Positions 1 to 64,000 of a stretch of DNA of 64,000 nucleotides are shown one piece after another. Numbering within the stretch: the first letter of the stretch is position 1; every line of letters starts with the position of its first letter. The stretch comes from Streptomyces griseus (GTDB lineage: Bacteria > Actinomycetota > Actinomycetes > Nanopelagicales > Nanopelagicaceae): NCBI GenBank assembly GCA_945865365.1, contig CAMBDL010000006.1:2994-66993 (forward strand), in the 5' to 3' direction. Under the pieces are notes generated by a model. It was not told the DNA's origin. It searched no databases and was given only the letters and a program-made list of their open reading frames with translations. Made by a program: the position numbers and the translations under genes.

Positions 1-2
1 TT

Positions 3-743
3 GTGATCATCTTGGCCCAGTTTGCGGTGCCAAGTATTCACCACCAAAGAATTTTGCTTATTGGAGTAGTTCTAGCCCTGATATTTAGAGCGATATTTAT
101 CTCTATAGGTGCTGCAGCAATTGCCAAGTTCTCATTCACCTTTGTAATTTTCGGCGCAATTCTCCTCTGGACCGGAATCGGATTATTCCGACACTGGGAT
201 GAGGACCCTGAACCTAACGATAATTTTATGGTCCGAACAATTCGCTCGCGTGTAGCTATGGTTTCGGAGTTTCACGGGTCCAAACTCTTCATCACAGTAG
301 ATAAGAAGCGTTTTGCAACTCCTATGTTTTTAGTCATTATCGCCATTGCATCTACTGATTTATTGTTTGCTTTAGATTCAATCCCAGCAACATTTGGGGT
401 GACCTCACAAACCTTCCTTGTCTTTACAGCAAATGCCTTCGCACTCTTAGGTTTGCGAGCTTTATACTTCTTATTGAAAGGTTTACTTGAAAAATTAGTC
501 TATCTTTCACTAGGACTTTCCTTTATTCTCATGTTTATTGGGGCTAAGTTGATATTGACTTATTTCCATGAGCTCTTCAATGAGGTACCAAAAATTTCAA
601 CGCCAGTTAGCCTCGGAGTCATTACTGGTATTCTCATGATTTCGACAATTGCCAGTGCAATAAAGTCTAAATCAGATTCAACAGCCAGGGCGCATGCAGG
701 ACGAATCACAGGAGGCAAGGTGCATGAAGAAAAAACTAGCTAG
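3..743 (+). CDS. TerC/Alx family integral membrane protein (5' truncated by window edge)
   Basis: Multi-TM ORF with TerC motif STDLLFALDSIPATFGVT and FTANAFALLGLRALYF. Confidence 0.9.
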   Translation: MIILAQFAVPSIHHQRILLIGVVLALIFRAIFISIGAAAIAKFSFTFVIFGAILLWTGIGLFRHWDEDPEPNDNFMVRTIRSRVAMVSEFHGSKLFITVDKKRFATPMFLVIIAIASTDLLFALDSIPATFGVTSQTFLVFTANAFALLGLRALYFLLKGLLEKLVYLSLGLSFILMFIGAKLILTYFHELFNEVPKISTPVSLGVITGILMISTIASAIKSKSDSTARAHAGRITGGKVHEEKTS

Positions 744-978
744 CAGTTGGAGACTATTGCCATCTGGCCTGCGAAAAATTATTGTCTTAGTTTTCGGCTC
801 AACGTTAATAATTGTTGGTCTCTTGTTAATTGTTTTACCCGGACCATTCACTATGCCCTTGGTATTTGGTGGATTAGTGCTGTTAGCCCTTGAATTTAAG
901 TGGGCTGAAACGCTTCTCGTTCGAGTTAAACATCATGGAGCAAAGATTGTGCCAAAGAAGTTATTTAAGAAGCAATAG
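724..978 (+). CDS. Small PGPGW-domain-like membrane protein
   Basis: GGAGG at 711-715 before ATG 724; TM helix followed by LPGPF...LALEFKWA; overlaps the TerC stop. Confidence 0.65.
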   Translation: MKKKLASSWRLLPSGLRKIIVLVFGSTLIIVGLLLIVLPGPFTMPLVFGGLVLLALEFKWAETLLVRVKHHGAKIVPKKLFKKQ

Positions 979-1050
979 TTTTGTATCATAAAGTAATTGG
1001 AGTTAGTTCACCCTAACGCTGTTTTACCTTGTTGTTGTTTGACTTATAGT

Positions 1051-1605
1051 TTACTTTTCTAACAGCGTAGTTAACTCTGACGTTGTGCAGGTTTCACCTA
1101 ACCTCGGAAAAATAATCTCGATACTATTGTTATGCGCTTCTAAATTTGTATCAGTCATTGCATCAGTAACTAGAGTGACTGAGTAACCGAGTTCACGTGC
1201 ATGACGTGCCGTAGATTCGACTCCGATACTCGTTGACATACCAACCACAACAACTTGAGTAACACCTTTCGACTTCAAATAATCATCGAGATCGGTATTT
1301 GTGAACGCTCCCCATTGCTTTTTAGTAATCAAGTGGTCACTTGGTTGCTGATTTAATTCAGGAATTAAATCACTCCAGCCTTGTGGAAGTGCATCTAAGC
1401 CTGATGGCTTTTCAGTGCGGCCTTTAGGAGCGGCATCCACATTGACTAAAACAACGGGCAGATTATGCTTTCGATAGAGCGATACAAGACCAGCTGCGCG
1501 AGCAACTATTTCACTGGCTGGATGCACCTTTGGGCTAGTAACTATGCCCTGCTGTAGATCTATGACAACAATGGCGCAGACCGGATCTAGGGTAGAAATC
1601 GGCAT
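1051..1605 (-). CDS. Isochorismatase/cysteine hydrolase family protein (YecD-like)
   Basis: VVIDLQ, TKKQWGAF and GMSTSIGVESTAR motifs; start placed at ATG 1605 behind a GGGAG SD (ORF track starts at 1644). Confidence 0.85.
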   Translation of the reverse strand: MPISTLDPVCAIVVIDLQQGIVTSPKVHPASEIVARAAGLVSLYRKHNLPVVLVNVDAAPKGRTEKPSGLDALPQGWSDLIPELNQQPSDHLITKKQWGAFTNTDLDDYLKSKGVTQVVVVGMSTSIGVESTARHARELGYSVTLVTDAMTDTNLEAHNNSIEIIFPRLGETCTTSELTTLLEK

Positions 1606-1690
1606 AGGAGCGGCTCCCTGTGGGCAGATGGATGGGTCGTTCACAGGGTACGGCCATCTGTGAAAAAGGGTGAAATCCCATGTGTGGGTC

Positions 1691-1703
1691 GATTGTTGAC
1701 AAT
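1691..1703. promoter_or_regulatory. Putative GntR/FadR operator copy 1 (GATTGTTGACAAT)
   Basis: ATTGT-N2-ACAAT palindrome, nearly repeated at 1752-1764; a FadR-type GntR is encoded in the downstream operon. Confidence 0.55.
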
Positions 1704-1741
1704 ATCGCCCTTTATAGAGTAAAAATATCCTAGAAGGAGCA

Positions 1742-1771
1742 TTGACAGCAGGATTGTTGATAATTTAGCCT
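1742..1771 (+). promoter_or_regulatory. Sigma70-type promoter with operator copy 2 (GATTGTTGATAAT, 1752-1764) in the spacer
   Basis: TTGACA 1742-1747, 18-bp spacer, TAGCCT 1766-1771. Confidence 0.5.
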
Positions 1772-1821
1772 TCAGGAAACGTGTGACTCGTTACACATCT
1801 ATGTTCAGAAAGGTAATAACT

Positions 1822-3117
1822 GTGAAGTCAAAGGTTTCTCGTATTTTTGCACTCATCGCTGTGATTGGGCTGGCATTTACTGTGGTCCCTCAGGCGGTAG
1901 CGGCAACTGCCAAGCCAAAGGAAGTTCGGATCGGTTTGCTCTTTCCAACTACTGGCGGTTTTGCATTACTAGGTACTGATCAAATGATCGGTGCTGAGAT
2001 GGTTCTTAAGTGGGCAAATTCCAATGGTGGTATCAACGGCGTGCCTATTAAAATTTTTTACGGCGATTCAAAGAGTAATGCAGCAGAAGGTGCGACAGCT
2101 GCACAAAGAATGATTGATAATGACAAAGTAGATATCATTATCGGTTCATACAGCTCTGGAATTGCACAGGCAGTTATGCCTGTTGCTCAGCGTAATAATG
2201 TAATTCTTTGGGAAGTTGGTGCTGTTTCTCCAACAGTTAACTCTCAAGGTTATTCAAATTTCTTGCGTACTGTTGGTGTCTCCAAGACATATGCAGCGGC
2301 AGACTATGAATTTGTAACTAAGTTCCTTGCAAAGAAGCTTGGCAAGAAGGCAACTGATCTAAGAATTGCAATTGCAAACAACAACGGTGCATTTGCAGCA
2401 AGCGTTGGCGATGCAGTTAATGCACTCTTCGTTTCAAAGGGTATGAATGTTGTTGCTAAAGAAGTTTATCCTTCAACTTCTACTGATTTAACTCCTTTGG
2501 TTCTCAAGCTTAAGGCTGCAGCACCAGATGTTCTCTTCTTAACTCCTGATGCACCAGACTCACTTCTATTCTGGCAAACAGCTAAGACACAGGATTTCAA
2601 TGTGTCTGCACTAGTTGGCTCTTCAGGAATCGGTGGAGCTGGTTTCGTTGCTAAATTCGGTGCTGCTGGAGTTGAAGGCGTCTACGACGTTGAAGCACCT
2701 GCTTTAGCATCGATGAACACTTCAGGTCTAAAGCCACGTGTTGCAGATTTAACAGCACAATGGGTTAAGGAATTTGCAGCCGCACAGGGTCACCCATGTG
2801 CAGTTCACTGTGGTGATGGAATTGGTGGAGCGTACACATTAGTTACAGATGTACTTCCACGTGCACTTCGCTCGAGCAATAGCTTCAGCGCTTCTGCAAT
2901 AGTTTCAGCAGCCAGTAAGACCAATATCCAAGAAGGTGGAACTCCTCAAGGTTTTGGTGTTCAATTCACTGGAACTAATTCAGCTACCGTTGGTGAAAAT
3001 ACCAAGGCTAAGTCAGTGATTATGCAGTGGCAAGGTGGTGTGCTCAAGGTCGTATGGCCTGTAGCACTATCAACAGCTAGTCCATTTGCACCCATGAAGA
3101 CTTGGGATCAGCGCTAG
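1822..3117 (+). CDS. Liv/HAAT-family ABC transporter substrate-binding protein
   Basis: VRIGLLFPTTGGFALLG and GGINGVPIKIFYGD motifs; signal peptide ending AVA; start GTG 1822 behind an AAGGT SD (ORF track 1783). Confidence 0.9.
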   Translation: MKSKVSRIFALIAVIGLAFTVVPQAVAATAKPKEVRIGLLFPTTGGFALLGTDQMIGAEMVLKWANSNGGINGVPIKIFYGDSKSNAAEGATAAQRMIDNDKVDIIIGSYSSGIAQAVMPVAQRNNVILWEVGAVSPTVNSQGYSNFLRTVGVSKTYAAADYEFVTKFLAKKLGKKATDLRIAIANNNGAFAASVGDAVNALFVSKGMNVVAKEVYPSTSTDLTPLVLKLKAAAPDVLFLTPDAPDSLLFWQTAKTQDFNVSALVGSSGIGGAGFVAKFGAAGVEGVYDVEAPALASMNTSGLKPRVADLTAQWVKEFAAAQGHPCAVHCGDGIGGAYTLVTDVLPRALRSSNSFSASAIVSAASKTNIQEGGTPQGFGVQFTGTNSATVGENTKAKSVIMQWQGGVLKVVWPVALSTASPFAPMKTWDQR

Positions 3118-3185
3118 CCCTTACAAGCACAATAAATAACTAAAAGAAACAACCGTTAGACAACGAGGGAAAGTGGGAGCCACCA

Positions 3186-4052
3186 ATGTTCGGTTCGGCC
3201 TTAATAAGCGGGCTGGTCATTGGCGGCTTCTACTCCTTGGTAGGAGCCGGCCTTAACCTGATTTTTGGCGTCATTAAGATAATAAATTTTGCACAAGGTG
3301 CGATGTTATCGATTGGTGCATATTTAACATATTGGTTTGTCATCACAACGAAAGTTGATCCATATTTCGCTCTGCCATTCGTCGTTCTTGTGATGGCGTT
3401 CTTTGGCTTTTTCATTCAAAAGGTTCTAATCAATCCCGTGTTAAGTCAGGAGCGAACTAGCCAGTTGCTAATTACTTTTGGAATCGCTCTGGCAATACAG
3501 AACACAACACTTGCTCTCTGGGGCCCAGATCATCGATTTGTCACAACTTTTGCTAGCGACAAAACATTTGATATCGCAGGAATTCGAGTTGCCGCCACGG
3601 CTGCTATCGCACTTCTCGGAGCTTTGATTATTTTGTCGAGTCTCTTCTTGTTCCTTTCGCGAACTCGGCTTGGAACCGCAATTCGTGCCGTCGCCCAGCA
3701 ATCTGATTCAGCGCTCTTGTCTGGAATTGATGTCAAGAGAATTTATTCGATAGCTTTTGCAATTGGAGCAGGCCTCGTTGGCTTTGCCTCAGTGCTCATT
3801 GTCCCAATTTATGATGTCTATCCATTAGTAGGTGAACGCTTTGGAATTATTGCCTTTATCGTTGTTGTACTTGGTGGGCTTGGAAATATTCAGGGGGCTG
3901 CAATTGCCGGAGTTTTCTTAGGTGTAGTTCAAAATCTCTTTGCTGTTTATATCAGTGATGACCTATCTACTGCAGTTCTTTTTCTCATGTTTTTGGCTAC
4001 TTTGCTTTTTCGCCCTCAAGGCCTTTTTGTTAGAAAGATGAGGGTTGCATAA
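3186..4052 (+). CDS. LivH-like ABC permease
   Basis: GLNLIFGVIKIINFAQG and RLGTAIRAVAQ motifs. Confidence 0.92.
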   Translation: MFGSALISGLVIGGFYSLVGAGLNLIFGVIKIINFAQGAMLSIGAYLTYWFVITTKVDPYFALPFVVLVMAFFGFFIQKVLINPVLSQERTSQLLITFGIALAIQNTTLALWGPDHRFVTTFASDKTFDIAGIRVAATAAIALLGALIILSSLFLFLSRTRLGTAIRAVAQQSDSALLSGIDVKRIYSIAFAIGAGLVGFASVLIVPIYDVYPLVGERFGIIAFIVVVLGGLGNIQGAAIAGVFLGVVQNLFAVYISDDLSTAVLFLMFLATLLFRPQGLFVRKMRVA

Positions 4053-4053
4053 A

Positions 4054-5094
4054 GTGAGTACAACGAAAGTCTTATCCGAAAATGAGCGCGCTGAAATACT
4101 TCGCCCCCCGGGACTTCGCTCAGCAGGACTGCCAGTATTCATTGTTTCATCGGTGATTCTTGTTCTTCTTTTGGCAGTACCTGTTTTAACTGATATTCGA
4201 TTTTATTATTTGCAGGTAACAATTTTAATATTTTTCTACGCCACTCTTGGCACTGCTTGGGGAATTGTCGGCGGCTACTGCGGGCAGCACTCTATAGGCC
4301 AGGCAGCCTTTGTTGGTATTGGGGCATATACATCGACTCTGCTGTACATGAAAAAAGATATCTCGCCATGGATCGGATTACTTGCAGGAATGCTATTGGC
4401 CGCACTCATAGCCTTAATAATTGGATTTCCTCTCTTTAAGTATGGTTTAAGAGGTGACTACTTTGCTTTAGGCACTGTGGCACTAGGGCTGATTATTTAC
4501 GAATTAACTAATAGTTTTGCAACACTTACGGGTGGGTCTCAAGGTATTCCGCTGAAGTATGAAGATAACCCCTGGAACTTCCAATTCCCAGATCGTAAAT
4601 ATTATTATTATATTGCTTTTATTCTTTGGTTAGCGACAGTCGTAATCTCATATCGTCTTCGCAGATCTCGCCGTGGCTTTGAAATGTTGGCGGTACGAGA
4701 TGACGAAATCGCGGCAGCCCGAGGTGGAATTAGCATCATGCGAGCTAAACTCACGGCTTTCATCATCGGAGCTGTTATCTCAGCAGCAGCAGGTACTTTT
4801 TTCGCACAGTTCCTTTTGTTCATCGACCCTGGAACCGTAATGAGTTTAGAAATCTCCGTTCAAGTAATTTTAGTAGCCGTATTGGGCGGTATGAATAGTT
4901 ACCTTGGCGGAACTGTAGGAGCGATAATTTTGATACCCGTTTCTCAATTCTTATCATCAAAGTTCACTCAATCTCCTGGCGCTGATGTGGCCGTATATGG
5001 AGTTATTTTGATTGTGCTTGTTATCTTTATGCCAAATGGAATCCTTGGACTACTCCGTAAATCACCTCGATGGCGCAAGGTTATTGGGTGGTAG
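4054..5094 (+). CDS. LivM-like ABC permease
   Basis: GYCGQHSIGQAAFVGIGAY and LRGDYFALGT motifs; start GTG 4054 (alternative TTG 4045). Confidence 0.92.
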   Translation: MSTTKVLSENERAEILRPPGLRSAGLPVFIVSSVILVLLLAVPVLTDIRFYYLQVTILIFFYATLGTAWGIVGGYCGQHSIGQAAFVGIGAYTSTLLYMKKDISPWIGLLAGMLLAALIALIIGFPLFKYGLRGDYFALGTVALGLIIYELTNSFATLTGGSQGIPLKYEDNPWNFQFPDRKYYYYIAFILWLATVVISYRLRRSRRGFEMLAVRDDEIAAARGGISIMRAKLTAFIIGAVISAAAGTFFAQFLLFIDPGTVMSLEISVQVILVAVLGGMNSYLGGTVGAIILIPVSQFLSSKFTQSPGADVAVYGVILIVLVIFMPNGILGLLRKSPRWRKVIGW

Positions 5095-5096
5095 TA

Positions 5097-5816
5097 ATGA
5101 GTAATTCAATTCTGAGTATAGAAGGTGTAACCAAAAGCTTTGGTGGTCTTGATGTCCTTAAAGGAGTTTCACTCGAGATCGAGGCAGGCTCCATTACCGG
5201 AATTATCGGCCCCAATGGAGCTGGAAAGAGCACGCTTTTTGATATTATTACCGGGTATCAAACATCAGATAATGGCTCAATATTATTTGATGGAGAAAAT
5301 ATTGTAGGACTTCCTCCACACCTTTTTGCACGTCGAGGGTTAATTCGAACCTTTCAATTAACCCGTGTATTTACGCACTTAACAGTCTCTGAAAATCTCT
5401 TAGTATTTGCCGATGCAAAGAGCTATGGTGGCTCGGCGGGAACCAAGGAAAAAGCCCTTGATTTACTGGAGTTTGTTCATCTGATTGGTTTAGCAAATGA
5501 TGAGGCTTCTACCCTCTCATATGGGCAACTTAAGTTGCTTGAGCTTGCTCAAGTATTGATGCATTCACCCAAATTATTACTACTCGACGAACCCTTCGCA
5601 GGAATAAATCCTGGGCTCATTGACAAGATCGTTCAGCATTTACGTGATCTCAATAAAGCCGGCATGACGATAGTTCTCATTGAACATAATCTTCCTATGG
5701 TGGCGAGTTTGTGTGATTCAATCGCAGTGGTGAGCAATGGAGTTATTGAAATAGTTGGTACTCCTGATGAAGTCGTGAACAACCCTCGCGTTAAGGAGGT
5801 GTTCCTAGGTGGCTAA
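5097..5816 (+). CDS. LivG-like ABC ATPase
   Basis: Walker A GPNGAGKST, LSYGQ signature, LLLLDEP. Confidence 0.93.
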   Translation: MSNSILSIEGVTKSFGGLDVLKGVSLEIEAGSITGIIGPNGAGKSTLFDIITGYQTSDNGSILFDGENIVGLPPHLFARRGLIRTFQLTRVFTHLTVSENLLVFADAKSYGGSAGTKEKALDLLEFVHLIGLANDEASTLSYGQLKLLELAQVLMHSPKLLLLDEPFAGINPGLIDKIVQHLRDLNKAGMTIVLIEHNLPMVASLCDSIAVVSNGVIEIVGTPDEVVNNPRVKEVFLGG

Positions 5817-6549
5817 TACACAGCAGAGAAATATTCTTGAAGTTCACAATCTGATATCTGGCTATGGACGAATTGAGACTCTCCATGGAATCAACATGGA
5901 TGTACCCACTGGTGGAATCACTGCAATTATTGGCCCCAATGGTTCGGGAAAGAGCTCTTTACTGAAATCCGTTTCAGGACTCATCAAAACCTGGAGCGGA
6001 AATGTTGCTTTAGATGGCAAGGACATAACGAACTTTGCAGCCCATAAGCTCGTAAATGAAGGCATGACAATGGTGCCTCAAGGAAGAGTTGTTTTTCCTC
6101 AACTCTCAGTAGAAGAGAACCTGCGTATAAATGCTTTTACCGTTAGATCAAGAGAAATAGTTCAAGAGCGGCTCGAGCAAGTGTATGAGTTTTTACCAAT
6201 ACTTTCTGAAAGGCGCAAACAGTTCGCTGGCAATCTTTCTGGTGGTGAGCAAGTAATGCTTTCAATTGCAAAGGTTTTAATGCAAAAGCCTAAACTACTT
6301 TTATTAGATGAGCCTTCATTAGGATTATCACCAAAAATTGTAGATTTTGTTTATGACCGTATTCAACTCCTTGCCAAAAATGGAGTTGATGTTTTAGTAG
6401 TTGAGCAAAATACAAAGAAAGCACTGAGTATTGCTGACCATGTTGTTGTTCTCGTTCTCGGAACTGTTCGCTTTGAAGGCGCGCCAAAAACGCTGGAAAA
6501 AGAAGTAGACCTCGGTCGATTATTTCTTGAGGGAAGGATCGCTGAGTGA
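5809..6549 (+). CDS. LivF-like ABC ATPase
   Basis: GPNGSGKSS, LSGGEQVML, LLLLDEPSLGL. Confidence 0.93.
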   Translation: MANTQQRNILEVHNLISGYGRIETLHGINMDVPTGGITAIIGPNGSGKSSLLKSVSGLIKTWSGNVALDGKDITNFAAHKLVNEGMTMVPQGRVVFPQLSVEENLRINAFTVRSREIVQERLEQVYEFLPILSERRKQFAGNLSGGEQVMLSIAKVLMQKPKLLLLDEPSLGLSPKIVDFVYDRIQLLAKNGVDVLVVEQNTKKALSIADHVVVLVLGTVRFEGAPKTLEKEVDLGRLFLEGRIAE

Positions 6550-7730
6550 TAGATTCAAGTGAAACTTTGCCCTTGGCGTGCACCATCATGCGTGGTGGAA
6601 CTAGCCGGGCAATCTTCTTTCGTGCTGAAAATCTACCTTCTTCACGTCCTGATATTGAAAAGATTTTGCGTAATGTTCTCGGTAGTCCAGATGCCAGACA
6701 GACAAACGGATTAGGCGGTGCAACTCCGCAGACAAGCAAGGTAGCAATCATCTCCAAGTCAGAACGTGAAGATGCAGATGTTGATTATCTCTTTGCTCAA
6801 GTTGATATTACGAGTGAGCTCATAGACTGGGGAGGAAACTGTGGAAATATCTCTTCTGCTGTTGGCCCCTTCTCTATTAACGAAGGATTAGTAAAGGCCC
6901 ATACTGACGGCTCGATTACCCCAGTTAGAATTAATAATGTGAATACTGGCAAAATTATCGTCGCACAGGTTCCTGTTTATGGTGGTCGTGCCGCAGTTGA
7001 GGGCACGACATATATTGCTGGGCTTGCAAACCCAGGGGCTCGCATAGATTTAGATTTCTTAAGTCCAACTGGTGCAGTCTCTGGCAGAGTGCTACCAACT
7101 GGAAATTTGCAGGATGACATGACCCTCACCGACGGTCGACATATCCGGGTTTCAGTCGTAGATGCAGCAAATCCGACGGTTTTTGTTCGTGCTCACGATA
7201 TTAATATGACCGGTACTGAATTACCTGCTGAGATTGAGAGCCGCCCGGATATTCTGAAAGTGGTAGAAGAGATTCGTGGACAAGTCGCCGTATGGCTTGG
7301 GTTAACAATGAGTTCTGATCGAGCCTCCACTGAGACGCCAGGGTTGCCAAAGATTGGATTTATCAGTGCTGCAACAGATTACACAATGAGTTCAGGTGGG
7401 AAAATTTCAAAGGGTGAGATTGATTTAACAGTAAGAATGTTTTCAATTCGCTCTCCACATAAGGCCTGCCAAATAACTGCAGGTATTGCAACTGGTGTTG
7501 CCAGCTTATTACCGGGCACGGTAGTTGCGGAGATGATGACTTTAAAAGCTTCATCAACAGGAAGTACTGAAGTTCGCCTAGGCCATCCATCTGGGATTAT
7601 GCAAACCGTTGTGCATCACATCAATGGCCAGCCAGATCAAGTATCTAAAGTTTCAGTAGTGCGAACAGCAAGAGCAATAATGGATGGATTTGTGCACGTA
7701 CCTAAGCAACTCCTTGAAGGTCTCACATGA
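6546..7730 (+). CDS. PrpF/Mii-family isomerase
   Basis: MRGGTSR, GLGGATPQTSK, GNCGNISSAVGPF (catalytic Cys), RTARAIMDG. Confidence 0.9.
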   Translation: MIDSSETLPLACTIMRGGTSRAIFFRAENLPSSRPDIEKILRNVLGSPDARQTNGLGGATPQTSKVAIISKSEREDADVDYLFAQVDITSELIDWGGNCGNISSAVGPFSINEGLVKAHTDGSITPVRINNVNTGKIIVAQVPVYGGRAAVEGTTYIAGLANPGARIDLDFLSPTGAVSGRVLPTGNLQDDMTLTDGRHIRVSVVDAANPTVFVRAHDINMTGTELPAEIESRPDILKVVEEIRGQVAVWLGLTMSSDRASTETPGLPKIGFISAATDYTMSSGGKISKGEIDLTVRMFSIRSPHKACQITAGIATGVASLLPGTVVAEMMTLKASSTGSTEVRLGHPSGIMQTVVHHINGQPDQVSKVSVVRTARAIMDGFVHVPKQLLEGLT

Positions 7731-7745
7731 GGAGAGTGATTTTTC

Positions 7746-8438
7746 ATGCCAGATAAACGCAGAGCTAAAGTCTCTGGAGCTGAGGCAATTGACTACACAG
7801 AAAACTCATTGCGCAGACTTATTGTCGATGGATTTTATACTCCAGGTGAGCGCATTAGTGATACTTCCCTTTCAAATGAACTTGGGGTTAGTCGCACAAC
7901 CATTCGTGAGGCTTTCCAGCGCTTAGTAAAAGAGGGTCTGATTTCCATTATTCCTAATCGGGGAGCCTTTGTTACACAATTGAGTCGGGAAGAAATTACT
8001 AAGTGCTATGAAGTTCGTGAAGCTTTAGAAGTTCATGCTGTCCGCCTAGCAACTCAAAAAGCCCCAGTTGAGCGCTTACTTGCCCTACAGGGAATGCTCA
8101 CAATTACACAGGCGTCGATTGTTGAACATGGTGGGCGCTATCCGGTAGATCTAGATTTTCACGAAAAAATCTTTGAATTAGCTGATAATGCTTTGCTTTC
8201 AGAGCACGCAAGCCAAGTGAATGCAAAATTAAGACTTTCACGCAGTAAATCTGGCTTTATGCCAGCTCGAGCTCGTGAGGCTTATGCCGAGCATGTAGAA
8301 ATTCTCAATGCAATGTTGCGAAGAGATGCTCAGGGGGCAGTAGATGCGATGCGTAATCACGTCACGAACTCACGTATAAATTCTGAAGAAAGAGAAGATT
8401 CATTGAATTCGACTAAGCAAATTCTGCTTAAGCGATAA
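7746..8438 (+). CDS. GntR family (FadR/FCD) transcriptional regulator
   Basis: wHTH ELGVSRTTIREA...NRGAFV followed by an FCD-like domain (DLDFH, EHVEIL). Confidence 0.92.
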   Translation: MPDKRRAKVSGAEAIDYTENSLRRLIVDGFYTPGERISDTSLSNELGVSRTTIREAFQRLVKEGLISIIPNRGAFVTQLSREEITKCYEVREALEVHAVRLATQKAPVERLLALQGMLTITQASIVEHGGRYPVDLDFHEKIFELADNALLSEHASQVNAKLRLSRSKSGFMPARAREAYAEHVEILNAMLRRDAQGAVDAMRNHVTNSRINSEEREDSLNSTKQILLKR

Positions 8439-8453
8439 TCGAGGGGGAAGAAA

Positions 8454-10202
8454 ATGCAGAAACTAAGAGGCGCCGATATCGTTGCTGAGTCATTAATTCG
8501 TTTGGGTATCGATTATGTCATTGGCGTGCCTGGCCATACAGTTCTGGATCTTCTTGATGCACTTCGACTTCGGCAGGATCGAATCCGAGCGATTATGGTT
8601 CGAAATGAAGAGACTTCTGGTTACATCGCGGATGCCTACTTTAGAATTTCACACAAGCCAATGGTTGTTGTTGCGCATAATAGTGTTGGTGCCGCCAATA
8701 CCCTTACGGGTGTAATGAATGCAATGTTAGATTCATCAGCCATGATTGTTATCACAGGTGATGCGTGGACAAAAACGCAAGGACGTGGAGCTTTCCAGGA
8801 GCTAACCCATTCTCGCGATGCAGGCACCGCAGATATTTTCCGTGGCAGCGTCAAGCGTTCATGGACAGTTAACAAGCCAGAGAAGCTTCTTGAAGTTCTT
8901 CTGAAAGCATATAAAGAGGCGGTCAGTGGACGCCCAGGACCAGTTCATATCGATATTACCCAGGAAGCATTTACACAGTTAGCTGATGTTGATTTCCCTG
9001 ATGACGTGTTTAATTTTGTTCCAAATTCTCGTACTCGTGGCGACGCACAAGCAACTGCACGTGCATTTGAGCTACTTAAATCAGCGAAAAAGCCAGTGAT
9101 TTTGGCTGGTGGAGGAACTAACCGTGGACAAGCAAGCTCTGCTCTCATAGCTTTTGCTGAGTCGATGAATATTCCCGTAGCAACCACATCGATGGGTAAA
9201 AGCTCGATTCCTGATGCCCACTCTCTTTCCTTGGGTGTAAGCGGATGGGTTGGCACAACTGTGGCTAACCATGCGCTTCGAAGCGCCGATGTTATTTTGG
9301 CTTTAGGTACACGATTGTCAGAGACAGACACTGCTGGGTTTACAGATGGCGCTGTTTTATCGATCTCAACTACTAAATTAATTCATGTCGATATTGATCC
9401 CGTAGAGATTGCGCGTTTTTACCCAGTTGCCGAAGGAATTGTTGGCGATGTAGCTGCGGTACTTGAAGACTTACTTGTTCTTGCGCAAGCGTCTGGGGAT
9501 GCAAAGTCTGCCCGAACAGAGTGGTGGGATTCCATCAAGGAGGTTCAAGAGTCGTGGAAAAAAGAGGTCGCTGATTCATTTAATCCAGAATCAGATCCAA
9601 TCGAACCAGGATATTTGACGCAAGAGATTAGAAAGGCACTTCCAAAAGATGGAATTATGATGACCGATGTCGGTAATTCCCAAAAATGGATCATTCAACA
9701 GTTCCCAACCTATGGACCAGATACTTTTGTCACTAGCCTCGGTGGAGCATCAATGGGCTTTGGTCCTTGCGGAGTTGCAGGCGCTCAACTTGCAGCACCA
9801 GATAAACGTGTTGCAATCATTACTGGTGATGGAAGTATGTCGATGAGCTTGCATATCTATCCAACGATTGTTGAACTTGGTTTACCAATTGTCTATATCG
9901 TTGCAAATGACTATGCATGGGCATCAGTTGATGGACCACAAGCACGTCGCTTTGGTCCCAACCAGAGCTTCTTCACTCGTTTCACCCTTCCTAATGGTGA
10001 GCCTTATAAGTTAGATTTTGCTGCAGTAGCAAATGCATGTGGGCTCAAGGCAGAGCGCGTTCTTTCATCTAAGGATCTGCCAGCTGCTCTTGCTCGTGCA
10101 TTTGCCGCGGGAGTTCCTTACCTATTAGACGTAGAAGTTCGTCGTGATACTTATGTTCCAATGACTGCTCGTGGGGCATATCCACTTCCAGAAGTGGAAT
10201 AG
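8454..10202 (+). CDS. ThDP-dependent enzyme, acetolactate-synthase-like fold, substrate unknown
   Basis: IGVPG, RNEE (conserved Glu), SGRPGPVHIDI, GDGSM...ND ThDP motif. Confidence 0.88.
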   Translation: MQKLRGADIVAESLIRLGIDYVIGVPGHTVLDLLDALRLRQDRIRAIMVRNEETSGYIADAYFRISHKPMVVVAHNSVGAANTLTGVMNAMLDSSAMIVITGDAWTKTQGRGAFQELTHSRDAGTADIFRGSVKRSWTVNKPEKLLEVLLKAYKEAVSGRPGPVHIDITQEAFTQLADVDFPDDVFNFVPNSRTRGDAQATARAFELLKSAKKPVILAGGGTNRGQASSALIAFAESMNIPVATTSMGKSSIPDAHSLSLGVSGWVGTTVANHALRSADVILALGTRLSETDTAGFTDGAVLSISTTKLIHVDIDPVEIARFYPVAEGIVGDVAAVLEDLLVLAQASGDAKSARTEWWDSIKEVQESWKKEVADSFNPESDPIEPGYLTQEIRKALPKDGIMMTDVGNSQKWIIQQFPTYGPDTFVTSLGGASMGFGPCGVAGAQLAAPDKRVAIITGDGSMSMSLHIYPTIVELGLPIVYIVANDYAWASVDGPQARRFGPNQSFFTRFTLPNGEPYKLDFAAVANACGLKAERVLSSKDLPAALARAFAAGVPYLLDVEVRRDTYVPMTARGAYPLPEVE

Positions 10203-10204
10203 AT

Positions 10205-11668
10205 ATGAAAACTCTAGTTTCACAGCGTGGTATTTGGATAAATGGCCAAGAGCGGCCGGGTGCCAGTGGTAAAACACTCGATGTCGTAAACCCATTTAAT
10301 GGGCTTACGCTTGCAACATTTTCAATGGCTTCTGGCAAAGATGCTGATGATGCAATTGCATCGGCTTCTGCGACATTTAAGAATGTTATGCGCACTATGC
10401 CCGCCTATGAGCGAGCCCAAATTCTACGTCGTGCAGCTGCGGAGATTAGAGATGGTGCGAAAGAGTTAATAGAGATAGTTGTCGGTGAAGCTGGCAAGCC
10501 AATTCGAGATGCAACACGTGAGATTGGTCGTGCATCAACGTTGCTAGAGCTTGCAGCTGATTACACGATGGTTCAACAAGGACAAGTGATTCCTATGGAC
10601 ATCGTTGAAAGTGGAGTCAATCGAACTGGAATTGCAAACCGCGTTCCTGTTGGCGTCATTGTTGCAATTGCTCCCTCTAACTCGCCAGTTAACTTAACCA
10701 TTAACAAAATTGGCCCAGCCTTTGCAGCTGGAAATACTGTAGTTCTCAAACCATCAGATCAAACTCCAATATCTGCCCTGTGGTTAGCTGCAGCATTTAA
10801 GCGAGCCGGACTTCCCGATGGTGCTTTCAATGTGATTATCGGTGAAGTGGAAGAGGCAATTGAGCCATTAGTGCGCGACCAAAGAGTTCGAATGATCAGC
10901 ATTACAGGTGGCGTTCCAGCAGGTTTGGCAGTGATAAAAGCTGCTGGAATTAAGAAAGTTGTACTGGAGTTAGGTTCAAGTGCAGCTAACGTAGTTCGGG
11001 CAGATGCCGATGTTGCGGCAGCGGCTAAAAGTCTTGCTACATCTGCTTATTTATCCTCAGGCCAAGCATGCATATCGGCTCAGAGAATATTTGTGCACAC
11101 TTCTATTGAGAAAGAGTTCACCAAACTATTTATTGAGGCAACCGAGGCGATGAAAATCGGCGATCCAATGGATCCGGCAGTTGAAATAGGGCCCATGGTT
11201 TCGCAAACTCAAGTACAGCGAGTACTCGGGTGGATTGAAGAAGCTGTTGCTGCCGGTGCGAAAGTGCTGACTGGTGGGGTAGCAGTTGCCAGAACTATTA
11301 AGCCAACCTTGTTGTCGAACGTTCCAGAGAACGTCACGATTTCTAGCAGTGAGGTTTTCTCACCTATAGCAGTATTGCAAACTTTTACCGAAGATGACGA
11401 TGTCATTGAGCGCGTTAATTCATCTGTCTTTGGCTTACAAGCTGGAGTCTTTACTAATGACCTGAGAGCAGCTTTCCGCTTTGGGCGAGATATCGATGCG
11501 GGAGCTATTTGGATCAACGATTCATCTAGATATCGCCAGGATAATTATCCATTCGGTGGAATGAAGATGAGTGGCGTTGGACGCGAAGGCGTTCAGTATG
11601 CAATTGAAGAGATGACCGAATGGAAGTTTCTTGGATTTAAGCTCGGACCTTCTGCCGGAATTCTTTAA
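10205..11668 (+). CDS. NAD(P)-dependent aldehyde dehydrogenase (LactADH/PhnY/SafD-like branch)
   Basis: VVLKPSDQTP, LELGS, GQACIS catalytic Cys, PFGGMKMSGVGREG. Confidence 0.92.
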   Translation: MKTLVSQRGIWINGQERPGASGKTLDVVNPFNGLTLATFSMASGKDADDAIASASATFKNVMRTMPAYERAQILRRAAAEIRDGAKELIEIVVGEAGKPIRDATREIGRASTLLELAADYTMVQQGQVIPMDIVESGVNRTGIANRVPVGVIVAIAPSNSPVNLTINKIGPAFAAGNTVVLKPSDQTPISALWLAAAFKRAGLPDGAFNVIIGEVEEAIEPLVRDQRVRMISITGGVPAGLAVIKAAGIKKVVLELGSSAANVVRADADVAAAAKSLATSAYLSSGQACISAQRIFVHTSIEKEFTKLFIEATEAMKIGDPMDPAVEIGPMVSQTQVQRVLGWIEEAVAAGAKVLTGGVAVARTIKPTLLSNVPENVTISSSEVFSPIAVLQTFTEDDDVIERVNSSVFGLQAGVFTNDLRAAFRFGRDIDAGAIWINDSSRYRQDNYPFGGMKMSGVGREGVQYAIEEMTEWKFLGFKLGPSAGIL

Positions 11669-11704
11669 GAGCCCTACGTCATTACTAGATAGATTGGATG
11701 AGAT

Positions 11705-12061
11705 ATGAGCGTCGTTGATAGCAGGGGCTTACCGTGGAATGAACCGCCCGGACACTTTGGTGGTTTTTCAAAGTATCTTGTTAATGATGAAAATGAGGGC
11801 AGCAAGTACTTTGATTTCAGAATCTCTCGTTATCCAATCAAGGGACTGGTAGAGCAGCACACGCATGAGATTGCCGAGCAGATTTTTTATTTTATCTCTG
11901 GCACCGGCACAGTCTGGTATGGGGATGAAAAAACAATCGTTGGCCCTGGATTTACAATGTTTGTGCCACCTAAAATCAATCATGGCGTTGAAAATACTGG
12001 TGATGACGATTTGGTTTTTATTGTTGCAACCTCGCCACCGAATGATGTTCCGAGAAACTAA
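11705..12061 (+). CDS. Cupin_2 domain protein
   Basis: HTHEIAEQIFYFISGTG...FVPPKINHGVEN metal-binding cupin motifs. Confidence 0.88.
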   Translation: MSVVDSRGLPWNEPPGHFGGFSKYLVNDENEGSKYFDFRISRYPIKGLVEQHTHEIAEQIFYFISGTGTVWYGDEKTIVGPGFTMFVPPKINHGVENTGDDDLVFIVATSPPNDVPRN

Positions 12062-12066
12062 TCATC

Positions 12067-13563
12067 ATGCAATATGACGTCATAGTTGTTGGTGCTGGAA
12101 ATGCCGCGCTGTGTGCAGCGTTAATGGCGCAAGAAAATGGTGCAAAGGTTTTGATTCTTGAAAGTGCCCCCGCCTCTGCACGCGGTGGAAACTCATTTTT
12201 CTCTGGAGGGTGGATGAGATTTACTCACAACGGGGCAGATGATTTAGGTAGTTCATTTCCAGAGTTAGCATTGGCCGGTAAAGAGGATTTTGATGTACTG
12301 AGATATCCCGAGAATGAGTTTTTCGACGATATGTCCTCTATAACTGAGTATCGGGGTGATCCAGAGCTCACTTCTCTTGTTGTAAAAGAATCGCGAAAGG
12401 CCATGGAGTGGCTGCACTCTAAAGGAATTCGATTAGTTTTTACTTTTAGTAAGCAAGGTTTAAAGCACAATAAGCGTTTCCAAGTAGGTGGCGGTTCAAT
12501 TGCTGTTAGTGGCGGTGGAGCTGGACTTGTAGAAAAACTCTTTGAAAATGTAGAAAAAGCTGGTATAGAGATTAGCTACCAGACTAGAGCCATTGAACTT
12601 TTAGGCGTTCCCGGACAGCGGGTAACTGGTGTTAAAGTTAGAAATTCTGCCGGTGAAATAGTTGAAATAAGTTCACAATCAGTTGTACTCGCAAGCGGTG
12701 GTTTTGGTGCAAGTACAGAAAAACGCAGTAGATATCTTGGTCCAGGGTGGGATTTAGCGAAATTAAGAGGCAGCGATTTTAATCTTGGCGACGGCATTGA
12801 TATGGCACTTGCCTTCGGTGCTAAATCAGCCGGCCATTGGAGCGGCAGCCATGCCGTTGCATGGGATGCAAGTGCACCGACAAGCGGTGATAGAAATAGA
12901 GGCAATGAGTTTTCAAGAAACTCTTACACCATGGGAATTATGGTGAATAAGAATGCCGAACGTTTCCTAGATGAGGGCGTTGATTACTCGGCCATCACCT
13001 ATGGAAAAATTGGCACCGAGATTATGCGCCAACCTGACTCGATGGCATTTCAGATCTTTGATTCTAAAGTTCTAGAGATTCTCGATCCTAACTACAACGG
13101 TCGACAAGTATCTAAGATAACTGCCCAAACTGTTGAAGAGCTAGCAAAGAAATTAGATCTAGATCCCATTATCCTGGCTCGAACAATTGCGAATTTCAAT
13201 GTATCTGTCGATGAATCAAAAACCTTTGATCCAAATTGCAAAGATGGAAAGTCAACTATTGGCTTGATACCTAAGAAATCTAACTGGGCTAATAGAATTG
13301 ATGCAGCACCCTATGTAGCGTTCCCAGTGACCACCGGATTAACTTTTACTTTTGGTGGCGTACACGCGGATGAAAAAGCACGGATTATCGACACTCAAAA
13401 TCGCCCTATTGAAGGCTTATTCGGTGCTGGCGAGCTAGTCGGAGGAATTTTCTACTATTCATCACCATCTGGGGCTGGCCTCACAGCGGGCACAGTTTTA
13501 GGGCGTACGGCAGGTCGTGAGGCTGCACGTGCACTAAGCAAAAATTCCCCGCTTTTAAAATAG
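12067..13563 (+). CDS. tcuA: FAD-dependent tricarballylate dehydrogenase TcuA/CobZ-like flavoprotein
   Basis: YDVIVVGAGNAALCAA, RGGNS, GIMVNKNAERFLDEG, TFTFGG, GLFGAGELVGG. Confidence 0.82.
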   Translation: MQYDVIVVGAGNAALCAALMAQENGAKVLILESAPASARGGNSFFSGGWMRFTHNGADDLGSSFPELALAGKEDFDVLRYPENEFFDDMSSITEYRGDPELTSLVVKESRKAMEWLHSKGIRLVFTFSKQGLKHNKRFQVGGGSIAVSGGGAGLVEKLFENVEKAGIEISYQTRAIELLGVPGQRVTGVKVRNSAGEIVEISSQSVVLASGGFGASTEKRSRYLGPGWDLAKLRGSDFNLGDGIDMALAFGAKSAGHWSGSHAVAWDASAPTSGDRNRGNEFSRNSYTMGIMVNKNAERFLDEGVDYSAITYGKIGTEIMRQPDSMAFQIFDSKVLEILDPNYNGRQVSKITAQTVEELAKKLDLDPIILARTIANFNVSVDESKTFDPNCKDGKSTIGLIPKKSNWANRIDAAPYVAFPVTTGLTFTFGGVHADEKARIIDTQNRPIEGLFGAGELVGGIFYYSSPSGAGLTAGTVLGRTAGREAARALSKNSPLLK

Positions 13564-13565
13564 GG

Positions 13566-14774
13566 TTGATGAAACTTCAAAAACCTATCTGGCCGTATGC
13601 ATTATTAGCACATGCACTTTTTCTGCAACTAGGAACATTTGTTGTACGCCCTGCGGCGACTTATCGGGCCATTGAATTAGGAGTTAATCCAGGTGTTATA
13701 GGCTTGATTGCATCGAGCTTTGCATTCTTACCACTCTTTGCTGCAGTATTAATAGGACGAGCATCTGATCGAGGTAAAAACTCGGCAATTCTATTAGTTG
13801 GTTCAGTTATTTTGATTTTCACTGGAGTGGGTTTTATTTTTTACGCATACTCGATCTTCTCTCTCATAATTCTTAATTTGTTACTTGGGTTGGGTCATCT
13901 AATGAGTGTTATTGGACAACAAAGTAAAGTTGCTCAAGGCGAGCGTGCAACTCTTGATTCAGCTTTTGGTCTCTACACATTCGCAGGATCTTTGGGGCAA
14001 ACACTTGGTCCAGCGTCGATAATCCTTTTTGGTGGACGTTCAATCATTCCTAACACTAAAGATCTTTTCATTTTTTATCTCATGGCCTCAATCATTTTAT
14101 TTGTAATAACATTACAACTGATTCGAAATTCCGCATCTAACGCTAGTGAGGTACTTGAAGGGAAAAAGGTAAGTCTCTTTTCTTCCTATCAACAAATTGA
14201 ACCAGGGGCTAAAAAAGGAGTATCTGGTGCGCTATTGATTAGCTTAGTTGTCATAGGTTCGGTAGACGTTCTATCGATTTATCTTCCAGTTCTGGGGCTC
14301 GATAGAAAGATTCCTGCCGCCACGATTGGCGTTTTACTCAGCGTACGTTCAATAGCTACTGTTTTGTCGAGATTCTATTTGGGACCACTTTCATTGAAGT
14401 ATGGTCGAAATCGCTTATTGATTACCTCAGTGGCAACATCTGCACTATTTATGGGTTCATTAGTATTTGCTCTGCCACTGTGGATCACAGGAGTTTTACT
14501 ATTTTGCTTAGGGTTTGCTTTGGGAATAGGCCAACCACTCACGATGACAATAATTACTCTTGCCGTTCCTTCACATTCACGTGGAACCTGGTTAGCGCTG
14601 CGACTGACTGCGAATCGAGTAGGACAGAGTGTTTTACCAGCTTCGATCGGATTGTGCAGCGCTATTGCCGGTGTCACCGGAGTCTTTACTGCGAATGCAC
14701 TTGTATTGGGCGCGACCGCTCTAACCTCAGGATATTTGATGCCTAGACGTGATGAGCAAAGCGATATTGAATAA
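13566..14774 (+). CDS. MFS transporter
   Basis: About 12 TM segments, GRASDRG motif A; last gene of the operon; ATG at 13569 is an alternative start. Confidence 0.88.
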   Translation: MMKLQKPIWPYALLAHALFLQLGTFVVRPAATYRAIELGVNPGVIGLIASSFAFLPLFAAVLIGRASDRGKNSAILLVGSVILIFTGVGFIFYAYSIFSLIILNLLLGLGHLMSVIGQQSKVAQGERATLDSAFGLYTFAGSLGQTLGPASIILFGGRSIIPNTKDLFIFYLMASIILFVITLQLIRNSASNASEVLEGKKVSLFSSYQQIEPGAKKGVSGALLISLVVIGSVDVLSIYLPVLGLDRKIPAATIGVLLSVRSIATVLSRFYLGPLSLKYGRNRLLITSVATSALFMGSLVFALPLWITGVLLFCLGFALGIGQPLTMTIITLAVPSHSRGTWLALRLTANRVGQSVLPASIGLCSAIAGVTGVFTANALVLGATALTSGYLMPRRDEQSDIE

Positions 14775-14821
14775 GCCTTCCTCTGTTTTAGTTTTCTGAG
14801 TGTGTAGTGCATTATTTACAC

Positions 14822-15325
14822 ATGAATGTGCAGGTCTCACTCCTTTATCCTGATGAATGGATGCGTGTAAGGAATTTACGATTGCGCTCTTTACGCGAAA
14901 GCCCAGATGCTTTTGGTGGCAACGTAGAGGCTGAGAACGCATTTACCGAGTTTGAATGGCGCGATAAATTTTCACAGTTAGATTTTTTAGTTGCCTCTAT
15001 TAATTCAGACGACATCGCCATCATGTCAGTAGAGGTTTTAGATGGAGATCACGGTGCAACATGTTGGATTGGTGGATGTTGGAGTGATCCGCATTTTCGA
15101 GGCCAGGGCGCATTCAGCGCATTATTTAGATTTCTCGATTCCCTTTGTGAATCTAAGGGTTGGCAGCGCCAGGGATTAGGAGTTTGGACAGATAATTTCT
15201 CTGCAATCGCAGCATATAAAGCACTTGGCTTTATTGAAGTGGGGGAGAGGCAAGAGAGTGAGCGACGACCAGGTCGCTTCTATATCCATCTGATCAGAGA
15301 TTCAAAAGCACCATCGTTAGATTAA
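14822..15325 (+). CDS. GNAT N-acetyltransferase
   Basis: SDPHFRGQG acetyl-CoA loop and NFSAIAAYKALGF; start moved to ATG 14822. Confidence 0.85.
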   Translation: MNVQVSLLYPDEWMRVRNLRLRSLRESPDAFGGNVEAENAFTEFEWRDKFSQLDFLVASINSDDIAIMSVEVLDGDHGATCWIGGCWSDPHFRGQGAFSALFRFLDSLCESKGWQRQGLGVWTDNFSAIAAYKALGFIEVGERQESERRPGRFYIHLIRDSKAPSLD

Positions 15326-15343
15326 TAATGATATTTTGACCCA

Positions 15344-17155
15344 ATGACTAAGCTCTTACTAGAACCTCACCACGATGGCAGCGAAATATATGTCTCTAAT
15401 AGCTCTCCACGTTTAGGGGAAAAAGTAACCTTTAAAGTCCGAATTCCCAATTCTTATACGTTCAATCAAGCGGTGATGCGTTTTTACCATGATGGCGAGC
15501 CACGCACCACACATCTGAAATTAACTATGAAAAATAAGCATGAATCATGGTGGCAGGCGAGCATTGCAATTATTAATCCGAATACCCGTTACCGTTTTCT
15601 TTTTGCTGGAGATAATAAATTTGATTGGCTCAATGCCGTAGGTTTGCAACACCACGATGTGCACTCTAATAGTGATTTTCAAATAATTGCAGAAAAACCT
15701 GCACCTACGTGGCTTAAGAACTCGGTTTTTTATCAGATTTTTCCAGATCGTTTTGCTTCTACTTCCACCAAGAAGCTACCCGAGTGGGGACACGCCCAAC
15801 CCTGGGATTCTTTTAATAAAAGTAAAAAGAAATGGAGTGGCCAAGAACTTGCAGGCGGAGATCTGAAAGGCGTTGAAGAGCATCTGGATTACATTAAAGA
15901 TTTAGGAATTAACGGAGTCTATTTCACTCCTTTTTTCCCTTCTCAATCTAACCACCGCTATGACGCAACAGATTTTTCTACCGTTGATCCACTCCTTGGT
16001 GGTAATGATGCGTGGTTTAGCCTGCGCAAGGCCAGCGATAAAGCCGGAATCCGCTTGGTGGGGGATTTAACATCTAATCACTGCGGTATGGGCCATCACT
16101 GGTTGCACAAAGCTAAGAAGGATAAGAAAAGTAAAGAGCATGGCTATTTTTATTGGGATAAGAGTTTTAAGTGGGGATACGTTGGTTGGTGGGGACTTGA
16201 ATCACTTCCTAAGTTAAATTTTGCCTCTAAAGCTTTACGTAAAGAGATGTATGAAGCAAAGAATTCCGTAGTTCAACAATGGCTCTCACCTAAATTTGGC
16301 ATGTCTGGCTGGCGAATCGATGTCGGAAATATGACTGGAAAGTTGGGCGATATAGATATTCACGATGAAGTCATGCATGGAATTCGACAAACTATGGATT
16401 CAGTCGCACCAGATGCATGGCTTGTAGCTGAGAATGGTGATTTTGTTGCAGAAGATCTAGCCGGGCGCGGTTGGCATGGAACCATGAACTACCAAGGCTT
16501 TATGCGTCCGTTGGCATCGTGGATGAATAAAAATGCGAATTTAGGTGGCGGTTTTCAAGGCCTACCTATTGATTCACCGAAGATCACCAGCAAGGCATTA
16601 GTCAATACGATAAAGAATTTCAATGGTTCGATTCCTTGGCAAGCACTAACTGCTTCCATGGTCCTTTTAGATTCACATGACACTCCACGTTTTAGGACGA
16701 TAGTGGGTAGAGATCGCGCACGTCATTTATCTGCGATGACTATGTTGCTAACCTATCCTGGCGTACCGTCGATTTTTATGGGTGATGAGATTGGTCTTGA
16801 AGGAAATAACGGCGATGACACTCGCAAAACAATGACGTGGGATGACAAGAAAGACTGGGATTTAGAGTTTCTCGCTGAAATTAAAGAACTCACGCATCTT
16901 CGTAGAACGGAGGATGCTTTTATTAATGGTGGATTGCGTTGGGTTGCTGCGGAAAATGGATACATCGCCTACTTGCGGGAATCAAAGAAGAGCAGTGTTT
17001 TGGTACTCATTTCGACGTCAGCCTGCACAGTAGACCTGGATATCTCGACGCTGGGATACAAGGTCGCAAAGACTCTGCATGGCTATAAGGTCACTGGCTC
17101 AAAGATTAAGTTCTCGAGCAGTAAGGCGACTCATGGAGTTTGGAAACTTGCATAG
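15344..17155 (+). CDS. GH13 alpha-glucosidase/maltodextrin glucosidase (neopullulanase-like)
   Basis: FYQIFPDRF, NHRYD, WRIDVG nucleophile, VAENG acid/base, SHDT. Confidence 0.92.
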   Translation: MTKLLLEPHHDGSEIYVSNSSPRLGEKVTFKVRIPNSYTFNQAVMRFYHDGEPRTTHLKLTMKNKHESWWQASIAIINPNTRYRFLFAGDNKFDWLNAVGLQHHDVHSNSDFQIIAEKPAPTWLKNSVFYQIFPDRFASTSTKKLPEWGHAQPWDSFNKSKKKWSGQELAGGDLKGVEEHLDYIKDLGINGVYFTPFFPSQSNHRYDATDFSTVDPLLGGNDAWFSLRKASDKAGIRLVGDLTSNHCGMGHHWLHKAKKDKKSKEHGYFYWDKSFKWGYVGWWGLESLPKLNFASKALRKEMYEAKNSVVQQWLSPKFGMSGWRIDVGNMTGKLGDIDIHDEVMHGIRQTMDSVAPDAWLVAENGDFVAEDLAGRGWHGTMNYQGFMRPLASWMNKNANLGGGFQGLPIDSPKITSKALVNTIKNFNGSIPWQALTASMVLLDSHDTPRFRTIVGRDRARHLSAMTMLLTYPGVPSIFMGDEIGLEGNNGDDTRKTMTWDDKKDWDLEFLAEIKELTHLRRTEDAFINGGLRWVAAENGYIAYLRESKKSSVLVLISTSACTVDLDISTLGYKVAKTLHGYKVTGSKIKFSSSKATHGVWKLA

Positions 17156-17198
17156 CCAGCTCGGCCTTTGCCGAAGCGCACAGTTGTAGAATCCTCGC

Positions 17199-17651
17199 AT
17201 GAGTAATGAATTACTACAGACATATCGCAAAAATATTGATGGTTTTCTAGCCCGAGCCAAAGAGTTCAATGATGCGTCTGCCAATCAGATTCATTCCGCG
17301 GGCGAATGGTCGCCAGCCTATGTAATTCACCATGTTGCCGACGGTGAGATGCACTTTGCGATTCGATATTTTAATTCGCTTACGATAGATAGTCCTCAGA
17401 TTATTAATTTCAATGAAGATCTCTATCCAGCGGTCCTGAATTATCAAGGGCGAGACTGGCGTAATTCACTGGCGCTTATTGAAAGTATCGCTAATTTAGT
17501 CGTTGCTGCACTAGCTGGGATTTCAACGCAACAATGGGCTTCTAAGTCGATTCACCCAGAGCTAGGTGAGGTCACATTAGAGCTGTTAATTTCTAAAGCA
17601 TGCTCACACACTTTGGCACATACTCAGCAGTTATTAGATAGTGAAATCTGA
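17199..17651 (+). CDS. DinB family protein
   Basis: WSPAYVIHHVADGE and C-terminal HTLAHTQQL His motifs. Confidence 0.8.
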   Translation: MSNELLQTYRKNIDGFLARAKEFNDASANQIHSAGEWSPAYVIHHVADGEMHFAIRYFNSLTIDSPQIINFNEDLYPAVLNYQGRDWRNSLALIESIANLVVAALAGISTQQWASKSIHPELGEVTLELLISKACSHTLAHTQQLLDSEI

Positions 17652-17652
17652 C

Positions 17653-18489
17653 ATGTTTGAATCAATTTTTTTAGGAATCATTCAAGGCTTAACCGAATTC
17701 TTACCCATCTCATCGAGCGCGCATCAAAGAATTGCAGGTGAGTTTTTCTCTCATGCTCAGGACCCTGGTGCTCGCTTTACTGCGATTACCCAGGTAGGTA
17801 CTGAACTAGCTGTACTCATCTTTTTTAGACATGACATCAAGCGGATTCTTGTAGCGTGGATTAATCAAAATATACGCCGTCAGAGTTTAACTCCCGAAGA
17901 AAAACAAGAAGCACGAATAGGTTGGCTGATAGTCATTGGCAGCATTCCTATCGTGATTTTGGGTTATCTCGGTAAGTCATTGATTGAAAATGATCTTCGC
18001 TCTTTGTGGCTAATTGCCTCAGTGATGATTATTTTTGGTTTGATTCTTGGCTGGGCAGATCACTATGGAAAGAAGATTCGCACTCTAGAAGATTTGAATC
18101 TTTCCCATGGCTTTATGTATGGCTTAGCTCAGTCCCTAGCCTTAGTTCCAGGCGTATCTAGATCTGGCGCAACCATTGCTATGGGTCGTCTACTTGGCTA
18201 CACACGGGAAGCGGCACTGCGTTACTCATTCTTGTTAGCTTTGCCAGCGGTTTTTGGTAGCGGCCTGTATGAACTCAAAGGTGCGCTAGAAGACAAGTCC
18301 GGAGTTCAAATGTTTTCACTCTCAGAAACATTTATTGCAACGGCCATCGCTTTTGTGGTGGGTTACGCCGTGATTGCATGGCTACTTAAATTTGTTCAAA
18401 CAAAGAGCTTTTTACCATTCATCCTTTATCGCGTATTTCTTGGAAGCATTCTTCTTATCTTGCTATCTCAGGGAGTAATTAACCCGTAG
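17653..18489 (+). CDS. uppP: Undecaprenyl-diphosphate phosphatase
   Basis: GIIQGLTEFLPISSSAH and PGVSRSGATI motifs. Confidence 0.95.
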   Translation: MFESIFLGIIQGLTEFLPISSSAHQRIAGEFFSHAQDPGARFTAITQVGTELAVLIFFRHDIKRILVAWINQNIRRQSLTPEEKQEARIGWLIVIGSIPIVILGYLGKSLIENDLRSLWLIASVMIIFGLILGWADHYGKKIRTLEDLNLSHGFMYGLAQSLALVPGVSRSGATIAMGRLLGYTREAALRYSFLLALPAVFGSGLYELKGALEDKSGVQMFSLSETFIATAIAFVVGYAVIAWLLKFVQTKSFLPFILYRVFLGSILLILLSQGVINP

Positions 18490-18497
18490 TAATTGGG

Positions 18498-19880
18498 TTA
18501 ATTACCCGGGCTCACCGTTGACATATTGAAATCCTTAATAACAAGTGCTGGCACAGCCATATTGGTTATATCCCCGGCCCATTCACGAGGCTGAGTCCAT
18601 TCGCTAGCTCCAGCGTGTGCAATACGGTTCAGTGCGGATACAGGGGAGTCATTCCAACGGAAATTATTTGTCGCACCAACTACCTCGCCGCCCTTGACGT
18701 GATAAACACCATCACGTGTTAGGCCAGTAAGAAGTAGGGAGTTTGGATCAACCATTCGGATATACCAGAATGTTGTCAGTAGGAGTCCGTTATCAACTTT
18801 AGAGATTAAATCTGTGAGTGTTCCCGTGCCACCATCAACACTCATGATTGCATTTTCGCCAATAGGTGTGAAATCAAGAGAGGTTAATTGGGCGGTTGCT
18901 CGAGTTTGTATCAACGACTGTAGAACTCCATCTTTAATCCAGTCAATATGCTTAATTGGTTGACCATTATCAAAGACCGATGAGAAAGGTGAACTCACGG
19001 CAGTTCCAACAAAATTAGCGGCCGGCAACTGTGCATAGTTAGGATCACTAAAGAATTGGAAGCCAACGTTAGATATTTTCTCACCTACGCGTGTTCCACC
19101 ACCTGGCTTTGAAAATACACTTTGACCTTCAAATGCATCGCGTGCTCCAGAAACCCACAACATATAGGTAAATAGATCTGCAACACTGCCCGATGGCAAA
19201 ATTGTGTCGTAGCGACCTGCAGGCATATCTACTTTTTTGGCCTGCCAATTAAGGCGTTGGCGAATATCGGCATCGATTGCAGAGACAGATACGTTCTTAA
19301 AATCGCGTGTCTCAATACCAGACCACGTTGAACGTGAGCGCTGATGTGACTTGCCAGTCATTTCAACGCGACCAACAGGTGAATCTTTACGCAGACGCAT
19401 TCCACCCTTTGAACCAATCCAGGTTGTTTCATGCGTGTGTTCGGCGTAACCAAAGAGCTCTATGTCATCGCTGACTGAGCGTGCAAACATATCTCCCAGT
19501 GCTGGCGCAAAATCTTTAAAGATTTCCGGTCCAGTAGGCACGTGCTGGCCATTCCAATCACCCAATGAAACATTCTTAGCTAATGGTGCGAAATCTTCCG
19601 CCTTGCCGGCAGCCTTTGCCGCCGCTATGGCCTGTTCTAGCAACTGTGGAATATCAGCCTCGTTGACATCAGTACGTGTAACACCGCCGGAAGCCATGCC
19701 AGCACCATGAGCAATAAATGCGATGACGGTGACACTTCGTTCTGTAATAACCCCATTAGTTGTTAACGTACTGGCAGCCCACCGAAGATTTGCCTGTGTC
19801 TTATCTTTTACAACAACGATGCAATCATCACATGTTGCGGCAGATGTGATTTTTTCAATTAGATCTTGAGCAGAAATCAT
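18498..19880 (-). CDS. TldE/PmbA-family metalloprotease subunit
   Basis: TGLTRDG...NNFRWNDSP C-terminus; overlaps the tldD stop by 4 nt. Confidence 0.85.
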   Translation of the reverse strand: MISAQDLIEKITSAATCDDCIVVVKDKTQANLRWAASTLTTNGVITERSVTVIAFIAHGAGMASGGVTRTDVNEADIPQLLEQAIAAAKAAGKAEDFAPLAKNVSLGDWNGQHVPTGPEIFKDFAPALGDMFARSVSDDIELFGYAEHTHETTWIGSKGGMRLRKDSPVGRVEMTGKSHQRSRSTWSGIETRDFKNVSVSAIDADIRQRLNWQAKKVDMPAGRYDTILPSGSVADLFTYMLWVSGARDAFEGQSVFSKPGGGTRVGEKISNVGFQFFSDPNYAQLPAANFVGTAVSSPFSSVFDNGQPIKHIDWIKDGVLQSLIQTRATAQLTSLDFTPIGENAIMSVDGGTGTLTDLISKVDNGLLLTTFWYIRMVDPNSLLLTGLTRDGVYHVKGGEVVGATNNFRWNDSPVSALNRIAHAGASEWTQPREWAGDITNMAVPALVIKDFNMSTVSPGN

Positions 19881-21379
19881 TTTCCAGCCTCCGCAACAGT
19901 ATTGAGAATATTAACTTTGTCGAATATCGCCGCTGGGCAACCATGACTAACGGCTGCAACCTGACCGGGTTGGGCTTTACCGCAGTTAAAAGCTCCACCC
20001 AAAACATAGGTCGATGGGCCACCGACAACTTTCATCGAGCCCCAGAAATCAGTAGTTGTAGCTTGATAGGCAACATCTTTTAATTGACCAACAATCTTTC
20101 CATTCTTCACGCGATGGAACTGTTGACCAGTAAATTGAAAGTTATAGCGCTGCATATCAATAGACCAAGACTTATCACCTTTGATAATGATTCCATCCTC
20201 CATGGAAGAAACCATCTCGTCATAGGTAGGACCAGTTGGATTTGGCTGTAGTGAAACATTTGGCATTCGTTGAATTGGAACATGAGCAGGGGAGTCTGAG
20301 TAGGCACAGCCATTGCTGCGATCGCGATTTACCGCAGCTGCGATGCGACGATCTAATTGATATCCAACCAAAATTCCATCTTTAATGATGTCCCATTGTT
20401 GGGCGGCAACACCTTCATCATCAAATCCAACCGTGCTTAAACCGTGAGGAGTATTACGATCACCTGTCACATTCATGAGTGCTGATCCATATTTCAAAGT
20501 GTTCAATTTGTCAGGGGTAGCAAATGATGTACCAGCGTAATTTGCTTCATAACCAATTGCGCGATCTAGCTCGGTTGCATGGCCAATAGATTCATGAATT
20601 GTTAGCCACAAATTAGATGGATGAACTAAAACGTCGTATCGACCAGGCACAACTGAAGGAGAAGCTACTTTTTCGGCTAACAAAGCGGGTAGTTCTGCAA
20701 TCTCTACATCCCAATTCCAATGTGTATTGCCCATCCATTCCCAGCCAAAACCAGAAGGTGCGGCAAGTGTGCGCATTGATTCAAAGCCACCTGCGCCGAT
20801 TGATATCGCCTCGATTTGGGTCTGCATACGAACACGCTGCTGGGTCGTACTAGTGCCATATGAATCTGCGTAATGTTTTTGTTCTTTTACGTACATGGCA
20901 TGAGCTGACGTGTGATTAACATTGCTACTCTTTAGAAGAGAGTGACTCAAATCCGCTAAGCGATCTTTCTTATCTGAATCTGAGACTGAAAATGGATCGA
21001 TTTCATAATCAGAGACCCATGTCTTCTGTGCATAAACAGGCTCAGTGACAAGTGAGATCTCTTGAGTTGAAAGCGGCTTAGAAGTTTTGGCCATAGCTAC
21101 TGCAGTGAGTGCTAATTGCTCGGCAACCTTTACTGAAATCTCTGGACTAGATGCAAAGCCCCATGCACCATTAACAATGACTCGCACGCCAACACCTGCC
21201 AGAGTTTCATCGCTCTGGGTTTCAGGTTTTGCATCACGCAACGCTAGTAAACCTGTACGTGTGCGCTCGATTCGAACATCAACATGTGATGCTCCAGCGC
21301 TTGTAGCAGTTGCGATTGCAGCATCAGAGACTGCAGTCAATGGGAGGCTGAGAAAATCTGCATCGATAGTTTTATTCAC
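19877..21379 (-). CDS. tldD: TldD metalloprotease subunit
   Basis: HESIGHATELD HExxxH motif, CGKAQPGQ; leaderless-type start GTG 21379. Confidence 0.92.
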   Translation of the reverse strand: MNKTIDADFLSLPLTAVSDAAIATATSAGASHVDVRIERTRTGLLALRDAKPETQSDETLAGVGVRVIVNGAWGFASSPEISVKVAEQLALTAVAMAKTSKPLSTQEISLVTEPVYAQKTWVSDYEIDPFSVSDSDKKDRLADLSHSLLKSSNVNHTSAHAMYVKEQKHYADSYGTSTTQQRVRMQTQIEAISIGAGGFESMRTLAAPSGFGWEWMGNTHWNWDVEIAELPALLAEKVASPSVVPGRYDVLVHPSNLWLTIHESIGHATELDRAIGYEANYAGTSFATPDKLNTLKYGSALMNVTGDRNTPHGLSTVGFDDEGVAAQQWDIIKDGILVGYQLDRRIAAAVNRDRSNGCAYSDSPAHVPIQRMPNVSLQPNPTGPTYDEMVSSMEDGIIIKGDKSWSIDMQRYNFQFTGQQFHRVKNGKIVGQLKDVAYQATTTDFWGSMKVVGGPSTYVLGGAFNCGKAQPGQVAAVSHGCPAAIFDKVNILNTVAEAGK

Positions 21380-21588
21380 GCCCACACTTTAAAGCACGCC
21401 CTCGGTAGATGCCACAGGGGAGTTGTTTCAAGTGAGGCGCCATCCCAGACGAAAAAGGAGAGAAATGAGAGAAAAAAGCGAGAAATCCCATGAATTTCTG
21501 CGCGTTATTGCGTGGTTAAGCCTGATTGCTATGCCTTTGCTGGCAAGATTACCTGTATTAACATCAACCCAGTAATGGAGAGACCTTT

Positions 21589-21861
21589 ATGAATAAGAAA
21601 GAGATCGTTGCAAAGCTAGCCGCAGATTCAAAGCAGTCAGAGAGTGCTGTCTCATCAGTTCTAGAGGCACTTGAAGGTCTAGCTATTTCAATGCTTCAAA
21701 GCAAGGAGAAGTTGGTTCTCCCAGGTTTTATCTCAATTGAGGCAGTTGCACGTGCTGCTCGTTCAGGCCGTAACCCACAAACAGGCGCAGTTCTGCAGAT
21801 TCCTGCACGCACTGGTGTGAAGGTTAGTGCTGGAACAAAGCTTAAGAAGGCAGTTGCTTAA
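21589..21861 (+). CDS. hup: HU family DNA-binding protein (short, no PAKK tail)
   Basis: LPGF...RAARSGRNPQTG...IPA motif; GGAG SD. Confidence 0.93.
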   Translation: MNKKEIVAKLAADSKQSESAVSSVLEALEGLAISMLQSKEKLVLPGFISIEAVARAARSGRNPQTGAVLQIPARTGVKVSAGTKLKKAVA

Positions 21862-21878
21862 TTAACTAGCTTTTAAGT

Positions 21879-21913
21879 AAAAAGAGGGCGTGAGAATTTC
21901 ACGCCCTCTTTTT
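21879..21913. terminator. Bidirectional intrinsic terminator between hup and gdhA
   Basis: AAAAAGAGGGCGTGA-GAATT-TCACGCCCTCTTTTT perfect stem. Confidence 0.92.
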
Positions 21914-21923
21914 AATTCACTGT

Positions 21924-23162
21924 TTATGGATACAGGCCACGCAACTTATGAGCCTCGGCAACTCGTGCAACACCCAACATGTGTGCAGCTTCACGCCATG
22001 TAACCTTTCGTGACTTAGCCATCTCTTCAACCTCACTAAAGGCTTTTAACATAATTCGGTTGAGATTTGTTTTTACTTCACTGGCATCCCATGAATAATT
22101 CTGCTTATCTTGAACCCATTCGAAATAGGAGACAATTACTCCGCCTGAGTTGGCCAAAATATCAGGCACAACTAAAATGCCTTTCTCGTTTAATATCGCA
22201 TCGCCCTCTGGTGATGTTGGCGCGTTAGCTCCTTCAACAACTACCTTTGCTTTAACTCCAGGTGCGGTATGGCCGGTAATGGCATCAGATAAAGCGGCAG
22301 GAATCAGTACGTCGACATCTAAATGAAGAAGCTCTTCGTTAGTGAGGCGATCCGTACCGGGTGCATCTAAGCTCTTGTGTGCCAAAAAGTGTTCCCATAA
22401 TTCACTCACACTCTTAAAGCCAGTAACCGCGCCATGAACATCGCTCACGGCCACAATTCTGAGTCCCATATTTTCTAGAGCAATAGCTGCCCAATAACCA
22501 ACTTTTCCAAAACCTTGAATTGCAACAGTTGCACCGATCGGATTAATCCCACGAGCATGTAAAGCTTGCATAGTCGAAATGGCAACACCATCTCCAGTTG
22601 CAGAGTTTCGACCTAGTGATCCACCTAAAACAATTGGCTTTCCGGTCACTACTCCAGGTACGGAAAAACCTGCATTGACTGAGTATGTATCCATCATCCA
22701 GGCCATATTGCGCTCGTCGGTGCCAACATCAGGAGCAGGAATATCGCGTTCTGGTCCGATGATGGGAAGAATCTCTGATGTATATCGACGTGTTAACCGC
22801 TCATTTTCGCGGTCAGATAACGTTGCAGCATCAACTGCAATTCCACCTTTCGCCCCGCCGAATGGAAGATTCGTTAAAGCGCATTTCCATGTCATTAACA
22901 TGGCTAGCGCAATTGTCTCTTCAAGATCGATCTGAGGGTGGAAGCGAACTCCACCTTTAGAAGGCCCGCGTGTAGTTGAGTATTGAACTCGAAAGCCTTT
23001 ATACATTTCGACTTTATCGTTATCGCGACGCAGTGGAACGGCTACTTCTAAGATTCGCCGTGGTGTTGACAGTGTTTGCCAATCATTTTCTGAAAGGCCC
23101 AATTGATCTACTGCCGTGCGTAATTGCGCGCGCGCAGTTTCGAAAGCTGACTCCGTTGTCAT
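21924..23162 (-). CDS. gdhA: Glu/Leu/Phe/Val dehydrogenase (glutamate dehydrogenase)
   Basis: KGGVRFHP, GGAKGG, PAPDVGT, TGKP, QGFGKVG, EGANAP. Confidence 0.93.
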   Translation of the reverse strand: MTTESAFETARAQLRTAVDQLGLSENDWQTLSTPRRILEVAVPLRRDNDKVEMYKGFRVQYSTTRGPSKGGVRFHPQIDLEETIALAMLMTWKCALTNLPFGGAKGGIAVDAATLSDRENERLTRRYTSEILPIIGPERDIPAPDVGTDERNMAWMMDTYSVNAGFSVPGVVTGKPIVLGGSLGRNSATGDGVAISTMQALHARGINPIGATVAIQGFGKVGYWAAIALENMGLRIVAVSDVHGAVTGFKSVSELWEHFLAHKSLDAPGTDRLTNEELLHLDVDVLIPAALSDAITGHTAPGVKAKVVVEGANAPTSPEGDAILNEKGILVVPDILANSGGVIVSYFEWVQDKQNYSWDASEVKTNLNRIMLKAFSEVEEMAKSRKVTWREAAHMLGVARVAEAHKLRGLYP

Positions 23163-23221
23163 GCCTTGAATCTATGTGAAAACTCGAGAAAAGACTAATT
23201 TAAGCGGCTAGCGGCAAGGTT

Positions 23222-24328
23222 TTAGAGTGTTGTCACTTGATGGGTTGCCTTGCTTAACCACGTTGGATTTATTTCTACACCCCATCCAGGCTCTGAAGGA
23301 ATCTGGATTTTCCCGTCTTCAATTGCAAATGGATCTCCAAGAAACAGATCCTTTTGCCAAGGATAATAATCAAAGCCCTCAATAGAAAACTCAAGATATT
23401 TGCCGGGATTATCAATCGCGCCCAGTAAATGAATAGTACAAATCGTAACGAGTGAAAGATTAGCGCTGTGCGGGGTGATTGGCATATTAGCTTTTTTAGC
23501 CATCTCAACAACCTTCAAGGTTCTCCATAGACCACCCATATACATTATGTCTGGTTGCAAAATATCTACAGCCCGCATATCAATCATGCGTTGCCATGTG
23601 ACTAAATCCCAATCTTGTTCACCGCCGGTAACATCGATTGCAAGTGCATCGGTAACGCGCTTGGTCTCTTCAAGCTCCCAATATTTACAAGGCTCTTCAA
23701 AATGAGTAATACCTTCGGCCTCAAGGAGGCCACCAACGTCAATTGCTCGTTGAGGCGAGAAGCCACTATTGCCATCGACCAGCTTGGAAACTCCCTCGCC
23801 TAGTGCACGCGAAACGACGGGCACAACTTCTTCAGTTCGCCCAGGCCACTCATCAACATCACTGCCACATTCAGCACCCACGCGCCATTTAAAGGCATCA
23901 AAACCATATGTGTCACGAAGTTTCACAAAGCGCTCGGCCTCTTGCTGTGGAGTTATGTCGCGTTTCATAGATGATGCATACGTGCGAAGTCTTCTGGGTG
24001 TGCCGCCGAGAAGCTCCACAACCGGTTTACCTTCAGCACGACCACGAAGATCCCACAGGGCTGTATCAAGTCCGGCATTTGCCCGGCATCGATAACTGCC
24101 TGGATATTTATGCTCTTTAGCTTCGATCAGGGTAATTAATGCACCAATATCCGATGCATCTTTACCGATTGCCCAGGGTGCAATTTGGCGGTGAAAGACT
24201 TTGGCAGTGATGTCGGCATTGTAGTTTGATGTTTGACCCCATCCAATGTGACCATCGGTTGTAGTCACTTTAACAAAGCAGACAAACTCATCCGTAAATG
24301 TTTCTAGAGATGAGATCGTGCCAAACAT
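23222..24328 (-). CDS. Mandelate racemase/muconate lactonizing enzyme family protein
   Basis: [15 protein letters not shown], metal ligands in VDGNS/FEEP/GGEQ, QPD...PH, PGWGVE. Confidence 0.9.
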
Positions 24329-25377
24329 TACCCAGCAGCCTTAACAAAGACTGGTATATCAAGAAGTGAGACAGTTACTGGCGCGCCTGCACCAAGGCCA
24401 GCAGCATCAGGACTTGGCAATTGCGCAGTTATGCGAGTGCCATCGTTGAGTGAAATACTCAAGCGGCATGTAGCACCTAAGAAGCTGGCAGAAGAGACTG
24501 TTGCATTTCCTGATTTGCTTGCAACCACATCAATGCTTTCAGGGCGGACTAATGCAATTCCAGAGCCAGAAGTAATTGAGCCTAGAAGTGTTTTAACAAC
24601 TCCACCTAGAATTTCAATAGTTCCACCACTAACTTTTCCGGCGATTGGATTAGTCAGGCCCACGAACTCGGCAACAAAAGCAGTGTTGGGTCGATCATAT
24701 AACTCAGCTGGGGCTGCAATTTGCTCAAGCACGCCATTGCGCATCACGCCGACACGATCGGCAATACCCAACGCCTCTTCTTGATCATGGGTAACAAAAA
24801 GAGTGGTTGTACCAAGCTCCACCTGGATACGGCGGATCTCTTCGCGCAACTGGGTGCGCACCTTTGCATCAAGTGCAGATAGAGGTTCATCGAGCAGTAA
24901 AACTTTTGGAGAGATTGCTAAGGCGCGGGCCAATGCCACACGTTGTTGCTGTCCGCCAGATAGTTGGTAGGGATAGTGATGAGCGTGGGTAGAAAGGCCA
25001 ACTAAATCTAATAACTCGCCCGAACGGGCTTTGCGCTTATCTTTTGACGTCTTATGTGCGCGAAGTGTTAATCCATACTCAACATTTTCTCGTGCAGTCA
25101 TATGTGGGAAGAGCGAATAGGCCTGAAAAACCATTCCCATGCCGCGCTTATTGGCGTTTTGAAATGTTACATCTTTGCCATCCACAATCATCTGGCCTCG
25201 ATCTAGAAGCTGCAGACCAGCCAGTGCGCGAAGCGCAGTTGTTTTTCCGCAACCAGAAGGACCAAGCAGTGCCACGAGCTCGCCCTCGGCGATATCTAGG
25301 CTTAAGCCATCAAGGGCTTTGACCTTGCCAAAGTGCTTAGCACAATCAACTAACTGTACATATGCTGATGAGCTCAA
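24328..25377 (-). CDS. PotA/AfuC-like ABC ATPase
   Basis: [27 protein letters not shown]-like C-terminus. Confidence 0.93.
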
Positions 25378-25395
25378 CGTATGGGTCCTTATCTC

Positions 25396-26190
25396 TTAGG
25401 CGATGTCAACGTCAAGAACAGCGCCTTGACGTTTCTTGGTAGGGATGATGAGCAGCAAGAAGAGAACAAAGAGTAGTGCGGCTAGTGAGACTGCAACTGC
25501 AACATTGCCATTTTGTCTGCCAATTTGAGCGATAACAACTTGGAAGGTCTTAAAGTTAAGAATATTTGAAATCGTATATTCACCAAGCACAAGTGCAATA
25601 GCGATAAATGAGCCATTGACGATTCCGGTTTTAATCGTCGGCATAATGATTCCAAAGATTACCCGAGAAATCGATGCACCTAAAGTCGTGGCGGCTTCGG
25701 CCAATGTATGAATATCTACGGCATCCAGGGCGGCCGATAGTGATCGATACGTGTATGGAAGAATCAACATCGAATAGACGCCAGCCAAAGTTACTGGTGA
25801 TTCACTAATGTTGATAGAGATCCACCGGTACAGAGGAGCGATTCCAACCACAATTACGATCGCTGGAATAGCTAAAGGCAGTAAACACAAGAGCTCAAAT
25901 GGGCGACGTAGAATCGGAAGTTTTAAGTGAACCCAGATTGCTGTGGGAACAATCATGAACAAGATAAGCGCCATGACTATCGCTGCAGTAATTAATGAGC
26001 GCGAAATTGCAGCTAAGAGATCTGGCTGTGATGGAATCATTGCGTACGCGCGAAAAGTTCGCCCGGTATCGGCAAATCCAAAGGGCTTAGTTGAGAAATC
26101 AAACATTGCATACAGCGGGACCAAAAGGTAAAGGGCCACGACTGAGATGATCGTCCAACGCCACAGGCGCACTCCTAGAGACTGCTTCAT
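25396..26190 (-). CDS. ABC permease (PotC-like)
   Basis: EAATTLGAS EAA motif; ATG 26190 overlaps the upstream TGA (ORF track 26205). Confidence 0.9.
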   Translation of the reverse strand: MKQSLGVRLWRWTIISVVALYLLVPLYAMFDFSTKPFGFADTGRTFRAYAMIPSQPDLLAAISRSLITAAIVMALILFMIVPTAIWVHLKLPILRRPFELLCLLPLAIPAIVIVVGIAPLYRWISINISESPVTLAGVYSMLILPYTYRSLSAALDAVDIHTLAEAATTLGASISRVIFGIIMPTIKTGIVNGSFIAIALVLGEYTISNILNFKTFQVVIAQIGRQNGNVAVAVSLAALLFVLFLLLIIPTKKRQGAVLDVDIA

Positions 26191-27104
26191 CGCTTCTGCT
26201 CCCATTTGCTAACCTTGCGGCGCAGCAAAGCATAAAGACTCATCACGATAACGACAACGATGACCATGAATAGTGATAGAGATTTTGCTTCGGCGGGATT
26301 AGATCCACCAGTCTCGCTTGTAAGTGCCGTTGCGATTTCAAGAGGCGTAAGAAAATCCGATAAATTAATAAGAGTATTAGCCGTTGCATATGCTGAAAAT
26401 GAGTTAACAAAGAGTAGTAAAGCCGCGCCGACAAATGATGGTGTCAAAATTGGAATTCCGATACGCAGCCAGTATTCATAGGCTTTACCACCGAGGGCAT
26501 CGGATGCTTCGCGCCACTGTGGCTTCAAATTCTCTAACGTTGGCAAGAAGACCAAAACCATCAGTGGAATTTGGAAAAACGTGTAAAGCACACTCAAGCC
26601 AGTCATCCCGTAGAGCCAGGTTGAATCAGCTAAGAAAGTATTTGGTAAGAACTTCACTGCCAGGGTCGATACTAAGCCGTTGAAACCAAAAGTTGCCAAG
26701 AATGCAAAGGTCAACATAACGCCGCCGAACTGTGCCAAAACGCTACTAAGTGCAACGGAGATCTTATAAAAAACTCCACCAGGCTTTCCTGTTGCTATCG
26801 CCCAAGCAAAGAGACCACCCAGCACAGCTCCCACAAGTGCAGTCTTCGTCGAAAGTTCAAGTGAGTTTGCAAAGGCATGACGTGCAATGGGGGAGTTAAA
26901 GACTTCTCTTAACTCTGTTGTACTGAACTTGCCATAGTTATCCTTGAGTGCACCAGAGATTACATTCCAGGTTGGATATAAAAGGAAGAGACCAGTTAAA
27001 AGTAAAAACGGTAAGACTCCTAGATAGGCGCTCTTACTGCGCCAATACCGAGAACCGGTCCTGCCAATGGCAGAACCGGTTCCCTTGTATTGAAGCTGAG
27101 TCAA
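26187..27104 (-). CDS. ABC permease (PotB-like)
   Basis: WREASDALGG EAA motif, multiple TM segments. Confidence 0.9.
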   Translation of the reverse strand: MTQLQYKGTGSAIGRTGSRYWRSKSAYLGVLPFLLLTGLFLLYPTWNVISGALKDNYGKFSTTELREVFNSPIARHAFANSLELSTKTALVGAVLGGLFAWAIATGKPGGVFYKISVALSSVLAQFGGVMLTFAFLATFGFNGLVSTLAVKFLPNTFLADSTWLYGMTGLSVLYTFFQIPLMVLVFLPTLENLKPQWREASDALGGKAYEYWLRIGIPILTPSFVGAALLLFVNSFSAYATANTLINLSDFLTPLEIATALTSETGGSNPAEAKSLSLFMVIVVVIVMSLYALLRRKVSKWEQKR

Positions 27105-27122
27105 TGAATCAGATCTCAGTTT

Positions 27123-28253
27123 TTAGTTTGTTCCTACAGCTGCTGGCCACGCAGTCTTAAGATATGCGCGAGCCTTTGTTGTCTGATCAGCAGTTGCCTT
27201 TTCAGCAAGTACCTTGCTGTTTCCGATTGCCGCTTTACCAGCTGCAGATGCACGGCCAGTCTTTAGAAGCCATACCCATAGCGTTGGTGTGGCGCCACCG
27301 GATGCAAATACTGTTGCACCTGTTTCGCCAAGTGTGTATTCCATCCAAAGGCGAGCACATGCTGGATGTGGTGCCCATGCTGAAACTGCGCTGTTATAGG
27401 TAGATCCAACTGCAGCAGGGGTGTACATCTTCCATACCTTGCCAGCAGCAGCCATAGCCTTGATAACTCCAGCTTGGATGTAGCCATTGTCAATAACAAC
27501 TGGAGTCTGACCAGATGCAATTGTTGCCTCGGTTGGGTTGACGTTAATGAAGTTACCGGCAGCCTTCAACTTAGCGAAGAACTCCACGCCCTTTGTGACG
27601 TCATCAAATGATCCACCAACTGCCTTATTGATCATGAAGATACCGTTCATGGCAGCAGATGAACCTAGTGGGTCACCGTTCAGAGCAATCTTGCCCTTGA
27701 ACTTTGGATCCAATAGATCGCTGAGCTTAGTGATTGTGCCAAGGTCGCCGCTATAACCAATTGTCATAGTTCCTGTGTAGTTAGGAGTTACTTCAGCGCT
27801 TGGATCTACTGTTGATGCAAACTGCAAGTATTTCCAATTCTTAACCTTGTATGGTGCAAAAGTCTTTGTGTCTAGGTACTTAACCGCAACGGCCAGACCA
27901 ATGTCGAATACGTCAGGTGAACGGGATGTGCCCTTATTTGTTACTGCGGCATCGATCTCTTCCTGAGAAGAGCCTTCTGGGTTAGCTTCATCGATCTTCA
28001 CGCCGTATGTCTTAGCAAATCCTGTAATCATGTCACCGTAGTTTGCCCAGTAATGTGGCAGTGCGATGACGTTGAGTTGTCCCTCTTTTTTACAAGCCGC
28101 TGCAAGTCCAGTCAGACCTCCGCCTTGGGAGGCAGATGTAATAGTTGCATAGTTAACCTTTGCAGACGCTGCCGTAATACCTACTGCTGGAATCGCAAGT
28201 GCTACAGCAACTGCTGCAACTACGGATCCCGTAGTGAGTTTTGAAAACTTCAC
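27123..28253 (-). CDS. ABC substrate-binding protein (PotD/AfuA-like fold)
   Basis: KKEGQLNVIALP..WANYG, APHPACARLW; AGGAGG SD; signal peptide ending ASA. Confidence 0.88.
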   Translation of the reverse strand: MKFSKLTTGSVVAAVAVALAIPAVGITAASAKVNYATITSASQGGGLTGLAAACKKEGQLNVIALPHYWANYGDMITGFAKTYGVKIDEANPEGSSQEEIDAAVTNKGTSRSPDVFDIGLAVAVKYLDTKTFAPYKVKNWKYLQFASTVDPSAEVTPNYTGTMTIGYSGDLGTITKLSDLLDPKFKGKIALNGDPLGSSAAMNGIFMINKAVGGSFDDVTKGVEFFAKLKAAGNFINVNPTEATIASGQTPVVIDNGYIQAGVIKAMAAAGKVWKMYTPAAVGSTYNSAVSAWAPHPACARLWMEYTLGETGATVFASGGATPTLWVWLLKTGRASAAGKAAIGNSKVLAEKATADQTTKARAYLKTAWPAAVGTN

Positions 28254-28360
28254 TGATTTCCTCCTATGTGTAAGTGGTATGTGATTTCATACTTCTAACA
28301 ATCTTGCAGTACACGTGTTGACTGCAAGCCGATAGATTTTTTACTTACGCGCAGACATCT

Positions 28361-29461
28361 TTAGTCAAAGACCAAGACGTTTCGCGCTCCCTCTCCAGCT
28401 CTCAAACGATCGAAGGCTAGATTAAGACCCTCTAAACCTATCCGCTCTGAGATGAGTTCGTCTAGGAAAAGATGGCCATTTAGATAACTTTTAACTAACT
28501 TTGGAACATCCTCTTTCAAGTTAGCCGAGCCAAAGTAACAGCCCTTTATGTACTGTTCGTTTACAAAGGGGCCGGCATCTAGGGTCAAGGTAGCGCCATT
28601 CTTGAGCAGACCTACCAAGATCAACCCACCGTCGACATCGACCGTGCCCCATGCTTGCTGGATTGTCGATTCACGCCCCAAGGCCTCAAAGGCATAATCA
28701 ACTCCCCCACAGATTTTTTTAACCTCTGCAACAGGATCACTCGTTGAGGCGTTAATCGTGTGCGTTGCTCCCACTGTGCGTGCGAGCTCTAATTTCTCCT
28801 CGGTCACATCAATGGCAATGATCGTCGTTGCACCTGCCATACGCGCACCTTGAACAATGTTTAATCCAACCCCGCCGCAACCAAAAACGGCAACACGAGA
28901 ACCGGCCTTAACCTTGGCGGTGTTCATGACTGCGCCATAGCCAGTGAGCACTGCGCAACTAATAAGTGCGGCACGATCCAGAGGCATCTCTTTAGGGATT
29001 ACTACGGCACCGGATGCGGGCACGACAACGTATTCGGCAAAAGATGCCACCGTTAAAAAGTGATTTATTTTTTCGCCATGAGCACTCAAACGGCTCGTGC
29101 CATCGAATAACCCACCTACGGACATTGCATTGCCGGCAGTCGAGCAGTAGTTGGGGCGTCCGGACTCGCAGTAATCACACGTTCCACAGCTAGGAACGAT
29201 CGACATGATCACGTGATCGCCAACATTGAAACCAGTTGTCTCTGGGCCCACTTCAACCACAACTCCCGCTGCCTCATGTCCGATCACTGCAGGAAATGGA
29301 ACTAGCTTGCGCTTGCCATCGACGGCATTGAGATCGCTTGCACAAAGCCCACTAGCAGCGACCTTTACTAGCAGCTCTCCAGATTGAGGTTTATCTAAAT
29401 CTATTTCGCGAACTTCAAACTGTGCACCGATACCATCTAATACTGCCGCTTTCATTTTCAC
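28361..29461 (-). CDS. Zn-dependent medium-chain alcohol dehydrogenase
   Basis: GHEAAG, CGTCDYC..C structural Zn site, VFGCGGVG. Confidence 0.92.
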   Translation of the reverse strand: MKMKAAVLDGIGAQFEVREIDLDKPQSGELLVKVAASGLCASDLNAVDGKRKLVPFPAVIGHEAAGVVVEVGPETTGFNVGDHVIMSIVPSCGTCDYCESGRPNYCSTAGNAMSVGGLFDGTSRLSAHGEKINHFLTVASFAEYVVVPASGAVVIPKEMPLDRAALISCAVLTGYGAVMNTAKVKAGSRVAVFGCGGVGLNIVQGARMAGATTIIAIDVTEEKLELARTVGATHTINASTSDPVAEVKKICGGVDYAFEALGRESTIQQAWGTVDVDGGLILVGLLKNGATLTLDAGPFVNEQYIKGCYFGSANLKEDVPKLVKSYLNGHLFLDELISERIGLEGLNLAFDRLRAGEGARNVLVFD

Positions 29462-29493
29462 GTTCGCATACTCCTCCTGCTTAGTAGTGATGG

Positions 29494-30978
29494 TTAATTA
29501 AGATCGACCCAGGTAGTTTTTAAAGCGCTATATGCATCTAAAGCATGTAAAGACTTGTCGCGACCGCTTCCGGATGCACCAAAGCCACCAAATGGCGTAA
29601 TGACATCTAGCATGTCAAAAGTATTTACCCAGACGGTTCCGGCACGTAGTTTGCGTGCAAACGTATGGGCTTTAGCGATATTACTTGTCCAGACAGATGC
29701 TGCTAAACCGTATTCAGTTCCATTAGCTAAATGAAGTGCATGGTCTTCATTGTTGGCATCGATTGCTACGAGTACCGGACCAAAAATCTCTTCTTGAGCT
29801 AAACGCGATTCTGGTTTTACGTTATCAACGAGCGTTGGCTTGATTAATAACTCATTACCACTAGCTTTTGCCCCACCAAAAATTACTGTTTCGCCTTCTT
29901 GGCCAATCAAATCTAAATAAGAATTAACGCGATCGCGTTGAATCTCTGAGACTAAGCCCGCCATCTGAGTAGCTGGATCAAATTGATCTCCAACGACAAA
30001 GCTTGCTAAGAAAGCGTGTAGGTGGTGGAAGAGCTCATCTTTGATCTCTTTTTCAACAATAATTCGCGAGCCAGCGTTACACGTTTGTCCTGCGTTGTAA
30101 TAGATTGCCCACCCAATAGTCGATGCTGCAGTCTGTAGATCTACGCAATCCTTCAGTACAACTTGCGGACTCTTACCGCCGAGTTCAAGAGAGACTTGTT
30201 TCATATTTGATTCTGCCGCGTACTGCATCATCTTGCGCCCAGTTGGTCCGCTGCCAGTAAATGCGATCTTGGCAACATCCATATGTCGAGCAAGGGCTTG
30301 ACCTGCTTCTGCGCCCAAACCTGGAACAACGTTAAAAACGCCGTCAGGTAAGCCTGCAGCAGTTGCAAGTTCAGCCATCTTGAGTGCGCTCAATGAAGAG
30401 TTTTCGGCCGGCTTAACAACAATGCTATTGCCCATTGCAATTGCTGGGCCAAGTTTCCAACTTGTAATCATCATCGGATAGTTCCATGGCACAACTGCGC
30501 CAATCACTCCTAACGGCTCACGCGTAATCATTGCCAAAGCGTTACGTGGGGAAGGTGCTATTTCGTCATATGTCTTATCAATTGTTTCGGCATACCACTG
30601 AATTACGCGCGCTGAATTAGGCGCATCAACAGAGAGCGCATCACTTATTGGACGGCCAGTATCGATCGCCTCAAGGAAAGCTAACTCATCACGGTGTTCA
30701 CCTAACAACTGCGCCCAGCGCAGCATAATAATCTTCTTATCGCGCGGATTCATATCTCGCCAAGTTCCAACATCAAATACTCGTTTAGCGCTAGCCACTG
30801 CTCTATTTATATCTTCAGTGTCTCCTGAGGCAATCTTACCTATAGTGCGATTTTGTCCTGGAGCATTATTGTCAAAAACCTTTCCAGATGCAGCATCGCA
30901 GTATTTTCCATCGATAAAAATCTTTGCATCTATTTGAAACGAAGATGCTTTTTCCTGCCACATGTCGCGTTCGGCCAT
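29494..30978 (-). CDS. Aldehyde dehydrogenase, PuuC/KauB-like
   Basis: REPLGVIGAVVPWNYP, ELGGKSP, NAGQTCNAG, GRDKSLHALDAY. Confidence 0.88.
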   Translation of the reverse strand: MAERDMWQEKASSFQIDAKIFIDGKYCDAASGKVFDNNAPGQNRTIGKIASGDTEDINRAVASAKRVFDVGTWRDMNPRDKKIIMLRWAQLLGEHRDELAFLEAIDTGRPISDALSVDAPNSARVIQWYAETIDKTYDEIAPSPRNALAMITREPLGVIGAVVPWNYPMMITSWKLGPAIAMGNSIVVKPAENSSLSALKMAELATAAGLPDGVFNVVPGLGAEAGQALARHMDVAKIAFTGSGPTGRKMMQYAAESNMKQVSLELGGKSPQVVLKDCVDLQTAASTIGWAIYYNAGQTCNAGSRIIVEKEIKDELFHHLHAFLASFVVGDQFDPATQMAGLVSEIQRDRVNSYLDLIGQEGETVIFGGAKASGNELLIKPTLVDNVKPESRLAQEEIFGPVLVAIDANNEDHALHLANGTEYGLAASVWTSNIAKAHTFARKLRAGTVWVNTFDMLDVITPFGGFGASGSGRDKSLHALDAYSALKTTWVDLN

Positions 30979-30982
30979 GCGC

Positions 30983-31726
30983 TTATGCTAGTACCAATAA
31001 AAACTTTATTCCCGCGATGATAAGTACACAACCTAGAGCCCGTTTGATTCCACTATGTGAAAAGCGAGTAGTTCCATACTGTGTCCCGATGGCAGCGCCA
31101 AGGATTACTGCCACTAAAAATAAGGGTAAAGTCGAGGGAAGCGAAGAGGTGGAAGAAAAATTACCCAGTAGGCCAGCTAGGGAGTTGAGAAAAATAAAGG
31201 CTGCCACTGTTCCGCTGGCCGATTTCACAGCTGTCCACCCCAGCCAAATAATAAGGGGGGACAAGAAGATGCCGCCGCCTGTGCCTGTGATGCCAGATAA
31301 CAAACCTATACAAAGCCCGATAAAGATCGCCAAGGCTGGAATTACTTCCCGCCTAGTTTTATCGCCCTGTTGAGATTGCACAATAAAACGCAGGCCTGAA
31401 AAAAGTAATAACACACCAATAATGGGTTTATAGAGTGTGTCGGCTAGGTGAATGCGGCCTCCAATAAATGCTGCAGGTATCGCGCCGATACTTAAGTACA
31501 TCAAGAGTCTTTTATTAAAGAGCCCTCGCTTTATATAGCGCCAACTAGCAAGGCAAGAGACGAAAATATTAAGTGTGAGCGCCGTTGGCTTTATCACGAC
31601 TGCGGGTAGATCAAAAAGAGTCATCACTGCAATATAGGCAGATGCTCCTGCGTGCCCAACAGAGGTATAAAGAATCGCCCCAAGAAAAAGAAGTAATGCA
31701 ATGACGAGATTGTGGAGCTCAAACAT
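30983..31726 (-). CDS. TauE/SafE (TSUP) family exporter
   Basis: SVGHAGAS, GITGTGGGIFL; hydrophobic 247 aa. Confidence 0.88.
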   Translation of the reverse strand: MFELHNLVIALLLFLGAILYTSVGHAGASAYIAVMTLFDLPAVVIKPTALTLNIFVSCLASWRYIKRGLFNKRLLMYLSIGAIPAAFIGGRIHLADTLYKPIIGVLLLFSGLRFIVQSQQGDKTRREVIPALAIFIGLCIGLLSGITGTGGGIFLSPLIIWLGWTAVKSASGTVAAFIFLNSLAGLLGNFSSTSSLPSTLPLFLVAVILGAAIGTQYGTTRFSHSGIKRALGCVLIIAGIKFLLVLA

Positions 31727-31728
31727 GT

Positions 31729-33162
31729 TTAGTTTTTTACTACCCGATATGTAGTTAAAGTCGAATCGGTGGCATAAGCAATGCGCACACCGGCAGATTT
31801 AGTGGTGGCTAGTCCATTCACAATATCGTGAGTCAAAATCTCACCAGGTGCAACCACTGCTACTCCAGGTGGATATGGGGCAATTAAGTCGGCCGAAATT
31901 CGTCCAGTTGCATGGGCGGCCAAAACCATTTCAGTGTCAGCAAAGTAGGCCTCGCGCATTGAAATTCCTACGTGAGGTACCACCGACCAACTCAGTGATG
32001 TCGCAGTGGCTCGAGGTGAAGTGGCTAATGACTTGAGAATAGGAATCAGAGCCTTCGCTAACTCTTCAAACTCAACTGGGCTATCGGCCACAGTAGCTAA
32101 GAAAACGATTGTGTCACTATCGGCCATTTCGATACGGATATTGCACATCTGTAAGGCTTTTTCTATCTCAACACCAGATGCCCCTAATTGATTTGCGCGC
32201 AAAACAATCTTTGTTGGGTCAAAGCGTCCCGATGGAAAATCGGTGGCATTTAAAAAGATTGGAATCTCAAAGTTAGATTGGATTTCGCTCTTAAATTTCT
32301 CAACATTAGCTACTAACTCTTGGATTAACTCTTCACCACGGGTTTGCAAAAGTGCACGACATCCATCGATTGAGGCTAATGGGGCACCAGCAGGTGAGGT
32401 GGTATGCGTAGTCTCAAAGCTCTGCTCAATTCGATCTAAGTTCAGATACTTTCCTTGTGCCAATAAAATCGCCGAAGCGCTATAGCCAGGCAGAGCTTTG
32501 TGCATGCTAGTAATCAATGCATCAGCACCTAAGGCAAGACAGTGCTGGGGAAGCAAACTAGAAAAACCAAAGTGAGCGCCCCATGCAGCATCAACAATTA
32601 CCGGTATCGAATGTGCGTGTGCGCTAGAAATAAGTGCGGGCATATCCGAGAGTGTTCCAAGATATCCGGGTTCGGTCAGCAAGAGTGCAATTGGATTCTG
32701 ATCGAGGATTTTTTCAAACTCTTGCACAGAGATTCCAATTGGAACTCCCGTTGACCCATCAATGTCGGGGGATAGCCAGATTGGTTCAAGTCCGGCTAGA
32801 ACTAAGGCACTTAAAACCGAGCGATGGGCAGTGCGTGAGAGTGCAACTTTCTCGCCAGGTTGGCCAAGAGCCAAGATGATCGCTTGGTTTGCATGCGTTG
32901 AACCCCCAGTTGAAAACCGTGCAAAGTCAGTGTTCCACAATGTGGCAGCCAAGCTTTCAGCTCTTCGTAAAACCTGGTGCGTTAATTTAATTTCATCCAA
33001 GCCGCCATAAAGAGGAGTATCGCTATCTACAACCTGACCAAGTCCAGCATCTAAGCGTGATGCCCGTTGCTTATGCCCAGGGATCGTGAAAGGAGTTCGC
33101 TTGCTCTCAAAGTAGGAAAGGTAGGCATCTAATAACGGTGCCGAAACTCTCAGTGAACTCAT
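31729..33162 (-). CDS. Orn/Lys/Arg decarboxylase family PLP enzyme
   Basis: FTIPGHK, VDAAWGAH, SMHKAL PLP lysine, TTSP, PYPPG. Confidence 0.9.
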   Translation of the reverse strand: MSSLRVSAPLLDAYLSYFESKRTPFTIPGHKQRASRLDAGLGQVVDSDTPLYGGLDEIKLTHQVLRRAESLAATLWNTDFARFSTGGSTHANQAIILALGQPGEKVALSRTAHRSVLSALVLAGLEPIWLSPDIDGSTGVPIGISVQEFEKILDQNPIALLLTEPGYLGTLSDMPALISSAHAHSIPVIVDAAWGAHFGFSSLLPQHCLALGADALITSMHKALPGYSASAILLAQGKYLNLDRIEQSFETTHTTSPAGAPLASIDGCRALLQTRGEELIQELVANVEKFKSEIQSNFEIPIFLNATDFPSGRFDPTKIVLRANQLGASGVEIEKALQMCNIRIEMADSDTIVFLATVADSPVEFEELAKALIPILKSLATSPRATATSLSWSVVPHVGISMREAYFADTEMVLAAHATGRISADLIAPYPPGVAVVAPGEILTHDIVNGLATTKSAGVRIAYATDSTLTTYRVVKN

Positions 33163-33218
33163 GGGCTTAGCCTAACTTTTAGGGCTTTGCTTGGGAAATA
33201 TGGGCTTAGACTTTAACC

Positions 33219-34559
33219 ATGAACACACTGACTAATCTGACCCAAGAACGCCGTCTGGTCACTGCTATTCCAGGACCAAAATCATTAGAAGCGCTCAAGC
33301 GCCGCAGTGAGGCGACATCGGGAGGATTGGGAATTGCGATTCCAGTCATCATCGAACGAGCTAGTGATGCGATCTTGCTGGATATCGATGGCAATCAGAT
33401 TATCGATTTGGGTTCAGGTATCGGTGTGGTCAGCGTCGGTAACTCCGCCAGCCGCGTTGTAGATCGCGTCATTGAGCAAGTGCAGGCATTTACTCACACA
33501 TGCTTCACGGTGGCTCCGTATATGAATTATATTGAAGTCTGCGAAAAATTAAATGAGCTCACACCGGGAAGCCACAAGAAGAAGTCGTTGCTAGTTAACT
33601 CTGGCGCCGAAGCTGTTGAGAACGCAGTCAAGATTGCTCGTCTCTTTACAAAACGTCCAGCGGTTGTAGTTTTTGAACACAGCTATCATGGGCGTACAAA
33701 TTTGACGATGGCGTTAACTGCCAAGAACATGCCATACAAAGAGGGCTTTGGACCTTTTGCCCCCGAGGTTTATAGAGTGCCTATGCCGTATTCATTCCAC
33801 TGGGTTGGAAATCAAGCGACAATTACTGAAGATGCAATCGAGATGGTTACACATAAAATTGAAAAAGAGATTGGCGCACATAACGTTGCCGCGATTTTGA
33901 TCGAACCAATTCAGGGCGAAGGTGGCTTTATTGTTCCGCCAAAGGGATTCTTGCCTGCACTATCAAAGTACTCGTCAGATAATGGAATTCTCTTTATCGC
34001 CGATGAAGTACAAACTGGATTTGCTCGTACGGGCCACATGTTTGCTATGGAGGAAGAAAACGTTGTGCCAGATATTGTTGTCACGGCTAAGGCAATTGCA
34101 GGCGGGTTGCCACTAGCAGGCATCACCGGTCGAGCCGATGTAATGGACTCAGTTCACGCATCAGGTCTGGGTGGAACCTTCGGCGGAAATCCAGTTGCAT
34201 GCGCCGCAGCTCTTGGAGCAATGGAGACGATAAAGGCTGAAAACCTTGTCGGTCGTGCTCAGCACATCGGCAGTATTTTAGGTGAGTCTCTACGTGCTCT
34301 CGCCAAGAAATATCCAATTATTGGTGAAGTCCGTGGGCGTGGTGCCATGCAGGCCATTGAACTAGTTGAAGCTGGAACTAAAATTCCAAATACCGCTGCG
34401 ATGAATGCGGTAGTCAAATACTGCCAAAGCAAGGGCGTCCTCGTACTTACTGCCGGAACTTACTCCAACGTAGTGCGCTTCTTGCCTCCACTGGTTATTT
34501 CAGATGAACTATTACGCGATGCTATGAGCGTTTTAGATGAGGCTTTCGCTTCACTGTAG
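33219..34559 (+). CDS. gabT: 4-aminobutyrate--2-oxoglutarate aminotransferase
   Basis: NSGAEAVENAVKIAR, SYHGRT, IADEVQTGFARTG, AKAIAGG. Confidence 0.92.
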   Translation: MNTLTNLTQERRLVTAIPGPKSLEALKRRSEATSGGLGIAIPVIIERASDAILLDIDGNQIIDLGSGIGVVSVGNSASRVVDRVIEQVQAFTHTCFTVAPYMNYIEVCEKLNELTPGSHKKKSLLVNSGAEAVENAVKIARLFTKRPAVVVFEHSYHGRTNLTMALTAKNMPYKEGFGPFAPEVYRVPMPYSFHWVGNQATITEDAIEMVTHKIEKEIGAHNVAAILIEPIQGEGGFIVPPKGFLPALSKYSSDNGILFIADEVQTGFARTGHMFAMEEENVVPDIVVTAKAIAGGLPLAGITGRADVMDSVHASGLGGTFGGNPVACAAALGAMETIKAENLVGRAQHIGSILGESLRALAKKYPIIGEVRGRGAMQAIELVEAGTKIPNTAAMNAVVKYCQSKGVLVLTAGTYSNVVRFLPPLVISDELLRDAMSVLDEAFASL

Positions 34560-34568
34560 AAAACTTAA

Positions 34569-35255
34569 TTAATTTTCTAGCTTGTACCCTAAGCCGCGAA
34601 TAGTCTGAATTAGTAATGGGTTAGCTGGATCAACTTCGATCTTTGCCCGTAAGCGCTTGACGTGGACATCCAAAGTCTTTGTGTCGCCGAAGTAATCTCC
34701 ACCCCACACACGGTCAATTAACTGCGAACGAGTTAACACTCGCCCAGAGTTTCGCATTAAGAATTCAAGGAGCTCAAACTCTTTTAGTGGCAGTGCAATT
34801 GGATTTCCATTTATCGAGGCTTGATGACGAGCAGTATCTAGTCGGATGGGTCCAACTGAAATAACCTCTAGATCTGCACTTAAATCAGCGTCAGATATTC
34901 CCCGACGAAGTACGGCCTTGATACGGGCAATTAATTCGCGGGAGGAATAAGGCTTAGTTACATAATCGTCGGCACCAAGTTCTAGACCAACGACCTTGTC
35001 GATTTCAGCATCTTTAGCTGTCAACATAATAATTGGAACTTGTGAAGTAGTCCGAATAGTACGACATACATCTACTCCAGAGATTTCAGGAATCATGAGA
35101 TCTAGGAGTATCAAGTCAGCACCTTCTTTAGCAAAGGTAGTTAGTGCCGTACGGCCATCTTCAGCCACGCTGACTTCAAATCCCTCTTTACCTAAGAGAA
35201 ATGCAAGAGCCTCTGAAAATGAGCTTTCATCTTCAACGATTAATATTTTGGTCAT
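34569..35255 (-). CDS. regX3: OmpR-family response regulator RegX3
   Basis: ILIVEDE, LLDLMIP, GADDYVTKP, WGGDYFGDTKTLDVHVKRLR. Confidence 0.93.
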   Translation of the reverse strand: MTKILIVEDESSFSEALAFLLGKEGFEVSVAEDGRTALTTFAKEGADLILLDLMIPEISGVDVCRTIRTTSQVPIIMLTAKDAEIDKVVGLELGADDYVTKPYSSRELIARIKAVLRRGISDADLSADLEVISVGPIRLDTARHQASINGNPIALPLKEFELLEFLMRNSGRVLTRSQLIDRVWGGDYFGDTKTLDVHVKRLRAKIEVDPANPLLIQTIRGLGYKLEN

Positions 35256-36316
35256 TCTGTGCTCTCCATAGGTGGTAAATAGATGGGTAATCGAAGAGAA
35301 AAAGTACTCCCGACATTTTCAACGCTCCAGATTTTCACTTCACCCCCATGTTTAGCGGCAACGTGCTTAACGATAGAAAGCCCAAGCCCGGTTCCGCCAG
35401 TTTGACGAGAGCGGGCTGGGTCAACACGGTAAAAACGTTCAAAGATTCGATCTTGTTCTGCATCAGAAATTCCAATTCCCTGGTCGGTTATTGCAATACT
35501 AATTACATTATTTTCTACTGAGGTTGTAATAGAAACTTTTGTATTTTCGGGAGAGTAGTTGATGGCATTTTCTATTAGATTATGAAGTGCCATGATTAAC
35601 TGATCACGATCACCTAGAACAATTGATGATGTTGATTCGGCATATGTGACAGTAATTGTTCGATTATCAGCTGCAATCTGACATTCATCAATAGCCTCAC
35701 GAATCAGATACTCCACGCCGACTTCTTGCGCTAGCTGAAGTGGATCAGAGTCTTGAACTCTTGAGAGATGAATAATCTCTTGCACTAAATCAGTGAGTCG
35801 CTTAGCTTCAGACTGCATGCGTGTTGCAAATTTAACAACTGATTCAGGGTCATCTTTTGATCCTAAGACTGCCTCGCTCAATAGTGAAAGCGCGCCAATA
35901 GGGGTCTTCAACTCATGTGAAATATTTGCTACAAAATCCCGTCGCACATCATGAACACGCTGGGCTTCACTTTCATCAGTGACTAACACTAAAACGAGAT
36001 CATCCTTTGTAAGTGGCAAAACTTTAACCGTAAGCTCATGTTTGCCTTCACCAATTGGGCCACGTGGAATATCGATTTTTCCAACTTGTTGATTATTCGT
36101 ACGGCGAACAACTCGAACAGTTGCAAGGAGTTCAGAGCTTTGAATTTTGCCATCTTTGAAAATACCTAGAGCCTCTATCCCAGGGGTAATAAATATCGGG
36201 ACTTCGCCAGGGGCGACAATTATTGAATCCCCATCTAATTGGCTCAGCGTTTCAAGCAGCATCTCGGGCACGACTCGAGGATTTGGCTCCTCTAAGTCCC
36301 TGCGCAAGAACTTCAT
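35252..36316 (-). CDS. senX3: Sensor histidine kinase SenX3 (no predicted TM helix)
   Basis: RRDFVANISHELKTP H-box, N/G boxes, RSRQTGGTGLGL. Confidence 0.92.
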   Translation of the reverse strand: MKFLRRDLEEPNPRVVPEMLLETLSQLDGDSIIVAPGEVPIFITPGIEALGIFKDGKIQSSELLATVRVVRRTNNQQVGKIDIPRGPIGEGKHELTVKVLPLTKDDLVLVLVTDESEAQRVHDVRRDFVANISHELKTPIGALSLLSEAVLGSKDDPESVVKFATRMQSEAKRLTDLVQEIIHLSRVQDSDPLQLAQEVGVEYLIREAIDECQIAADNRTITVTYAESTSSIVLGDRDQLIMALHNLIENAINYSPENTKVSITTSVENNVISIAITDQGIGISDAEQDRIFERFYRVDPARSRQTGGTGLGLSIVKHVAAKHGGEVKIWSVENVGSTFSLRLPIYLPPMESTE

Positions 36317-36344
36317 ATCCGAACTCTATAGGCTTGAAACCCCA

Positions 36345-36384
36345 GTTTACCTTCCGTTCACCTAAGCGTGGGTCTCTATTCATC
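36345..36384 (+). promoter_or_regulatory. PHO-box-like 11-bp direct repeats upstream of phoU
   Basis: GTTTACC (36345), GTTCACC (36356) and ATTCATC (36378) lie on an 11-bp register; -10 TAGGTT at 36394. Confidence 0.72.
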
Positions 36385-36406
36385 ATCTCCACATAGGTTT
36401 TGCGTC

Positions 36407-37060
36407 ATGGCCCTTATTAGATCCGTTTTCCAAGACGAGCTCGACGGCATATCTCAATCCTTAGTTGATTTGACTTCTATGGTTGCAGAATCGATGTCAA
36501 AAGCAACGACGGCAATTCTAACCTGTGATTTAAAACTTGCAGAAGTAGTTATCGTTTCAGATGAAAAAATCGATGAATTTCAGCACGATATCGATTCGCG
36601 AATTATTGACATTATTGCAAGGCAGCAACCTGTGGCATCGGATTTACGTGCTTTAGTGACAGCTCTTCGAATGGGTTCAGATCTTGAGCGAATGGGAGAT
36701 CTTTCCCACCATGTCGCAAAGATTGCTCGCATGCGTTATCCAGATTCTGCCGTTCCAGCCGAGCTAGTAGAAATAATTGCAGCCATGGGAAAGGCGGCGA
36801 TAAAAATTACTGATAAAACAGGAGTGGTAATTTCTACACGCGATACCGAAATGGCACTTGAGCTTGAACGCGATGATGATGAAATTGATGGGTTGCATCG
36901 CCAACTCATCAGCATTCTTATTGAGCCAACCTGGAAGCATGGAATTGAAACCGCAATCGACTTAACACTTTTGGGACGCTATTACGAGCGTTATGCCGAT
37001 CACGCCGTTTCAATCTCACGACGGGTTTACTTTTTGGTAACCGGTAAGTTTGCTTCATAA
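36407..37060 (+). CDS. phoU: Phosphate signalling protein PhoU
   Basis: ARQQPVASDLR, DLERMGDL, ERYADHAV; start ATG 36407. Confidence 0.95.
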   Translation: MALIRSVFQDELDGISQSLVDLTSMVAESMSKATTAILTCDLKLAEVVIVSDEKIDEFQHDIDSRIIDIIARQQPVASDLRALVTALRMGSDLERMGDLSHHVAKIARMRYPDSAVPAELVEIIAAMGKAAIKITDKTGVVISTRDTEMALELERDDDEIDGLHRQLISILIEPTWKHGIETAIDLTLLGRYYERYADHAVSISRRVYFLVTGKFAS

Positions 37061-37061
37061 C

Positions 37062-38045
37062 ATGTCAGTGCAAGAGTTGGTTATTCCAAAGCCGAGAGAA
37101 ATCACGACAGAGCCGCGTTTTTCGGACAAGGTTTTTCGCGGCGTAGTCACAACAGGTGGCCTATCGTCGCTCTTACTCCTTGGCCTCATCGCTCTTTTTC
37201 TGGGCTACCGCGGCTTTGAGGTTTTGCGCCAAGAGGGAATTGGTTTTATCACCCACTCAGATTGGTCAATCTCAACCGATGACGCCGGAAATGTGCTTGA
37301 AAGTCACTTTGGGTTAGCTGCGATGCTCGTTGGAACGATTCTCTGTTCGCTCATCGCTGTATCCATTGCACTTCCAGTCTCAGTATTGTGTGCGCTTTTT
37401 CTCAACTTTTATGCACCAAACTGGTTGAAGAAAATTATGGTCACCATTATTGACATGATGGCTGCATTTCCATCCATCCTTTTTGGAATCTGGGGCTTCC
37501 TAGTTCTGATGCCAAGTGCTCAATATTGGGCAACACTGCTTCATCGCTATCTTGGATTTATCCCCATTTTTGATATGCAGCTACCAGTATTTACTCGTTC
37601 ACCATTTGTCGCAGGGGTCGTTTTAGCAATCATGATTATTCCAATTATCACGTCGGTGTCTCGCGAGATTTTTTCACAGGCACCACTTGATCGTATTCAA
37701 GCCGCATATGCGCTAGGTGCAACACGTTGGGCCATGATTAAAGTAGTAGTAATACCGCATGGCCGAAGTGGTGTAATTGGCGGAGCAATGCTTGGCCTTG
37801 GACGCGCGATGGGTGAAACCGTTGCAGTATTTACCGTTTTAAATATCGTTTTTCAAATTAACTGGCAGATGCTTCTAGGAGCAGGCGGCAACGTAGCCTC
37901 ACTAATTATTTTGAAGTTTGGTGATGCGAGCCCTTATGAGATTAAGGCTTTAATGGCAGCTGGCTTAGTTCTCTTTCTCTTAACCTTACTTGTCAATGCC
38001 ATTGCAAATTTAATAGTGAGAACCACTGGAAAGTCGGGACGATGA
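37062..38045 (+). CDS. pstC: Phosphate ABC permease PstC
   Basis: GRAMGETVAV, AYALGATRW. Confidence 0.95.
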   Translation: MSVQELVIPKPREITTEPRFSDKVFRGVVTTGGLSSLLLLGLIALFLGYRGFEVLRQEGIGFITHSDWSISTDDAGNVLESHFGLAAMLVGTILCSLIAVSIALPVSVLCALFLNFYAPNWLKKIMVTIIDMMAAFPSILFGIWGFLVLMPSAQYWATLLHRYLGFIPIFDMQLPVFTRSPFVAGVVLAIMIIPIITSVSREIFSQAPLDRIQAAYALGATRWAMIKVVVIPHGRSGVIGGAMLGLGRAMGETVAVFTVLNIVFQINWQMLLGAGGNVASLIILKFGDASPYEIKALMAAGLVLFLLTLLVNAIANLIVRTTGKSGR

Positions 38046-39091
38046 GCACCACGGTTACAGCGGTACCGACTAAGCCGTGGCAGGCATCAAAGCGCGAACG
38101 AGCCCTCGATTCTGGGATCTTTCTCGCTGCGATAACTACTTCTTTCACGGTGATTGCACTGACCCCAATGAAAGGAAAGCTCGCTTACTTTGCCATCTTT
38201 TTCATTGCATATGCCTTACTAACATCTATTTTAAAAGGCAGTCAGCGAGGAAGTGCTGCAGCAAAAGATGCACTTATAAACTCACTAGTTGCAATGGGTG
38301 CGATAGTTACCGTAATTCCTGTTGCTAGCATCTTGGCTACTGTGCTTGCAAAAGGCTTACCAGGCATCAGTTTTGGCCTCTTTACCCACGATATGGCACT
38401 TGCTACATCTACGGATCCGCTTAACAATGGTGGCCTACTTCATGCAATTACGGGCACGCTCACATTGGTAGCGATTGCATTAGTGCTGAGTGTTCCGATT
38501 GGAATTTTAACTGCGCTCTACCTCACCGAAATAAAAGGAGTCTTCACAGGCCCCATTCGTTTCTTGGTTCAAGCCATGAGTGGCGTTCCATCGATTGTTG
38601 CGGGCCTATTTATTCTCTCAGCGATTTTGTATCCGATCACTAAGGCGTATTCAGGCCTCATGGGCTCACTCTCATTAACTATTTTGATGATTCCTACGAT
38701 CGCGCGGACATCTGAAGAGGTTCTTAATTTAATCCCTAATGAGTTGCGCGAAGCTGGAACCGCTTTGGGTGGAACTCAATGGCGCACAGTTGCGATGATA
38801 GTTTTACCGGCAGCTAGAAGTGGTTTGGTTACCGCCATTATCCTGGGAGTTGCACGCATCGCCGGAGAAACTGCACCTATTCTCTTGCTCACCGGTGGAG
38901 GGGACACAGTCAATCCCAACGCTTTTAGCGGACCAATGGGCTCATTGCCGTATTACATCTGGAAATCATTTAACGCCGGCTCGCCTGAAGCGCTTACGCG
39001 TGCATGGGCAGGCCTATTAGTTCTGGTAGGGCTTGTGCTCATTCTCTTCACATCAGCACGTTACTTGGGATCTAGAAAGGCCGCGAAATGA
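38042..39091 (+). CDS. pstA: Phosphate ABC permease PstA
   Basis: [19 protein letters not shown]. Confidence 0.95.
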
Positions 39092-39966
39092 CACCATCAC
39101 ACGAGAACGAAAAGGAAACCATGGACACGAGCGTTAAACCAAGTTCACTAGCCGATGTTGCGCAGGCTAAGCCAGCTAAAGTTCCAGGGACTCGGGCAAT
39201 GGGTACTGGTCTTGAAACCCGTGGAGTGCACGCCTGGTTCGGTAAGCACCATGCGCTCTCTGATATCTCTTTAGATTTTGCCGCAGGTACGGTTACCGCC
39301 TTGATTGGACCTTCGGGCTGCGGTAAATCAACTTTTATTCGCACTATTAATCGCATGCACGAGTTCATTCCAACTGCTGCTATGGCCGGTGAAGTCTTAT
39401 TGGATGGTAAAGATGTTTATGCCCCGGGTACGGATGTCACCAAAATCCGTCTTCAAATAGGAATGGTCTTTCAAAAGCCAAATCCATTTCCTTCAATGAC
39501 TATTGGCGAAAATGTTTTATCAGGCCTCAAACTCGCCCAGATAAAGGTTGATAACAAAGATGATTTGCTTGAAGAAAGTCTTGAGCGCGCGGGTTTATGG
39601 AGTGAAGTGAAGGATCGCTTAGGCGCTCACGGTGGTTCCCTCTCTGGTGGCCAGCAACAGCGCTTATGTATTGCTCGTGCCTTAGCTGTGCGACCACAAG
39701 TCTTATTAATGGATGAGCCATGCTCTGCCCTTGATCCAGGATCAACGCTTCGTATCGAAGAGACGATTCGTCACTTATCTGACAGCATGACAATCATTAT
39801 TGTCACTCACAACATGCAACAGGCGGCACGTGTATCTGACTACACCGCCTTCTTTTTGTCCGACGGTGGCCCTGGACAGATGATTGAGGTTGCGCCTACA
39901 AGTGAGATCTTCTCACGCCCTCAGGACAAGCGCACGGAAAACTACGTAACTGGGCGTTTCGGATAG
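39088..39966 (+). CDS. pstB: Phosphate ABC ATPase PstB
   Basis: [38 protein letters not shown]. Confidence 0.96.
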
Positions 39967-39968
39967 TC

Positions 39969-40060
39969 ATTTACCTACTGTTCACTTAGAAGTCGAAGAG
40001 CGTTTGGATTCCGAGCGCTCTTCGTTCATTTATCTTCCATATGTTTACCCCGTATTTCAA
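39969..40060 (+). promoter_or_regulatory. PHO-box-like repeats upstream of pstS
   Basis: ATTTACC/GTTCACT at 39969/39980; GTTCATT at 40024; GTTTACC/ATTTCAA at 40043/40054. Confidence 0.55.
39994..40030 (+). terminator. Stem-loop after pstB (terminator or mRNA stabiliser)
   Basis: CGAAGAGCG-TTTGG-ATT-CCGAG-CGCTCTTCG followed by TTCATT. Confidence 0.7.
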
Positions 40061-40083
40061 ACATACCTACAAAGGGGAAAAAA

Positions 40084-41238
40084 TTGAGAATTTCAAAGTT
40101 GGCGAAAGTTGCATCACTTGCACTCGCGTTTGGTTTAGTAGCAGGTTCACCTGCTTATGCAGTTGATCTTCAAGGCTCGGGAGCTTCATTCCCAGCACTG
40201 CTTATTGAAGGATGCAAGGCTGGCTTCGCTACAAGCGATGGTGGAGCAAACTCATTTGTTTACGCATCATCATCTTCAGGTACAGGTCAAGCAAACTCAG
40301 ATAAAAAAATTGGTGATTTTTGGATGTCAGATGGTGCTTACACAGCAGCCACAAAGCGTGCTTCGCTTATCCATGTGCCACTAGTGGCTGCACCAATTGC
40401 AATTTTGCACAACTTGCCATCTTCAAAGACACTCCAGTTGTCGGCTTCGACTATCGCTGGAATCTTTGGTGGAACAATTACTCGTTGGAATGATCCAGCA
40501 ATTTATGCCGATAACAACCGCAAGACTTCAGTTGTTGTCTATAATCTAGATGCCAATGGAAACCCTAAGAAAGATGCAAAGGGCAATCCAATTGTTCTTC
40601 GCACAAAGACTGTTTCATCAAACTATCCACTACCTAATAAGCCAATCAAAGTTATCTATCGCGCTGATTCATCAGGAACATCTGAAAACTTTACAAATTA
40701 CTTAGCAAAATCAGCCTCTGCCGTATGGACCAAGGCTAAGAACAAGGTCTTTAAAGACTCTTTCCCTGGCGATATCAATTCAGTGGCTAACCTAGGTCGT
40801 GTTGTTGGTGCAAATTCTTCAACTGGTGTGGCACAAATGGTGGGTAAGACTCCTTACTCAATTACATATGCCGAAGTTAACTATGCAGAAGCAAACAAGC
40901 TAAAAATTTCGAATGTAATTAATCCAACTGGAGCATCAGTAATTCCTAACTCAACTGGTGTTGGAGCATTTCTGGCATCAGCTACACAAGATGCCAACGG
41001 CTTCTTGACATATGACTATGCAACTAAAGAGCCAGGCGCTTACCCACTGGGTATCGTCTCTTACATGCTTGCAGATACTGCATATGCAACTAAGGCTCAA
41101 GCAGATGCTGTGAAAGCTGTGGCAACCTATATTTTGAGCTCTAAGTGCTCAAACGATGTCGGTAAAGCTCTTGGCTTCAGCGTTATCGATGGAGCACTTC
41201 TTGCGAAGTCACTCTCTCAGGTAGCAAAGATCGGTTAA
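40084..41238 (+). CDS. pstS: Phosphate-binding protein PstS
   Basis: GSGASFP, RWNDPAI, RADSSGTS, AYPL; TTG start with GGGG SD. Confidence 0.92.
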   Translation: MRISKLAKVASLALAFGLVAGSPAYAVDLQGSGASFPALLIEGCKAGFATSDGGANSFVYASSSSGTGQANSDKKIGDFWMSDGAYTAATKRASLIHVPLVAAPIAILHNLPSSKTLQLSASTIAGIFGGTITRWNDPAIYADNNRKTSVVVYNLDANGNPKKDAKGNPIVLRTKTVSSNYPLPNKPIKVIYRADSSGTSENFTNYLAKSASAVWTKAKNKVFKDSFPGDINSVANLGRVVGANSSTGVAQMVGKTPYSITYAEVNYAEANKLKISNVINPTGASVIPNSTGVGAFLASATQDANGFLTYDYATKEPGAYPLGIVSYMLADTAYATKAQADAVKAVATYILSSKCSNDVGKALGFSVIDGALLAKSLSQVAKIG

Positions 41239-41261
41239 TTCTCTTAACTTCGAGGGTTAGA

Positions 41262-41295
41262 AAAAAGACGGGCGCAGCGATGCGCCCGTCTTTTT
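41262..41295. terminator. Intrinsic terminator after pstS
   Basis: AAAAAGACGGGCGCA-GCGA-TGCGCCCGTCTTTTT. Confidence 0.92.
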
Positions 41296-41430
41296 CACAT
41301 TTATTGTTGTTTTGATAATCGATAAAATTGAAGATGACGGAGATATGGTTGGGGCTAATTCATCTCAGTATTTTATTTCTTACCATATTCCCACTCCTGA
41401 AAAACAGGGTATTCCCATACACTACTTTTA

Positions 41431-42651
41431 ATGAAATCTTTAGGGCCAGCTTTTAATCGCCTATGGGGGGCAAGTCTGACCACAAATCTGGCCGATGGGG
41501 TTTTAGCCGCGGCTGCACCACTTCTTGCCATAACGCTGACGAAGAACCCAGTATTAATCTCAATGCTCAGTGCATTAGTGATGTTGCCGTGGCTATTCTT
41601 TGCAATTCCCATTGGTGCGATTGTTGATCGAGTTGATCGCAGATTCCTATTGGCCGGGGCCAACTGTGTGCGTTGTCTTATTGCCGGACTCCTTGCAATA
41701 TCGATTTCGACTCACACAATCACGATCTACCTTTTATTTGTAGCAACTTTTTGTATTGGAGTATGTGAAGTAACGGCAGATACAACCTCACAATCGTTGA
41801 TCCCTCAGATTCTCGATAAGAATCAATTAGAACGGGGTAATTCTAGGCTTCAAATTTCAGAGACTATTGTGCAGGGTTTTGTGGGTACTCCAATTAGTGG
41901 TTTTCTTTATGCTGCGGCGATCTACTTGCCATTCATCGCTAACAGCCTTGGCTTCCTTGTTGCAGCGGTTTTAGCCGCAGCTATTCCAGTCAAGTTCTTG
42001 CAAGATTTGCGCACTGATGAAGCCACTGCAAGTAAGCCAGATTTCATAAGTGAAATACGCTTTGGAATCAAATATTTGTATAACAATAAAGTTTTACTTC
42101 GTCTTGTTCTCACCACGGCGAGTATAGGTTTTTGTTATTCGATGTCTACGTCAACAATAGTTTTGTTTATGGTTAACGAACTTCACTTAAAGCCCGCTTT
42201 TTTTGGAATCGCCCTGTCAGTGCAAGCCGTAGGTGCCATTGCAGGGGGATTCGCCGCCCCTAAACTTTCAACAAAATTTGGCCGCAGTAGGGTAATGGCT
42301 GTCGGTATTTTCTTAAGCTCGCTCATTATTCTTTTGCAAGGTTTTGTACCGAATATTTATATCTTTATTGCACTTTCTACAGTTGCTGCATTCACAATTT
42401 CACAGTGGAATATCCTGTTAATGTCGACCTATCAGAGCGCAATTCCTTCGCATTTATATGGTCGAGTTCATGGAACCAGGCGCACTCTCGTGTGGGGCCT
42501 CATGCCATTTGGTTCTTTGCTCGGTGGGTTTATTGCAAAAACTGGCTTGCGTGCCCCCCTTATTGTTGGGGGTGCTATTGCCACGGTAATCGCGCTTCTT
42601 TCACTGCCATTTTTGATGGGTGTCAGTGAAAGGGCGGAGGCATCTCAGTAA
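41431..42651 (+). CDS. MFS transporter (EntS/MefA-like)
   Basis: GAIVDRVDRR motif A, about 12 TM segments. Confidence 0.9.
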   Translation: MKSLGPAFNRLWGASLTTNLADGVLAAAAPLLAITLTKNPVLISMLSALVMLPWLFFAIPIGAIVDRVDRRFLLAGANCVRCLIAGLLAISISTHTITIYLLFVATFCIGVCEVTADTTSQSLIPQILDKNQLERGNSRLQISETIVQGFVGTPISGFLYAAAIYLPFIANSLGFLVAAVLAAAIPVKFLQDLRTDEATASKPDFISEIRFGIKYLYNNKVLLRLVLTTASIGFCYSMSTSTIVLFMVNELHLKPAFFGIALSVQAVGAIAGGFAAPKLSTKFGRSRVMAVGIFLSSLIILLQGFVPNIYIFIALSTVAAFTISQWNILLMSTYQSAIPSHLYGRVHGTRRTLVWGLMPFGSLLGGFIAKTGLRAPLIVGGAIATVIALLSLPFLMGVSERAEASQ

Positions 42652-42660
42652 GATTTGCTC

Positions 42661-43971
42661 ATGACCAAGCCACTTGGACGCTCGTACTGGAAACTGTGGT
42701 TGGCCACGGCGATTTCAAATCTTGGCGATGGCGTGTCAATGGTGGCCTACCCGTGGCTAGCATCGGCAGTAACAAGGTCCCCCATACTTATTGCTGCAGC
42801 AGGCTTTGCTTCGCGATTACCGTGGTTGATCTTTACCCTTCACGCAGGGGTGCTGACCGATCGCTTTGATAGACGAAAATTGATTGTGGGTATGGATTTC
42901 CTGCGTGGTGTGCTCACGCTTGTGGTCGGTGGAATAGTTTTCCTTAACAAAGATTCTTTGCCATCGCTCAATGATTTAACATCTATTACAGATATTAAGA
43001 CAAATTGGAGTTTGTACTTAACCTTATTGATTACCGCCTTTTTATTTGGCTTAGCCGAAGTATTAAGAGACAACAGTGCTCAAACTTTGATGCCTTCAGT
43101 TGTCGATAAGGAAAATTTAGAGAGAGCCAATAGCAGAATGTGGTCGGCTGAGTCATTGACCAATAGCTTTATCGGACCTCCTCTTGGCTCTCTATTAATA
43201 GGAATAGCGATCTTTTTGCCATTCTTCTTTGATGCAGTCTCATTCTTCTTAGCAGTTGCATTAATTGCCTCACTAGCTGGAAGTTTTAGGCCCGTTGATA
43301 TCGATGCGCCTCGAGAAAAGATCAATTTTAAAGCTGAGATTCGTGAAGGCTTTGATTGGTTGTGGGCACATCCCTTGCTGCGGCCCATGGCGATTATTTT
43401 GGGTTGCATGAATGGGCTGGGCAGCATGGTCGGTGCGGTCTACATATTATTTGCCCAAGAGGTTTTGCATACCACCGTCTTTATATTTGCCATACTGGGT
43501 ACGGCAGGTGCAGTCGGTGGAACCATCGGCGGATTTTTTGCGCCCAAAGTTTCAGCACGATTAGGCAGCGGGCCATCGTTAGCTTTGGCATTAGCGGCAG
43601 CCCCCATTGGAAACTTAATAGTTGGCCTCACCTCATCATGGCAGGTTGTCTGGGTGGTCGTGGCCTGTGAAACCTTTGTTGCGATTCTCTGGAATACGAT
43701 CACGGTCTCACTTCGCCAAAGCATTATTCCACCGGCTTTGCTCGGCCGGGTTAACAGCGTCTACCGCTTCTTTGCCTGGGGCTCAATTCCGATCGGCATG
43801 TTTGTGGGCGGGGGATTGGTTACTGCCATGACGCACCTGGTCTCTCGTGAAAGCGCCCTGCGCGCCCCGTATCTGATATCGGTGGTGCTTGGCCTGATTG
43901 TATGGGCCCTAGCCGCCCCACGCCTGACTACCGCCACAATCAATGAAGCTCGCCAGCAGGGTCAAAATTAA
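42661..43971 (+). CDS. MFS transporter, paralog of the upstream gene
   Basis: GVLTDRFDRRK motif A; start ATG 42661. Confidence 0.9.
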   Translation: MTKPLGRSYWKLWLATAISNLGDGVSMVAYPWLASAVTRSPILIAAAGFASRLPWLIFTLHAGVLTDRFDRRKLIVGMDFLRGVLTLVVGGIVFLNKDSLPSLNDLTSITDIKTNWSLYLTLLITAFLFGLAEVLRDNSAQTLMPSVVDKENLERANSRMWSAESLTNSFIGPPLGSLLIGIAIFLPFFFDAVSFFLAVALIASLAGSFRPVDIDAPREKINFKAEIREGFDWLWAHPLLRPMAIILGCMNGLGSMVGAVYILFAQEVLHTTVFIFAILGTAGAVGGTIGGFFAPKVSARLGSGPSLALALAAAPIGNLIVGLTSSWQVVWVVVACETFVAILWNTITVSLRQSIIPPALLGRVNSVYRFFAWGSIPIGMFVGGGLVTAMTHLVSRESALRAPYLISVVLGLIVWALAAPRLTTATINEARQQGQN

Positions 43972-44086
43972 GCCCGTGACCTGTTGCCACACACGGGGAA
44001 GGTAAGGCAGACTCTCTCCACCAATGGGTAAGTGTGGGGTTAGTCGACTCTTCACATATACCCAATTAACCCCTCAAGGAGGACTA

Positions 44087-45931
44087 ATGAAGTTACATCG
44101 CAGCGCAAAATTTGCGTTAGCAATTACAGCTTCTGCGGCTTTGGCAGTATCACTACTGACTCCAGCCCAGGCTGCAACACGTTCGACTGTTATTCTGCAT
44201 GAGACAAACCCAATCACTGGTTTGAACTGCAGCCTTTCAGCTACGAACTCAACGACATGTTCTGCTGTCGGATACCTACAAGGTAACGGCTTTAACTATT
44301 ACAACGATAAAAAAGAGCTTGTCAAGAACACAGTTTTTGGTTCATACAAGATCGTTAAGAACTCTGCTACTGACTTCCGTACAGCATGGACAGTTAATCC
44401 AGGCCGTGTGTGGTCAGATGGAACACCTATCACTGGTGAAGACCTTCTTCTCGGACATGTTGCTTCAAGCAATGCCTATTCAAAGGCAGCTGGCTTAGGA
44501 GATCCAGAGAGCAAGACAGAAACACCTGCATTTAATGGCCTTGGCTATTCAGGTGTCTACAACGACAATATTGTTGGCGAGCCAACACTGTCTGCTGACA
44601 AGATGACAGTAACTCTTCGCTTCAAGAAGCCAATTGCTAACTGGGATCTCTATGGTCCAGGACCATCAGCAGTACACACAATGGTTTTGATGGCTGAAGG
44701 CAAGAAAGCCCTAGGAACTGTTGCAGAGAACATAGCAGCACGTTCTCGCTTCGTTGCTGCATTTAATGCAAAAGATTCAACTCTGCTCAAGAAGTTGGGC
44801 AATATCTGGACTAACGATTACACCATTATCACTGTTGATAAGACCACCAACCCACTACTTCTAGTAGGTAATGGTGGATTCCTTATTGACAATGCAGTTG
44901 CTAAGACTTCTGTAACTTTGAAGAGGAATCCAAAGTACAACTCTGGCCCAGAATTCACTGGAAACATTGATACTGTTGTATTCAAATTCATTGGAGATGG
45001 CACAGCTGCTGCTCAGGCATTAGCTAACGGCGAACTCGACATCTATGCAGGTCAGGCTACTGCCGATGGTGTTGCATTGCTGAAGAAGATTTCAAACGTT
45101 AACGTAGTTGGTATCAGCAACGTTGCTTACGAGCACTGGGATCTTCACTATGACACTGTTCCTGGAGAAGACCCATACACAGGTCTCTTCTCAGTTAAAG
45201 ATGGAAAGAAGTCAAAGGCGCTTCGCCAGGCATTCTTACTAGGTCTACCACGTGAAGAGATCATGGCAAAGTTGATTGCGCCAATTAATGGCGTGACAAC
45301 TCCTATAGAGTCAACATGGGTATCACCAGGATCTGCTACATACAAGAAGGTAACTGCAGCAAATGGCTCTGCTTTCTACTCACGTGGATCACAAGAGTCA
45401 CGTAACGCATCTGCTTTGAAACTAGTCAAGAAGTACTATCCAAAGGTGCTAGCGAGCCCACTGAAGGTTCGTGTACTTGTCCCAGGAAACAACCCACGTC
45501 GTGCAGCAGAGTTTGCTCTAGCTAAGGCTAACTTGGCTAAGGTCGGCTTTGATCTACAAGGTGAAGTTCGTACTGACTGGCCTTCAAAGCTAGGTAGCTC
45601 AGATTACGATGTTTACTTCTTTGCATGGGTAGCTTCTTCAGTAACCCAGCGCCAATCAGCTGATATTTTTGACACCAATGGTGGAAATAACATCTTGGGT
45701 TACAGTAATCCAGCTGTGGATGCAATCATTGCAACATTAGATTCACCTCTATCTGATGCGACACTTGCAGCCAAGTACATCCAAATTGAGTACCTAACGA
45801 ACAATGATGCAATTACTGCCGGTGTATTCGTACACCCAGGTGTTGTAGCCGTTAACAAGGATCTCAAGAATGTACGACCAGGCCCATTGTCTCCACAGAT
45901 GGTGTGGAACTTCTGGGAGTGGACCTACTAA
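44087..45931 (+). CDS. Oligopeptide ABC substrate-binding protein (family 5)
   Basis: GRVWSDGTPITGED motif; AGGAGG SD before ATG 44087; signal peptide ending AQA. Confidence 0.9.
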   Translation: MKLHRSAKFALAITASAALAVSLLTPAQAATRSTVILHETNPITGLNCSLSATNSTTCSAVGYLQGNGFNYYNDKKELVKNTVFGSYKIVKNSATDFRTAWTVNPGRVWSDGTPITGEDLLLGHVASSNAYSKAAGLGDPESKTETPAFNGLGYSGVYNDNIVGEPTLSADKMTVTLRFKKPIANWDLYGPGPSAVHTMVLMAEGKKALGTVAENIAARSRFVAAFNAKDSTLLKKLGNIWTNDYTIITVDKTTNPLLLVGNGGFLIDNAVAKTSVTLKRNPKYNSGPEFTGNIDTVVFKFIGDGTAAAQALANGELDIYAGQATADGVALLKKISNVNVVGISNVAYEHWDLHYDTVPGEDPYTGLFSVKDGKKSKALRQAFLLGLPREEIMAKLIAPINGVTTPIESTWVSPGSATYKKVTAANGSAFYSRGSQESRNASALKLVKKYYPKVLASPLKVRVLVPGNNPRRAAEFALAKANLAKVGFDLQGEVRTDWPSKLGSSDYDVYFFAWVASSVTQRQSADIFDTNGGNNILGYSNPAVDAIIATLDSPLSDATLAAKYIQIEYLTNNDAITAGVFVHPGVVAVNKDLKNVRPGPLSPQMVWNFWEWTY

Positions 45932-45971
45932 GGGTTAGTGATACCTTTAGGTAGTTAATACTGGTACTAAA

Positions 45972-46003
45972 GCGACACCCGGGAGGAAACTTCCGGGTGT
46001 CGT
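45972..46003 (+). terminator. Stem-loop between oppA-like and oppB-like genes
   Basis: GCGACACCCGGGAG-GAAA-CTTCCGGGTGTCGT with only a weak U-tract. Confidence 0.7.
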
Positions 46004-46062
46004 TGCCTGTATAGTAGAGAAGGTTTTTAGCCCAACTTGTTGCTAGAGAGGTTTTATCCCTG

Positions 46063-47607
46063 ATGTTTGCTTTTATTATGCGCCGGTTAGGCGTTTTAGG
46101 CGTGATTCTGATGGGCTCCAGTTTTATTCTCTATAACTTGGCAGCTTACTCAGGTGATCCACTGGCAGAACTCAAGCAGTCACAAGACCCAAACCGCGAT
46201 TTCTTGATGCTCTCTCTCAGCCGCGATCTCCAGTTAGATGTACCTCCGCCCGCCAGATATTTTCTCTGGCTCAAAGGCGTTGCAGGTCTCTTTATTGGCC
46301 AAGCAAACTTTGGCAGTACACGTGAAGGCTCAACAGTAGGTGCAGATTTAGCACTAGCTATTCCAGTCACGCTTCGCTTGGTCTTAGCAGCTACGCTTAT
46401 TGCAATTGTTTTAGGAATCGGTCTCGGAATTGTGACCGCGCTTCGTCAATATAGTCGCTTTGATTATTCTATGACCTTTGTTTCCTTTTTAATGTTCTCT
46501 CTTCCAATCTTTTGGGTTGCCGTTCTGCTCAAACAGTACCTAGCGATCTCCTTCAACAACTTTTTGAAAGTCCCAGACGTGCCGCTTAAAGGCTTACTCT
46601 TGCTTGCATTGGCAAGCGGTCTCTTTTGGGCCGCCGTCATTGGTGGCTCTCGAAAGACTTTCTGGCGCGTATTTGGATTAGCAACAACGTGTGCAGGTTC
46701 ACTCATCGCAATTATGGATGCCATGAATTGGTTTTTAAAGCCAGGACTTGGTCCCATCATTGTCTTTGCTCTATCAGTCGGCGTTGCTTACGGCATTACA
46801 CAATTATCGGTAGGTATTACAAATAAGGCTGCCTTGAAGTCATCGCTCACAGTTTCAGGTGCCGCGCTTGTGATGTATTACCCAGCTAATTGGATATTTG
46901 ATAATCATCCTGGAGCACTTGGAGTCTTTGCAGTGTTCTCGGCTTTGATTTTATTGGCAGTAGGTGCAGGAATTTCATTTTCAAAGATCGATCGTGGGCC
47001 AATTATCCGTACAGCGGTAATAACCGCATTTATTTGCGCCATAATCATTGTTGTTGATAAATTTATGCAGACATGGTCGCCATATATGGAGACTGATGCG
47101 ATTAACTATCGACCAGTCCCAACTATTGGTCAGCGTAATGATCTGCTGGATACAAGTGACTTTTGGCTTTCAAGCCTAGATGTAGTGATGCATTTATTCT
47201 TGCCAACTCTGGCCCTAACGTTAATCTCATTTGCTGGTTATATTCGTTTTTCTCGTGGAACGCTATTAGAAGTTCTTAATCAGGACTACATCCGTACTGC
47301 CCGTGCTAAAGGTTTAACCGAGCGCACAGTTATTATGCGCCATGCCTTCAGAAATACGATGATTCCATTAACAACGATCATGGTCGTTGACTTTGCCGGT
47401 GTTATCGGTGGCGCCTTAATCACTGAACGCGTCTTTGGTTGGTCTGGAATGGGAACTCTTTTCTATCGCGGACTCCTCTCTTTCGACTTAAATCTACTTA
47501 TGGGAGTCTTCTTCGTGACCGCTACATTATCGGTCTTAGCAAACCTTGTAGCAGATTTGTTGTACTCAGCCTTAGACCCACGTATTCGAGTAGGAAGTGG
47601 TGCATAA
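46063..47607 (+). CDS. OppB/DppB-like permease with large TM insertion
   Basis: QDYIRTARAKGL, FRNTMIP, ITERVFGW; 514 aa. Confidence 0.92.
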   Translation: MFAFIMRRLGVLGVILMGSSFILYNLAAYSGDPLAELKQSQDPNRDFLMLSLSRDLQLDVPPPARYFLWLKGVAGLFIGQANFGSTREGSTVGADLALAIPVTLRLVLAATLIAIVLGIGLGIVTALRQYSRFDYSMTFVSFLMFSLPIFWVAVLLKQYLAISFNNFLKVPDVPLKGLLLLALASGLFWAAVIGGSRKTFWRVFGLATTCAGSLIAIMDAMNWFLKPGLGPIIVFALSVGVAYGITQLSVGITNKAALKSSLTVSGAALVMYYPANWIFDNHPGALGVFAVFSALILLAVGAGISFSKIDRGPIIRTAVITAFICAIIIVVDKFMQTWSPYMETDAINYRPVPTIGQRNDLLDTSDFWLSSLDVVMHLFLPTLALTLISFAGYIRFSRGTLLEVLNQDYIRTARAKGLTERTVIMRHAFRNTMIPLTTIMVVDFAGVIGGALITERVFGWSGMGTLFYRGLLSFDLNLLMGVFFVTATLSVLANLVADLLYSALDPRIRVGSGA

Positions 47608-48696
47608 ATGGCCCGTACATCTAAGAAGGCAAGTCAATCAACTGAACTTCTCATCGGTGAAAATGCGATTTCTAACCGAGAAGTAGAGGGTTTAAGCCAG
47701 GGACAAATCGTCCGTCGACGTTTCTTCCGTCACCGCGCCGCCGTTATCTCTTTAGTGACGATTATTTCAATCGTTATTTTTGTATTTTCCGCTCTGGACT
47801 TTAGATTATTTGGAGTATGGAGAATTCCAGGTTGGTGGAAGTGGACTACTGAAGAACTACCAGAGCTGCGCGTCGGTGACTGCCCTGGAGGCACAGTTGG
47901 GTGTCCAACAATTAGCCTGCGCCCTAAGTTTTTAGGTGGTGCTGGCTTTGGTTTGGGCAATCACCCATTTGGACAAGATGATATTGGGCGCGATTTCTTT
48001 GCACTTGTCATGAAGGGTGCTCAACGCTCACTATCTGTGATGGTGGTAATCGGATTCCTCGGTGCAACCATCGGAACTATCGTTGGATCTATCTCAGGTT
48101 TCTACCGTGGCAAGATTGATGCAATCTTGATGCGCCTTGTGGACTTCATGATTACCGTTCCTGCAGTGCTTATTGGCTCGGTTATTGGTTACCACTATGG
48201 AAATCTTGGTGCGATTTTTCTAGCCTTCTACTTGGGTTTATTTGCCTGGACTGGCCTATCTCGCTTAGTTCGCGCAGAGTTCTTAACCCTTCGAGAGCGC
48301 GAATTCGTCGATGCAGCACGAGTTGCTGGGGCGTCTAATCGCCGCATTATCTTTAAACATATTTTACCAAACGCAGTTGGAATCATCATTGTCTCTGTCA
48401 CACTGCTTCTATCGGGAGCAATTTTGCTAGAGACTGCGCTTTCTTACCTTGGCTTTGGTGTGGTTCCACCGGATGTTTCATTGGGTCTATTAATTAGCCA
48501 GTACCAAGATTCATTTACAACCCGACCATGGCTATTTTGGTATCCTGGCTTATTTATCATCACCATCGCTTTAAGTATTAACTTTATCGGCGATGGCCTA
48601 CGCGATGCCTTTGATCCTCGCCAACGTCGACGAATTACAAAGAAGGAACGCCAAGAATCAGCTATCTCCAAAACATTGGCTCCAGAAGATGTGTAA
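47608..48696 (+). CDS. OppC/DppC-like permease
   Basis: HPFGQDDIGRD, REFVDAARVAGA, GDGLRDAFDPR. Confidence 0.93.
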   Translation: MARTSKKASQSTELLIGENAISNREVEGLSQGQIVRRRFFRHRAAVISLVTIISIVIFVFSALDFRLFGVWRIPGWWKWTTEELPELRVGDCPGGTVGCPTISLRPKFLGGAGFGLGNHPFGQDDIGRDFFALVMKGAQRSLSVMVVIGFLGATIGTIVGSISGFYRGKIDAILMRLVDFMITVPAVLIGSVIGYHYGNLGAIFLAFYLGLFAWTGLSRLVRAEFLTLREREFVDAARVAGASNRRIIFKHILPNAVGIIIVSVTLLLSGAILLETALSYLGFGVVPPDVSLGLLISQYQDSFTTRPWLFWYPGLFIITIALSINFIGDGLRDAFDPRQRRRITKKERQESAISKTLAPEDV

Positions 48697-48697
48697 T

Positions 48698-49231
48698 TTA
48701 TTTACGGAAGAGAGTGTTGCTTACGTGGAAAACCCCCAGGGGAGCAGTTCCTTTGGTGATAAATTCTTTGCGGCGCAACCGGGCGATATAAGCGCACGCA
48801 CCCGAATCACTTCGCGGAGAGTCACCAATACGAACCGGGTGATCACTACCGCGGGGCGTGAAGTCACTCTTATGCATAGCCTTCGAGTGACGGCGACTAG
48901 GAGCTGGAGCGGCCCACGCGTAGATGGTCTTACCGTCAACGGTGATCGACATGCTGTACTTGGTTTCAATCTCATCGATGCGATCCCAACTCGCAGTGAT
49001 CTCTTTGGTTGGGTTAACGATCTTGATACCTTCATCAAAGAGCACAACAGAGGGCTTGATGAAACTCAGATATGCACCGAGAACTCCCACGCTGCATACG
49101 AGCAGAGTGAGAACCAACTCGTTAGTACCACCGTAGAAAGCGCTCTGAGCGATGAAGCCGCCAAAGAAAGCGATCAACACCCAACCCATAATCAGTGCGC
49201 TAGTGGGGCGGAATTTTTCGGGGTTATTCAT
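48698..49231 (-). CDS. Membrane protein with PH-like (bPH) domain
   Basis: Two N-terminal TM helices, then PSVVLFDEGIKIVNP...ASWDRI...WAAP. Confidence 0.7.
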   Translation of the reverse strand: MNNPEKFRPTSALIMGWVLIAFFGGFIAQSAFYGGTNELVLTLLVCSVGVLGAYLSFIKPSVVLFDEGIKIVNPTKEITASWDRIDEIETKYSMSITVDGKTIYAWAAPAPSRRHSKAMHKSDFTPRGSDHPVRIGDSPRSDSGACAYIARLRRKEFITKGTAPLGVFHVSNTLFRK

Positions 49232-49290
49232 TCACATAGTTTGTCACAGTTAGATCTAAACCTTGATATCAAGCAGGCGGAGGCAGGCAT

Positions 49291-50940
49291 ATGAGTAAGC
49301 CAATTTTAGAGATCGCGGGATTCAACGTTGATTTCTGGGTCGATGGTGTGTGGTATCCAGCTGTTATCGATATGAATCTCTCCCTGGAGCCAGGCAAAGT
49401 AACTGCCATCGTTGGCGAATCAGGTTCGGGTAAATCAACTACCGCCCTTGGCTTAATGTCACTTCTTGCCTCAAATGCGCGCATGAGCGGAAGCGTAAAA
49501 GTTAAAGACCAAGAGATGCTTAACGCTAAAGCATTAACCCTTCGCCAGTTCCGCGGTAAAGAAGTTGCCTATATTTTCCAAGAGCCAATGACTGCACTAA
49601 ATCCGGTCTACACAATTGGTTTTCAGATCACAGAGACTCTGCGTAACCACTTTGATATGGGTCCTCATCAAGCACATGCCCGCGCCCTTGAATTAATTAC
49701 GTTAGTGGATATTCCAGATCCAGAGAAATCAATTAATAAGTACCCACATCAGCTATCAGGTGGACAGCGCCAACGCGCAATGATCGCTCAGGCTCTAGCG
49801 TGTGATCCGGGTCTTCTAGTTGCCGATGAGCCAACTACCGCACTTGATGTAACCGTTCAGGCTGAGATTTTAGATTTGATGCGTGATCTTAAAGGTAAGT
49901 TCAACTCGGCCATTCTTTTGATTACACACGACATGGGTGTTGTTGCAGATATGGCCGATGAGATATTGGTGATGAAAGATGGAATCACTGTTGAACACGG
50001 CAGCGCCGATCAGATCTTTAATCGCCCGCAACATCCTTATACGCAACAGTTGTTGGGAGCGGTTCCAAAGTTGGGTTCAAGTGTTAAGCGCACACTTCCT
50101 TACAAGGAGAGCGCTAAACCAGATCCTGTGTTAAAACTTACCGATGTCACCATTGAATATCCAAAGCGTGGGCGGATTCCAGCATTTACCGCAGTGAAGA
50201 ACTTCAATCTTGAAATCTATCCAGGTGAAATCGTTGGCCTAGTAGGAGAATCAGGCTCTGGAAAGACAACAGTGGGTCGAGCATCTATCGGTCTGCTGCC
50301 GATAAAGGCAGGATCAATTGAGATTGTTGGAAAAGATATTAGCCACGCTTCACAAAAAGATCTCTTTTCGATTCGCCGCCATACCGGAATCGTCTTTCAA
50401 GATCCAGCTAGCTCATTAAATCCACGTCTGCCAATCGGCGAATCGATTGGTGAGCCACTTTTCTTAGCGAAAATTGCTAAGGGTCCAGAGCTGGCACGCA
50501 TGATTGAAGATTTATTAGATCAAGTAGAGCTTCCACGAAGTTATCGCAACCGTTATCCGCATGAGCTTTCAGGTGGACAGCGCCAGCGTGTGGGTATTGC
50601 ACGCGCACTTGCCTTAACACCAGATTTATTGATTGCAGATGAGCCAACTTCGGCGCTGGATGTATCGGTTCAAGCTCGCTTCTTAGATCTTTTGCAAGAG
50701 CTGCAGGAGAAGCTCAAGTTTGCATGTTTATTTATCAGCCACGACTTAGCCGTTGTCGATATTTTGGCCCACCGCATTGCAGTAATGCAGGACGGTCTGC
50801 TGGTTGAAGCGGGAGATCGTGATTCGATTTTGCTGACTCCAAAGAGCGATTACACGCGTCGCCTGATCGCTGCCGTTCCAGTGCCAGATCCAGCCGAACA
50901 ACGTGTTCGTCGTGAGGCGCGACTAGCTGCTAAGAAGTAG
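49291..50940 (+). CDS. Fused OppD/OppF ABC ATPase
   Basis: Two NBDs, each with GESGSGK, YPH[QE]LSGGQRQR and ADEPT. Confidence 0.94.
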
Positions 50941-52176
50941 TTAGTCGCTAGCCTGTCCGCTTCGGTGGGCATAGCGGCCCAGGAAATCGGCCTTCATATC
51001 GCTGAAGTTTCCATCCAGTAACGCCTGTCGCATCTGATCGACTAAGCGAAGAATAAATCGCTCATTGTGAATCGTTGCAAGAGTCGCTGCGATCATCTCT
51101 TTACCTCGGAATACATGGTGCATATAGGCCCGTGTGTAGTGCGTACACGTGTAACAGTCACACTCATCATCTATAGCGGTGAAATCGCGCTTAAAACGGC
51201 TGTTAGACAGGTTAAAACGCCCCTCCATCGTGTAGACGGCGCTGGTGCGAGCGATTCTGGAGGCTAATACACAGTCAAATGTATCGATGCCGTTTTCAAC
51301 ACCGACAAATAGATCCTCTGGTGCGCCGATTCCCAATAAATGCTTAGGTTTATTTTCTGGTAAAACCTGATTGACCCACGAGACTATGGTTCCCAACTTT
51401 TCCTTATCTAAAGCGCCACCGATTCCAAAGCCATCAAAGCTCTGCCCTGATGATTCCAGAGCGCCTAAATCGCCTGCCGCTTTTTTGCGTAGCTCTTCAT
51501 ACTGAGCCCCTTGAATCACACCAAATAGAGCTTGATAGGGCTTGGTGGTTCGCTGATCTGTAAGGCGCTTATGTTCATCAAGGCAACGGCTAGCCCAGGC
51601 TAGGGTGCGCTCCATAGCTAACTTTTGATACGGGCGAGTGTTATGCAGCGTCGTGCACTCATCGAAGGCAAACATAATGTCGGCCCCAATCTGGTGCTGA
51701 ACCTGCATTGAAATCTCTGGCGTAAAGCGATGCATGGAGCCATCGAGGTGGGATTTAAAAGTTACGCCTTCATCATCAACATGTGCCAATCGCTCTTTGT
51801 TGCCGGCAATTACATCATCGGCGCGAAAAGTCTTTGCATCCATCGCTAAGACTTTTTTAAAACCAACGCCAAGAGATAAGACCTGAAAGCCACCCGAGTC
51901 GGTAAAAGTTGGGCCTGGCCAGTTCATGAATTCGCCAAGCCCACCAGCCTCATCCAAAATATCGGCGCCGGGCTGTAAGTACAGATGATAGGCATTGGCA
52001 AGTAAAGCTTGTGCGCCAAGATCTGCCATGGCTTCTGGCAACACCGATTTAACGGTGGCTTTGGTGCCTACTGGAATAAAAGCTGGGGTCTGAATCTGCC
52101 CATGTGGAGTCGTGATTGTTCCAACGCGCGCTAAAGAGTTTTCTTGGGCATATGTAATCTCAAAGTTAAAGCCCAT
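50941..52176 (-). CDS. tgt: tRNA-guanine transglycosylase
   Basis: FTDSGGFQ, FDEC, DTFDCV, CDCYTC..Y..AY.HH Zn site. Confidence 0.95.
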   Translation of the reverse strand: MGFNFEITYAQENSLARVGTITTPHGQIQTPAFIPVGTKATVKSVLPEAMADLGAQALLANAYHLYLQPGADILDEAGGLGEFMNWPGPTFTDSGGFQVLSLGVGFKKVLAMDAKTFRADDVIAGNKERLAHVDDEGVTFKSHLDGSMHRFTPEISMQVQHQIGADIMFAFDECTTLHNTRPYQKLAMERTLAWASRCLDEHKRLTDQRTTKPYQALFGVIQGAQYEELRKKAAGDLGALESSGQSFDGFGIGGALDKEKLGTIVSWVNQVLPENKPKHLLGIGAPEDLFVGVENGIDTFDCVLASRIARTSAVYTMEGRFNLSNSRFKRDFTAIDDECDCYTCTHYTRAYMHHVFRGKEMIAATLATIHNERFILRLVDQMRQALLDGNFSDMKADFLGRYAHRSGQASD

Positions 52177-52179
52177 GAA

Positions 52180-54129
52180 TTACCAAATCTGAACGCGCGC
52201 TGATTCATCTAGCCATAAGCCATCTTTTTCAGTGACGCCAAATGCCTCATAGAAAGGCGTGAAGTTACTAACGATGGTGTTGCAACGGAATTCACCAGGG
52301 GAGTGTGGGTCGGTTGCAATGCGACGGCGCATCTCTTCGGGGCGAACTTTTGTGCGCCACACTTGCGCCCAGCCAAAGAATAGACGCTGCTCTCCGCTTA
52401 AGTTATCGATTACAGGAGATGGCTTACCTTCTAATGAGATTTGGTATGCCTTGTAGGCAATGGCTAATCCACCTAGGTCACCGATATTTTCACCAACGGT
52501 CAAAGCACCGTTAACGGTGATATCGGGAGTTTCTTCTGGGACCAGTACGTTGTACTGGTCAATCAAAGCATTGGATCGAATTTCAAAAGCGGCACGATCT
52601 TCATCGCTCCACCAGTTATTCAGTGCGCCATCTCCGTCGAACTTTGAGCCTTGATCATCAAAGCCATGGCCAATTTCATGCCCAATAACTGCGCCAATAC
52701 CACCGTAGTTAACGGCATCATCGGCGGTGAGTGAGAAAAATGGCGACTGCAAAATAGCTGCCGGAAAAACGATCTCATTCATGACCGGGTTGTAATAGGC
52801 GTTGACGGTTTGTGGCGTCATGTGCCATTCATCGCGATCAACAGGCTTACCAATCTTTGCTAATTCATGATCGCGTTGGAACTTTGTCACCTGACCGACA
52901 TTGCTAAAGAGATTATGTGGGTCGGTCTGTAGCGCTGAATAATCACGCCACTTATCTGGGTAGCCAATTTTGGGGCGGAACTTGCCGAGCTTATCCAGGG
53001 CTTTAGCTTTAGTTGTCGCACTCATCCAATCAATCTCATTGATACTGACTCGATAGGCCTCAATCAGGTTGGTAACTAACTTCTCCATCGCCACCTTGGC
53101 TGCGGCTGGAAAGTGCTGCTCAACGTAGACCTTACCTACTGCCTCACCAAGTGAGCCTTCAACAAGGGAGACAGCCCGCTTCCAGCGCTCGCGAAGTTCG
53201 GGAGTTCCAGATAACGTCTTGCCATAGAAGGAGAAGTTTTGATTAACTAAATCAGTCGACAAATATGCAGCAGATCCACTGACGATATTCCATTTGAGCC
53301 AGGCGACCCAAGAGTCACGATCAAAAGCGGCGAGAATCTCTGACAAGCCTGCAAAATATGGAGGTTGCTGAACGATGACTGAATCCAGAACAACCGATGG
53401 AATCTCTCCAGCCTTTAAGTAGAGATCAAAGTCAAAGGCGGGCATTAAAGCGATTACTTCGGCGCGACTTAACTTGTTATAAGTCAAAATTGCATCGCGA
53501 TCTTTAACGGCATCAAAGTGATGACTTGCCAATGCAGTTTCAAGAGCGAGAATTTTGGCAGCTAAGTCAGCGCCGTTGGATATTCCTACAAGAGTAAACA
53601 TAGCTTCAACGTGAGCTAGAAAAGCGCTACGAATATCGGCGTACTTTTCTTCACGGTAATACGACTCATTGGGTAGTGAAATTCCACCTTGAGCTAGATA
53701 CAAGATATTGGAAGTAACATCTTTTTGGTCGGCATAGATAAATGAGCCAAAGATTGCGCCAAGGCCGCGGGCTTCAAGGGCCGACATGGTGGAGATGAAA
53801 TCAGTCAGATTAGTTATCGCATCGCAGGCATCTAAGTCGGCCTGAATCGGGGAAAAGCCCTTGGCCTCGATTGCAGCGGCATCCATAAATGATGAGTACA
53901 CATCGCTAATCTTCTGCGCCTCAGCGCTACTGTTCGCACTCTCAATAATGGCACGGACCTGTTTTTCAGATAAGTCGCGCAGTTTGATGAAGGCTCCATC
54001 TGTCGCCCTATCGGCTGGGATCTCTACGCTCTTTAGCCAAGCTCCATTGAAGTGGCGGTAGAGGTCGTCCTGTAAGCGAACCGATGAATCGATGTGCTCA
54101 AAATCTAAACCACTTGTACTTATGCTCAC
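52180..54129 (-). CDS. pepO: M13 family metalloendopeptidase (PepO/Zmp1-like)
   Basis: VNAYY, GHEIGHGFD, ENIGDLGG, DPHSP..FR. Confidence 0.92.
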   Translation of the reverse strand: MSISTSGLDFEHIDSSVRLQDDLYRHFNGAWLKSVEIPADRATDGAFIKLRDLSEKQVRAIIESANSSAEAQKISDVYSSFMDAAAIEAKGFSPIQADLDACDAITNLTDFISTMSALEARGLGAIFGSFIYADQKDVTSNILYLAQGGISLPNESYYREEKYADIRSAFLAHVEAMFTLVGISNGADLAAKILALETALASHHFDAVKDRDAILTYNKLSRAEVIALMPAFDFDLYLKAGEIPSVVLDSVIVQQPPYFAGLSEILAAFDRDSWVAWLKWNIVSGSAAYLSTDLVNQNFSFYGKTLSGTPELRERWKRAVSLVEGSLGEAVGKVYVEQHFPAAAKVAMEKLVTNLIEAYRVSINEIDWMSATTKAKALDKLGKFRPKIGYPDKWRDYSALQTDPHNLFSNVGQVTKFQRDHELAKIGKPVDRDEWHMTPQTVNAYYNPVMNEIVFPAAILQSPFFSLTADDAVNYGGIGAVIGHEIGHGFDDQGSKFDGDGALNNWWSDEDRAAFEIRSNALIDQYNVLVPEETPDITVNGALTVGENIGDLGGLAIAYKAYQISLEGKPSPVIDNLSGEQRLFFGWAQVWRTKVRPEEMRRRIATDPHSPGEFRCNTIVSNFTPFYEAFGVTEKDGLWLDESARVQIW

Positions 54130-54187
54130 GCGCGAAACCCCTTTTGAAAAATAGTTGAAAGTTCAACCGTTAGCGTAGACTGTCCCT

Positions 54188-54673
54188 ATGCCAGATGAAA
54201 ACGCTACCGCACCCCGCTGGCTTAACTCCACTGAAATGGCGGCCTGGCGCAGTTACATCATCGCTAGTAGGCGCATGTTAGAGGCCCTGGACTCTGATTT
54301 AGATGGACATGATTTAAGTATGGCCGACTATGAGATTTTGGCCCAACTCAGTGATGCACCTGATCGAAAGATGCGGATGAGTGAACTAGCAGAGATTGCG
54401 CTTCTATCGCGCTCGCGTTTATCACATCGAATGAAGGTCATGGAAAAAGCTGGTTGGGTAAAACGTCAAGCCTGCCCTTCAGATAAACGGGGCTATTTTG
54501 CAGTGATGACGGCCAAGGGCTGGAAGGCGATTGTTGCCGCTGCACCTGATCATGTAGCAAGTGTGCGTATTCGATTTGTTGATCATATAAATAAGGCCGA
54601 CCAAGAAGTTCTTGCACAGATTTTTTCGCGCATTGAAAGCTCATTGCGCACAGAGGTATTAGACGAGAAGTGA
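54188..54673 (+). CDS. MarR family regulator
   Basis: RMSELA...SRSRLSH...GWVKR..CPSDKRG. Confidence 0.92.
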   Translation: MPDENATAPRWLNSTEMAAWRSYIIASRRMLEALDSDLDGHDLSMADYEILAQLSDAPDRKMRMSELAEIALLSRSRLSHRMKVMEKAGWVKRQACPSDKRGYFAVMTAKGWKAIVAAAPDHVASVRIRFVDHINKADQEVLAQIFSRIESSLRTEVLDEK

Positions 54674-54686
54674 AAAAAAATCGCAT

Positions 54687-54721
54687 AAAAAAACCCGCCA
54701 CATAGAGTGGCGGGTTTTTTT
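54687..54721. terminator. Bidirectional intrinsic terminator
   Basis: AAAAAAACCCGCCAC-ATAGA-GTGGCGGGTTTTTTT. Confidence 0.93.
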
Positions 54722-54730
54722 AATAGCTAA

Positions 54731-55012
54731 TTACTTAGCTGCTGCCTTCTTGCGACGGCGCTTCTTTGGAGCAGCTGCTGGAGCTGCTGCCTTCTTAGCT
54801 GCCTTCTTACGCTTCTTTGGAGCAGCTTTCTTTGCAGCAGGCTTAGCTGCTGCCTTCTTGCGCTTCTTTGGAGCAGCTTTCTTAGCTGCTGCCTTCTTGC
54901 GCTTCTTTGGAGCTGCTGCTTTAACAGCTGCCTTCTTGCGGCGCTTTGGTGCTACTGCCTTAGCAGCTGCCTTCTTGCGCTTCTTTGGTGCTGCTTTCTT
55001 TGCTGCGGCCAC
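54731..55012 (-). CDS. Stand-alone histone H1-like Lys/Ala/Arg-rich protein
   Basis: 93 aa made only of M/A/K/R/P/V; AGGAG SD; downstream terminator. Confidence 0.85.
   Translation of the reverse strand: MAAAKKAAPKKRKKAAAKAVAPKRRKKAAVKAAAPKKRKKAAAKKAAPKKRKKAAAKPAAKKAAPKKRKKAAKKAAAPAAAPKKRRRKKAAAK
54737..55005 (-). repeat. Imperfect tandem coding repeats (six P-K-[KR]-R..KKAA units)
   Basis: Recurrent GCTGCCTTCTTGCGCTTCTTTGG-like units on the + strand. Confidence 0.85.
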
Positions 55013-55189
55013 GTACTTCTCCTATCGGAATGGTTCGGATCCGTCACCCAAACCTTTTCGTGGATAAGCGTGACATCATTTAAGGGAAAATGCCACATTG
55101 AGAGGCAAAATATTTAGTGCGTGTCGCAAATTCTTTTTCTATTTTTTTATGCATCTTCGGGGAATTTCAAAGAATTCAACTTATTGATT

Positions 55190-56449
55190 TTAAGAGTTTT
55201 CATTTTCGCGAAGTTTGGCAAGGGCATATTCATTGGTTTTTACGTCAAATCGGCGCAATTGCGGCATAAAACCGGCCAGTAGACCAACAACAATCACGCA
55301 GATAACTCCGCCTGAAGTTACCGAAAAAGACAGGCTAGTAACTGCGGCCATGGAAGCTGCGCGCATCTGTCCGGCAAGCGGTCCAATCGAGTATGACAAT
55401 AATTCGATTCCTGCCAATCGTCCACGAAAATTATCGGGAATTGTCTGATTCCACATCGATGATCTAAAGAGTGCACTGACCATGTCCGATGCCCCTGCAA
55501 GAGTCAAAAACAGTAGGACCAGAATCAGAGAGTTCCATATACCGGCTAAAGCAATTGCCGTGCCCCATCCCATAGCTGCCCAAATAATGGCTCGGCCATG
55601 GAATCGATAATTTTTTGTCCAGCCCGATGTCAATGTGATTGCAACCGAGCCAACCGTGCCAGCGGCATACATCAAACCGAGAGCCCATGGAGTTCCTAAT
55701 TCATCGGCCCAAAATGGAATCAATGCAGTTGGCATTGCAAAAAACATTGCCGCCAGATCTACCAAATAAGTTCCTAATAAATCTTGACGGCTACATGCAT
55801 ATCTCACACCATCAATTAAGCCTGCCAGAGATGGCTTTATAGCCTCTTTAGATGCAGGTATAGATCTCACTCGACTAAGGAATATAAGGGAGATAACGAA
55901 CGTGAAAACATCTGCGGCATAACCAACTGGAATTGAGTAGGTTGAAATTATTATTCCGCCAATTGTGGGTCCAACGATTACACCTAACTGCCAACGCAAA
56001 CTCATGAGGGCACTAGCGGCAGGCAGATCAGCGTGCTCGACTAACCGTGGCAAGGCGGCATCGGCACTTGGTCGTTGCAGACCATTGACGGCGGCAAATA
56101 ATCCCGCGACCACATAAATCAGAATCAAGTGGGGCTCGGGCAGTAGGGCGTTAATTAAAAGAATCGAGGTAAGAATCAGCGATGCCGCCTCGGTAGCCCA
56201 GACCATCTTTTTTCGATCCACCGCATCGGCCAAAACTCCACCGTAGAGACCAAAAATAATGAGTGGCAGGATTTCCACGAGGCCGCTCAGACCCACGGCT
56301 ATATAAGAGTGAGTCATCTCTTTAATCTGAAAAGGCACTGCCACGTAGGTGATCATTGAACCCAAGTAAGTGACTAGCCCCGAAGCCCACAAATTGCGAA
56401 AATCCTTATATTTTTTCAGCGGCGATATATCTATCGCATATCTAGACAC
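55190..56449 (-). CDS. MFS transporter (EntS-like)
   Basis: GGVLADAVDRKK motif A, RGRLAGIE. Confidence 0.9.
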   Translation of the reverse strand: MSRYAIDISPLKKYKDFRNLWASGLVTYLGSMITYVAVPFQIKEMTHSYIAVGLSGLVEILPLIIFGLYGGVLADAVDRKKMVWATEAASLILTSILLINALLPEPHLILIYVVAGLFAAVNGLQRPSADAALPRLVEHADLPAASALMSLRWQLGVIVGPTIGGIIISTYSIPVGYAADVFTFVISLIFLSRVRSIPASKEAIKPSLAGLIDGVRYACSRQDLLGTYLVDLAAMFFAMPTALIPFWADELGTPWALGLMYAAGTVGSVAITLTSGWTKNYRFHGRAIIWAAMGWGTAIALAGIWNSLILVLLFLTLAGASDMVSALFRSSMWNQTIPDNFRGRLAGIELLSYSIGPLAGQMRAASMAAVTSLSFSVTSGGVICVIVVGLLAGFMPQLRRFDVKTNEYALAKLRENENS

Positions 56450-56458
56450 CGAGTAAGG

Positions 56459-57271
56459 TTAGTTGAAACTCTGCCCTGGACCTGGGAAATTGCCAGTTCT
56501 TACATCGGCGGCAAATTCGCTGGCGGCTCCGGCCATTTCGGCGCGAAGGTTGCGATATGCCTTGGCTAACGTGGGTGGATTTTCAGTGATGCCCATGAGA
56601 TCTGTCCAGACCAATACTTGGGCATCACAATCAATACCGGCACCGATACCAATTGTTGGAATCTTCAGAGCATTGGTGATTGCCTTGGCTAGCTCTGCTG
56701 GAACAAGCTCTAGAACTATGGCAAAGGCGCCGGCTTTTTCAATAGCTAACGCTGCATTGAGAATCACATCGCCATCTGTGCGACCTTGTACTCGGTAACC
56801 ACCTAGTTGATGAAGTGCCTGCGGAGTAAGGCCCACGTGGCCCATCACGGGAATTCCAGATGCGGTTAATTTTTCGATTGTTGAAATATGCGCGCCTTCG
56901 ATTTTGACGCCCATTGCGCCGGCCTCTTTAAAAAAACGCGTTGATGTTGCAAGGGCTAGTTCAGGTGAGCTCTCATAGGAGCCAAAGGGAAGATCTGCAA
57001 TCACTAGTGCCCGCGCTGAAGCGCTTACTACTGCACGGGTCATTGGGATTAACTCATCGACCGTAACTGGAATGGTGTTTTCATGGCCTAAGAAATTGTT
57101 CCCGGCGCTATCGCCTACCAGAAGCACGGGGATGCCGGCCTGGTCAAAAATCTGCGCAGTCATCTGTTCATACGATGTGAGCATCGCCCATTTTTCACGG
57201 CGTTTTTTAGCCCCTGCTAAATCCAAAATCGTGACGCGTCGGTGCACTGCTCCGCCATATAAGGCTTCCAT
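56459..57271 (-). CDS. panB: 3-methyl-2-oxobutanoate hydroxymethyltransferase
   Basis: LLVGDSAG, ADLPFGSY, VKIEG, GHVGLTPQ; start ATG 57271 behind GAGGAG. Confidence 0.96.
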   Translation of the reverse strand: MEALYGGAVHRRVTILDLAGAKKRREKWAMLTSYEQMTAQIFDQAGIPVLLVGDSAGNNFLGHENTIPVTVDELIPMTRAVVSASARALVIADLPFGSYESSPELALATSTRFFKEAGAMGVKIEGAHISTIEKLTASGIPVMGHVGLTPQALHQLGGYRVQGRTDGDVILNAALAIEKAGAFAIVLELVPAELAKAITNALKIPTIGIGAGIDCDAQVLVWTDLMGITENPPTLAKAYRNLRAEMAGAASEFAADVRTGNFPGPGQSFN

Positions 57272-57350
57272 GTCGTGTCCTCTCCTCGACGCTCGCATAT
57301 GTGCAAGTCCCCGGGTACAGGCACAAGGGTACCCCTGTTAGGCTTGAAAA

Positions 57351-59012
57351 ATGAAGCTGCGGGTAGCGCTAGCCCAGATCAACCCCACTGTGGGAGATCT
57401 TGCGGGCAATAGGGCATTAATCGCAGATTCGATCCACACAGCAGAAACAGCGGGCGCGCATGTGATTGTGTTCCCAGAGATGATCGTGACTGGTTATCCC
57501 GTTGAAGACTTAGCACTGCGACCATCATTTCAAGCCGCCAGCAAAGCCTCACTTGCAACCATCGCAGCTAGCGTTTCTGGTGATCTAGTAGCTGTTATTG
57601 GTTATCTCGACACCTCTGCCGATGGTGGCCCGCACAATGCTGTGGCGATTATTTCTGGTGGAAAAGTTGTAGCTACATATGTCAAGCGACATCTGCCGAA
57701 CTATGGTGTCTTTGATGAGTTTCGAAACTTTACTGCCGGCACCGAAAGTTTGGTAGTGCGTATACATGGCGTTGATGTAGCAGTTGCGATTTGTGAAGAT
57801 ATTTGGCACTCATTAGCCGAGATTACAGAACGCACGCCTGGCTTAGTTGTAGTCCCTAATGGTTCGCCTTTTGAGCGCAATAAGGATGATGTGCGCTTGG
57901 CGCTTGTACAAAAGCGCGCTCGCGAAGTCAGCGCGCCCATGGCCTATGTCAACATGACAGGTGGCGCAGATGATCTGGTTTTTGATGGCGACACAATTGT
58001 TGTTGATGGAGATGGTGAATTATTAGCCAGAGCGCCACAATTTAGTGATGATGTAATAGTTGTAGATATTGAGTGTAAGCAGGCGAGTTCAATTCCCGAC
58101 GTTGTGATTTCCAATGATCCAGCTGTAATTTCATTTGAGATTACGCCCGCAATCGCTAATCGCTTAAGCGATGAAGCTGAAATTTGGCAAGCCCTTGTAG
58201 TAGGCCTTCGCGACTATATTCATAAAAATGGATTTACCTCTGTCGTGCTGGGCTTATCGGGAGGAATCGATTCAGCGCTTGTAGCCGCGATTGCTATCGA
58301 TGCCCTAGGTGCAGAGAATGTAGTGGGCGTTGCAATGCCAAGTAAGTATTCATCCGATCACTCTCTTGCCGATGCACAAGCCTTGGCCGATGCAACTGGC
58401 ATTGGATTTCGCATCGTTCCCATAGCCCCCATGGTCAGCGCTTTCATGGGGAGTATTGATGTAAGGGGAGTTGCTGAAGAAAATCTACAAGCCCGGGTGC
58501 GCGGCACCACGTTAATGGGGATTTCAAATCAAGAGGGACACATTGTTTTATCCACAGGAAATAAGAGCGAACTAGCAGTCGGTTACTCAACTTTATATGG
58601 CGATGCCGTTGGTGGCTTTGCACCGATTAAGGATATTTATAAGACCGATGTCTGGGCCCTTGCTAAGTGGAGAAATGCTCAGGCCGCTTCGCGAGGAGAA
58701 GTAGCACCGATTCCAGAGAGTTCAATTAGCAAAGAGCCCAGCGCAGAACTTCGTCCAGATCAAAAGGACTCAGACTCTCTTCCTGATTACATTCTTCTAG
58801 ATCAGATTCTGAGCCTTTATGTCGATGAAGATCATGGCTTTGAGGCGTTAATAGAGGATGGTTTTGACTCTGCACTCATAAAACGTGTGATCTCGCTGGT
58901 AGATAAAGCTGAATACAAACGTCGTCAATATCCACCGGGCACAAAGGTATCAAGGCGCGCATTTGGAAAAGATCGCCGCCTGCCCATGACGTCACGGTGG
59001 GCGCAGTCTTAA
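57351..59012 (+). CDS. nadE: Glutamine-dependent NAD+ synthetase
   Basis: Nitrilase domain (FPEM..TGYP, ICEDIW) plus GLSGGIDS, TGNKSE and PSAEL. Confidence 0.96.
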   Translation: MKLRVALAQINPTVGDLAGNRALIADSIHTAETAGAHVIVFPEMIVTGYPVEDLALRPSFQAASKASLATIAASVSGDLVAVIGYLDTSADGGPHNAVAIISGGKVVATYVKRHLPNYGVFDEFRNFTAGTESLVVRIHGVDVAVAICEDIWHSLAEITERTPGLVVVPNGSPFERNKDDVRLALVQKRAREVSAPMAYVNMTGGADDLVFDGDTIVVDGDGELLARAPQFSDDVIVVDIECKQASSIPDVVISNDPAVISFEITPAIANRLSDEAEIWQALVVGLRDYIHKNGFTSVVLGLSGGIDSALVAAIAIDALGAENVVGVAMPSKYSSDHSLADAQALADATGIGFRIVPIAPMVSAFMGSIDVRGVAEENLQARVRGTTLMGISNQEGHIVLSTGNKSELAVGYSTLYGDAVGGFAPIKDIYKTDVWALAKWRNAQAASRGEVAPIPESSISKEPSAELRPDQKDSDSLPDYILLDQILSLYVDEDHGFEALIEDGFDSALIKRVISLVDKAEYKRRQYPPGTKVSRRAFGKDRRLPMTSRWAQS

Positions 59013-59067
59013 TTCTGCAAATGATTTGCAACTCGCGTAATTCGCAGCAATAAGTAAACTTGCCCTT

Positions 59068-59145
59068 GTGCAATCGATTATCACGTGGTTTTTTACACGC
59101 AACCGGATAGTTGATTTCTGCTTATCTACATCCTGCAGCTGCTGA
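59068..59145 (+). CDS. Putative leaderless Cys-rich leader peptide MQSIITWFFTRNRIVDFCLSTSCSC
   Basis: -10 TAAACT 59055-59060, 7 nt, then GTG; three TGC codons in the last eight; lies directly upstream of cysK. Confidence 0.72.
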   Translation: MQSIITWFFTRNRIVDFCLSTSCSC

Positions 59146-59202
59146 TTCTTTTTCACTCAGCCCACGTCCTGCATCATTACATCTATTTTCTAAGGAAGAA
59201 TT

Positions 59203-60129
59203 ATGACAATCTATAATAAAATTACCGAGGCATTTGGAAATACCCCGCTTGTCCGAATTAATACAATCACCGATGGCGCACAAGGCAATGTCTATGCCAA
59301 GTTAGAGTTTTATAATCCCACGTCATCGGTTAAAGATCGCCTGGCAATAGCAATGATTGATGCCGCTGAGGCAAGTGGCGCACTCAAACCTGGCGGAACA
59401 ATTGTTGAGGCGACATCGGGCAATACCGGCATAGCTGTAGCGATGGTTGCCGCTGCACGTGGGTATAAATCGATCTTCACAATGCCCGAGTCGGTATCAA
59501 AAGAGCGCCGCAAACTTATTCGTGCCTTTGGTGCCGAGTTAATTTTAACCCCTGGCGCAGAAGGCATGAAGGGCGCAGTGAGCGCAGCAGAGAAGCTGGG
59601 TGAGTCAGGTGCCGTTCTAGTTCGCCAATTTGAAAATGAAGCCGGTCCAGCCATTCATTATGCAACAACTGGCCCTGAGATTTGGCGTGACCTAGATGGC
59701 AAGGTCGATGCATTTGTTAGCGGCATCGGTACGGGTGGAACGATCACAGGTACTGGGCGCTTCTTAAAAGAGAAGAACCCAGCAATTAAAGTTTTTGGAG
59801 TTGAACCTGCTGCTTCGCCGATTCTCAATGGTGGAGCGCCAGGTCCACATCCACTGCAAGGAATTGGTCCAAACTTTATTCCAACGATTTTAGATCGCAC
59901 GGTTTATGACGAGATCTTGGATGCCACGGCCGATGATGCAATGAAGTACGCACGCCGTGCCGCAGCTGAAGAAGGTATCTTGGCCGGTATTTCTTCAGGT
60001 GCAACGTTGTGGGCGGCAATTGAAGTTGCTAAGCGCCCAGAGTTTGCCGGCAAGAATATAGCTGTCATTCTTGCATCAGCTGGCGAGCGTTACTTATCAA
60101 CTATCTTGTATCAAGATCTAGCTGATTAA
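59203..60129 (+). CDS. cysK: Cysteine synthase A
   Basis: SVKDR PLP lysine, [13 protein letters not shown]. Confidence 0.96.
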
Positions 60130-60130
60130 C

Positions 60131-60643
60131 ATGTTAATTATTAGCCGCATTAAAGAGGATCTCGATAATGCGTTGGCTCATGATCCAGCCGCACGCAATC
60201 GCTTAGAGGTTGTCTTGGCATATCCAGGCGTGCATGCAGTGTGGGGATATCGTATTTCACATTTCTTATGGAATAGAAAATTGAAGTTACTCGCCCGCAT
60301 GTATGCCAATTCGGTTCGTACTGCAACTGGGGTAGAGATACATCCCGCTGCCACAATTGGTCGTCGATTTTTTATCGATCATGGAATGGGCGTAGTCATT
60401 GGATCTACATCAATTATCGGTAACGACGTCATGATCTATCACGATGTCACATTGGGCGCCAGAACGTATATGCAGGGTAAGCGTCATCCAACGATTGAAA
60501 ACAATGTAGTTATTGGTGCTGGTGCACGAATCATTGGCGATATAACTATTGGCCATGGCGCACGAATCAGCTCCAATGTAGTTATTACTAAAGATATTCC
60601 GGCTCAAAGTACACTTGAAAGCAGTGAATTCTTCGTTATTTAG
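60131..60643 (+). CDS. cysE: Serine O-acetyltransferase
   Basis: [26 protein letters not shown]. Confidence 0.95.
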
Positions 60644-60687
60644 AGGATTTAACACGGCCGTAACCTGGCTTTGTAAGAATACTGCAC

Positions 60688-61992
60688 ATGTCACCAGAGA
60701 TAAGCAAGCAGCAAGAGTTCGTTCTTCGCACTATTGAAGAGCGCAATATCCGTTTTATTCGTTTGTGGTTCACCGATGTTTTAGGTTTTTTAAAATCTGT
60801 AGCGATTGCACCTGCTGAGTTAGAAAATGCATTTGAAGAGGGAATCGGTTTTGACGGTTCGGCAATTGAAGGTTTTGCTCGCGTAACTGAATCAGACATG
60901 TTGGCAAAGCCAGATCCTGCAACGTTTTCAATTCTGCCGTGGCGAACTGAAGCACCAGGTGCTGCGCGTATGTTTTGTGACATCACCATGCCAGATGGCA
61001 GTGCCTCCCCTGCCGATCCGCGAAATGTATTGCGCCGAACATTAGATAAAGCGGCCAGCATGGGTTACACCTGTTACACACACCCCGAGATTGAGTTTTT
61101 CCTATTTAAAGAAAAGCCAGAAACCGGTGTTGCACCTGTTCCCGTAGACCAGGGTGGCTATTTCGATCACACGCCAGCGGTCGTTGGACATGATTTTCGT
61201 CGTCAAGCAATTACGTTGTTAGAGGCTATGGGGATCTCTGTGGAGTTTTCACATCACGAAGGTGGCCCAGGTCAGCAGGAGATTGACTTGCGCGATGCCG
61301 ATGCGCTAACCACGGCTGATAACATCATGACGTTTCGCCATGTCATTAAAGAGGTTGCAATGGATCAAGGCTTCCATGCATCGTTTATGCCAAAACCTTT
61401 TACCAATCATCCAGGTAGCGGAATGCATACCCACGTCTCACTGTTTAAAGGTGAAGAAAATGCTTTCTATGATGCCAATGCCCAGTACAACTTATCTAAC
61501 GTGGGCCGTTCATTTATTGCCGGCATTCTCAAGCATGCACCAGAAATCACTGCAATCACTAATCAATGGGTGAACTCTTATAAGCGCTTACATGGCGGGG
61601 GAGAAGCACCAGCAGTTATTAACTGGGGACCAAGTAATCGCGGGGCGCTTGTACGTTTGCCTATGTATAAGCCGGGCAAAGAAAACTCAACTCGCATTGA
61701 ATTTAGATCTCCCGATACTGCATGTAATCCATATTTAGCCTATGCCGTTATGTTAGCTGCGGGCTTAAAGGGTGTTGAAGATAGCTATGTATTAAGTGAT
61801 TCCAGTGAGTTAATTTCACTGCCAACCGACCTCAATGAGGCAATCGCTGAGATGGAAAAAAGCGCACTTGTTCGCGACACTTTGGGCGAACATGTCTTCG
61901 AATATGTTTTACGCAATAAGCGCGCTGAATGGCTGGATTACAGCCGTCAAGTGAGTGCTTACGAACTCGACCGATATTTGCCAGTTCTTTAA
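60688..61992 (+). CDS. glnA2: Glutamine synthetase family protein, GlnA2 type
   Basis: FDGSAIEG, HHEGGPGQQEI, GSGMHTH, GGGEAP, RIEFRSPD; near nadE/panB as for actinobacterial glnA2. Confidence 0.88.
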   Translation: MSPEISKQQEFVLRTIEERNIRFIRLWFTDVLGFLKSVAIAPAELENAFEEGIGFDGSAIEGFARVTESDMLAKPDPATFSILPWRTEAPGAARMFCDITMPDGSASPADPRNVLRRTLDKAASMGYTCYTHPEIEFFLFKEKPETGVAPVPVDQGGYFDHTPAVVGHDFRRQAITLLEAMGISVEFSHHEGGPGQQEIDLRDADALTTADNIMTFRHVIKEVAMDQGFHASFMPKPFTNHPGSGMHTHVSLFKGEENAFYDANAQYNLSNVGRSFIAGILKHAPEITAITNQWVNSYKRLHGGGEAPAVINWGPSNRGALVRLPMYKPGKENSTRIEFRSPDTACNPYLAYAVMLAAGLKGVEDSYVLSDSSELISLPTDLNEAIAEMEKSALVRDTLGEHVFEYVLRNKRAEWLDYSRQVSAYELDRYLPVL

Positions 61993-62010
61993 CCTTCGCG
62001 TTACCGTTAG

Positions 62011-63729
<1,719 letters not shown>

Positions 63730-63752
63730 CTCAACGCACTACCTTTACCCGT

Positions 63753-64000
63753 ATGAGTTTATATAGGGATGAGGCCATTGTGCTGCGCACCCAAAAACTC
63801 GGAGAAGCAGATCGCATCATCACGCTTTTAACGCGCGATCACGGAAGAATTCGTGGAGTGGCCAAAGGCGTACGACGCACGATGTCAAAGTTTGGCGCGC
63901 GTCTTGAACCCGGTAGCCATATAGATGTTCAACTCTATGTTGGAAAAACCTTTGACACGATCACACAAGTAGAAGCCTTGATGAACTATGGCGAATCATT
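63753..64000 (+). CDS. recO: DNA repair protein RecO (3' truncated by window edge; missing from the ORF track)
   Basis: My translation: [53 protein letters not shown]. Confidence 0.93.

What the first reader, a model, noticed from the sequence alone, without database searches (positions are those of the whole stretch)
1822..14774. Apparently undescribed catabolic operon: Liv-type ABC, PrpF/Mii isomerase, GntR, ThDP enzyme, ALDH, cupin, TcuA-like dehydrogenase, MFS
Seen: 12 co-oriented genes with overlaps or gaps under 70 nt. Spot GC counts vary (21/60 at 4141-4200, 24/60 at 13741-13800 and 29/60 at 9421-9480, against 31/60 at 34141-34200 in gabT), a weak hint of an accessory origin. Known: TcuA desaturates tricarballylate to cis-aconitate; the PrpF/LigU/Mii family isomerises unsaturated di- and tricarboxylates; a ThDP decarboxylase plus an ALDH converts a 2-oxo acid to the acid one carbon shorter. 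I do not recognise this combination from any characterised pathway. Inference, route A: a 2-oxo-tricarboxylate (4-oxalomesaconate or its saturated form) is decarboxylated and oxidised to aconitate or tricarballylate, which TcuA and the isomerase funnel to cis-aconitate. Route B: a tricarballylate-like acid is desaturated first and the ThDP/ALDH pair acts downstream.
Basis: partly seen in the sequence, partly recalled or inferred. Interest (0 to 1): 0.85.

Follow-up and report, generated by a model that had tools for sequence, protein, structure and literature searches.

The report
Uncharacterised acid-catabolism operon of lake Actinobacteria
A conserved, repressor-controlled operon in abundant freshwater (acI) Actinobacteria combines a binding-protein importer with five enzymes in an arrangement matching no pathway I could find, most likely to break down an acidic lactone or 2-oxo polycarboxylate without coenzyme A.

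Summary
The window comes from a freshwater acI actinobacterium (Nanopelagicales). The same gene order recurs in at least five acI lineages with three different sets of flanking genes. Orthologues of the binding protein, ThDP enzyme, ALDH, cupin, GntR and PrpF-like isomerase stay clustered in genomes of 45-70% GC. A palindromic operator, ATTGT-N2-ACAAT, marks the cluster promoters and occurs nowhere else in 1.4 Mb of fetched loci. Lake metatranscriptomes contain its RNA. Ten literature searches found no matching published pathway. The "TcuA" is a TcuA-family flavoprotein of a subfamily not linked to TcuB. The isomerase is closest to 3-methylitaconate isomerase. The ThDP enzyme has decarboxylase-type acid/base residues. 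Related clusters add a PrpB-like lyase and a lactone-type hydrolase. The substrate remains unproven; ring-fission lactones or oxalo-tricarboxylates such as PDC or 4-oxalomesaconate are the best-fitting guess. The GC argument is not supported. Interest is moderate to high.

The parts
1051..1644 (-). Isochorismatase-family hydrolase, divergently transcribed from the shared regulatory region. It is a possible 13th member in this lineage.
   Evidence: Pfam Isochorismatase 142 bits. Conserved at this position only in the close relatives L008 and L016. The motif GMSTSIGVESTA has Gly where the amidase members of the family carry the catalytic Cys (that this marks the vinyl-ether-hydrolase type is from my memory of PhzD/EntB). 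Lineages without it carry a DLH-family hydrolase after the MFS gene. A cupin orthologue in Acidimicrobiia sits next to an isochorismatase-family gene, but one only 22% identical to this one. Membership is inferred, not shown.
1692..1703 (.). Operator O1, ATTGTTGACAAT (inverted repeat ATTGT-N2-ACAAT). Presumed GntR site.
   Evidence: The exact 12-mer ATTGTTGAYAAT occurs twice in the 64-kb window, both times here. It occurs 14 times in 1.38 Mb of fetched loci against 0.58 expected, in 9 loci, all carrying the cluster. Thirteen sites lie in the intergenic region upstream of the binding-protein gene or upstream of gntR; the L017 site at 171 lies about 30 nt inside the ORF as called. Binding by the GntR protein is inferred.
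1742..1771 (+). Promoter: -35 TTGACA (1742-1747), operator O2 ATTGTTGATAAT (1753-1764) within the spacer, candidate -10 TAGCCT (1766-1771).
   Evidence: TTGACA is invariant in the upstream regions of five loci at 72-97% divergence. The generic sigma-70 scan finds no more sites than chance, so the promoter call rests on conservation and position. The -10 assignment (TANNNT type) is my reading.
1782..1797 (.). TGTGACTCGTTACACA, a CRP/GlxR-like palindrome in the 5' leader.
   Evidence: Read directly from the sequence. Partly conserved in L008 and L016. Function not tested.
1822..3117 (+). Secreted solute-binding protein of the Liv/HAAT type (Peripla_BP_6).
   Evidence: Pfam 163 bits. Signal peptide ending AVA/A. 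The best solved relative is 8WCH, SAR11_0655, which binds L-pyroglutamate (103 bits). Orthologues are 52-57% identical in high-GC clusters and 41% in A. mengziensis. It is the most represented part in lake metatranscriptome contigs.
3186..4052 (+). ABC permease (LivH type).
   Evidence: BPD_transp_2, 113 bits.
4045..5094 (+). ABC permease (LivM type).
   Evidence: BPD_transp_2, 117 bits.
5070..5816 (+). ABC ATPase (LivG type).
   Evidence: ABC_tran plus BCA_ABC_TP_C.
5809..6549 (+). ABC ATPase (LivF type).
   Evidence: ABC_tran, 114 bits.
6546..7730 (+). PrpF-family double-bond isomerase, closest to 3-methylitaconate delta-isomerase (Mii).
   Evidence: Pfam PrpF 398 bits. PDB scores: Mii 3G7K 316 bits, PrpF 254, LigU 166. 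The residues aligned with Mii Lys62 and Cys96 are conserved (that these two are the catalytic pair is from memory). It falls below the NCBIfam equivalog cut-offs for prpF (310 against 441) and OMA tautomerase (312 against 440).
7746..8438 (+). GntR/FCD transcription regulator.
   Evidence: GntR plus FCD domains. Present in every orthologous cluster at 41-93% identity. In several lineages the operator lies directly upstream of this gene.
8454..10202 (+). ALS/POX-family ThDP enzyme, predicted non-oxidative 2-oxo-acid decarboxylase.
   Evidence: Three ThDP domains. Below the cut-off of all 25 NCBIfam models listed, of 52 matched. Best PDB hit is BbmA at 259 bits. The orthologue family is small: about 47 clusters at 45% identity or more, then a drop to 42-37%. 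Invariant residues include Glu52, the G458-D-G...N485-D ThDP motif, His28, His75 and Glu290. These last three align with Ser26, His70 and His281 of benzoylformate decarboxylase, whose sequence I recalled from memory.
10205..11668 (+). NAD(P)-dependent aldehyde dehydrogenase.
   Evidence: Aldedh 480 bits. The nearest named models are all below cut-off: archaeal lactaldehyde DH 436, betaine-aldehyde DH 357, SafD 352, PhnY 337. It always directly follows the ThDP gene in the orthologous clusters, except in A. mengziensis, where the permease genes intervene.
11705..12061 (+). Small metal-binding cupin.
   Evidence: Cupin_2. His52, His54, Glu58 and His93 are invariant. AF2 model has pLDDT 92.8. Foldseek neighbours are TM1459, TM1287, RemF, KdgF and DddK, all at about 20% identity. 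The family is rare, with 21 clusters found.
12067..13563 (+). TcuA-family FAD dehydrogenase of the subfamily not linked to TcuB.
   Evidence: NF006130 scores 520 (cut-off 369) but TIGR02485 scores 257 (cut-off 373). It is 47-49% identical to subfamily members in Ruegeria, Hydrogenophaga, Bradyrhizobium and Shinella, and 36-37% to a TcuB-linked TcuA. His262, Tyr312, Thr426, Arg51, Arg234 and Arg299 are invariant across both subfamilies. Three residues of the fumarate-reductase tetrad (R402, H504, R544) are replaced.
13566..14774 (+). MFS carrier.
   Evidence: MFS_1 107 bits. Conserved together with the TcuA-like gene in acI and L007 (48-52% identity). In L018 and L102 a different MFS takes its place.

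Best explanation
This is one GntR-repressed regulon for CoA-independent catabolism of an imported organic acid. It belongs to the flexible genome of freshwater acI Actinobacteria.

Proposed sequence of events:
1. The Liv-type ABC system imports the compound.
2. If it arrives as an alpha-carboxy enol-lactone or enol-ether, the metal cupin opens it to the 2-oxo acid. A lineage-specific hydrolase (DLH type, or isochorismatase type here) may assist.
3. The ALS-like ThDP enzyme removes the C1 carboxyl.
4. The ALDH oxidises the resulting aldehyde, giving an acid one carbon shorter. This would be a substituted succinate of the aconitate or tricarballylate type.
5. The TcuA-family flavoprotein desaturates the saturated form.
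6. The Mii/PrpF-type isomerase moves or flips the double bond to the cis-aconitate type.
7. Housekeeping aconitase takes over; in non-acI versions a PrpB-like lyase would also act.
8. The MFS carrier, which co-varies with the flavoprotein, would bring in the already shortened acid.

Shown: the gene families, conserved synteny, co-inheritance of the core genes, the operator, expression in lakes, and conservation of catalytic residues.

Inferred: every chemical step, the order of steps, and the substrate. The best-fitting specific case is 2-pyrone-4,6-dicarboxylate/4-oxalomesaconate to trans-aconitate to cis-aconitate. That is a guess from chemistry and context.
For: Single functional unit:
- Gene order is identical in at least five acI lineages, with different flanks.
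- SBP, ThDP, ALDH, cupin, GntR and PrpF-like genes stay clustered at 41-69% identity in genomes of GC 0.54-0.70.
- The operator ATTGT-N2-ACAAT occurs only at cluster promoters, 14 sites against 0.58 expected.
- RNA contigs from four lake metatranscriptomes map to it.

ThDP/ALDH as a decarboxylase-dehydrogenase pair:
- The two genes are adjacent in every orthologous cluster except A. mengziensis.
- The cofactor motif and activating Glu are invariant, and His28, His75 and Glu290 sit at the three acid/base positions of benzoylformate decarboxylase.
- The enzyme is below every ALS equivalog cut-off listed.

Order (importer, then ThDP):
- A. mengziensis keeps only SBP (41%), ThDP (48%), the permeases and ATPases, and an ALDH.

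ALDH product feeding a TcuA-family enzyme:
- ALDH or HIBADH-like genes lie beside TcuA-family genes in Sneathiella, Limnochordales, Shinella and Martelella.

Desaturate, isomerise, hydrate, cleave logic:
- A Hydrogenophaga plasmid carries TctC, TcuA-like, LeuCD-like, TctC and PrpF.
- A PrpB-like lyase is present in L007, L014, L015, L018 and L100-L102.
- The isomerase is closest to Mii and keeps the residues aligned with Mii Lys62 and Cys96.
- The residues invariant across the TcuA family are kept.

Lactone or enol-ether entry:
- A DLH gene lies in the operon in two acI lineages.
- An isochorismatase-family neighbour is present here.
- A cupin orthologue lies beside an isochorismatase-family gene and a 4-sulfomuconolactone-hydrolase-like Amidohydro_2 gene.
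- The SBP's best solved relative binds 5-oxoproline.
- KdgF is among the cupin's structural neighbours.
Against: - No substrate, product or activity is shown.
- The flavoprotein is the least conserved component. L100 and L102 replace it with a KstD-like enzyme plus an SRPBCC protein, so it may not act on the same intermediate everywhere.
- For 4-oxalomesaconate itself the flavoprotein would be unnecessary.
- The acI clusters lack the PrpB-like lyase and any hydratase, so completing the pathway relies on unseen housekeeping genes.
- The cupin's role is assigned only from about 20% identical structural neighbours.
- The A. mengziensis ALDH is only 37% identical and may not be orthologous.
- The SBP match to the pyroglutamate binder is weak, at 103 bits.
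- The benzoylformate decarboxylase comparison uses a sequence recalled from memory.
- The electron acceptor of the flavoprotein is unknown, since there is no TcuB or ETF here.
Confidence: 0.4

Rival explanations
1. Reverse order, the reader's route B. The flavoprotein first oxidises an imported substituted malate or succinate to an enol or alkene. The PrpF-like enzyme tautomerises or isomerises it to a 3-substituted oxaloacetate-type 2-oxo acid. The ThDP enzyme and ALDH convert that to a substituted malonate. The cupin removes the extra carboxyl; in L100 and L102 an AMDase-like enzyme would do this.
For: An arylmalonate-decarboxylase/EutA-like gene lies directly upstream of the ThDP gene in L100 and L102. 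The cupin has a 3-His/1-Glu site like the Mn-dependent oxalate decarboxylases, with TM1287 among its neighbours. OMA tautomerase is one of the two best NCBIfam hits of the isomerase. That succinate-dehydrogenase-type enzymes oxidise malate to enol-oxaloacetate is established knowledge, from memory.
Against: A. mengziensis has the importer, ThDP enzyme and an ALDH without any flavoprotein or isomerase. The PrpB-like lyase and the LeuCD-like hydratase contexts fit better downstream of desaturation. A hydrolase (DLH or isochorismatase type) has no role in this order.
Confidence: 0.2
2. Ring route with beta-ketoadipate-like logic. A saturated lactone, lactam or alicyclic keto-carboxylate is imported. 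A flavoprotein (TcuA-like here, KstD-like elsewhere) desaturates the ring next to the carbonyl. The PrpF-like enzyme shifts the double bond to the enol-lactone. DLH or the cupin hydrolyses it to a 2-oxo acid, which ThDP and ALDH shorten. Alternatively the ThDP enzyme is itself a ring C-C hydrolase, like cyclohexane-1,2-dione hydrolase or IolD.
For: TcuA-like and KstD-like desaturases are interchangeable between clusters; the KstD-like one scores 419 bits on 4-oxocyclohexanecarboxylate 2-dehydrogenase. DLH lies in the operon. A CMD-like gene sits beside PrpB-like and ThDP in L015 and L101. SDR and VOC genes are present in L015 and L101. The SBP relative binds a 5-oxo heterocycle. CDH is a 174-bit PDB hit of the ThDP enzyme.
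Against: The A. mengziensis minimal cluster has no desaturase, isomerase or hydrolase. The ThDP enzyme is closer to BbmA and ALS than to CDH. The PrpB-like, PrpD-like, TctC and LeuCD contexts point to open-chain tricarboxylates.
Confidence: 0.15
3. Ehrlich-type catabolism of an acidic non-protein amino acid, such as a substituted glutamate or aspartate. The Liv system imports it. A housekeeping transaminase, or the flavoprotein acting like L-aspartate oxidase, makes the 2-oxo acid. ThDP and ALDH then shorten it.
For: The Liv/HAAT importer family mostly carries amino acids. L-aspartate oxidase belongs to the same FAD_binding_2 superfamily. The A. mengziensis mini-cluster fits this scheme. The AruI/KauB precedent for 2-ketoarginine is from memory.
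Against: No aminotransferase or deaminase lies in any of the clusters examined. The flavoprotein carries the TcuA-family residues, not the NadB ones, and scores about 48 bits on NadB models. The SBP's closest characterised relative binds a non-amino lactam acid.
Confidence: 0.1
4. Organosulfonate or organophosphonate route. Sulfopyruvate or phosphonopyruvate is decarboxylated to sulfo- or phosphonoacetaldehyde and oxidised to sulfo- or phosphonoacetate, which the MFS carrier exports.
For: There are weak name-level hints. The ALDH's better hits include SafD (352 bits) and PhnY (337). The GntR's best hit is the phosphonate-associated PhnR (105 bits). The MFS's best hit is PgtP (49 bits). A Bradyrhizobium TcuA-like gene lies beside an SsuA-type ABC system. 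PEP-mutase-superfamily genes occur in relatives.
Against: All these hits are far below their cut-offs. The PEP-mutase-superfamily genes are of the PrpB or petal-death-protein type, and one passes the prpB cut-off. The ThDP enzyme is no closer to Xsc than to ALS. No sulfite exporter or C-P cleaving enzyme lies in the cluster. The PrpF-like enzyme would have no role.
Confidence: 0.05
5. Not one pathway. Two or three independent modules have been juxtaposed: ABC system plus isomerase, ThDP plus ALDH plus cupin, and flavoprotein plus MFS.
For: The flavoprotein and MFS genes evolve faster and are replaced in other lineages. In L003, L007 and L009/L010 there are two promoter regions. The A. mengziensis cluster lacks three of the enzymes.
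Against: Both promoter regions carry the same operator. In the window all 12 genes lie behind one promoter region with gaps of 68 nt or less. SBP, PrpF-like, ThDP, ALDH and cupin genes are co-inherited across phylum-level GC differences.
Confidence: 0.07

Closest known systems
Salmonella tcuRABC tricarballylate utilisation (TcuA flavoprotein, TcuB Fe-S electron shuttle, TcuC carrier)
   Same: The flavoprotein belongs to the same family: it passes NF006130 and shares the family-invariant His262, Tyr312, Thr426 and three Arg residues. A carrier gene follows it directly.
   Different: There is no TcuB anywhere in the window. It is only 36-37% identical to a TcuB-linked TcuA and falls below the TIGR02485 cut-off. 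The regulator is GntR, not LysR. Five further enzymes and an ABC importer are attached.
Tail of nicotinate fermentation in Eubacterium barkeri (Mii 3-methylitaconate isomerase, DmdAB hydratase, Dml 2,3-dimethylmalate lyase)
   Same: The isomerase's best solved relative is Mii (316 bits), and the residues aligned with Mii Lys62 and Cys96 are conserved. Related clusters carry a lyase of the PrpB/Dml superfamily. A related TcuA-like cluster carries a LeuCD/Dmd-type hydratase.
   Different: The acI operon has no hydratase, no B12 mutase and no lyase. It is aerobic and has a ThDP/ALDH pair and a flavoprotein, which the E. barkeri pathway lacks.
Decarboxylase plus aldehyde dehydrogenase pairs: mandelate pathway MdlC/MdlD, and the cyanobacterial 2-oxoglutarate decarboxylase plus succinic semialdehyde dehydrogenase bypass
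   Same: An ALS/POX-family ThDP enzyme is directly followed by an ALDH. His and Glu residues sit at the benzoylformate decarboxylase acid/base positions. More distant clusters add MR_MLE and FMN-dependent 2-hydroxy-acid oxidase genes, as in the mandelate pathway.
   Different: Identity to benzoylformate decarboxylase is about 24%. The ALDH is below the SSADH cut-offs. The associated genes (PrpF-like, TcuA-like, PrpB-like, cupin) point to aliphatic polycarboxylates, not aromatic acids.
Protocatechuate 4,5-cleavage and gallate lower pathway (LigI PDC hydrolase, LigU or GalD PrpF-family isomerase/tautomerase, LigJ hydratase, LigK aldolase)
   Same: A PrpF-family enzyme is combined with a lactone-type hydrolase. 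The Acidimicrobiia cupin neighbour is an Amidohydro_2 enzyme scoring 228 bits on the 4-sulfomuconolactone hydrolase model; that this family is related to LigI is from memory. The pathway intermediates are 2-oxo tricarboxylates, which ThDP and ALDH would turn into aconitate or citrate (chemistry on paper).
   Different: No LigI, LigJ or LigK homologue is in the cluster. The isomerase is much closer to Mii than to LigU (316 against 166 bits). A decarboxylase/ALDH branch from these intermediates has not been described, to my knowledge.
2-Methylcitrate cycle, AcnD/PrpF variant (PrpC, AcnD, PrpF, PrpB)
   Same: A PrpF-family isomerase is present, and relatives carry a PrpB-type lyase. The L007 copy passes the prpB equivalog cut-off, 380 against 354.
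   Different: There is no PrpC, AcnD, PrpD or PrpE. The isomerase is below the prpF equivalog cut-off. No CoA-dependent step is present.
trans-Aconitate assimilation by PrpF-family aconitate isomerases (Pseudomonas aconitate isomerase, Ustilago Adi1)
   Same: The same enzyme family would carry out the final step proposed here, trans- to cis-aconitate.
   Different: Those systems are an isomerase plus a transporter only. No sequence comparison with a characterised aconitate isomerase was possible here.

Membership tests
TcuA tricarballylate dehydrogenase (tcuABC system) | FAD_binding_2 flavoprotein scoring above the curated family thresholds | tested here: inconclusive
   NF006130 scores 520 against a cut-off of 369 (met). 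TIGR02485 (TcuA/CobZ equivalog) scores 257 against 373 (not met).
TcuA tricarballylate dehydrogenase (tcuABC system) | Partner TcuB, the membrane Fe-S protein that re-oxidises the flavin, encoded alongside | tested here: not met
   tblastn with a TcuB from a tcuA-tcuB pair finds nothing in the 64-kb window (best E = 2). A blastp search of the ORFs of loci L001-L095 also finds nothing.
TcuA tricarballylate dehydrogenase (tcuABC system) | Residues invariant in TcuB-linked TcuA | tested here: met
   His262, Tyr312, Thr426, Arg51, Arg234 and Arg299 are invariant across the window protein, eight subfamily members and Martelella TcuA.
TcuA tricarballylate dehydrogenase (tcuABC system) | Oxidises tricarballylate to cis-aconitate | not testable with these tools
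   This needs an enzyme assay.
PrpF / Mii / LigU isomerase family (PF04303) | Full-length PrpF domain with the Lys/Cys pair | tested here: met
   Pfam 398 bits over 5-371 of 371 positions. The residues aligned with Mii Lys62 and Cys96 are conserved; that these are the catalytic pair is from memory.
PrpF sensu stricto (2-methylaconitate isomerase) and GalD (OMA tautomerase) | Score above the NCBIfam equivalog cut-off, and the pathway partners (AcnD/PrpB/PrpC, or GalA/GalB/GalC) nearby | tested here: not met
   prpF scores 310 against 441, and OMA tautomerase 312 against 440. None of the partner genes is in the cluster.
Acetolactate synthase (AHAS/ALS) | Score above an ALS equivalog cut-off | tested here: not met
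   The best is TIGR00118 at 388 against 538. All 25 models listed, of 52 matched, are below their cut-offs.
Acetolactate synthase (AHAS/ALS) | Small, non-ionisable residue after the N-terminal 'PG' motif (Gly or Ala in carboligases) | tested here: not met
   His28 is invariant here. It aligns with Ser26 of benzoylformate decarboxylase. The statement about ALS is from memory.
ThDP-dependent 2-oxo-acid decarboxylases (functional class) | ThDP-activating Glu, GDG...N(D/N) motif, and acid/base residues to protonate the enamine | tested here: met
   Glu52, G458-D459-G460...N485-D486, His28, His75 and Glu290 are invariant in 24 orthologues. Their positions match BFDC Glu47, Ser26, His70 and His281 (BFDC sequence from memory). 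Activity was not tested.
GntR/FCD repressor with palindromic operator | N-terminal GntR wHTH plus C-terminal FCD domain, and a GT-Nx-AC type inverted repeat at the controlled promoters | tested here: met
   Both domains are present. ATTGT-N2-ACAAT lies at the cluster promoters in 10 loci and nowhere else. Binding itself was not tested.
Protocatechuate 4,5-cleavage lower pathway (LigI/LigU/LigJ/LigK) | Amidohydrolase-type PDC hydrolase, OMA hydratase and CHA aldolase genes | tested here: not met
   No Amidohydro_2, RraA-like or HpcH gene is in the acI clusters. Only a PrpF-family gene and, in some lineages, a DLH hydrolase are present.
2-Methylcitrate cycle | PrpC synthase, PrpD or AcnD dehydratase, and PrpB lyase | tested here: not met
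   None is in the window cluster. A PrpB-like gene occurs only in non-acI relatives and L007.

The most novel reading that the evidence does not exclude
The operon encodes an undescribed alpha-oxidation shunt. It would take ring-fission products of lignin- or humic-derived hydroxybenzoates (2-pyrone-4,6-dicarboxylate, 4-oxalomesaconate, 4-carboxy-4-hydroxy-2-oxoadipate or carboxymuconolactone-type lactones) and convert them, by ThDP-dependent decarboxylation plus aldehyde oxidation, directly into TCA-cycle tricarboxylates (trans-aconitate, citrate, tricarballylate). A TcuB-independent TcuA-type dehydrogenase and an aconitate-type isomerase would finish the job. That would bypass the hydratase/aldolase branch. 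It would also give the most abundant freshwater bacteria a way to scavenge carboxyl-rich breakdown products released by other microbes.
Probability: 0.12. Interest if true: 0.85.

Novelty: new variant of a known kind. Interest (0 to 1): 0.62.

Why it matters
acI Actinobacteria are among the most numerous bacteria in lakes, and their genomes are very small. A 13-kb operon that is regulated, expressed and exchanged between strains therefore probably targets a substrate that matters in lake dissolved organic matter.

Its Liv-type binding protein would be counted as a "branched-chain amino acid" transporter by standard annotation, and its flavoprotein as "tricarballylate dehydrogenase". Both labels are probably misleading.

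Identifying the ligand would name a new currency of freshwater carbon cycling. It would also assign functions to four things:
- a small orphan clade of ThDP enzymes;
- a widespread TcuA subfamily that works without TcuB;
- a rare cupin family;
- aerobic Mii-like isomerases.

The same core cluster occurs in soil and peat Actinobacteria-like genomes and, in reduced form, in a cultured Alicyclobacillus. Experiments are therefore feasible.

Tried and rejected
Searches that found nothing useful:
- Ten full-text literature searches found no paper describing this gene combination. Terms covered BbmA/CsmA, tricarballylate dehydrogenase with PrpF/cupin/thiamine, Planktophila, itaconate/methylsuccinate, oxalomesaconate, hydroxycitrate, R. 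pomeroyi and TcuA. Only the 8WCH search gave something usable, the SBP ligand lead.
- The metagenome scan with a ThDP alignment chose generic motifs. It returned mostly 30-41% paralogues and only three new orthologous loci. The paralogue contexts still turned out informative.
- A plasmid search with the ThDP enzyme found only 34-36% paralogues.
- Generic sigma-70 promoter and terminator scans gave no more sites than shuffled sequence.
- The SAR11 paper had no supplementary files held as text, so the binding-site residues of 8WCH could not be compared.

Analyses of limited value:
- GC as a sign of foreign origin is rejected.
- Foldseek on a confident cupin model returned only generic small metallo-cupins at about 20% identity. 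This is a lead, not an assignment.

Readings considered and rejected:
- True ALS, glyoxylate carboligase, Xsc, oxalyl-CoA decarboxylase, IolD or CDH identity for the ThDP enzyme. All score lower than, or similar to, the generic ALS models and lie below their cut-offs.
- PEP mutase or phosphonopyruvate hydrolase identity for the PrpB-like genes.
- A classical fumarate-reductase active site for the flavoprotein.

Considered but left open for lack of any test: hydroxycitrate or isocitrate lactones, maleimides from tetrapyrrole breakdown, unsaturated uronates, 4-substituted glutamates and ascorbate products.

Full report
**1. What is there**

Between 1822 and 14774, twelve + strand genes follow each other with gaps of -25 to +68 nt.
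- a Liv/HAAT-type binding protein, two permeases and two ATPases;
- a PrpF-family protein;
- a GntR/FCD regulator;
- a three-domain ThDP enzyme;
- an aldehyde dehydrogenase;
- a 118-residue cupin;
- a FAD_binding_2 flavoprotein that NCBI's NF006130 model would name TcuA;
- an MFS carrier.

It has an RBS, it is conserved in relatives, and a Sec signal peptide follows.

The four co-oriented genes downstream (GNAT, alpha-amylase, DinB, BacA) are not part of the unit. In other genomes the cluster is followed by quite different genes.

**2. Where it comes from**

A genome scan with the ThDP enzyme found 80-97% identical copies only in lake metagenome-assembled Actinomycetota, including 'Candidatus Planktophila' (lineage Nanopelagicales). 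The DNA is held by at least 20 lake or freshwater metagenome runs. The window is therefore from an acI actinobacterium.

**3. Is it a real unit?**

Conserved order. The same 12 genes in the same order occur in L003/L004, L007, L008, L009/L010, L016 and L017. ThDP identity is 78-97% and flavoprotein identity 57-91%.

Different flanks.
- Here: TerC, PGPGW and isochorismatase upstream; GNAT, amylase, DinB and BacA downstream.
- In L003: a DLH gene and PEPCK downstream.
- In L010: an ABC-2 exporter upstream; DLH and GreA downstream.

Assembly evidence. In lake metagenome assemblies the contigs break at about 1715-1737 and about 15061-15099, which is at or just past the cluster borders. Sequence at 651-938, just upstream of the cluster, is also held at about 40x by variant contigs about 5% divergent. 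The cluster itself is covered only at the roughly 11x of the strain's own contigs. This suggests a flexible-genome element. GC content does not show it: 0.444 against 0.464, with the neighbours equally low.

Conservation outside acI. Orthologues of SBP (52-57%), ThDP (56-69%), ALDH (58-69%), cupin (50-69%), GntR (41-44%) and the PrpF-like gene (50%) remain clustered in contigs of GC 0.54-0.70 (L018, L100, L102).

**4. Regulation**

The 177-nt region upstream of the binding-protein gene holds two copies of a palindrome:
- ATTGTTGACAAT at 1692-1703;
- ATTGTTGATAAT at 1753-1764.

The second copy lies between an invariant TTGACA (1742-1747) and a candidate -10, TAGCCT.

The exact 12-mer occurs 14 times in 1.38 Mb of fetched loci against 0.58 expected. 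All sites are in cluster-bearing loci. All but one lie in an intergenic region, either upstream of the binding-protein gene or in the PrpF-gntR gap. L100, with a ThDP enzyme 56% identical, has ATTGTCGACAGT at both equivalent places. This GT-Nx-AC type inverted repeat is what GntR-family repressors recognise (established knowledge). I infer that it is the operator of the cluster's own regulator.

In the window the PrpF-gntR gap is only 15 nt, so one promoter region serves all twelve genes. In other lineages there are two co-regulated units.

Contigs from four lake metatranscriptomes map to the cluster, mostly to the binding-protein gene, with fragments on LivM/LivG, gntR and the ALDH. This shows expression, but coverage is too thin to show co-transcription.

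**5. The enzymes, one by one**

*ThDP enzyme.*
- It is below the cut-off of every NCBIfam model listed, including all ALS, Xsc and pyruvate oxidase models.
- Its best solved relative is BbmA at 259 bits.
- Its orthologue family is small, about 47 clusters, then a drop to 42% identity or less.
- Glu52, the GDG...ND motif, His28, His75 and Glu290 are invariant.
- Aligned with benzoylformate decarboxylase, these fall on Glu47, Ser26, His70 and His281. I wrote that sequence out from memory, so this point needs checking.
- This is the residue pattern of a decarboxylase that must protonate its enamine, not that of a carboligase.

*ALDH.* It directly follows the ThDP gene everywhere except in A. mengziensis. 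Its nearest named models, all below cut-off, act on small anionic or hydroxy aldehydes.

*Isomerase.* It is closest to 3-methylitaconate isomerase (316 bits, against 254 for PrpF and 166 for LigU). It keeps the residues aligned with Mii Lys62 and Cys96.

*Flavoprotein.*
- Against flavocytochrome c3 it keeps His365 and Arg381, but it has Tyr, Thr and Ser at Arg402, His504 and Arg544.
- The same Tyr312 and Thr426, together with His262, are invariant in the whole TcuA family, including a TcuA encoded next to TcuB. It is therefore a genuine TcuA-family enzyme.
- It belongs, however, to a subfamily 47-49% identical to it that is not linked to TcuB. It is only 36-37% identical to the TcuB-linked type.
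- No TcuB is present.

*Cupin.* It has an invariant His-x-His-x3-Glu...His metal site and a confident model (pLDDT 92.8). Its structural neighbours are small metallo-cupins of diverse function: TM1459, TM1287, RemF, KdgF and DddK.

*Binding protein.* Its best solved relative, 8WCH, is SAR11_0655, shown by Clifton et al. (PMC11485210) to bind L-pyroglutamate with Kd below 5 nM. The match is weak at 103 bits. Even so, it warns against reading "Liv" as "branched-chain amino acid".

**6. What the relatives add**

- Alicyclobacillus mengziensis has only IclR | SBP-ThDP-LivHMGF-ALDH. SBP identity is 41% and ThDP 48%. The importer and the ThDP enzyme therefore travel together.
- Every non-acI version, and L007, carries a lyase of the PrpB or petal-death-protein type next to the cupin or ALDH.
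- Two acI lineages have a dienelactone-hydrolase-family gene overlapping the end of the MFS gene.
- The window's lineage instead has a divergent isochorismatase-family gene that lacks the amidase Cys.
- An Acidimicrobiia cupin orthologue (57% identical) lies beside an isochorismatase-family gene and an Amidohydro_2 enzyme most like 4-sulfomuconolactone hydrolase.
- High-GC versions replace or supplement the TcuA-like gene with a KstD-like desaturase plus an SRPBCC protein, and add an arylmalonate-decarboxylase/EutA-like gene.
- Clusters around 36-41% identical ThDP paralogues again contain PrpF, PrpB-like, cupin, ALDH, PrpD-like, MR_MLE and TctC genes.
- The non-TcuB TcuA subfamily is found in four further contexts:
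  - next to a ThDP enzyme in Ruegeria pomeroyi;
  - between TctC, LeuCD-like and PrpF genes in Hydrogenophaga;
  - next to ETF in Bradyrhizobium;
  - with HIBADH-like, HpcH, CHA-aldolase-like, ALDH and Tct genes in Shinella.

**7. How it most likely works**

Three themes recur.
1. A decarboxylase and aldehyde dehydrogenase pair is tied to the importer.
2. A desaturate, isomerise, (hydrate), cleave set works on tricarboxylate-like acids.
3. Enzymes that open lactones or enol ethers are present.

The order that uses them with the fewest assumptions is as follows.
1. The compound is imported.
2. If needed, the cupin or hydrolase opens an alpha-carboxy enol-lactone to the 2-oxo acid.
3. ThDP decarboxylation and ALDH oxidation give an acid one carbon shorter.
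4. The TcuA-type enzyme desaturates the saturated form.
5. The Mii/PrpF-type isomerase converts it to a cis-aconitate-type alkene for aconitase. In other lineages a PrpB-like lyase follows.

On paper, 2-pyrone-4,6-dicarboxylate opens to 4-oxalomesaconate. Decarboxylation and oxidation would then give trans-aconitate, the classic substrate of PrpF-family aconitate isomerases. The hydrated analogue would give citrate, and the saturated one tricarballylate.

I rate the general scheme at about 0.4 and this specific substrate at about 0.1. The flavoprotein is not needed for oxalomesaconate itself. It co-varies with the MFS gene. The last two genes may therefore form a side entrance for an already shortened, saturated acid.

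Every chemical step is inference.

**8. Rivals**

The rivals are listed with their evidence in the rival-explanations section:
- the reverse order (route B, with a final malonate-type decarboxylation);
- a ring route with beta-ketoadipate-like logic, or a CDH/IolD-like ThDP hydrolase;
- Ehrlich-type breakdown of an acidic amino acid;
- a sulfonate or phosphonate route;
- chance juxtaposition of modules.

None is excluded.

**9. Comparison with known systems, and novelty**

The cluster shares single components with the following systems but fails the defining partner-gene tests of each (see the membership table):
- tcuRABC tricarballylate utilisation;
- the Mii/Dmd/Dml tail of nicotinate fermentation;
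- MdlC/MdlD-type decarboxylase-dehydrogenase pairs;
- the LigI/LigU/LigJ/LigK lower pathway;
- the AcnD/PrpF methylcitrate cycle.

I found no description of the combination. The paper library and my ten searches are limited, so a publication could have been missed.

All families are known; the arrangement and the probable pathway are not. I therefore file it as a new variant of a known kind, a substrate-specific catabolic operon. Interest is moderate to high because of the organism's abundance and the prospect of naming a new lake metabolite.

Noticed in passing
window 23222-33162 (- strand) and 33219-34559 (+): A second compact cluster. It holds an MR_MLE enolase-superfamily gene, an ABC ATPase, permeases, an SBP_bac_6 binding protein, a Zn-ADH, an ALDH, a TauE sulfite-exporter-family protein and an Orn/Lys/Arg-type decarboxylase. 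It looks like another uncharacterised amine or sulfonate catabolic unit.
   Followed up: partly
window 1782-1797: TGTGACTCGTTACACA, a CRP/GlxR-like palindrome, lies between the predicted promoter and the RBS of the binding-protein gene. It is partly conserved in L008 and L016. It may mean catabolite control on top of the GntR operator.
   Followed up: partly
window 1051-1644 (-): The isochorismatase-family protein has Gly (GMSTSIGVESTA) where the amidase members of the family have the nucleophilic Cys. By memory of PhzD/EntB, this points to an isochorismatase-like vinyl-ether hydrolase. The product of such a reaction is a 2-oxo acid.
   Followed up: partly
L097 (Hydrogenophaga sp. BPS33 plasmid pBPS33-1) 7941-14507: A cluster of TctC, TcuA-like, LeuC-like, LeuD-like, TctC and a PrpF-domain protein. 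This desaturase-hydratase-isomerase set for a tricarboxylate-transporter substrate also seems undescribed.
   Followed up: no
L096 (Ruegeria pomeroyi DSS-3 megaplasmid) 1-10459: The best plasmid match of the flavoprotein (49% identity) has no annotated gene in the PLSDB table and matches in two pieces, so it may be a frameshift or pseudogene. It follows a ThDP protein, two 800-residue FAD oxidoreductases, a class-III aminotransferase and an MttB-family methyltransferase.
   Followed up: no
L104 3898-5886 and L105 (Acidimicrobiia): A trio of cupin orthologue, isochorismatase-family gene and Amidohydro_2 gene (4-sulfomuconolactone-hydrolase-like, 228 bits) occurs without the rest of the cluster.
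   Followed up: partly
L014 7878-9608 and 11930-13211: In this 1-Mb contig the flavoprotein and the ALDH are each split into two ORFs. These are either long-read indel errors or decaying genes.
   Followed up: no
window 18010-20000: Contig depth in lake metagenomes rises from about 11x to 240x over the TldD/PmbA genes. The first 18 kb of the window thus seems to be carried by a small fraction of the related population, while the adjacent genes are shared widely.
   Followed up: partly
window 34569-41238: A phosphate-limitation block: response regulator, histidine kinase, PhoU, two Pst-type permeases, an ATPase and a PstS-like binding protein. This is ordinary.
   Followed up: no
window 3118-3185: The only sizeable gap inside the operon (68 nt) follows the binding-protein gene, and metatranscriptome contigs cover that gene far more than the rest. 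This is consistent with the excess of binding-protein mRNA common in ABC operons. No terminator-like element was found there.
   Followed up: partly

Follow-up and report, generated by a model that had tools for sequence, protein, structure and literature searches.

The window analysed here, a stretch of 64,000 nucleotides from a Ca. Planktophila-like acI actinobacterium (Nanopelagicaceae), carries on its minus strand (54731-55012) an ORF for a 93-aa polycation rich in Lys, Arg, Ala and Pro. Judged by its conservation and codon use, this ORF is a real protein-coding gene, and it is very strongly transcribed as a monocistronic unit. The product is a free bacterial H1-like Lys-rich repeat protein, apparently undescribed for acI Actinobacteria. 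On balance, and with a little better than even confidence, we suggest that it would be an abundant, tail-only nucleoid polycation, similar to the tails of linker histone H1 and HupB, binding and compacting DNA. DNA would then be its main ligand, and it might cooperate in trans with the tail-less HU protein encoded in the same window.

The ORF has a GTG start and a TAA stop and opens directly with MAAAKK. The protein (A38 K35 R9 P8 V2 M1; 9.7 kDa) is devoid of D, E, F, W, Y, C, G and H and bears a charge of ~+44 at pH 7. Lys and Arg together make up 47% of its residues, compared to ~9% in the long ORFs of the window, which places its composition far beyond chance. It is built of roughly 13-aa units of the type AAPKK(R)KKAAAKK, seen in the DNA as a 39-nt tandem period (4.3 copies over 54842-55010, Tandem Repeats Finder), and the pattern PK[KR]R+KKAA occurs six times, at residues 9, 22, 35, 48, 65 and 82. 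Among shorter motifs, APKK is present five times, PKKRKK four times, KAAK and KPAA once each, and PAKK not at all. A Shine-Dalgarno sequence (AGGAG, 55023-55019), kept in all aligned relatives, lies 6 nt ahead of the GTG. Downstream, a hairpin of 16 pairs followed by a T-run (54722-54686; -25 kcal/mol, z = -7.2) forms a bidirectional intrinsic terminator, serving both the polycation gene and a convergent MarR gene. AlphaFold2 predicted only long extended helices broken at prolines (pTM 0.29), with no globular fold. Re-translation and re-analysis thus agree with a preliminary description of this DNA, which had reported 93 aa with 35 Lys, 9 Arg and no acidic or aromatic residues, six P-K-[KR]-R-KKAA units, a Shine-Dalgarno sequence and terminator belonging to the gene itself, and the lack of a folded domain, the last also reflected in the absence of any Pfam match.

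The convergent gene (54188-54673, plus strand; Pfam MarR_2/MarR) encodes a MarR-family regulator and is a constant syntenic neighbour of the polycation gene, while the gene upstream and co-directional with it (55190-56449, minus strand; Pfam MFS_3/MFS_1) encodes an MFS transporter. With the neighbouring MarR protein as a probe we recovered 80 species-representative loci, all of them Ca. Planktophila/Nanopelagicaceae (acI freshwater Actinobacteria) and complete genomes among them, and in every locus extending past MarR a K/R/A/P ORF was present in the same convergent position. In this set 38 polycation ORFs, of 76-156 aa, are complete; together with that of the window they start with GTG (33/39) or ATG (6/39), always at the same position. 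The 32-nt leader core AGGTTTGGGTGACGGATCCGAACCMTTCCGAT was found exactly in at least 120 metagenome contigs and, among the matches listed, is followed by a K/R/A/P ORF wherever the sequence suffices (97 complete ORFs, 61-164 aa). Among these same listed matches, the MFS and MarR neighbour proteins in leader-bearing contigs are 63-94% identical and the MFS gene is missing upstream of the polycation gene in nine loci, which suggests that the polycation gene travels as its own unit. A second MarR-neighbour search gave only matches at least 81% identical, and the known spread of the gene is that of the leader-bearing lineages. A distribution survey had been proposed in the preliminary description, and the orthologues at related Ca. 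Planktophila/Nanopelagicaceae loci are its outcome.

Pooled, the complete copies among the matches listed number 134 (130 distinct; 61-164 aa), with an overall composition of A 39%, K 37%, R 13% and P 9%. Their 16,133 residues include 3 Glu and neither Asp nor aromatics. The commonest repeat period over the 134 copies is 13-14 aa, and the N-terminus (M/V)AAAKK.APKK is common to all orthologues. Length differences among the orthologues are nearly all of whole codons, every indel in the polycation RNA contigs is of 3 nt, and the reading frame is kept across length variants in all copies except one, from a LacPavin MAG. In that copy (L072:4880-4935, minus strand) a 32-nt duplication just past the start codon shifts the frame; either a misassembly or an infrequent null allele would account for it. 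An identical C-terminal peptide, PKKRRRKKAAAK, is encoded by at least six nucleotide versions, in which only the third positions of CGC/CGT and GCA/GCT codons differ. Codon choice within the gene is AAG 89%, GCA+GCT 97%, CGC+CGT 100% and CCA+CCT 100%, compared to window averages of 54%, 62%, 66% and 75%, respectively; it matches the HU gene instead. On the opposite strand there is a 105-aa ORF (54750-55067, plus strand; MRRRFFGAAAG...), longer than the polycation gene, which the repeats keep open in relatives as well and which is a likely source of mis-annotation. We rejected it as a real gene, since it has a TTG start and no Shine-Dalgarno sequence and extends into the conserved leader, and take it to be an artefact that mirrors the repeats.

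The number of repeats varies between close relatives. Called genes of 93, 106 and 119 aa were found on contigs with an identical MarR protein and with flanks 99.3-99.8% identical to the window; these alleles differ by whole 13-aa units, and a more distant relative carries the same sequence plus three units (132 aa), with the qualification that short-read assemblies struggle at these repeats and some of the length differences may therefore be repeat collapse. The polycation is 126-156 aa long in complete and long-read genomes. About 40 of the 80 species-representative MAG contigs end inside the polycation gene or at its 3' edge, and another form of interruption, an N-gap within the gene, is seen at locus L080. 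The gene is a systematic break point of short-read acI MAG assemblies.

RNA contigs of four lake metatranscriptomes cover only ~54722 to ~55047 of this region, with a summed depth of 1e4-1e6, and the depth on MarR and MFS in the same metatranscriptomes is 0. On the 5' side (5-nt resolution) coverage drops off between 55044 and 55050, only traces reach 55054 and nothing lies farther upstream; contig ends or Illumina adaptor junctions are located at 55043, 55044, 55047 and 55050 in the four metatranscriptomes. At the 3' side RNA depth is in the low hundreds or zero in the 54678-54721 bin and zero past that bin. Together, these coverage limits and adaptor junctions indicate a discrete monocistronic transcript with a ~35-nt 5' UTR (55013-55047), ending at the terminator. 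Since contigs carry no direction, they leave the strand of this RNA to indirect evidence.

In every run the polycation bin was the highest of the window, exceeding the next by >10-fold in all runs and by >100-fold in three of the four runs analysed first. Bin depths were 9,200-140,000 for the polycation gene, with a next-best maximum of 830 (next-best bins at 26.9-28.2 kb and 44.0-45.3 kb, the latter an oppA-like binding protein) and 0-70 for the HU gene, the RNA contig depth of which was 100-1000 times below that of the polycation gene; contig depth is, at the same time, a rough measure of expression and is inflated at the polycation gene, where DNA depth is ~25 times that of the flanks. The only other clear RNA stretches in the window were 26903-28170, 39583-40850 and 44001-45900 (the last being the oppA-like gene), with bins up to 830. 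Since relatives all pile up on the conserved repeats, RNA of two samples was normalised against the matching DNA runs. On the polycation gene DNA depth was 256 and 233, compared to about 2-27 (mostly 4-19) on the flanks, and RNA depth was 12,992 and 13,700, giving RNA/DNA ratios of 51 and 59. The ratio for the oppA-like gene was 1-6 in seven of eight bins and 19 in one; MarR, MFS and the majority of the remaining genes in the 14-kb stretch gave 0. Published work places transporter binding proteins among the acI genes with the highest expression (PMC5574706). Very high levels of polycation RNA were seen across many lakes and seasons, so that expression looks constitutive; the level of translation we infer. 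The preliminary description had held that a lack of detectable expression would speak against the gene, and these ratios, together with the top RNA bin of the window, show instead that it is expressed.

The 65 nt before the start codon are better conserved than their surroundings, with a mean pairwise identity of 89.5% (-65..-1) compared to 64.6% farther upstream (-185..-66); the mean identity of MarR DNA to the window is 76%. The conserved block comprises the near-invariant 5' UTR and ~28 nt upstream of the mapped 5' end (55048-55075, minus strand), and we infer that the latter part serves as the promoter. In an alignment of 34 loci this part, GTCACGCTTATCCACGAAAAGGTTTGG, includes the hexamer TATCCA and a DnaA-box-like site, TTATCCACG, at 55067-55059; in two relatives, L045 and L053, this site has the sequence TTGTCCA. 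For a 5' end at 55047 we were unable to place a canonical -10 box (TANNNT), and the position of TATCCA would suit a transcript start near 55054. A sigma-70 scan returned only a weak site, at 55170-55141, upstream of any RNA. The fold of the 48-nt UTR is no better than those of shuffled sequences (z -1.4); that of a 76-nt leader reaches z -2.3 but spans bases outside the RNA. Across the whole window, nothing in Rfam reached the gathering score, and the sub-threshold matches were terminator-driven.

Searches with the protein itself were uniformly negative. Hmmscan of the polycation against Pfam-A gave 0 families at E<=10, a count that the composition filters of HMMER may depress by hiding low-complexity matches, and profile scans against NCBIfam and PHROGs gave no match even at E<=10. 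A phmmer homology search scored 8000 candidates, none of them at E<=1e-3, a result that we attribute to composition correction. In an exact look-up in a collection of 15 billion proteins, 21 sequences (the polycation, 10 orthologues, and antisense and alternative-start ORFs) were absent. Public assemblies carry called products of 93, 106 and 119 aa, without Pfam assignment, yet the exact 93-aa sequence is absent from that collection. Literature searches on histone-like proteins in Nanopelagicales and on lysine-rich proteins in acI yielded no description of the polycation. Given the lack of Pfam, NCBIfam, PHROG and phmmer matches and the helices-only model, we consider the protein H1-like by composition and not by demonstrable homology. 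The H1-like label of the preliminary description therefore holds as far as composition goes, while no profile of Hc1, Hc2 or linker histone matches.

In Actinobacteria, Lys/Ala tails are normally fused to HU, and the polycation could in principle be the remnant of a frameshifted or split hupB, that is, of an HU domain with its tail. We give this explanation virtually no weight. No HU-like sequence is found upstream of the gene in any frame, where a 177-nt spacer is followed by the MFS gene, and the unit, with its own leader and terminator, is intact in >150 loci. The only HU gene of the window, at 21589-21861 (plus strand), is 33 kb distant and complete with its own stop; PF00216 (Bac_DNA_binding) occupies residues 1-89 of its 90 aa (E 1.1e-22), in line with the short tail-less HU of the preliminary description. 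The nearest solved structure to this HU is TF1 of phage SPO1 (E 8e-14), ahead of bacterial HUs, and mycobacterial HupB is absent among the solved-structure matches at E<=1e-5. No tailed close relative of it was present among the 100-320 aa proteins of a 5.8-billion set, in which long matches are <=46% identical; the lone 100% match in this size range was called, at 107 aa, on a contig of 1.5 kb. The preliminary description had presented the polycation gene as stand-alone, and named a hupB fragment as the finding that would overturn this; with MFS as the upstream gene, no HU domain within or upstream of the ORF, and a unit conserved in so many loci, its view can be retained. It is likewise very improbable that the abundant product is a non-coding RNA, the frame being a by-product of the repeats, or that the antisense ORF (54750-55067, plus strand) is the actual gene. 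Like an sRNA, the transcript is short, discrete and present at extreme levels, the repeats hold several frames open, the 105-aa plus-strand ORF among them, and the contigs are strandless. Against this stand a strong and correctly spaced Shine-Dalgarno sequence with a conserved ATG/GTG start, a codon bias typical of highly expressed genes, synonymous-only changes within identical peptides, and the 3-nt indels in RNA contigs. Moreover, the RNA ends match a minus-strand unit, with the 5' end at the conserved leader and the 3' end at the terminator, the plus-strand ORF has the poor start and leader overlap described above, and there is no match to an Rfam family.

If the gene encodes a protein, the question becomes which polyanion the protein binds. 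RNA, ribosomes and polyphosphate are equally polyanionic and are thus alternative ligands for a polycation. An association with RNA or ribosomes, as an rRNA/mRNA chaperone, a ribosome-stabilising or hibernation factor, or a substitute for polyamines, is possible but on the whole unlikely. The composition would bind any polyanion, and an mRNA level above that of transporter genes suits a ribosome-stoichiometric partner as well as it suits a nucleoid protein; the closest characterised analogues (HupB tail, Hc2, BpH1 and the AlgP C-terminal domain), however, bind DNA, a length of 61-164 aa that varies within one species would be unusual for a protein occupying a ribosomal site, and the locus is unlinked to ribosomal or translation genes. 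We are more doubtful still about a polyphosphate-binding or tethering role like that of the AlgP C-terminal domain, in which the protein would organise granules or link them to the chromosome. The polycation would bind polyP electrostatically, and polyP granules depend for their spacing on the KPAA-repeat domain of AlgP, which associates with them (PMC9239181). Nevertheless, KPAA occurs only once in the polycation, where PKKRKK dominates, an N-terminal domain like that of AlgP is missing, constant and very high RNA fits a housekeeping function better than a starvation-granule factor, and no ppk linkage was seen at the locus.

Under the favoured reading, that of a DNA-binding nucleoid polycation, the tail-only protein would make many weak electrostatic contacts with the backbone and minor groove of DNA, neutralising charge and bridging or condensing DNA in a very small cell. 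Binding would probably induce folding of its Ala/Lys stretches, which are helix-prone and kinked at prolines. Slippage or recombination, by adding or removing entire 39-nt units, would alter the valency of the polycation. A further-reaching version of this model, which we put forward as speculation and consider rather unlikely as a whole, would make the tail-only polycation, and not HU, the principal chromatin protein of acI/Nanopelagicaceae. It would be an analogue of linker histones or protamines that replaces the fused HupB tail, with a valency adjusted within populations as 13-aa units are added or lost, and with its synthesis set by the near-invariant promoter/leader with the DnaA-box-like site, coupling supply to replication.

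The acI/Nanopelagicaceae are dominant members of lake bacterioplankton. Their cells are tiny, their genomes measure 1.2-1.5 Mb, and genetic work on them is nearly impossible. Were the polycation their main DNA-neutralising protein, it would be a key piece of DNA packaging in streamlined cells; by a charge estimate for a 1.3-Mb genome, ~3,000 copies would neutralise 5% and ~30,000 copies 50%. The gene escapes HMM-based annotation, and its protein would be missed by ordinary proteomics, as trypsin cuts it into peptides of at most 9 residues. Its transcript absorbs a large share of metatranscriptome reads. The polycation stands out for its extreme transcript level, invariant leader and population-level repeat variation, and as a free, unlinked tail it offers a natural experiment on whether an HU body and an H1-like tail must be covalently joined.

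The tails of HupB/MDP1/Hlp of M. tuberculosis and M. smegmatis and of Streptomyces HupS come from the same phylum and are, like the polycation, Lys/Ala/Pro-rich, disordered and H1-like. HupB cannot associate with the nucleoid without its PAKK/KAAK tail (PMC5676037), and the tail of MDP1 is disordered (PMC10810275). In contrast to HupB and HupS, the acI tail is a separate gene, 33 kb from that of HU, with its own promoter region and terminator; its motif, PKK(R)KKAAAKK with Arg clusters, also differs from the HupB repeats (0 PAKK, 1 KAAK), and the HU fold (PF00216) is missing. A likeness to the C-terminal domain of linker histones H1/H5 is seen in the Lys/Ala/Pro composition, in the resemblance of (A)PKK to S/TPKK and in a disordered but helix-prone character; unlike these proteins, the polycation lacks a winged-helix domain (no match to PF00538) and Ser/Thr phospho-sites, and its Arg content is high. 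Pseudomonas AlgP likewise has an Ala/Lys/Pro repeat polycation of H1-tail composition, a DNA-binding, KPAA-repeat H1-like C-terminal domain that also associates with polyP granules (PMC9239181), but it combines an extra N-terminal part with a 154-aa KPAA domain, whereas the acI polycation has one KPAA and no other domain. Chlamydia Hc2 (HctB) and Bordetella BpH1 bind DNA as free-standing proteins of Lys-rich repeats, and repeats gained or lost in frame make their size differ between strains, from 165 to 237 aa in Hc2 and from 182 to 206 aa in BpH1 (PMC2848022). The polycation resembles them in being free-standing, in its short Lys-rich repeats and in its in-frame length change (61-164 aa). It gave no match to the profiles of Hc2 (PF07382) or Hc1/HctA (PF07432) even at E<=10, is shorter and Arg-richer, belongs to another phylum and is built of ~13-aa units, where those of Hc2 and BpH1 are pentamers or 36-mers. 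Finally, Hc2 is stage-specific, whereas the polycation gene is seemingly constitutive and very highly transcribed in situ.

Follow-up and report, generated by a model that had tools for sequence, protein, structure and literature searches.

A leaderless open reading frame conserved upstream of cysK-cysE in Nanopelagicales is probably a ribosome-mediated cysteine sensor

In the 64,000-nucleotide stretch of DNA analysed here (the window), the genes cysK and cysE are preceded by a short open reading frame (sORF) that an initial annotation had described as an unannotated, leaderless, cysteine-rich leader peptide acting as a cysteine-sensing attenuator. The locus raises the question of whether this 25-codon ORF is a gene at all and, if it is, whether a ribosome translating it could report the supply of cysteine to the genes that follow. 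The identity given to those genes is borne out by NCBIfam equivalog models, with CysK scoring 434.7 bits against TIGR01139 (cut-off 350.95) and CysE 224.4 bits against TIGR01172 (cut-off 210.65), and since the cysE start lies 1 nt past the cysK stop codon the two belong to the same operon. The CysK protein of the window is 94% identical to proteins of Ca. Planktophila metagenome-assembled genomes (MAGs), and the genome is Ca. Planktophila-like (acI/Nanopelagicales). Bacteria of the acI group lack sulfate assimilation and rely on reduced sulfur, a dependence that makes control of cysK-cysE by cysteine supply sensible (PMC5301498). The features of the locus are compiled in Table 1.

Table 1. Positions of the features of the cysK-cysE leader region in the window.
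Feature	Position	Strand	Description
Perfect 7-1-7 palindrome	59016–59030	+	TGCAAAT-G-ATTTGCA; centre lies 45 bp before the sORF start; candidate operator
-10 hexamer	59055–59060	+	TAAACT; followed by 7 nt (59061–59067) and then GTG
Leader ORF, 25 codons, leaderless	59068–59145	+	MQSIITWFFTRNRIVDFCLSTSCSC*; GTG start at 59068, stop codon at 59143–59145
Long stem P1	59073–59115	+	Codons 2–5 (59073–59082) with codons 13–16 (59106–59115); predicted to close the mRNA 5' end
Apical hairpin inside the sORF	59086–59105	+	UGGUU (59086–59090) with AACCG (59101–59105), then U-rich GUUGAUUU
Cys18 codon (Asp+2)	59119–59121	+	Within the pyrimidine tract UUCUGCUU (59116–59123), which can pair with the cysK Shine-Dalgarno region
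Terminal putative sensing codons UGC-AGC-UGC	59134–59142	+	Cys23 (59134–59136), Ser24, Cys25 (59140–59142); palindrome GCAGCUGC; 5' arm of the initially annotated stem
Spacer, C-rich, G-poor, U-rich	59146–59188	+	Holds the 3' stem arms (59157–59161, 59169–59173) and UUCUUUUUC
cysK Shine-Dalgarno region	59192–59200	+	AAGGAAGAA; AGGGAGAA in the majority of relatives
cysK	59203–60129	+	Cysteine synthase A (O-acetylserine sulfhydrylase); TIGR01139; first gene under the proposed control
cysE	60131–60643	+	Serine O-acetyltransferase; TIGR01172

The leader ORF is a real gene whose peptide is under selection. The conservation ahead of cysK that the initial annotation proposed to check in relatives is found at 46 of 46 Nanopelagicales-type genome loci, where the gap between sORF and cysK ranges from 52 to 107 nt, and a motif scan of metagenomes found cysK to be the next gene in all 116 evaluable contigs carrying the sORF motif, the pattern being strict enough that divergent leaders on other operons would escape it. 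The peptides share the core W-[FLY]-F-T-R-x-R-[IV]-V-D-[FL]. Entropy at the first, second and third codon positions is 0.23, 0.13 and 0.93 among 37 unique 25-codon sORFs, and synonymous and non-synonymous codon differences stand at 4853:2035 in frame against 469:6554 and 690:6281 in the other two frames, counts that, like the others taken across relatives, exceed the number of independent events since the sequences share phylogeny. The size of the ORF is by itself unremarkable, with 101 ORFs of at least 20 amino acids lying within 6 kb. None of six peptide variants is present among 15 billion predicted proteins, which fits the label "unannotated", and six variants compared with Pfam gave no match. 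Gene callers and the NCBIfam cut-offs at present miss the leader gene. No second copy was found when the family HMM was compared with all six-frame ORFs of the 64-kb window, the next-best matches having E values of at least 0.3 and lying within a permease gene, so that the window offers no sign of a multi-operon "ribulon". Reading by eye found no such sORF before cysK in Rhodoluna, Leucobacter, Herbiconiux and the MFD bins of the cysK set. By the same reading, cysK itself is apparently leaderless in the Rhodoluna-like and MFD loci.

The start of the gene is as it was first described, TAAACT followed by 7 nt and a GTG that opens 25 codons. Among 118 unique upstream sequences the motif TANNNT precedes the start codon in 116, at a distance of 6 nt in 91 and of 7 nt in 25, and a Shine-Dalgarno-like (SD-like) tetramer at -16 to -4 occurs in none. 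With no SD sequence between TAAACT and GTG, the transcript is expected to be leaderless. A plus-strand promoter/terminator consensus scan of the window leader returned no sites; the TAAACT promoter has no -35 element and is overlooked by a sigma-70 scan that looks for two hexamers. Environmental RNA was mapped to L002, a commoner relative of the window sequence, using four lake metatranscriptomes from four studies. Depth was 0–8 in the promoter and above 1000 inside the sORF, climbing from about 0 to over 1000 within 10–25 nt of the start codon. The RNA thus starts near the start codon, as in the criterion for leaderless sORFs of Canestrari et al. (2020), and co-transcription with cysteine-related genes downstream, a further criterion of that work, is observed in metatranscriptome contigs that run as continuous RNA from the sORF through the spacer into cysK. 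RNA matching the window's own sequence consisted of a single 151-nt contig within cysK.

Upstream of this promoter lies a perfect palindrome with the consensus TGCRAA-N3-TTYGCA among relatives. It is unique in the 64-kb window at up to one mismatch, it occurs exactly and at the same place in 21 loci, distant lineages included, and in nearly all of some 48 promoters its centre falls between -42 and -46. Its conservation at this place suggests a second, transcriptional layer of control, with the palindrome as candidate operator for a transcription factor. Two other roles for it were ruled out on geometry: it is no terminator of nadE, as its possible 6-bp stem, closed by a loop of 3 nt, is too short and AT-rich and lacks a U-run, and it is no -35 element, the TTGCAA half-site standing 23 bp from the -10 hexamer. 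A palindrome conserved as well as the sORF itself also lends some weight to an explanation in which the sORF is translated but senses nothing. Control would then fall to the transcription factor at -45, or the product would be a trans-acting small protein, with which selection at the peptide level is equally compatible; the sORF might serve as a leaderless entry point, either lending stability to the mRNA 5' end, which P1 is predicted to fold, or feeding ribosomes to cysK. We judge this explanation quite unlikely. A gap of 52 nt or more to cysK excludes simple coupling by termination and reinitiation, cysK is the sole adjacent partner gene ever seen on the evaluable contigs, and neither the fixed placement of cysteine in the peptide nor its alignment with a proven cysteine sensor, both described below, would be explained.

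The peptide is rich in cysteine, as the initial annotation held, with 3 Cys in 24 codons against 0.58% Cys in the genes of the window (P = 3.6e-4). Counted from the conserved Asp in 51 unique peptides, Cys stands at Asp+9 in 49, at Asp+7 in 37 and at Asp+2 in 38, and it is the final residue in 47; in the eight peptides with a lone Cys, this residue occupies the last codon. Codon choice at these terminal positions is also skewed, with Cys encoded by TGC in 108 of 110 cases (the genes of the window use TGC and TGT at 57:60) and the Ser24 codon being AGY without exception. Assignment to the polycysteine leaders of mycobacteria held in part: the leaderless start and the cysteine-gene context agree with that class, but the window peptide ends in C-S-C, its third Cys lies 5 residues before this, and it has no run of at least two consecutive Cys codons, the criterion of Canestrari et al. 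(2020), so that "polycysteine", as the mycobacterial paper uses the word, does not describe it. Only a handful of relatives have adjacent Cys residues (6 of 51 peptides, at offset +8).

Among the closest known systems is the Ms5788A/Rv0815A family of Cys-rich leader peptides (NF042933; 10.1101/834739), and the resemblance of the R..VD[LF]...C pattern to actinobacterial leader peptides, proposed at the outset, was recovered by profile comparison. The family profile aligns with Ms5788A over 20 columns with an hhalign probability of 93% (E = 3.2e-7). All matches of single relatives fall below the NCBIfam cut-offs, the best being a Nanopelagicus-like peptide against NF042933 (22.9 bits, E = 4.9e-5, cut-off 45), followed by matches to the putative leader peptide domain NF042934, labelled cis_reg_atten (22.2 bits, E = 7.9e-5, cut-off 27), and to the Ms4527A family NF042936 (15.2 bits, E = 0.012, cut-off 45); the latter two cover the FTRR-V-D-L...C region. 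The window peptide itself matches none of the three models at E values up to 10. Like the leader studied here, Ms5788A is a leaderless sORF that starts an operon of sulfur or cysteine metabolism, and both have [TK]-R-R-x-V-D-[LF]-C-R as a core, with Cys after it at the C terminus. A segment of Ms5788A is complementary to the SD sequence of the next gene, and a segment of this kind is predicted here. Mutation showed that this M. smegmatis leader senses cysteine and acts by SD unmasking (10.1101/834739), and within the mycobacterial class it is the one member for which pairing with the downstream SD was demonstrated. Unlike our leader, Ms5788A precedes Ms5788-cysA2 rather than cysK-cysE and carries 8 consecutive Cys codons that themselves form the anti-SD, whereas the candidate anti-SD here consists of the Phe-Cys-Leu codons or of the tract after the stop codon, and the AT-rich genome, the G-poor spacer and the conserved upstream palindrome are further differences. 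Compared with those 8 consecutive codons, the sensor here would be thin, with one to three dispersed, non-consecutive Cys codons. In gene order the nearest parallel is Rv2334A of M. tuberculosis which, compared by position and description, is likewise a leaderless sORF ending in Cys directly before cysK1-cysE, but is described as carrying a polycysteine tract of 4 clustered Cys at its C terminus. Ribosomes stall on Rv2334A upon depletion of tRNA-Cys (PMC13096801).

Taking together the conservation, the coding signature, the leaderless geometry, the in-situ RNA, the enrichment in Cys, the relatedness to Ms5788A and the precedent of Rv2334A, we consider it likely that the 25 codons encode a leader peptide at the head of a leaderless cysK-cysE mRNA and that the ORF, through the ribosome translating it, senses cysteine. 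The transcript would begin at the GTG or within a few nucleotides of it, and a 70S ribosome would translate the sORF straight from the mRNA 5' end. With ample Cys-tRNA(Cys), this ribosome would pass Cys18, Cys23 and Cys25, terminate and depart, and the freed leader RNA would hold expression of cysK-cysE low. Under a shortage of Cys-tRNA(Cys) it would pause at the terminal Cys codons beside the stop codon, its footprint reaching from about codon 18 to some 10 nt beyond the stop. This footprint would hide pyrimidine tracts that could otherwise pair with the purine-rich cysK SD sequence (UUCUGCYU at codons 17–19 and, in the window, UUCUUUUUC after the stop) together with the start of the C-rich, G-poor spacer, and expression of cysK-cysE would rise. 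The response of the leader to cysteine is inferred.

How one Cys codon could suffice as a signal is addressed by a tentative extension, which supplements the sensor reading rather than replacing it and which we hold to be on the unlikely side. The residues of the core other than Cys would form a nascent-chain arrest module in the exit tunnel, where it would delay the forming of peptide bonds, or the release of the chain, at the last codon or codons and thereby make a single Cys codon usable. Such a module would be consistent with the retention of amino-acid identity at codons 9–15 while third positions are free to drift, with a spacing of 9 between the Asp and the last residue in 49 of 51 peptides, with the lone-Cys peptides described above, and with the recurrence of R-R-x-V-D-[LF]-C-R in Ms5788A, from a genome whose base composition differs greatly. 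Interaction with the ribosome was among the possibilities that the mycobacterial authors considered for conserved residues other than Cys (10.1101/834739). The same codons, however, also supply RNA helices (ACNCG/CGNGU, UGGUU/AACCG, and a GAUUUC arm shared by P1 and the anti-SD), and such dual constraints could account for part of the conservation.

In most relatives the apical hairpin takes the form ACNCG-N4-CGN'GU, its two arms being the Thr10-Arg11 and the Arg13-Val14 codons, and the third positions of Thr10 and Arg13 complement each other in 84 of 91 unique sequences where 52.3 would be expected, as A-U in 48, G-C in 19 and C-G in 13. RNAalifold retains this hairpin, and the hairpin with its U-rich tract was flagged in 96 of 128 leaders, with about 8 in shuffles. 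P1 is present in the minimum free energy (MFE) fold of the window leader and can form in either of two registers; 83–88% of cells pair in 38 leaders against 24–52% in slid controls, and in Nanopelagicus-like leaders the stem extends to the start codon. The whole leader fold of the window is no more stable than its shuffles (z = -0.98), and the covariance models of Rfam 15 gave no match to positions 58500–59700 on either strand at E values up to 10.

A third helix bears directly on the output of the proposed sensor. In the unguided RNAalifold consensus, nt 49–56 of the sORF pair with the cysK SD; this helix is short and long-range, and 96.5% of cells pair, with no double-sided covariation. In 104 of 128 leaders, compared with 51.7 expected, the best SD complement falls between -30 and +18 nt relative to the final Cys codon, and the modelled energy for opening the SD is on average about 0.9 kcal/mol lower with a ribosome at codons 14–24, but not with one at codons 2–11. 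The window anti-SD at codons 15–20 is weak (-5.9 kcal/mol), and the best complement in the window starts at sORF nt 72 (-8.5 kcal/mol) and takes in the tract UUCUUUUUC right after the stop codon; in the model, a ribosome at the Cys codons does not improve SD accessibility in the window itself (2.4 versus 2.3–3.1 kcal/mol). Lineages with VDFGR or VDFAR have no tract at codons 17–19. Masking of the cysK SD is the consensus prediction, but it is weak in this window. As the putative output we favour SD unmasking, the mechanism of Ms5788A, probably combined with a shielding of the transcript against premature termination of the Rho type.

A different structure had been proposed initially, a stem of UGCAG (59134–59138), CU and GCUGA (59141–59145) with UCAGC (59157–59161) and CUGCA (59169–59173), and a near-direct repeat, ACATCCTGCA (59128–59137) and ACGTCCTGCA (59164–59173), offering alternative pairing. 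Both exist. The stem spans the last Cys codons and the stop, its duplex reaches -10.1 kcal/mol against -4.8 in shuffled spacers (p = 0.024), and the inner stem appears in the MFE and centroid folds of the window; a stem at the same site, however, has p < 0.05 in only 34% of 47 leaders, it is missing in several lineages, and the RNAalifold consensus does not retain it over the last Cys codons and stop. Together the stem and repeat could form a terminator/antiterminator pair of the trp/his type, for which the excess over chance in the window and in a third of leaders would speak, as would the 3' arm, whose sequence varies by lineage while complementarity to the palindrome GCAGCUGC is retained. 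The spacer argues strongly against it: no U-run follows the stem, the plus-strand scan found no intrinsic terminator between the leader ORF and cysK, and a site resembling an intrinsic terminator occurs in the spacers of 3 of 128 leaders. A pairing of this type is highly improbable here. In the transcription attenuators trpL, hisL and the ilvB1 uORF, the last of these from M. tuberculosis (PMC13236596), a leader ORF likewise carries codons for the end-product amino acid and the pause of the ribosome decides expression, but there the decision passes through alternative hairpins, terminator against antiterminator, and a terminator that is Rho-independent, of which the spacer here holds none.

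The composition of the spacer is more distinctive than its folding. In the window it contains 32.6% C and 7% G; in 116 unique spacers G averages 8.9% and C exceeds G in 114, while control upstream regions have 21.7% G. The best 78-nt C/G ratio of the leader, 2.88, ranks within the window's top 0.13%. These values raise the possibility, which we regard as a serious if doubtful rival, that the same sensor works by Rho-dependent transcription attenuation in a tnaC-like geometry, with the naked spacer as rut site. After normal termination of translation, Rho would halt transcription before or within cysK, and a ribosome held on the last Cys would block its access; the hairpin and U-rich tract in the sORF would make RNA polymerase pause, synchronising it with the first ribosome. 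The G-poor spacer is found in every lineage, even in those that have no anti-SD at codons 17–19, the sensing codon always stands in last or last-but-one place, the covarying hairpin and its U-rich tract lie about 10 nt ahead of Cys18, and the rarity of intrinsic terminator-like sites is as this mechanism would have it. For the other Cys sORFs the mycobacterial paper does not decide between transcription and translation, and it appeals to polarity where genes further downstream are concerned (10.1101/834739). On the other hand, the 64-kb window holds no rho gene, a poverty in G could equally reflect a store of anti-SD pyrimidines or avoidance of spurious SD sequences and start codons, a stalled ribosome would shield only about 10 nt of the spacer, and leader RNA is not in clear excess over cysK RNA, contig depth being an unreliable measure here. 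The model for this geometry is the tnaC-tnaA leader of E. coli, in which TnaC senses free tryptophan, blocks release and induces a catabolic operon. Both leaders place the decisive ribosome at the end of the leader ORF, beside a possible Rho-loading spacer, and both have a conserved peptide core at a fixed distance from the last codon; unlike tnaC, the leader here would follow a starvation-induced logic through a hungry Cys codon, and a part for Rho is inferred from composition.

The boldest combination of these elements would take the core, shared with mycobacterial Ms5788A and standing exactly 9 residues from the terminal Cys, as an ancient actinobacterial arrest module joined to a spacer that it shields from Rho and to a dedicated transcription factor at -45. 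This strikes us as unlikely; if true, a lone hungry Cys codon or the adjacent stop codon would act as the switch, and a tnaC-like design would be run in the starvation direction in AT-rich genomes. Returning to the preferred reading, a ribosome-mediated cysteine sensor at this locus would take leaderless leader peptides that respond to Cys beyond the mycobacteria and into an actinobacterial order that is both distant and AT-rich, and this spread argues for an old R-x-V-D-[LF]...C module. The one-Cys versions beside the stop codon, with their strictly conserved core, provide a natural series for the role of non-sensor residues in the exit tunnel, a question left by the mycobacterial work, and the alignment from this analysis could seed a family model. 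In fresh water the Nanopelagicales (acI) rank with the most abundant bacteria; they have streamlined genomes, few regulators and a need for external reduced sulfur, and with a ribosome-based cysteine sensor and a likely operator they would regulate a key assimilation step at almost zero coding cost.

The sequence elements that the initial annotation described upstream of cysK-cysE, TAAACT and, 7 nt later, a GTG opening a 25-codon ORF (the sORF), proved exact at their coordinates. The genes around them, confirmed with NCBIfam models, are in the order panB (minus strand), nadE, sORF, cysK, cysE, a glnA-like gene and leuA. The G+C content of the window is ~46%, and its CysK shares 94% identity with proteins from MAGs and genomes labelled Ca. 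Planktophila or Nanopelagicaceae, which places the window in an acI-type freshwater actinobacterium. The 1-nt gap between the cysK stop and the cysE start (60129–60131) suggests tight translational coupling of these two genes. The gap between cysE and the glnA-like gene is only 44 nt (60643–60688), so the latter might be on the same transcript.

Features of the cysK leader region in the window
Feature	Position	Strand	Length or spacing	Basis
Palindrome TGCAAAT-G-ATTTGCA, perfect 7-1-7 (consensus TGCRAA-N3-TTYGCA)	59016–59030		45 bp upstream of sORF start
-10 hexamer TAAACT	59055–59060	+	7 nt ahead of GTG
sORF, MQSIITWFFTRNRIVDFCLSTSCSC then stop	GTG 59068 to 59145	+	25 codons
Spacer		+	57 nt, sORF stop to cysK	sequence
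cysK	start 59203	+		NCBIfam

The length of the sORF alone is unremarkable, given 101 ORFs of 20 aa or longer in 6 kb, and no second copy was found within the 64-kb window. Cysteine accounts for 0.58% in window genes, and the probability of three Cys in 24 codons is 3.6e-4. The sORF is conserved in relatives: a homologue lies 52–107 nt upstream of cysK in 46/46 Nanopelagicales-type loci (CysK identity 65–94%) drawn from a survey of cysK in 185,579 species genomes, and a metagenome scan with a stringent nucleotide pattern encoding W-x-F-T-R-x-R-[IV]-V-D-F matched 120 contigs, with cysK the next gene in all 116 that were sufficiently long. Among 37 unique 25-codon sORFs, entropy by codon position is 0.23/0.13/0.93, variation thus falling mainly in third positions, and synonymous to non-synonymous codon differences number 4853:2035 in frame, against overwhelmingly non-synonymous ratios of 469:6554 and 690:6281 in the other two frames. 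The entropy pattern and the in-frame synonymous excess show that the sORF is translated and that purifying selection acts on the peptide sequence. Six peptide variants were looked up among 15 billion predicted proteins and none was present (0/6); the gene is systematically uncalled. In six other sampled actinobacterial loci (L042–L044, Rhodoluna-like; L050, L053 and L055, uncultured Actinomycetota) there is no Cys sORF just upstream of cysK, and a -10-like TAAACT or CAAACT lies 7 nt before the cysK ATG. There cysK itself appears leaderless, and the arrangement of an sORF plus a Shine-Dalgarno (SD) sequence therefore looks specific to Nanopelagicales among the loci sampled.

Positions in the peptide were counted from the conserved Asp of the core W-[FLY]-F-T-R-x-R-[IV]-V-D-[FL]. 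Of 51 unique peptides, 49 have Cys at Asp+9, 37 at Asp+7 and 38 at Asp+2. The final residue is Cys in 47; its distance from Asp is 9 in 49 peptides and 10 in the remaining two. Only the terminal Cys is retained in 8/51, from Nanopelagicus-like lineages (ending VVDFGRISSTSC). The peptide has a fixed-geometry design with the sensing codon abutting the stop, and its dispersed Cys residues form no polycysteine tract. Two variants (...VDFCISASCTA and ...VDFCIFASCTS; L090 and L189) have lost the terminal Cys and kept those at Asp+2 and Asp+7; these metagenome contigs stop short of cysK, and their context is known only in part.

The proposed kinship to actinobacterial putative leader peptides was borne out by profile comparisons. 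The more divergent Nanopelagicales peptides matched NF042933 (Ms5788A family, E = 4.9e-5), NF042934 (cis_reg_atten, E = 7.9e-5) and NF042936 (Ms4527A family, E = 0.012), all under the curated cut-offs, while the NCBIfam models of mycobacterial Cys-rich leader peptides did not detect the window peptide and Pfam gave no match to the Nanopelagicales variants. With hhalign, a profile of 17 Nanopelagicales peptides aligned to the M. smegmatis leader peptide Ms5788A (VSTRLELSLTKRRAVDLCRVAGCCCCCCCC; Table S1, 10.1101/834739) with 93% probability (E = 3.2e-7), pairing TWFFTRNRIVDFCLSTSCSC with ELSLTKRRAVDLCRVAGCCC. Mutants in the start codon, frame, Cys-to-Ser and compensatory positions showed that stalling of ribosomes in the Ms5788A Cys tract exposes the SD of the gene that follows (10.1101/834739). 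The Nanopelagicales sORF occupies the same locus position as Rv2334A, a leaderless sORF with a C-terminal Cys ahead of M. tuberculosis cysK1-cysE (10.1101/834739), which is among annotated Cys-response attenuators and where ribosomes stall when tRNA-Cys is cleaved (2026; PMC13096801). None of the papers searched names both Nanopelagicales and leaderless.

A TANNNT hexamer, most often TAGAAT, TAAACT or TAAAAT, precedes the start codon by 6 nt (91) or 7 nt (25) in 116/118 unique upstream sequences, and an SD-like tetramer at -16 to -4 of the sORF start is missing from all 118. RNA data were too sparse for the window's own strain; for the commoner relative L002 (sORF 2861–2938), contigs of four lake/estuary metatranscriptomes from four studies were informative. 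RNA depth is 0–8 over the promoter, climbs from position 2871 onwards and, at 2892–2919, is about 300, 34, 1300 and 1900; the contigs run on into spacer and cysK sequence of several strains. Leader RNA is therefore abundant in nature and shares its transcript with cysK, and its 5' boundary lies, at less than single-nucleotide resolution, within about 10–25 nt of the start codon. The palindrome immediately 3' of the nadE stop is the sole copy in the 64-kb window and is kept at -42 to -46 relative to the sORF start in nearly every lineage (L001–L049, L081–L200). The cysK-cysE promoter lacks a suitably spaced -35 hexamer. The palindrome is probably an operator through which a dimeric transcription factor, perhaps an activator, controls this promoter; at the Ms5788 locus, in contrast, no contribution of transcription initiation was found (10.1101/834739). 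Some Planktophila genomes (L002, L009, L012) carry two to three tandem copies of the palindrome region's left half, GCTAGTTGCAAAC, upstream of the palindrome at about -75 to -50, which gives extra half-sites.

Within the sORF, the codons for Thr10-Arg11 and Arg13-Val14 form an apical hairpin, ACNCG-N4-CGN'GU (59095–59115 in the window, 2888–2910 in L002, and equivalents), in which N and N' are complementary in 84/91 sequences against 52.3 expected (A-U, G-C, C-G), indicating real covariation at synonymous third positions. Ile14 lineages, the window included, have UGGUU/AACCG instead. With the U-rich GUUGAUUU directly 3' of it, the hairpin passes a simple intrinsic-terminator criterion in 96/128 leaders (~8 in shuffles), within the coding region. 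It was ruled out as the attenuator's terminator because it lies ahead of the Cys codons; it is possibly a 5' structural element or an RNA polymerase pause element, and the polymerase may pause ~10 nt ahead of the first Cys codon. A further stem, P1, joins codons 2–5 to codons 13–17 (pairing in 83–88% of cells, with two alternative registers) and extends to the start codon in Nanopelagicus-like leaders. The stem that the initial annotation placed over the last Cys codons and stop stood in part: it is better than expected by chance for the window (p = 0.024) and for 34% of 47 leaders, and its 3' arm differs among lineages with complementarity to the palindrome GCAGCUGC kept, but it is missing in several lineages, has no U-run after it and was dropped by RNAalifold.

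Homology, context and geometry support the proposed cysteine-attenuation leader peptide, and make it well supported that the sensor is a ribosome that waits for Cys-tRNA on the terminal Cys codons. The non-Cys core is strictly conserved and lies at a fixed distance from the last codon, which suggests a nascent-chain contribution; this is plausible but unproven because the core codons also form conserved helices. For the output step, one candidate is unmasking of the cysK SD, in which a ribosome at the terminal Cys codons would free it; Ms5788A provides experimental precedent. For 38 full leaders RNAalifold, without guidance, returned two elements only, the apical hairpin and a long-range helix that joins sORF nt 49–56 (UUCUGCCU, Phe17-Cys18-Leu19) to the cysK SD AGGGAGAA. 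In 104/128 leaders (51.7 expected) the best SD complement falls between -30 and +18 nt relative to the last Cys codon; it lies at codons 17–19 or just past the stop, the latter in independent lineages that include the window's. In a thermodynamic scan the SD opening energy drops by ~0.9 kcal/mol with a ribosome on codons 14–24 and not on 2–11; however, the energies are small and no effect is predicted for the window's own leader. Although 96.5% of cells in the helix pair, it shows no covariation in the leader alignment, since all variation is one-sided or wobble. Codon usage fits a nucleotide-level constraint: Phe17 is TTC in 32/37 (window genes favour TTT, 594:272), Cys is TGC in 108/110 (TGC:TGT = 57:60 in window genes) and Ser24 is always AGY.

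A strong rival or complement to SD unmasking is a Rho-type mechanism with tnaC-like geometry, which would account for the sensing codon beside the stop, the pause-like hairpin and the universal G-poor, C-rich spacer. Base composition in 116 unique spacers is A 0.28, C 0.22, G 0.089 and U 0.41, with C exceeding G in 114, compared with G 0.217 in control upstream regions of the window, and the C-over-G skew of the leader (78-nt stretch) is in the top 0.13% of the window. Five Nanopelagicus-like spacers (L041, L104, L115, L144, L155) carry a small GC hairpin ~20–35 nt past the sORF stop (UGGGC-AUA-GCCCA or GGGC-UUU-GCCC, then UCUGYUUUU), and that of L181 a canonical-looking terminator, GGCGCC-CGUU-GGUGCU plus UUUUUUU. 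In contrast to the window's lineage, a weak intrinsic terminator may operate in the Nanopelagicus-like sub-lineage.

The initial observation is thus confirmed and its interpretation supported. The element is related, at some divergence, to the Cys-rich leaderless leader peptides of mycobacteria; it lacks their polycysteine tract, scores below their family models and has features of its own, namely a conserved core, an RNA hairpin, a G-poor spacer and a putative upstream operator. The concept is already known, and what merits follow-up is the lineage, the minimal design with a single Cys and the output step.
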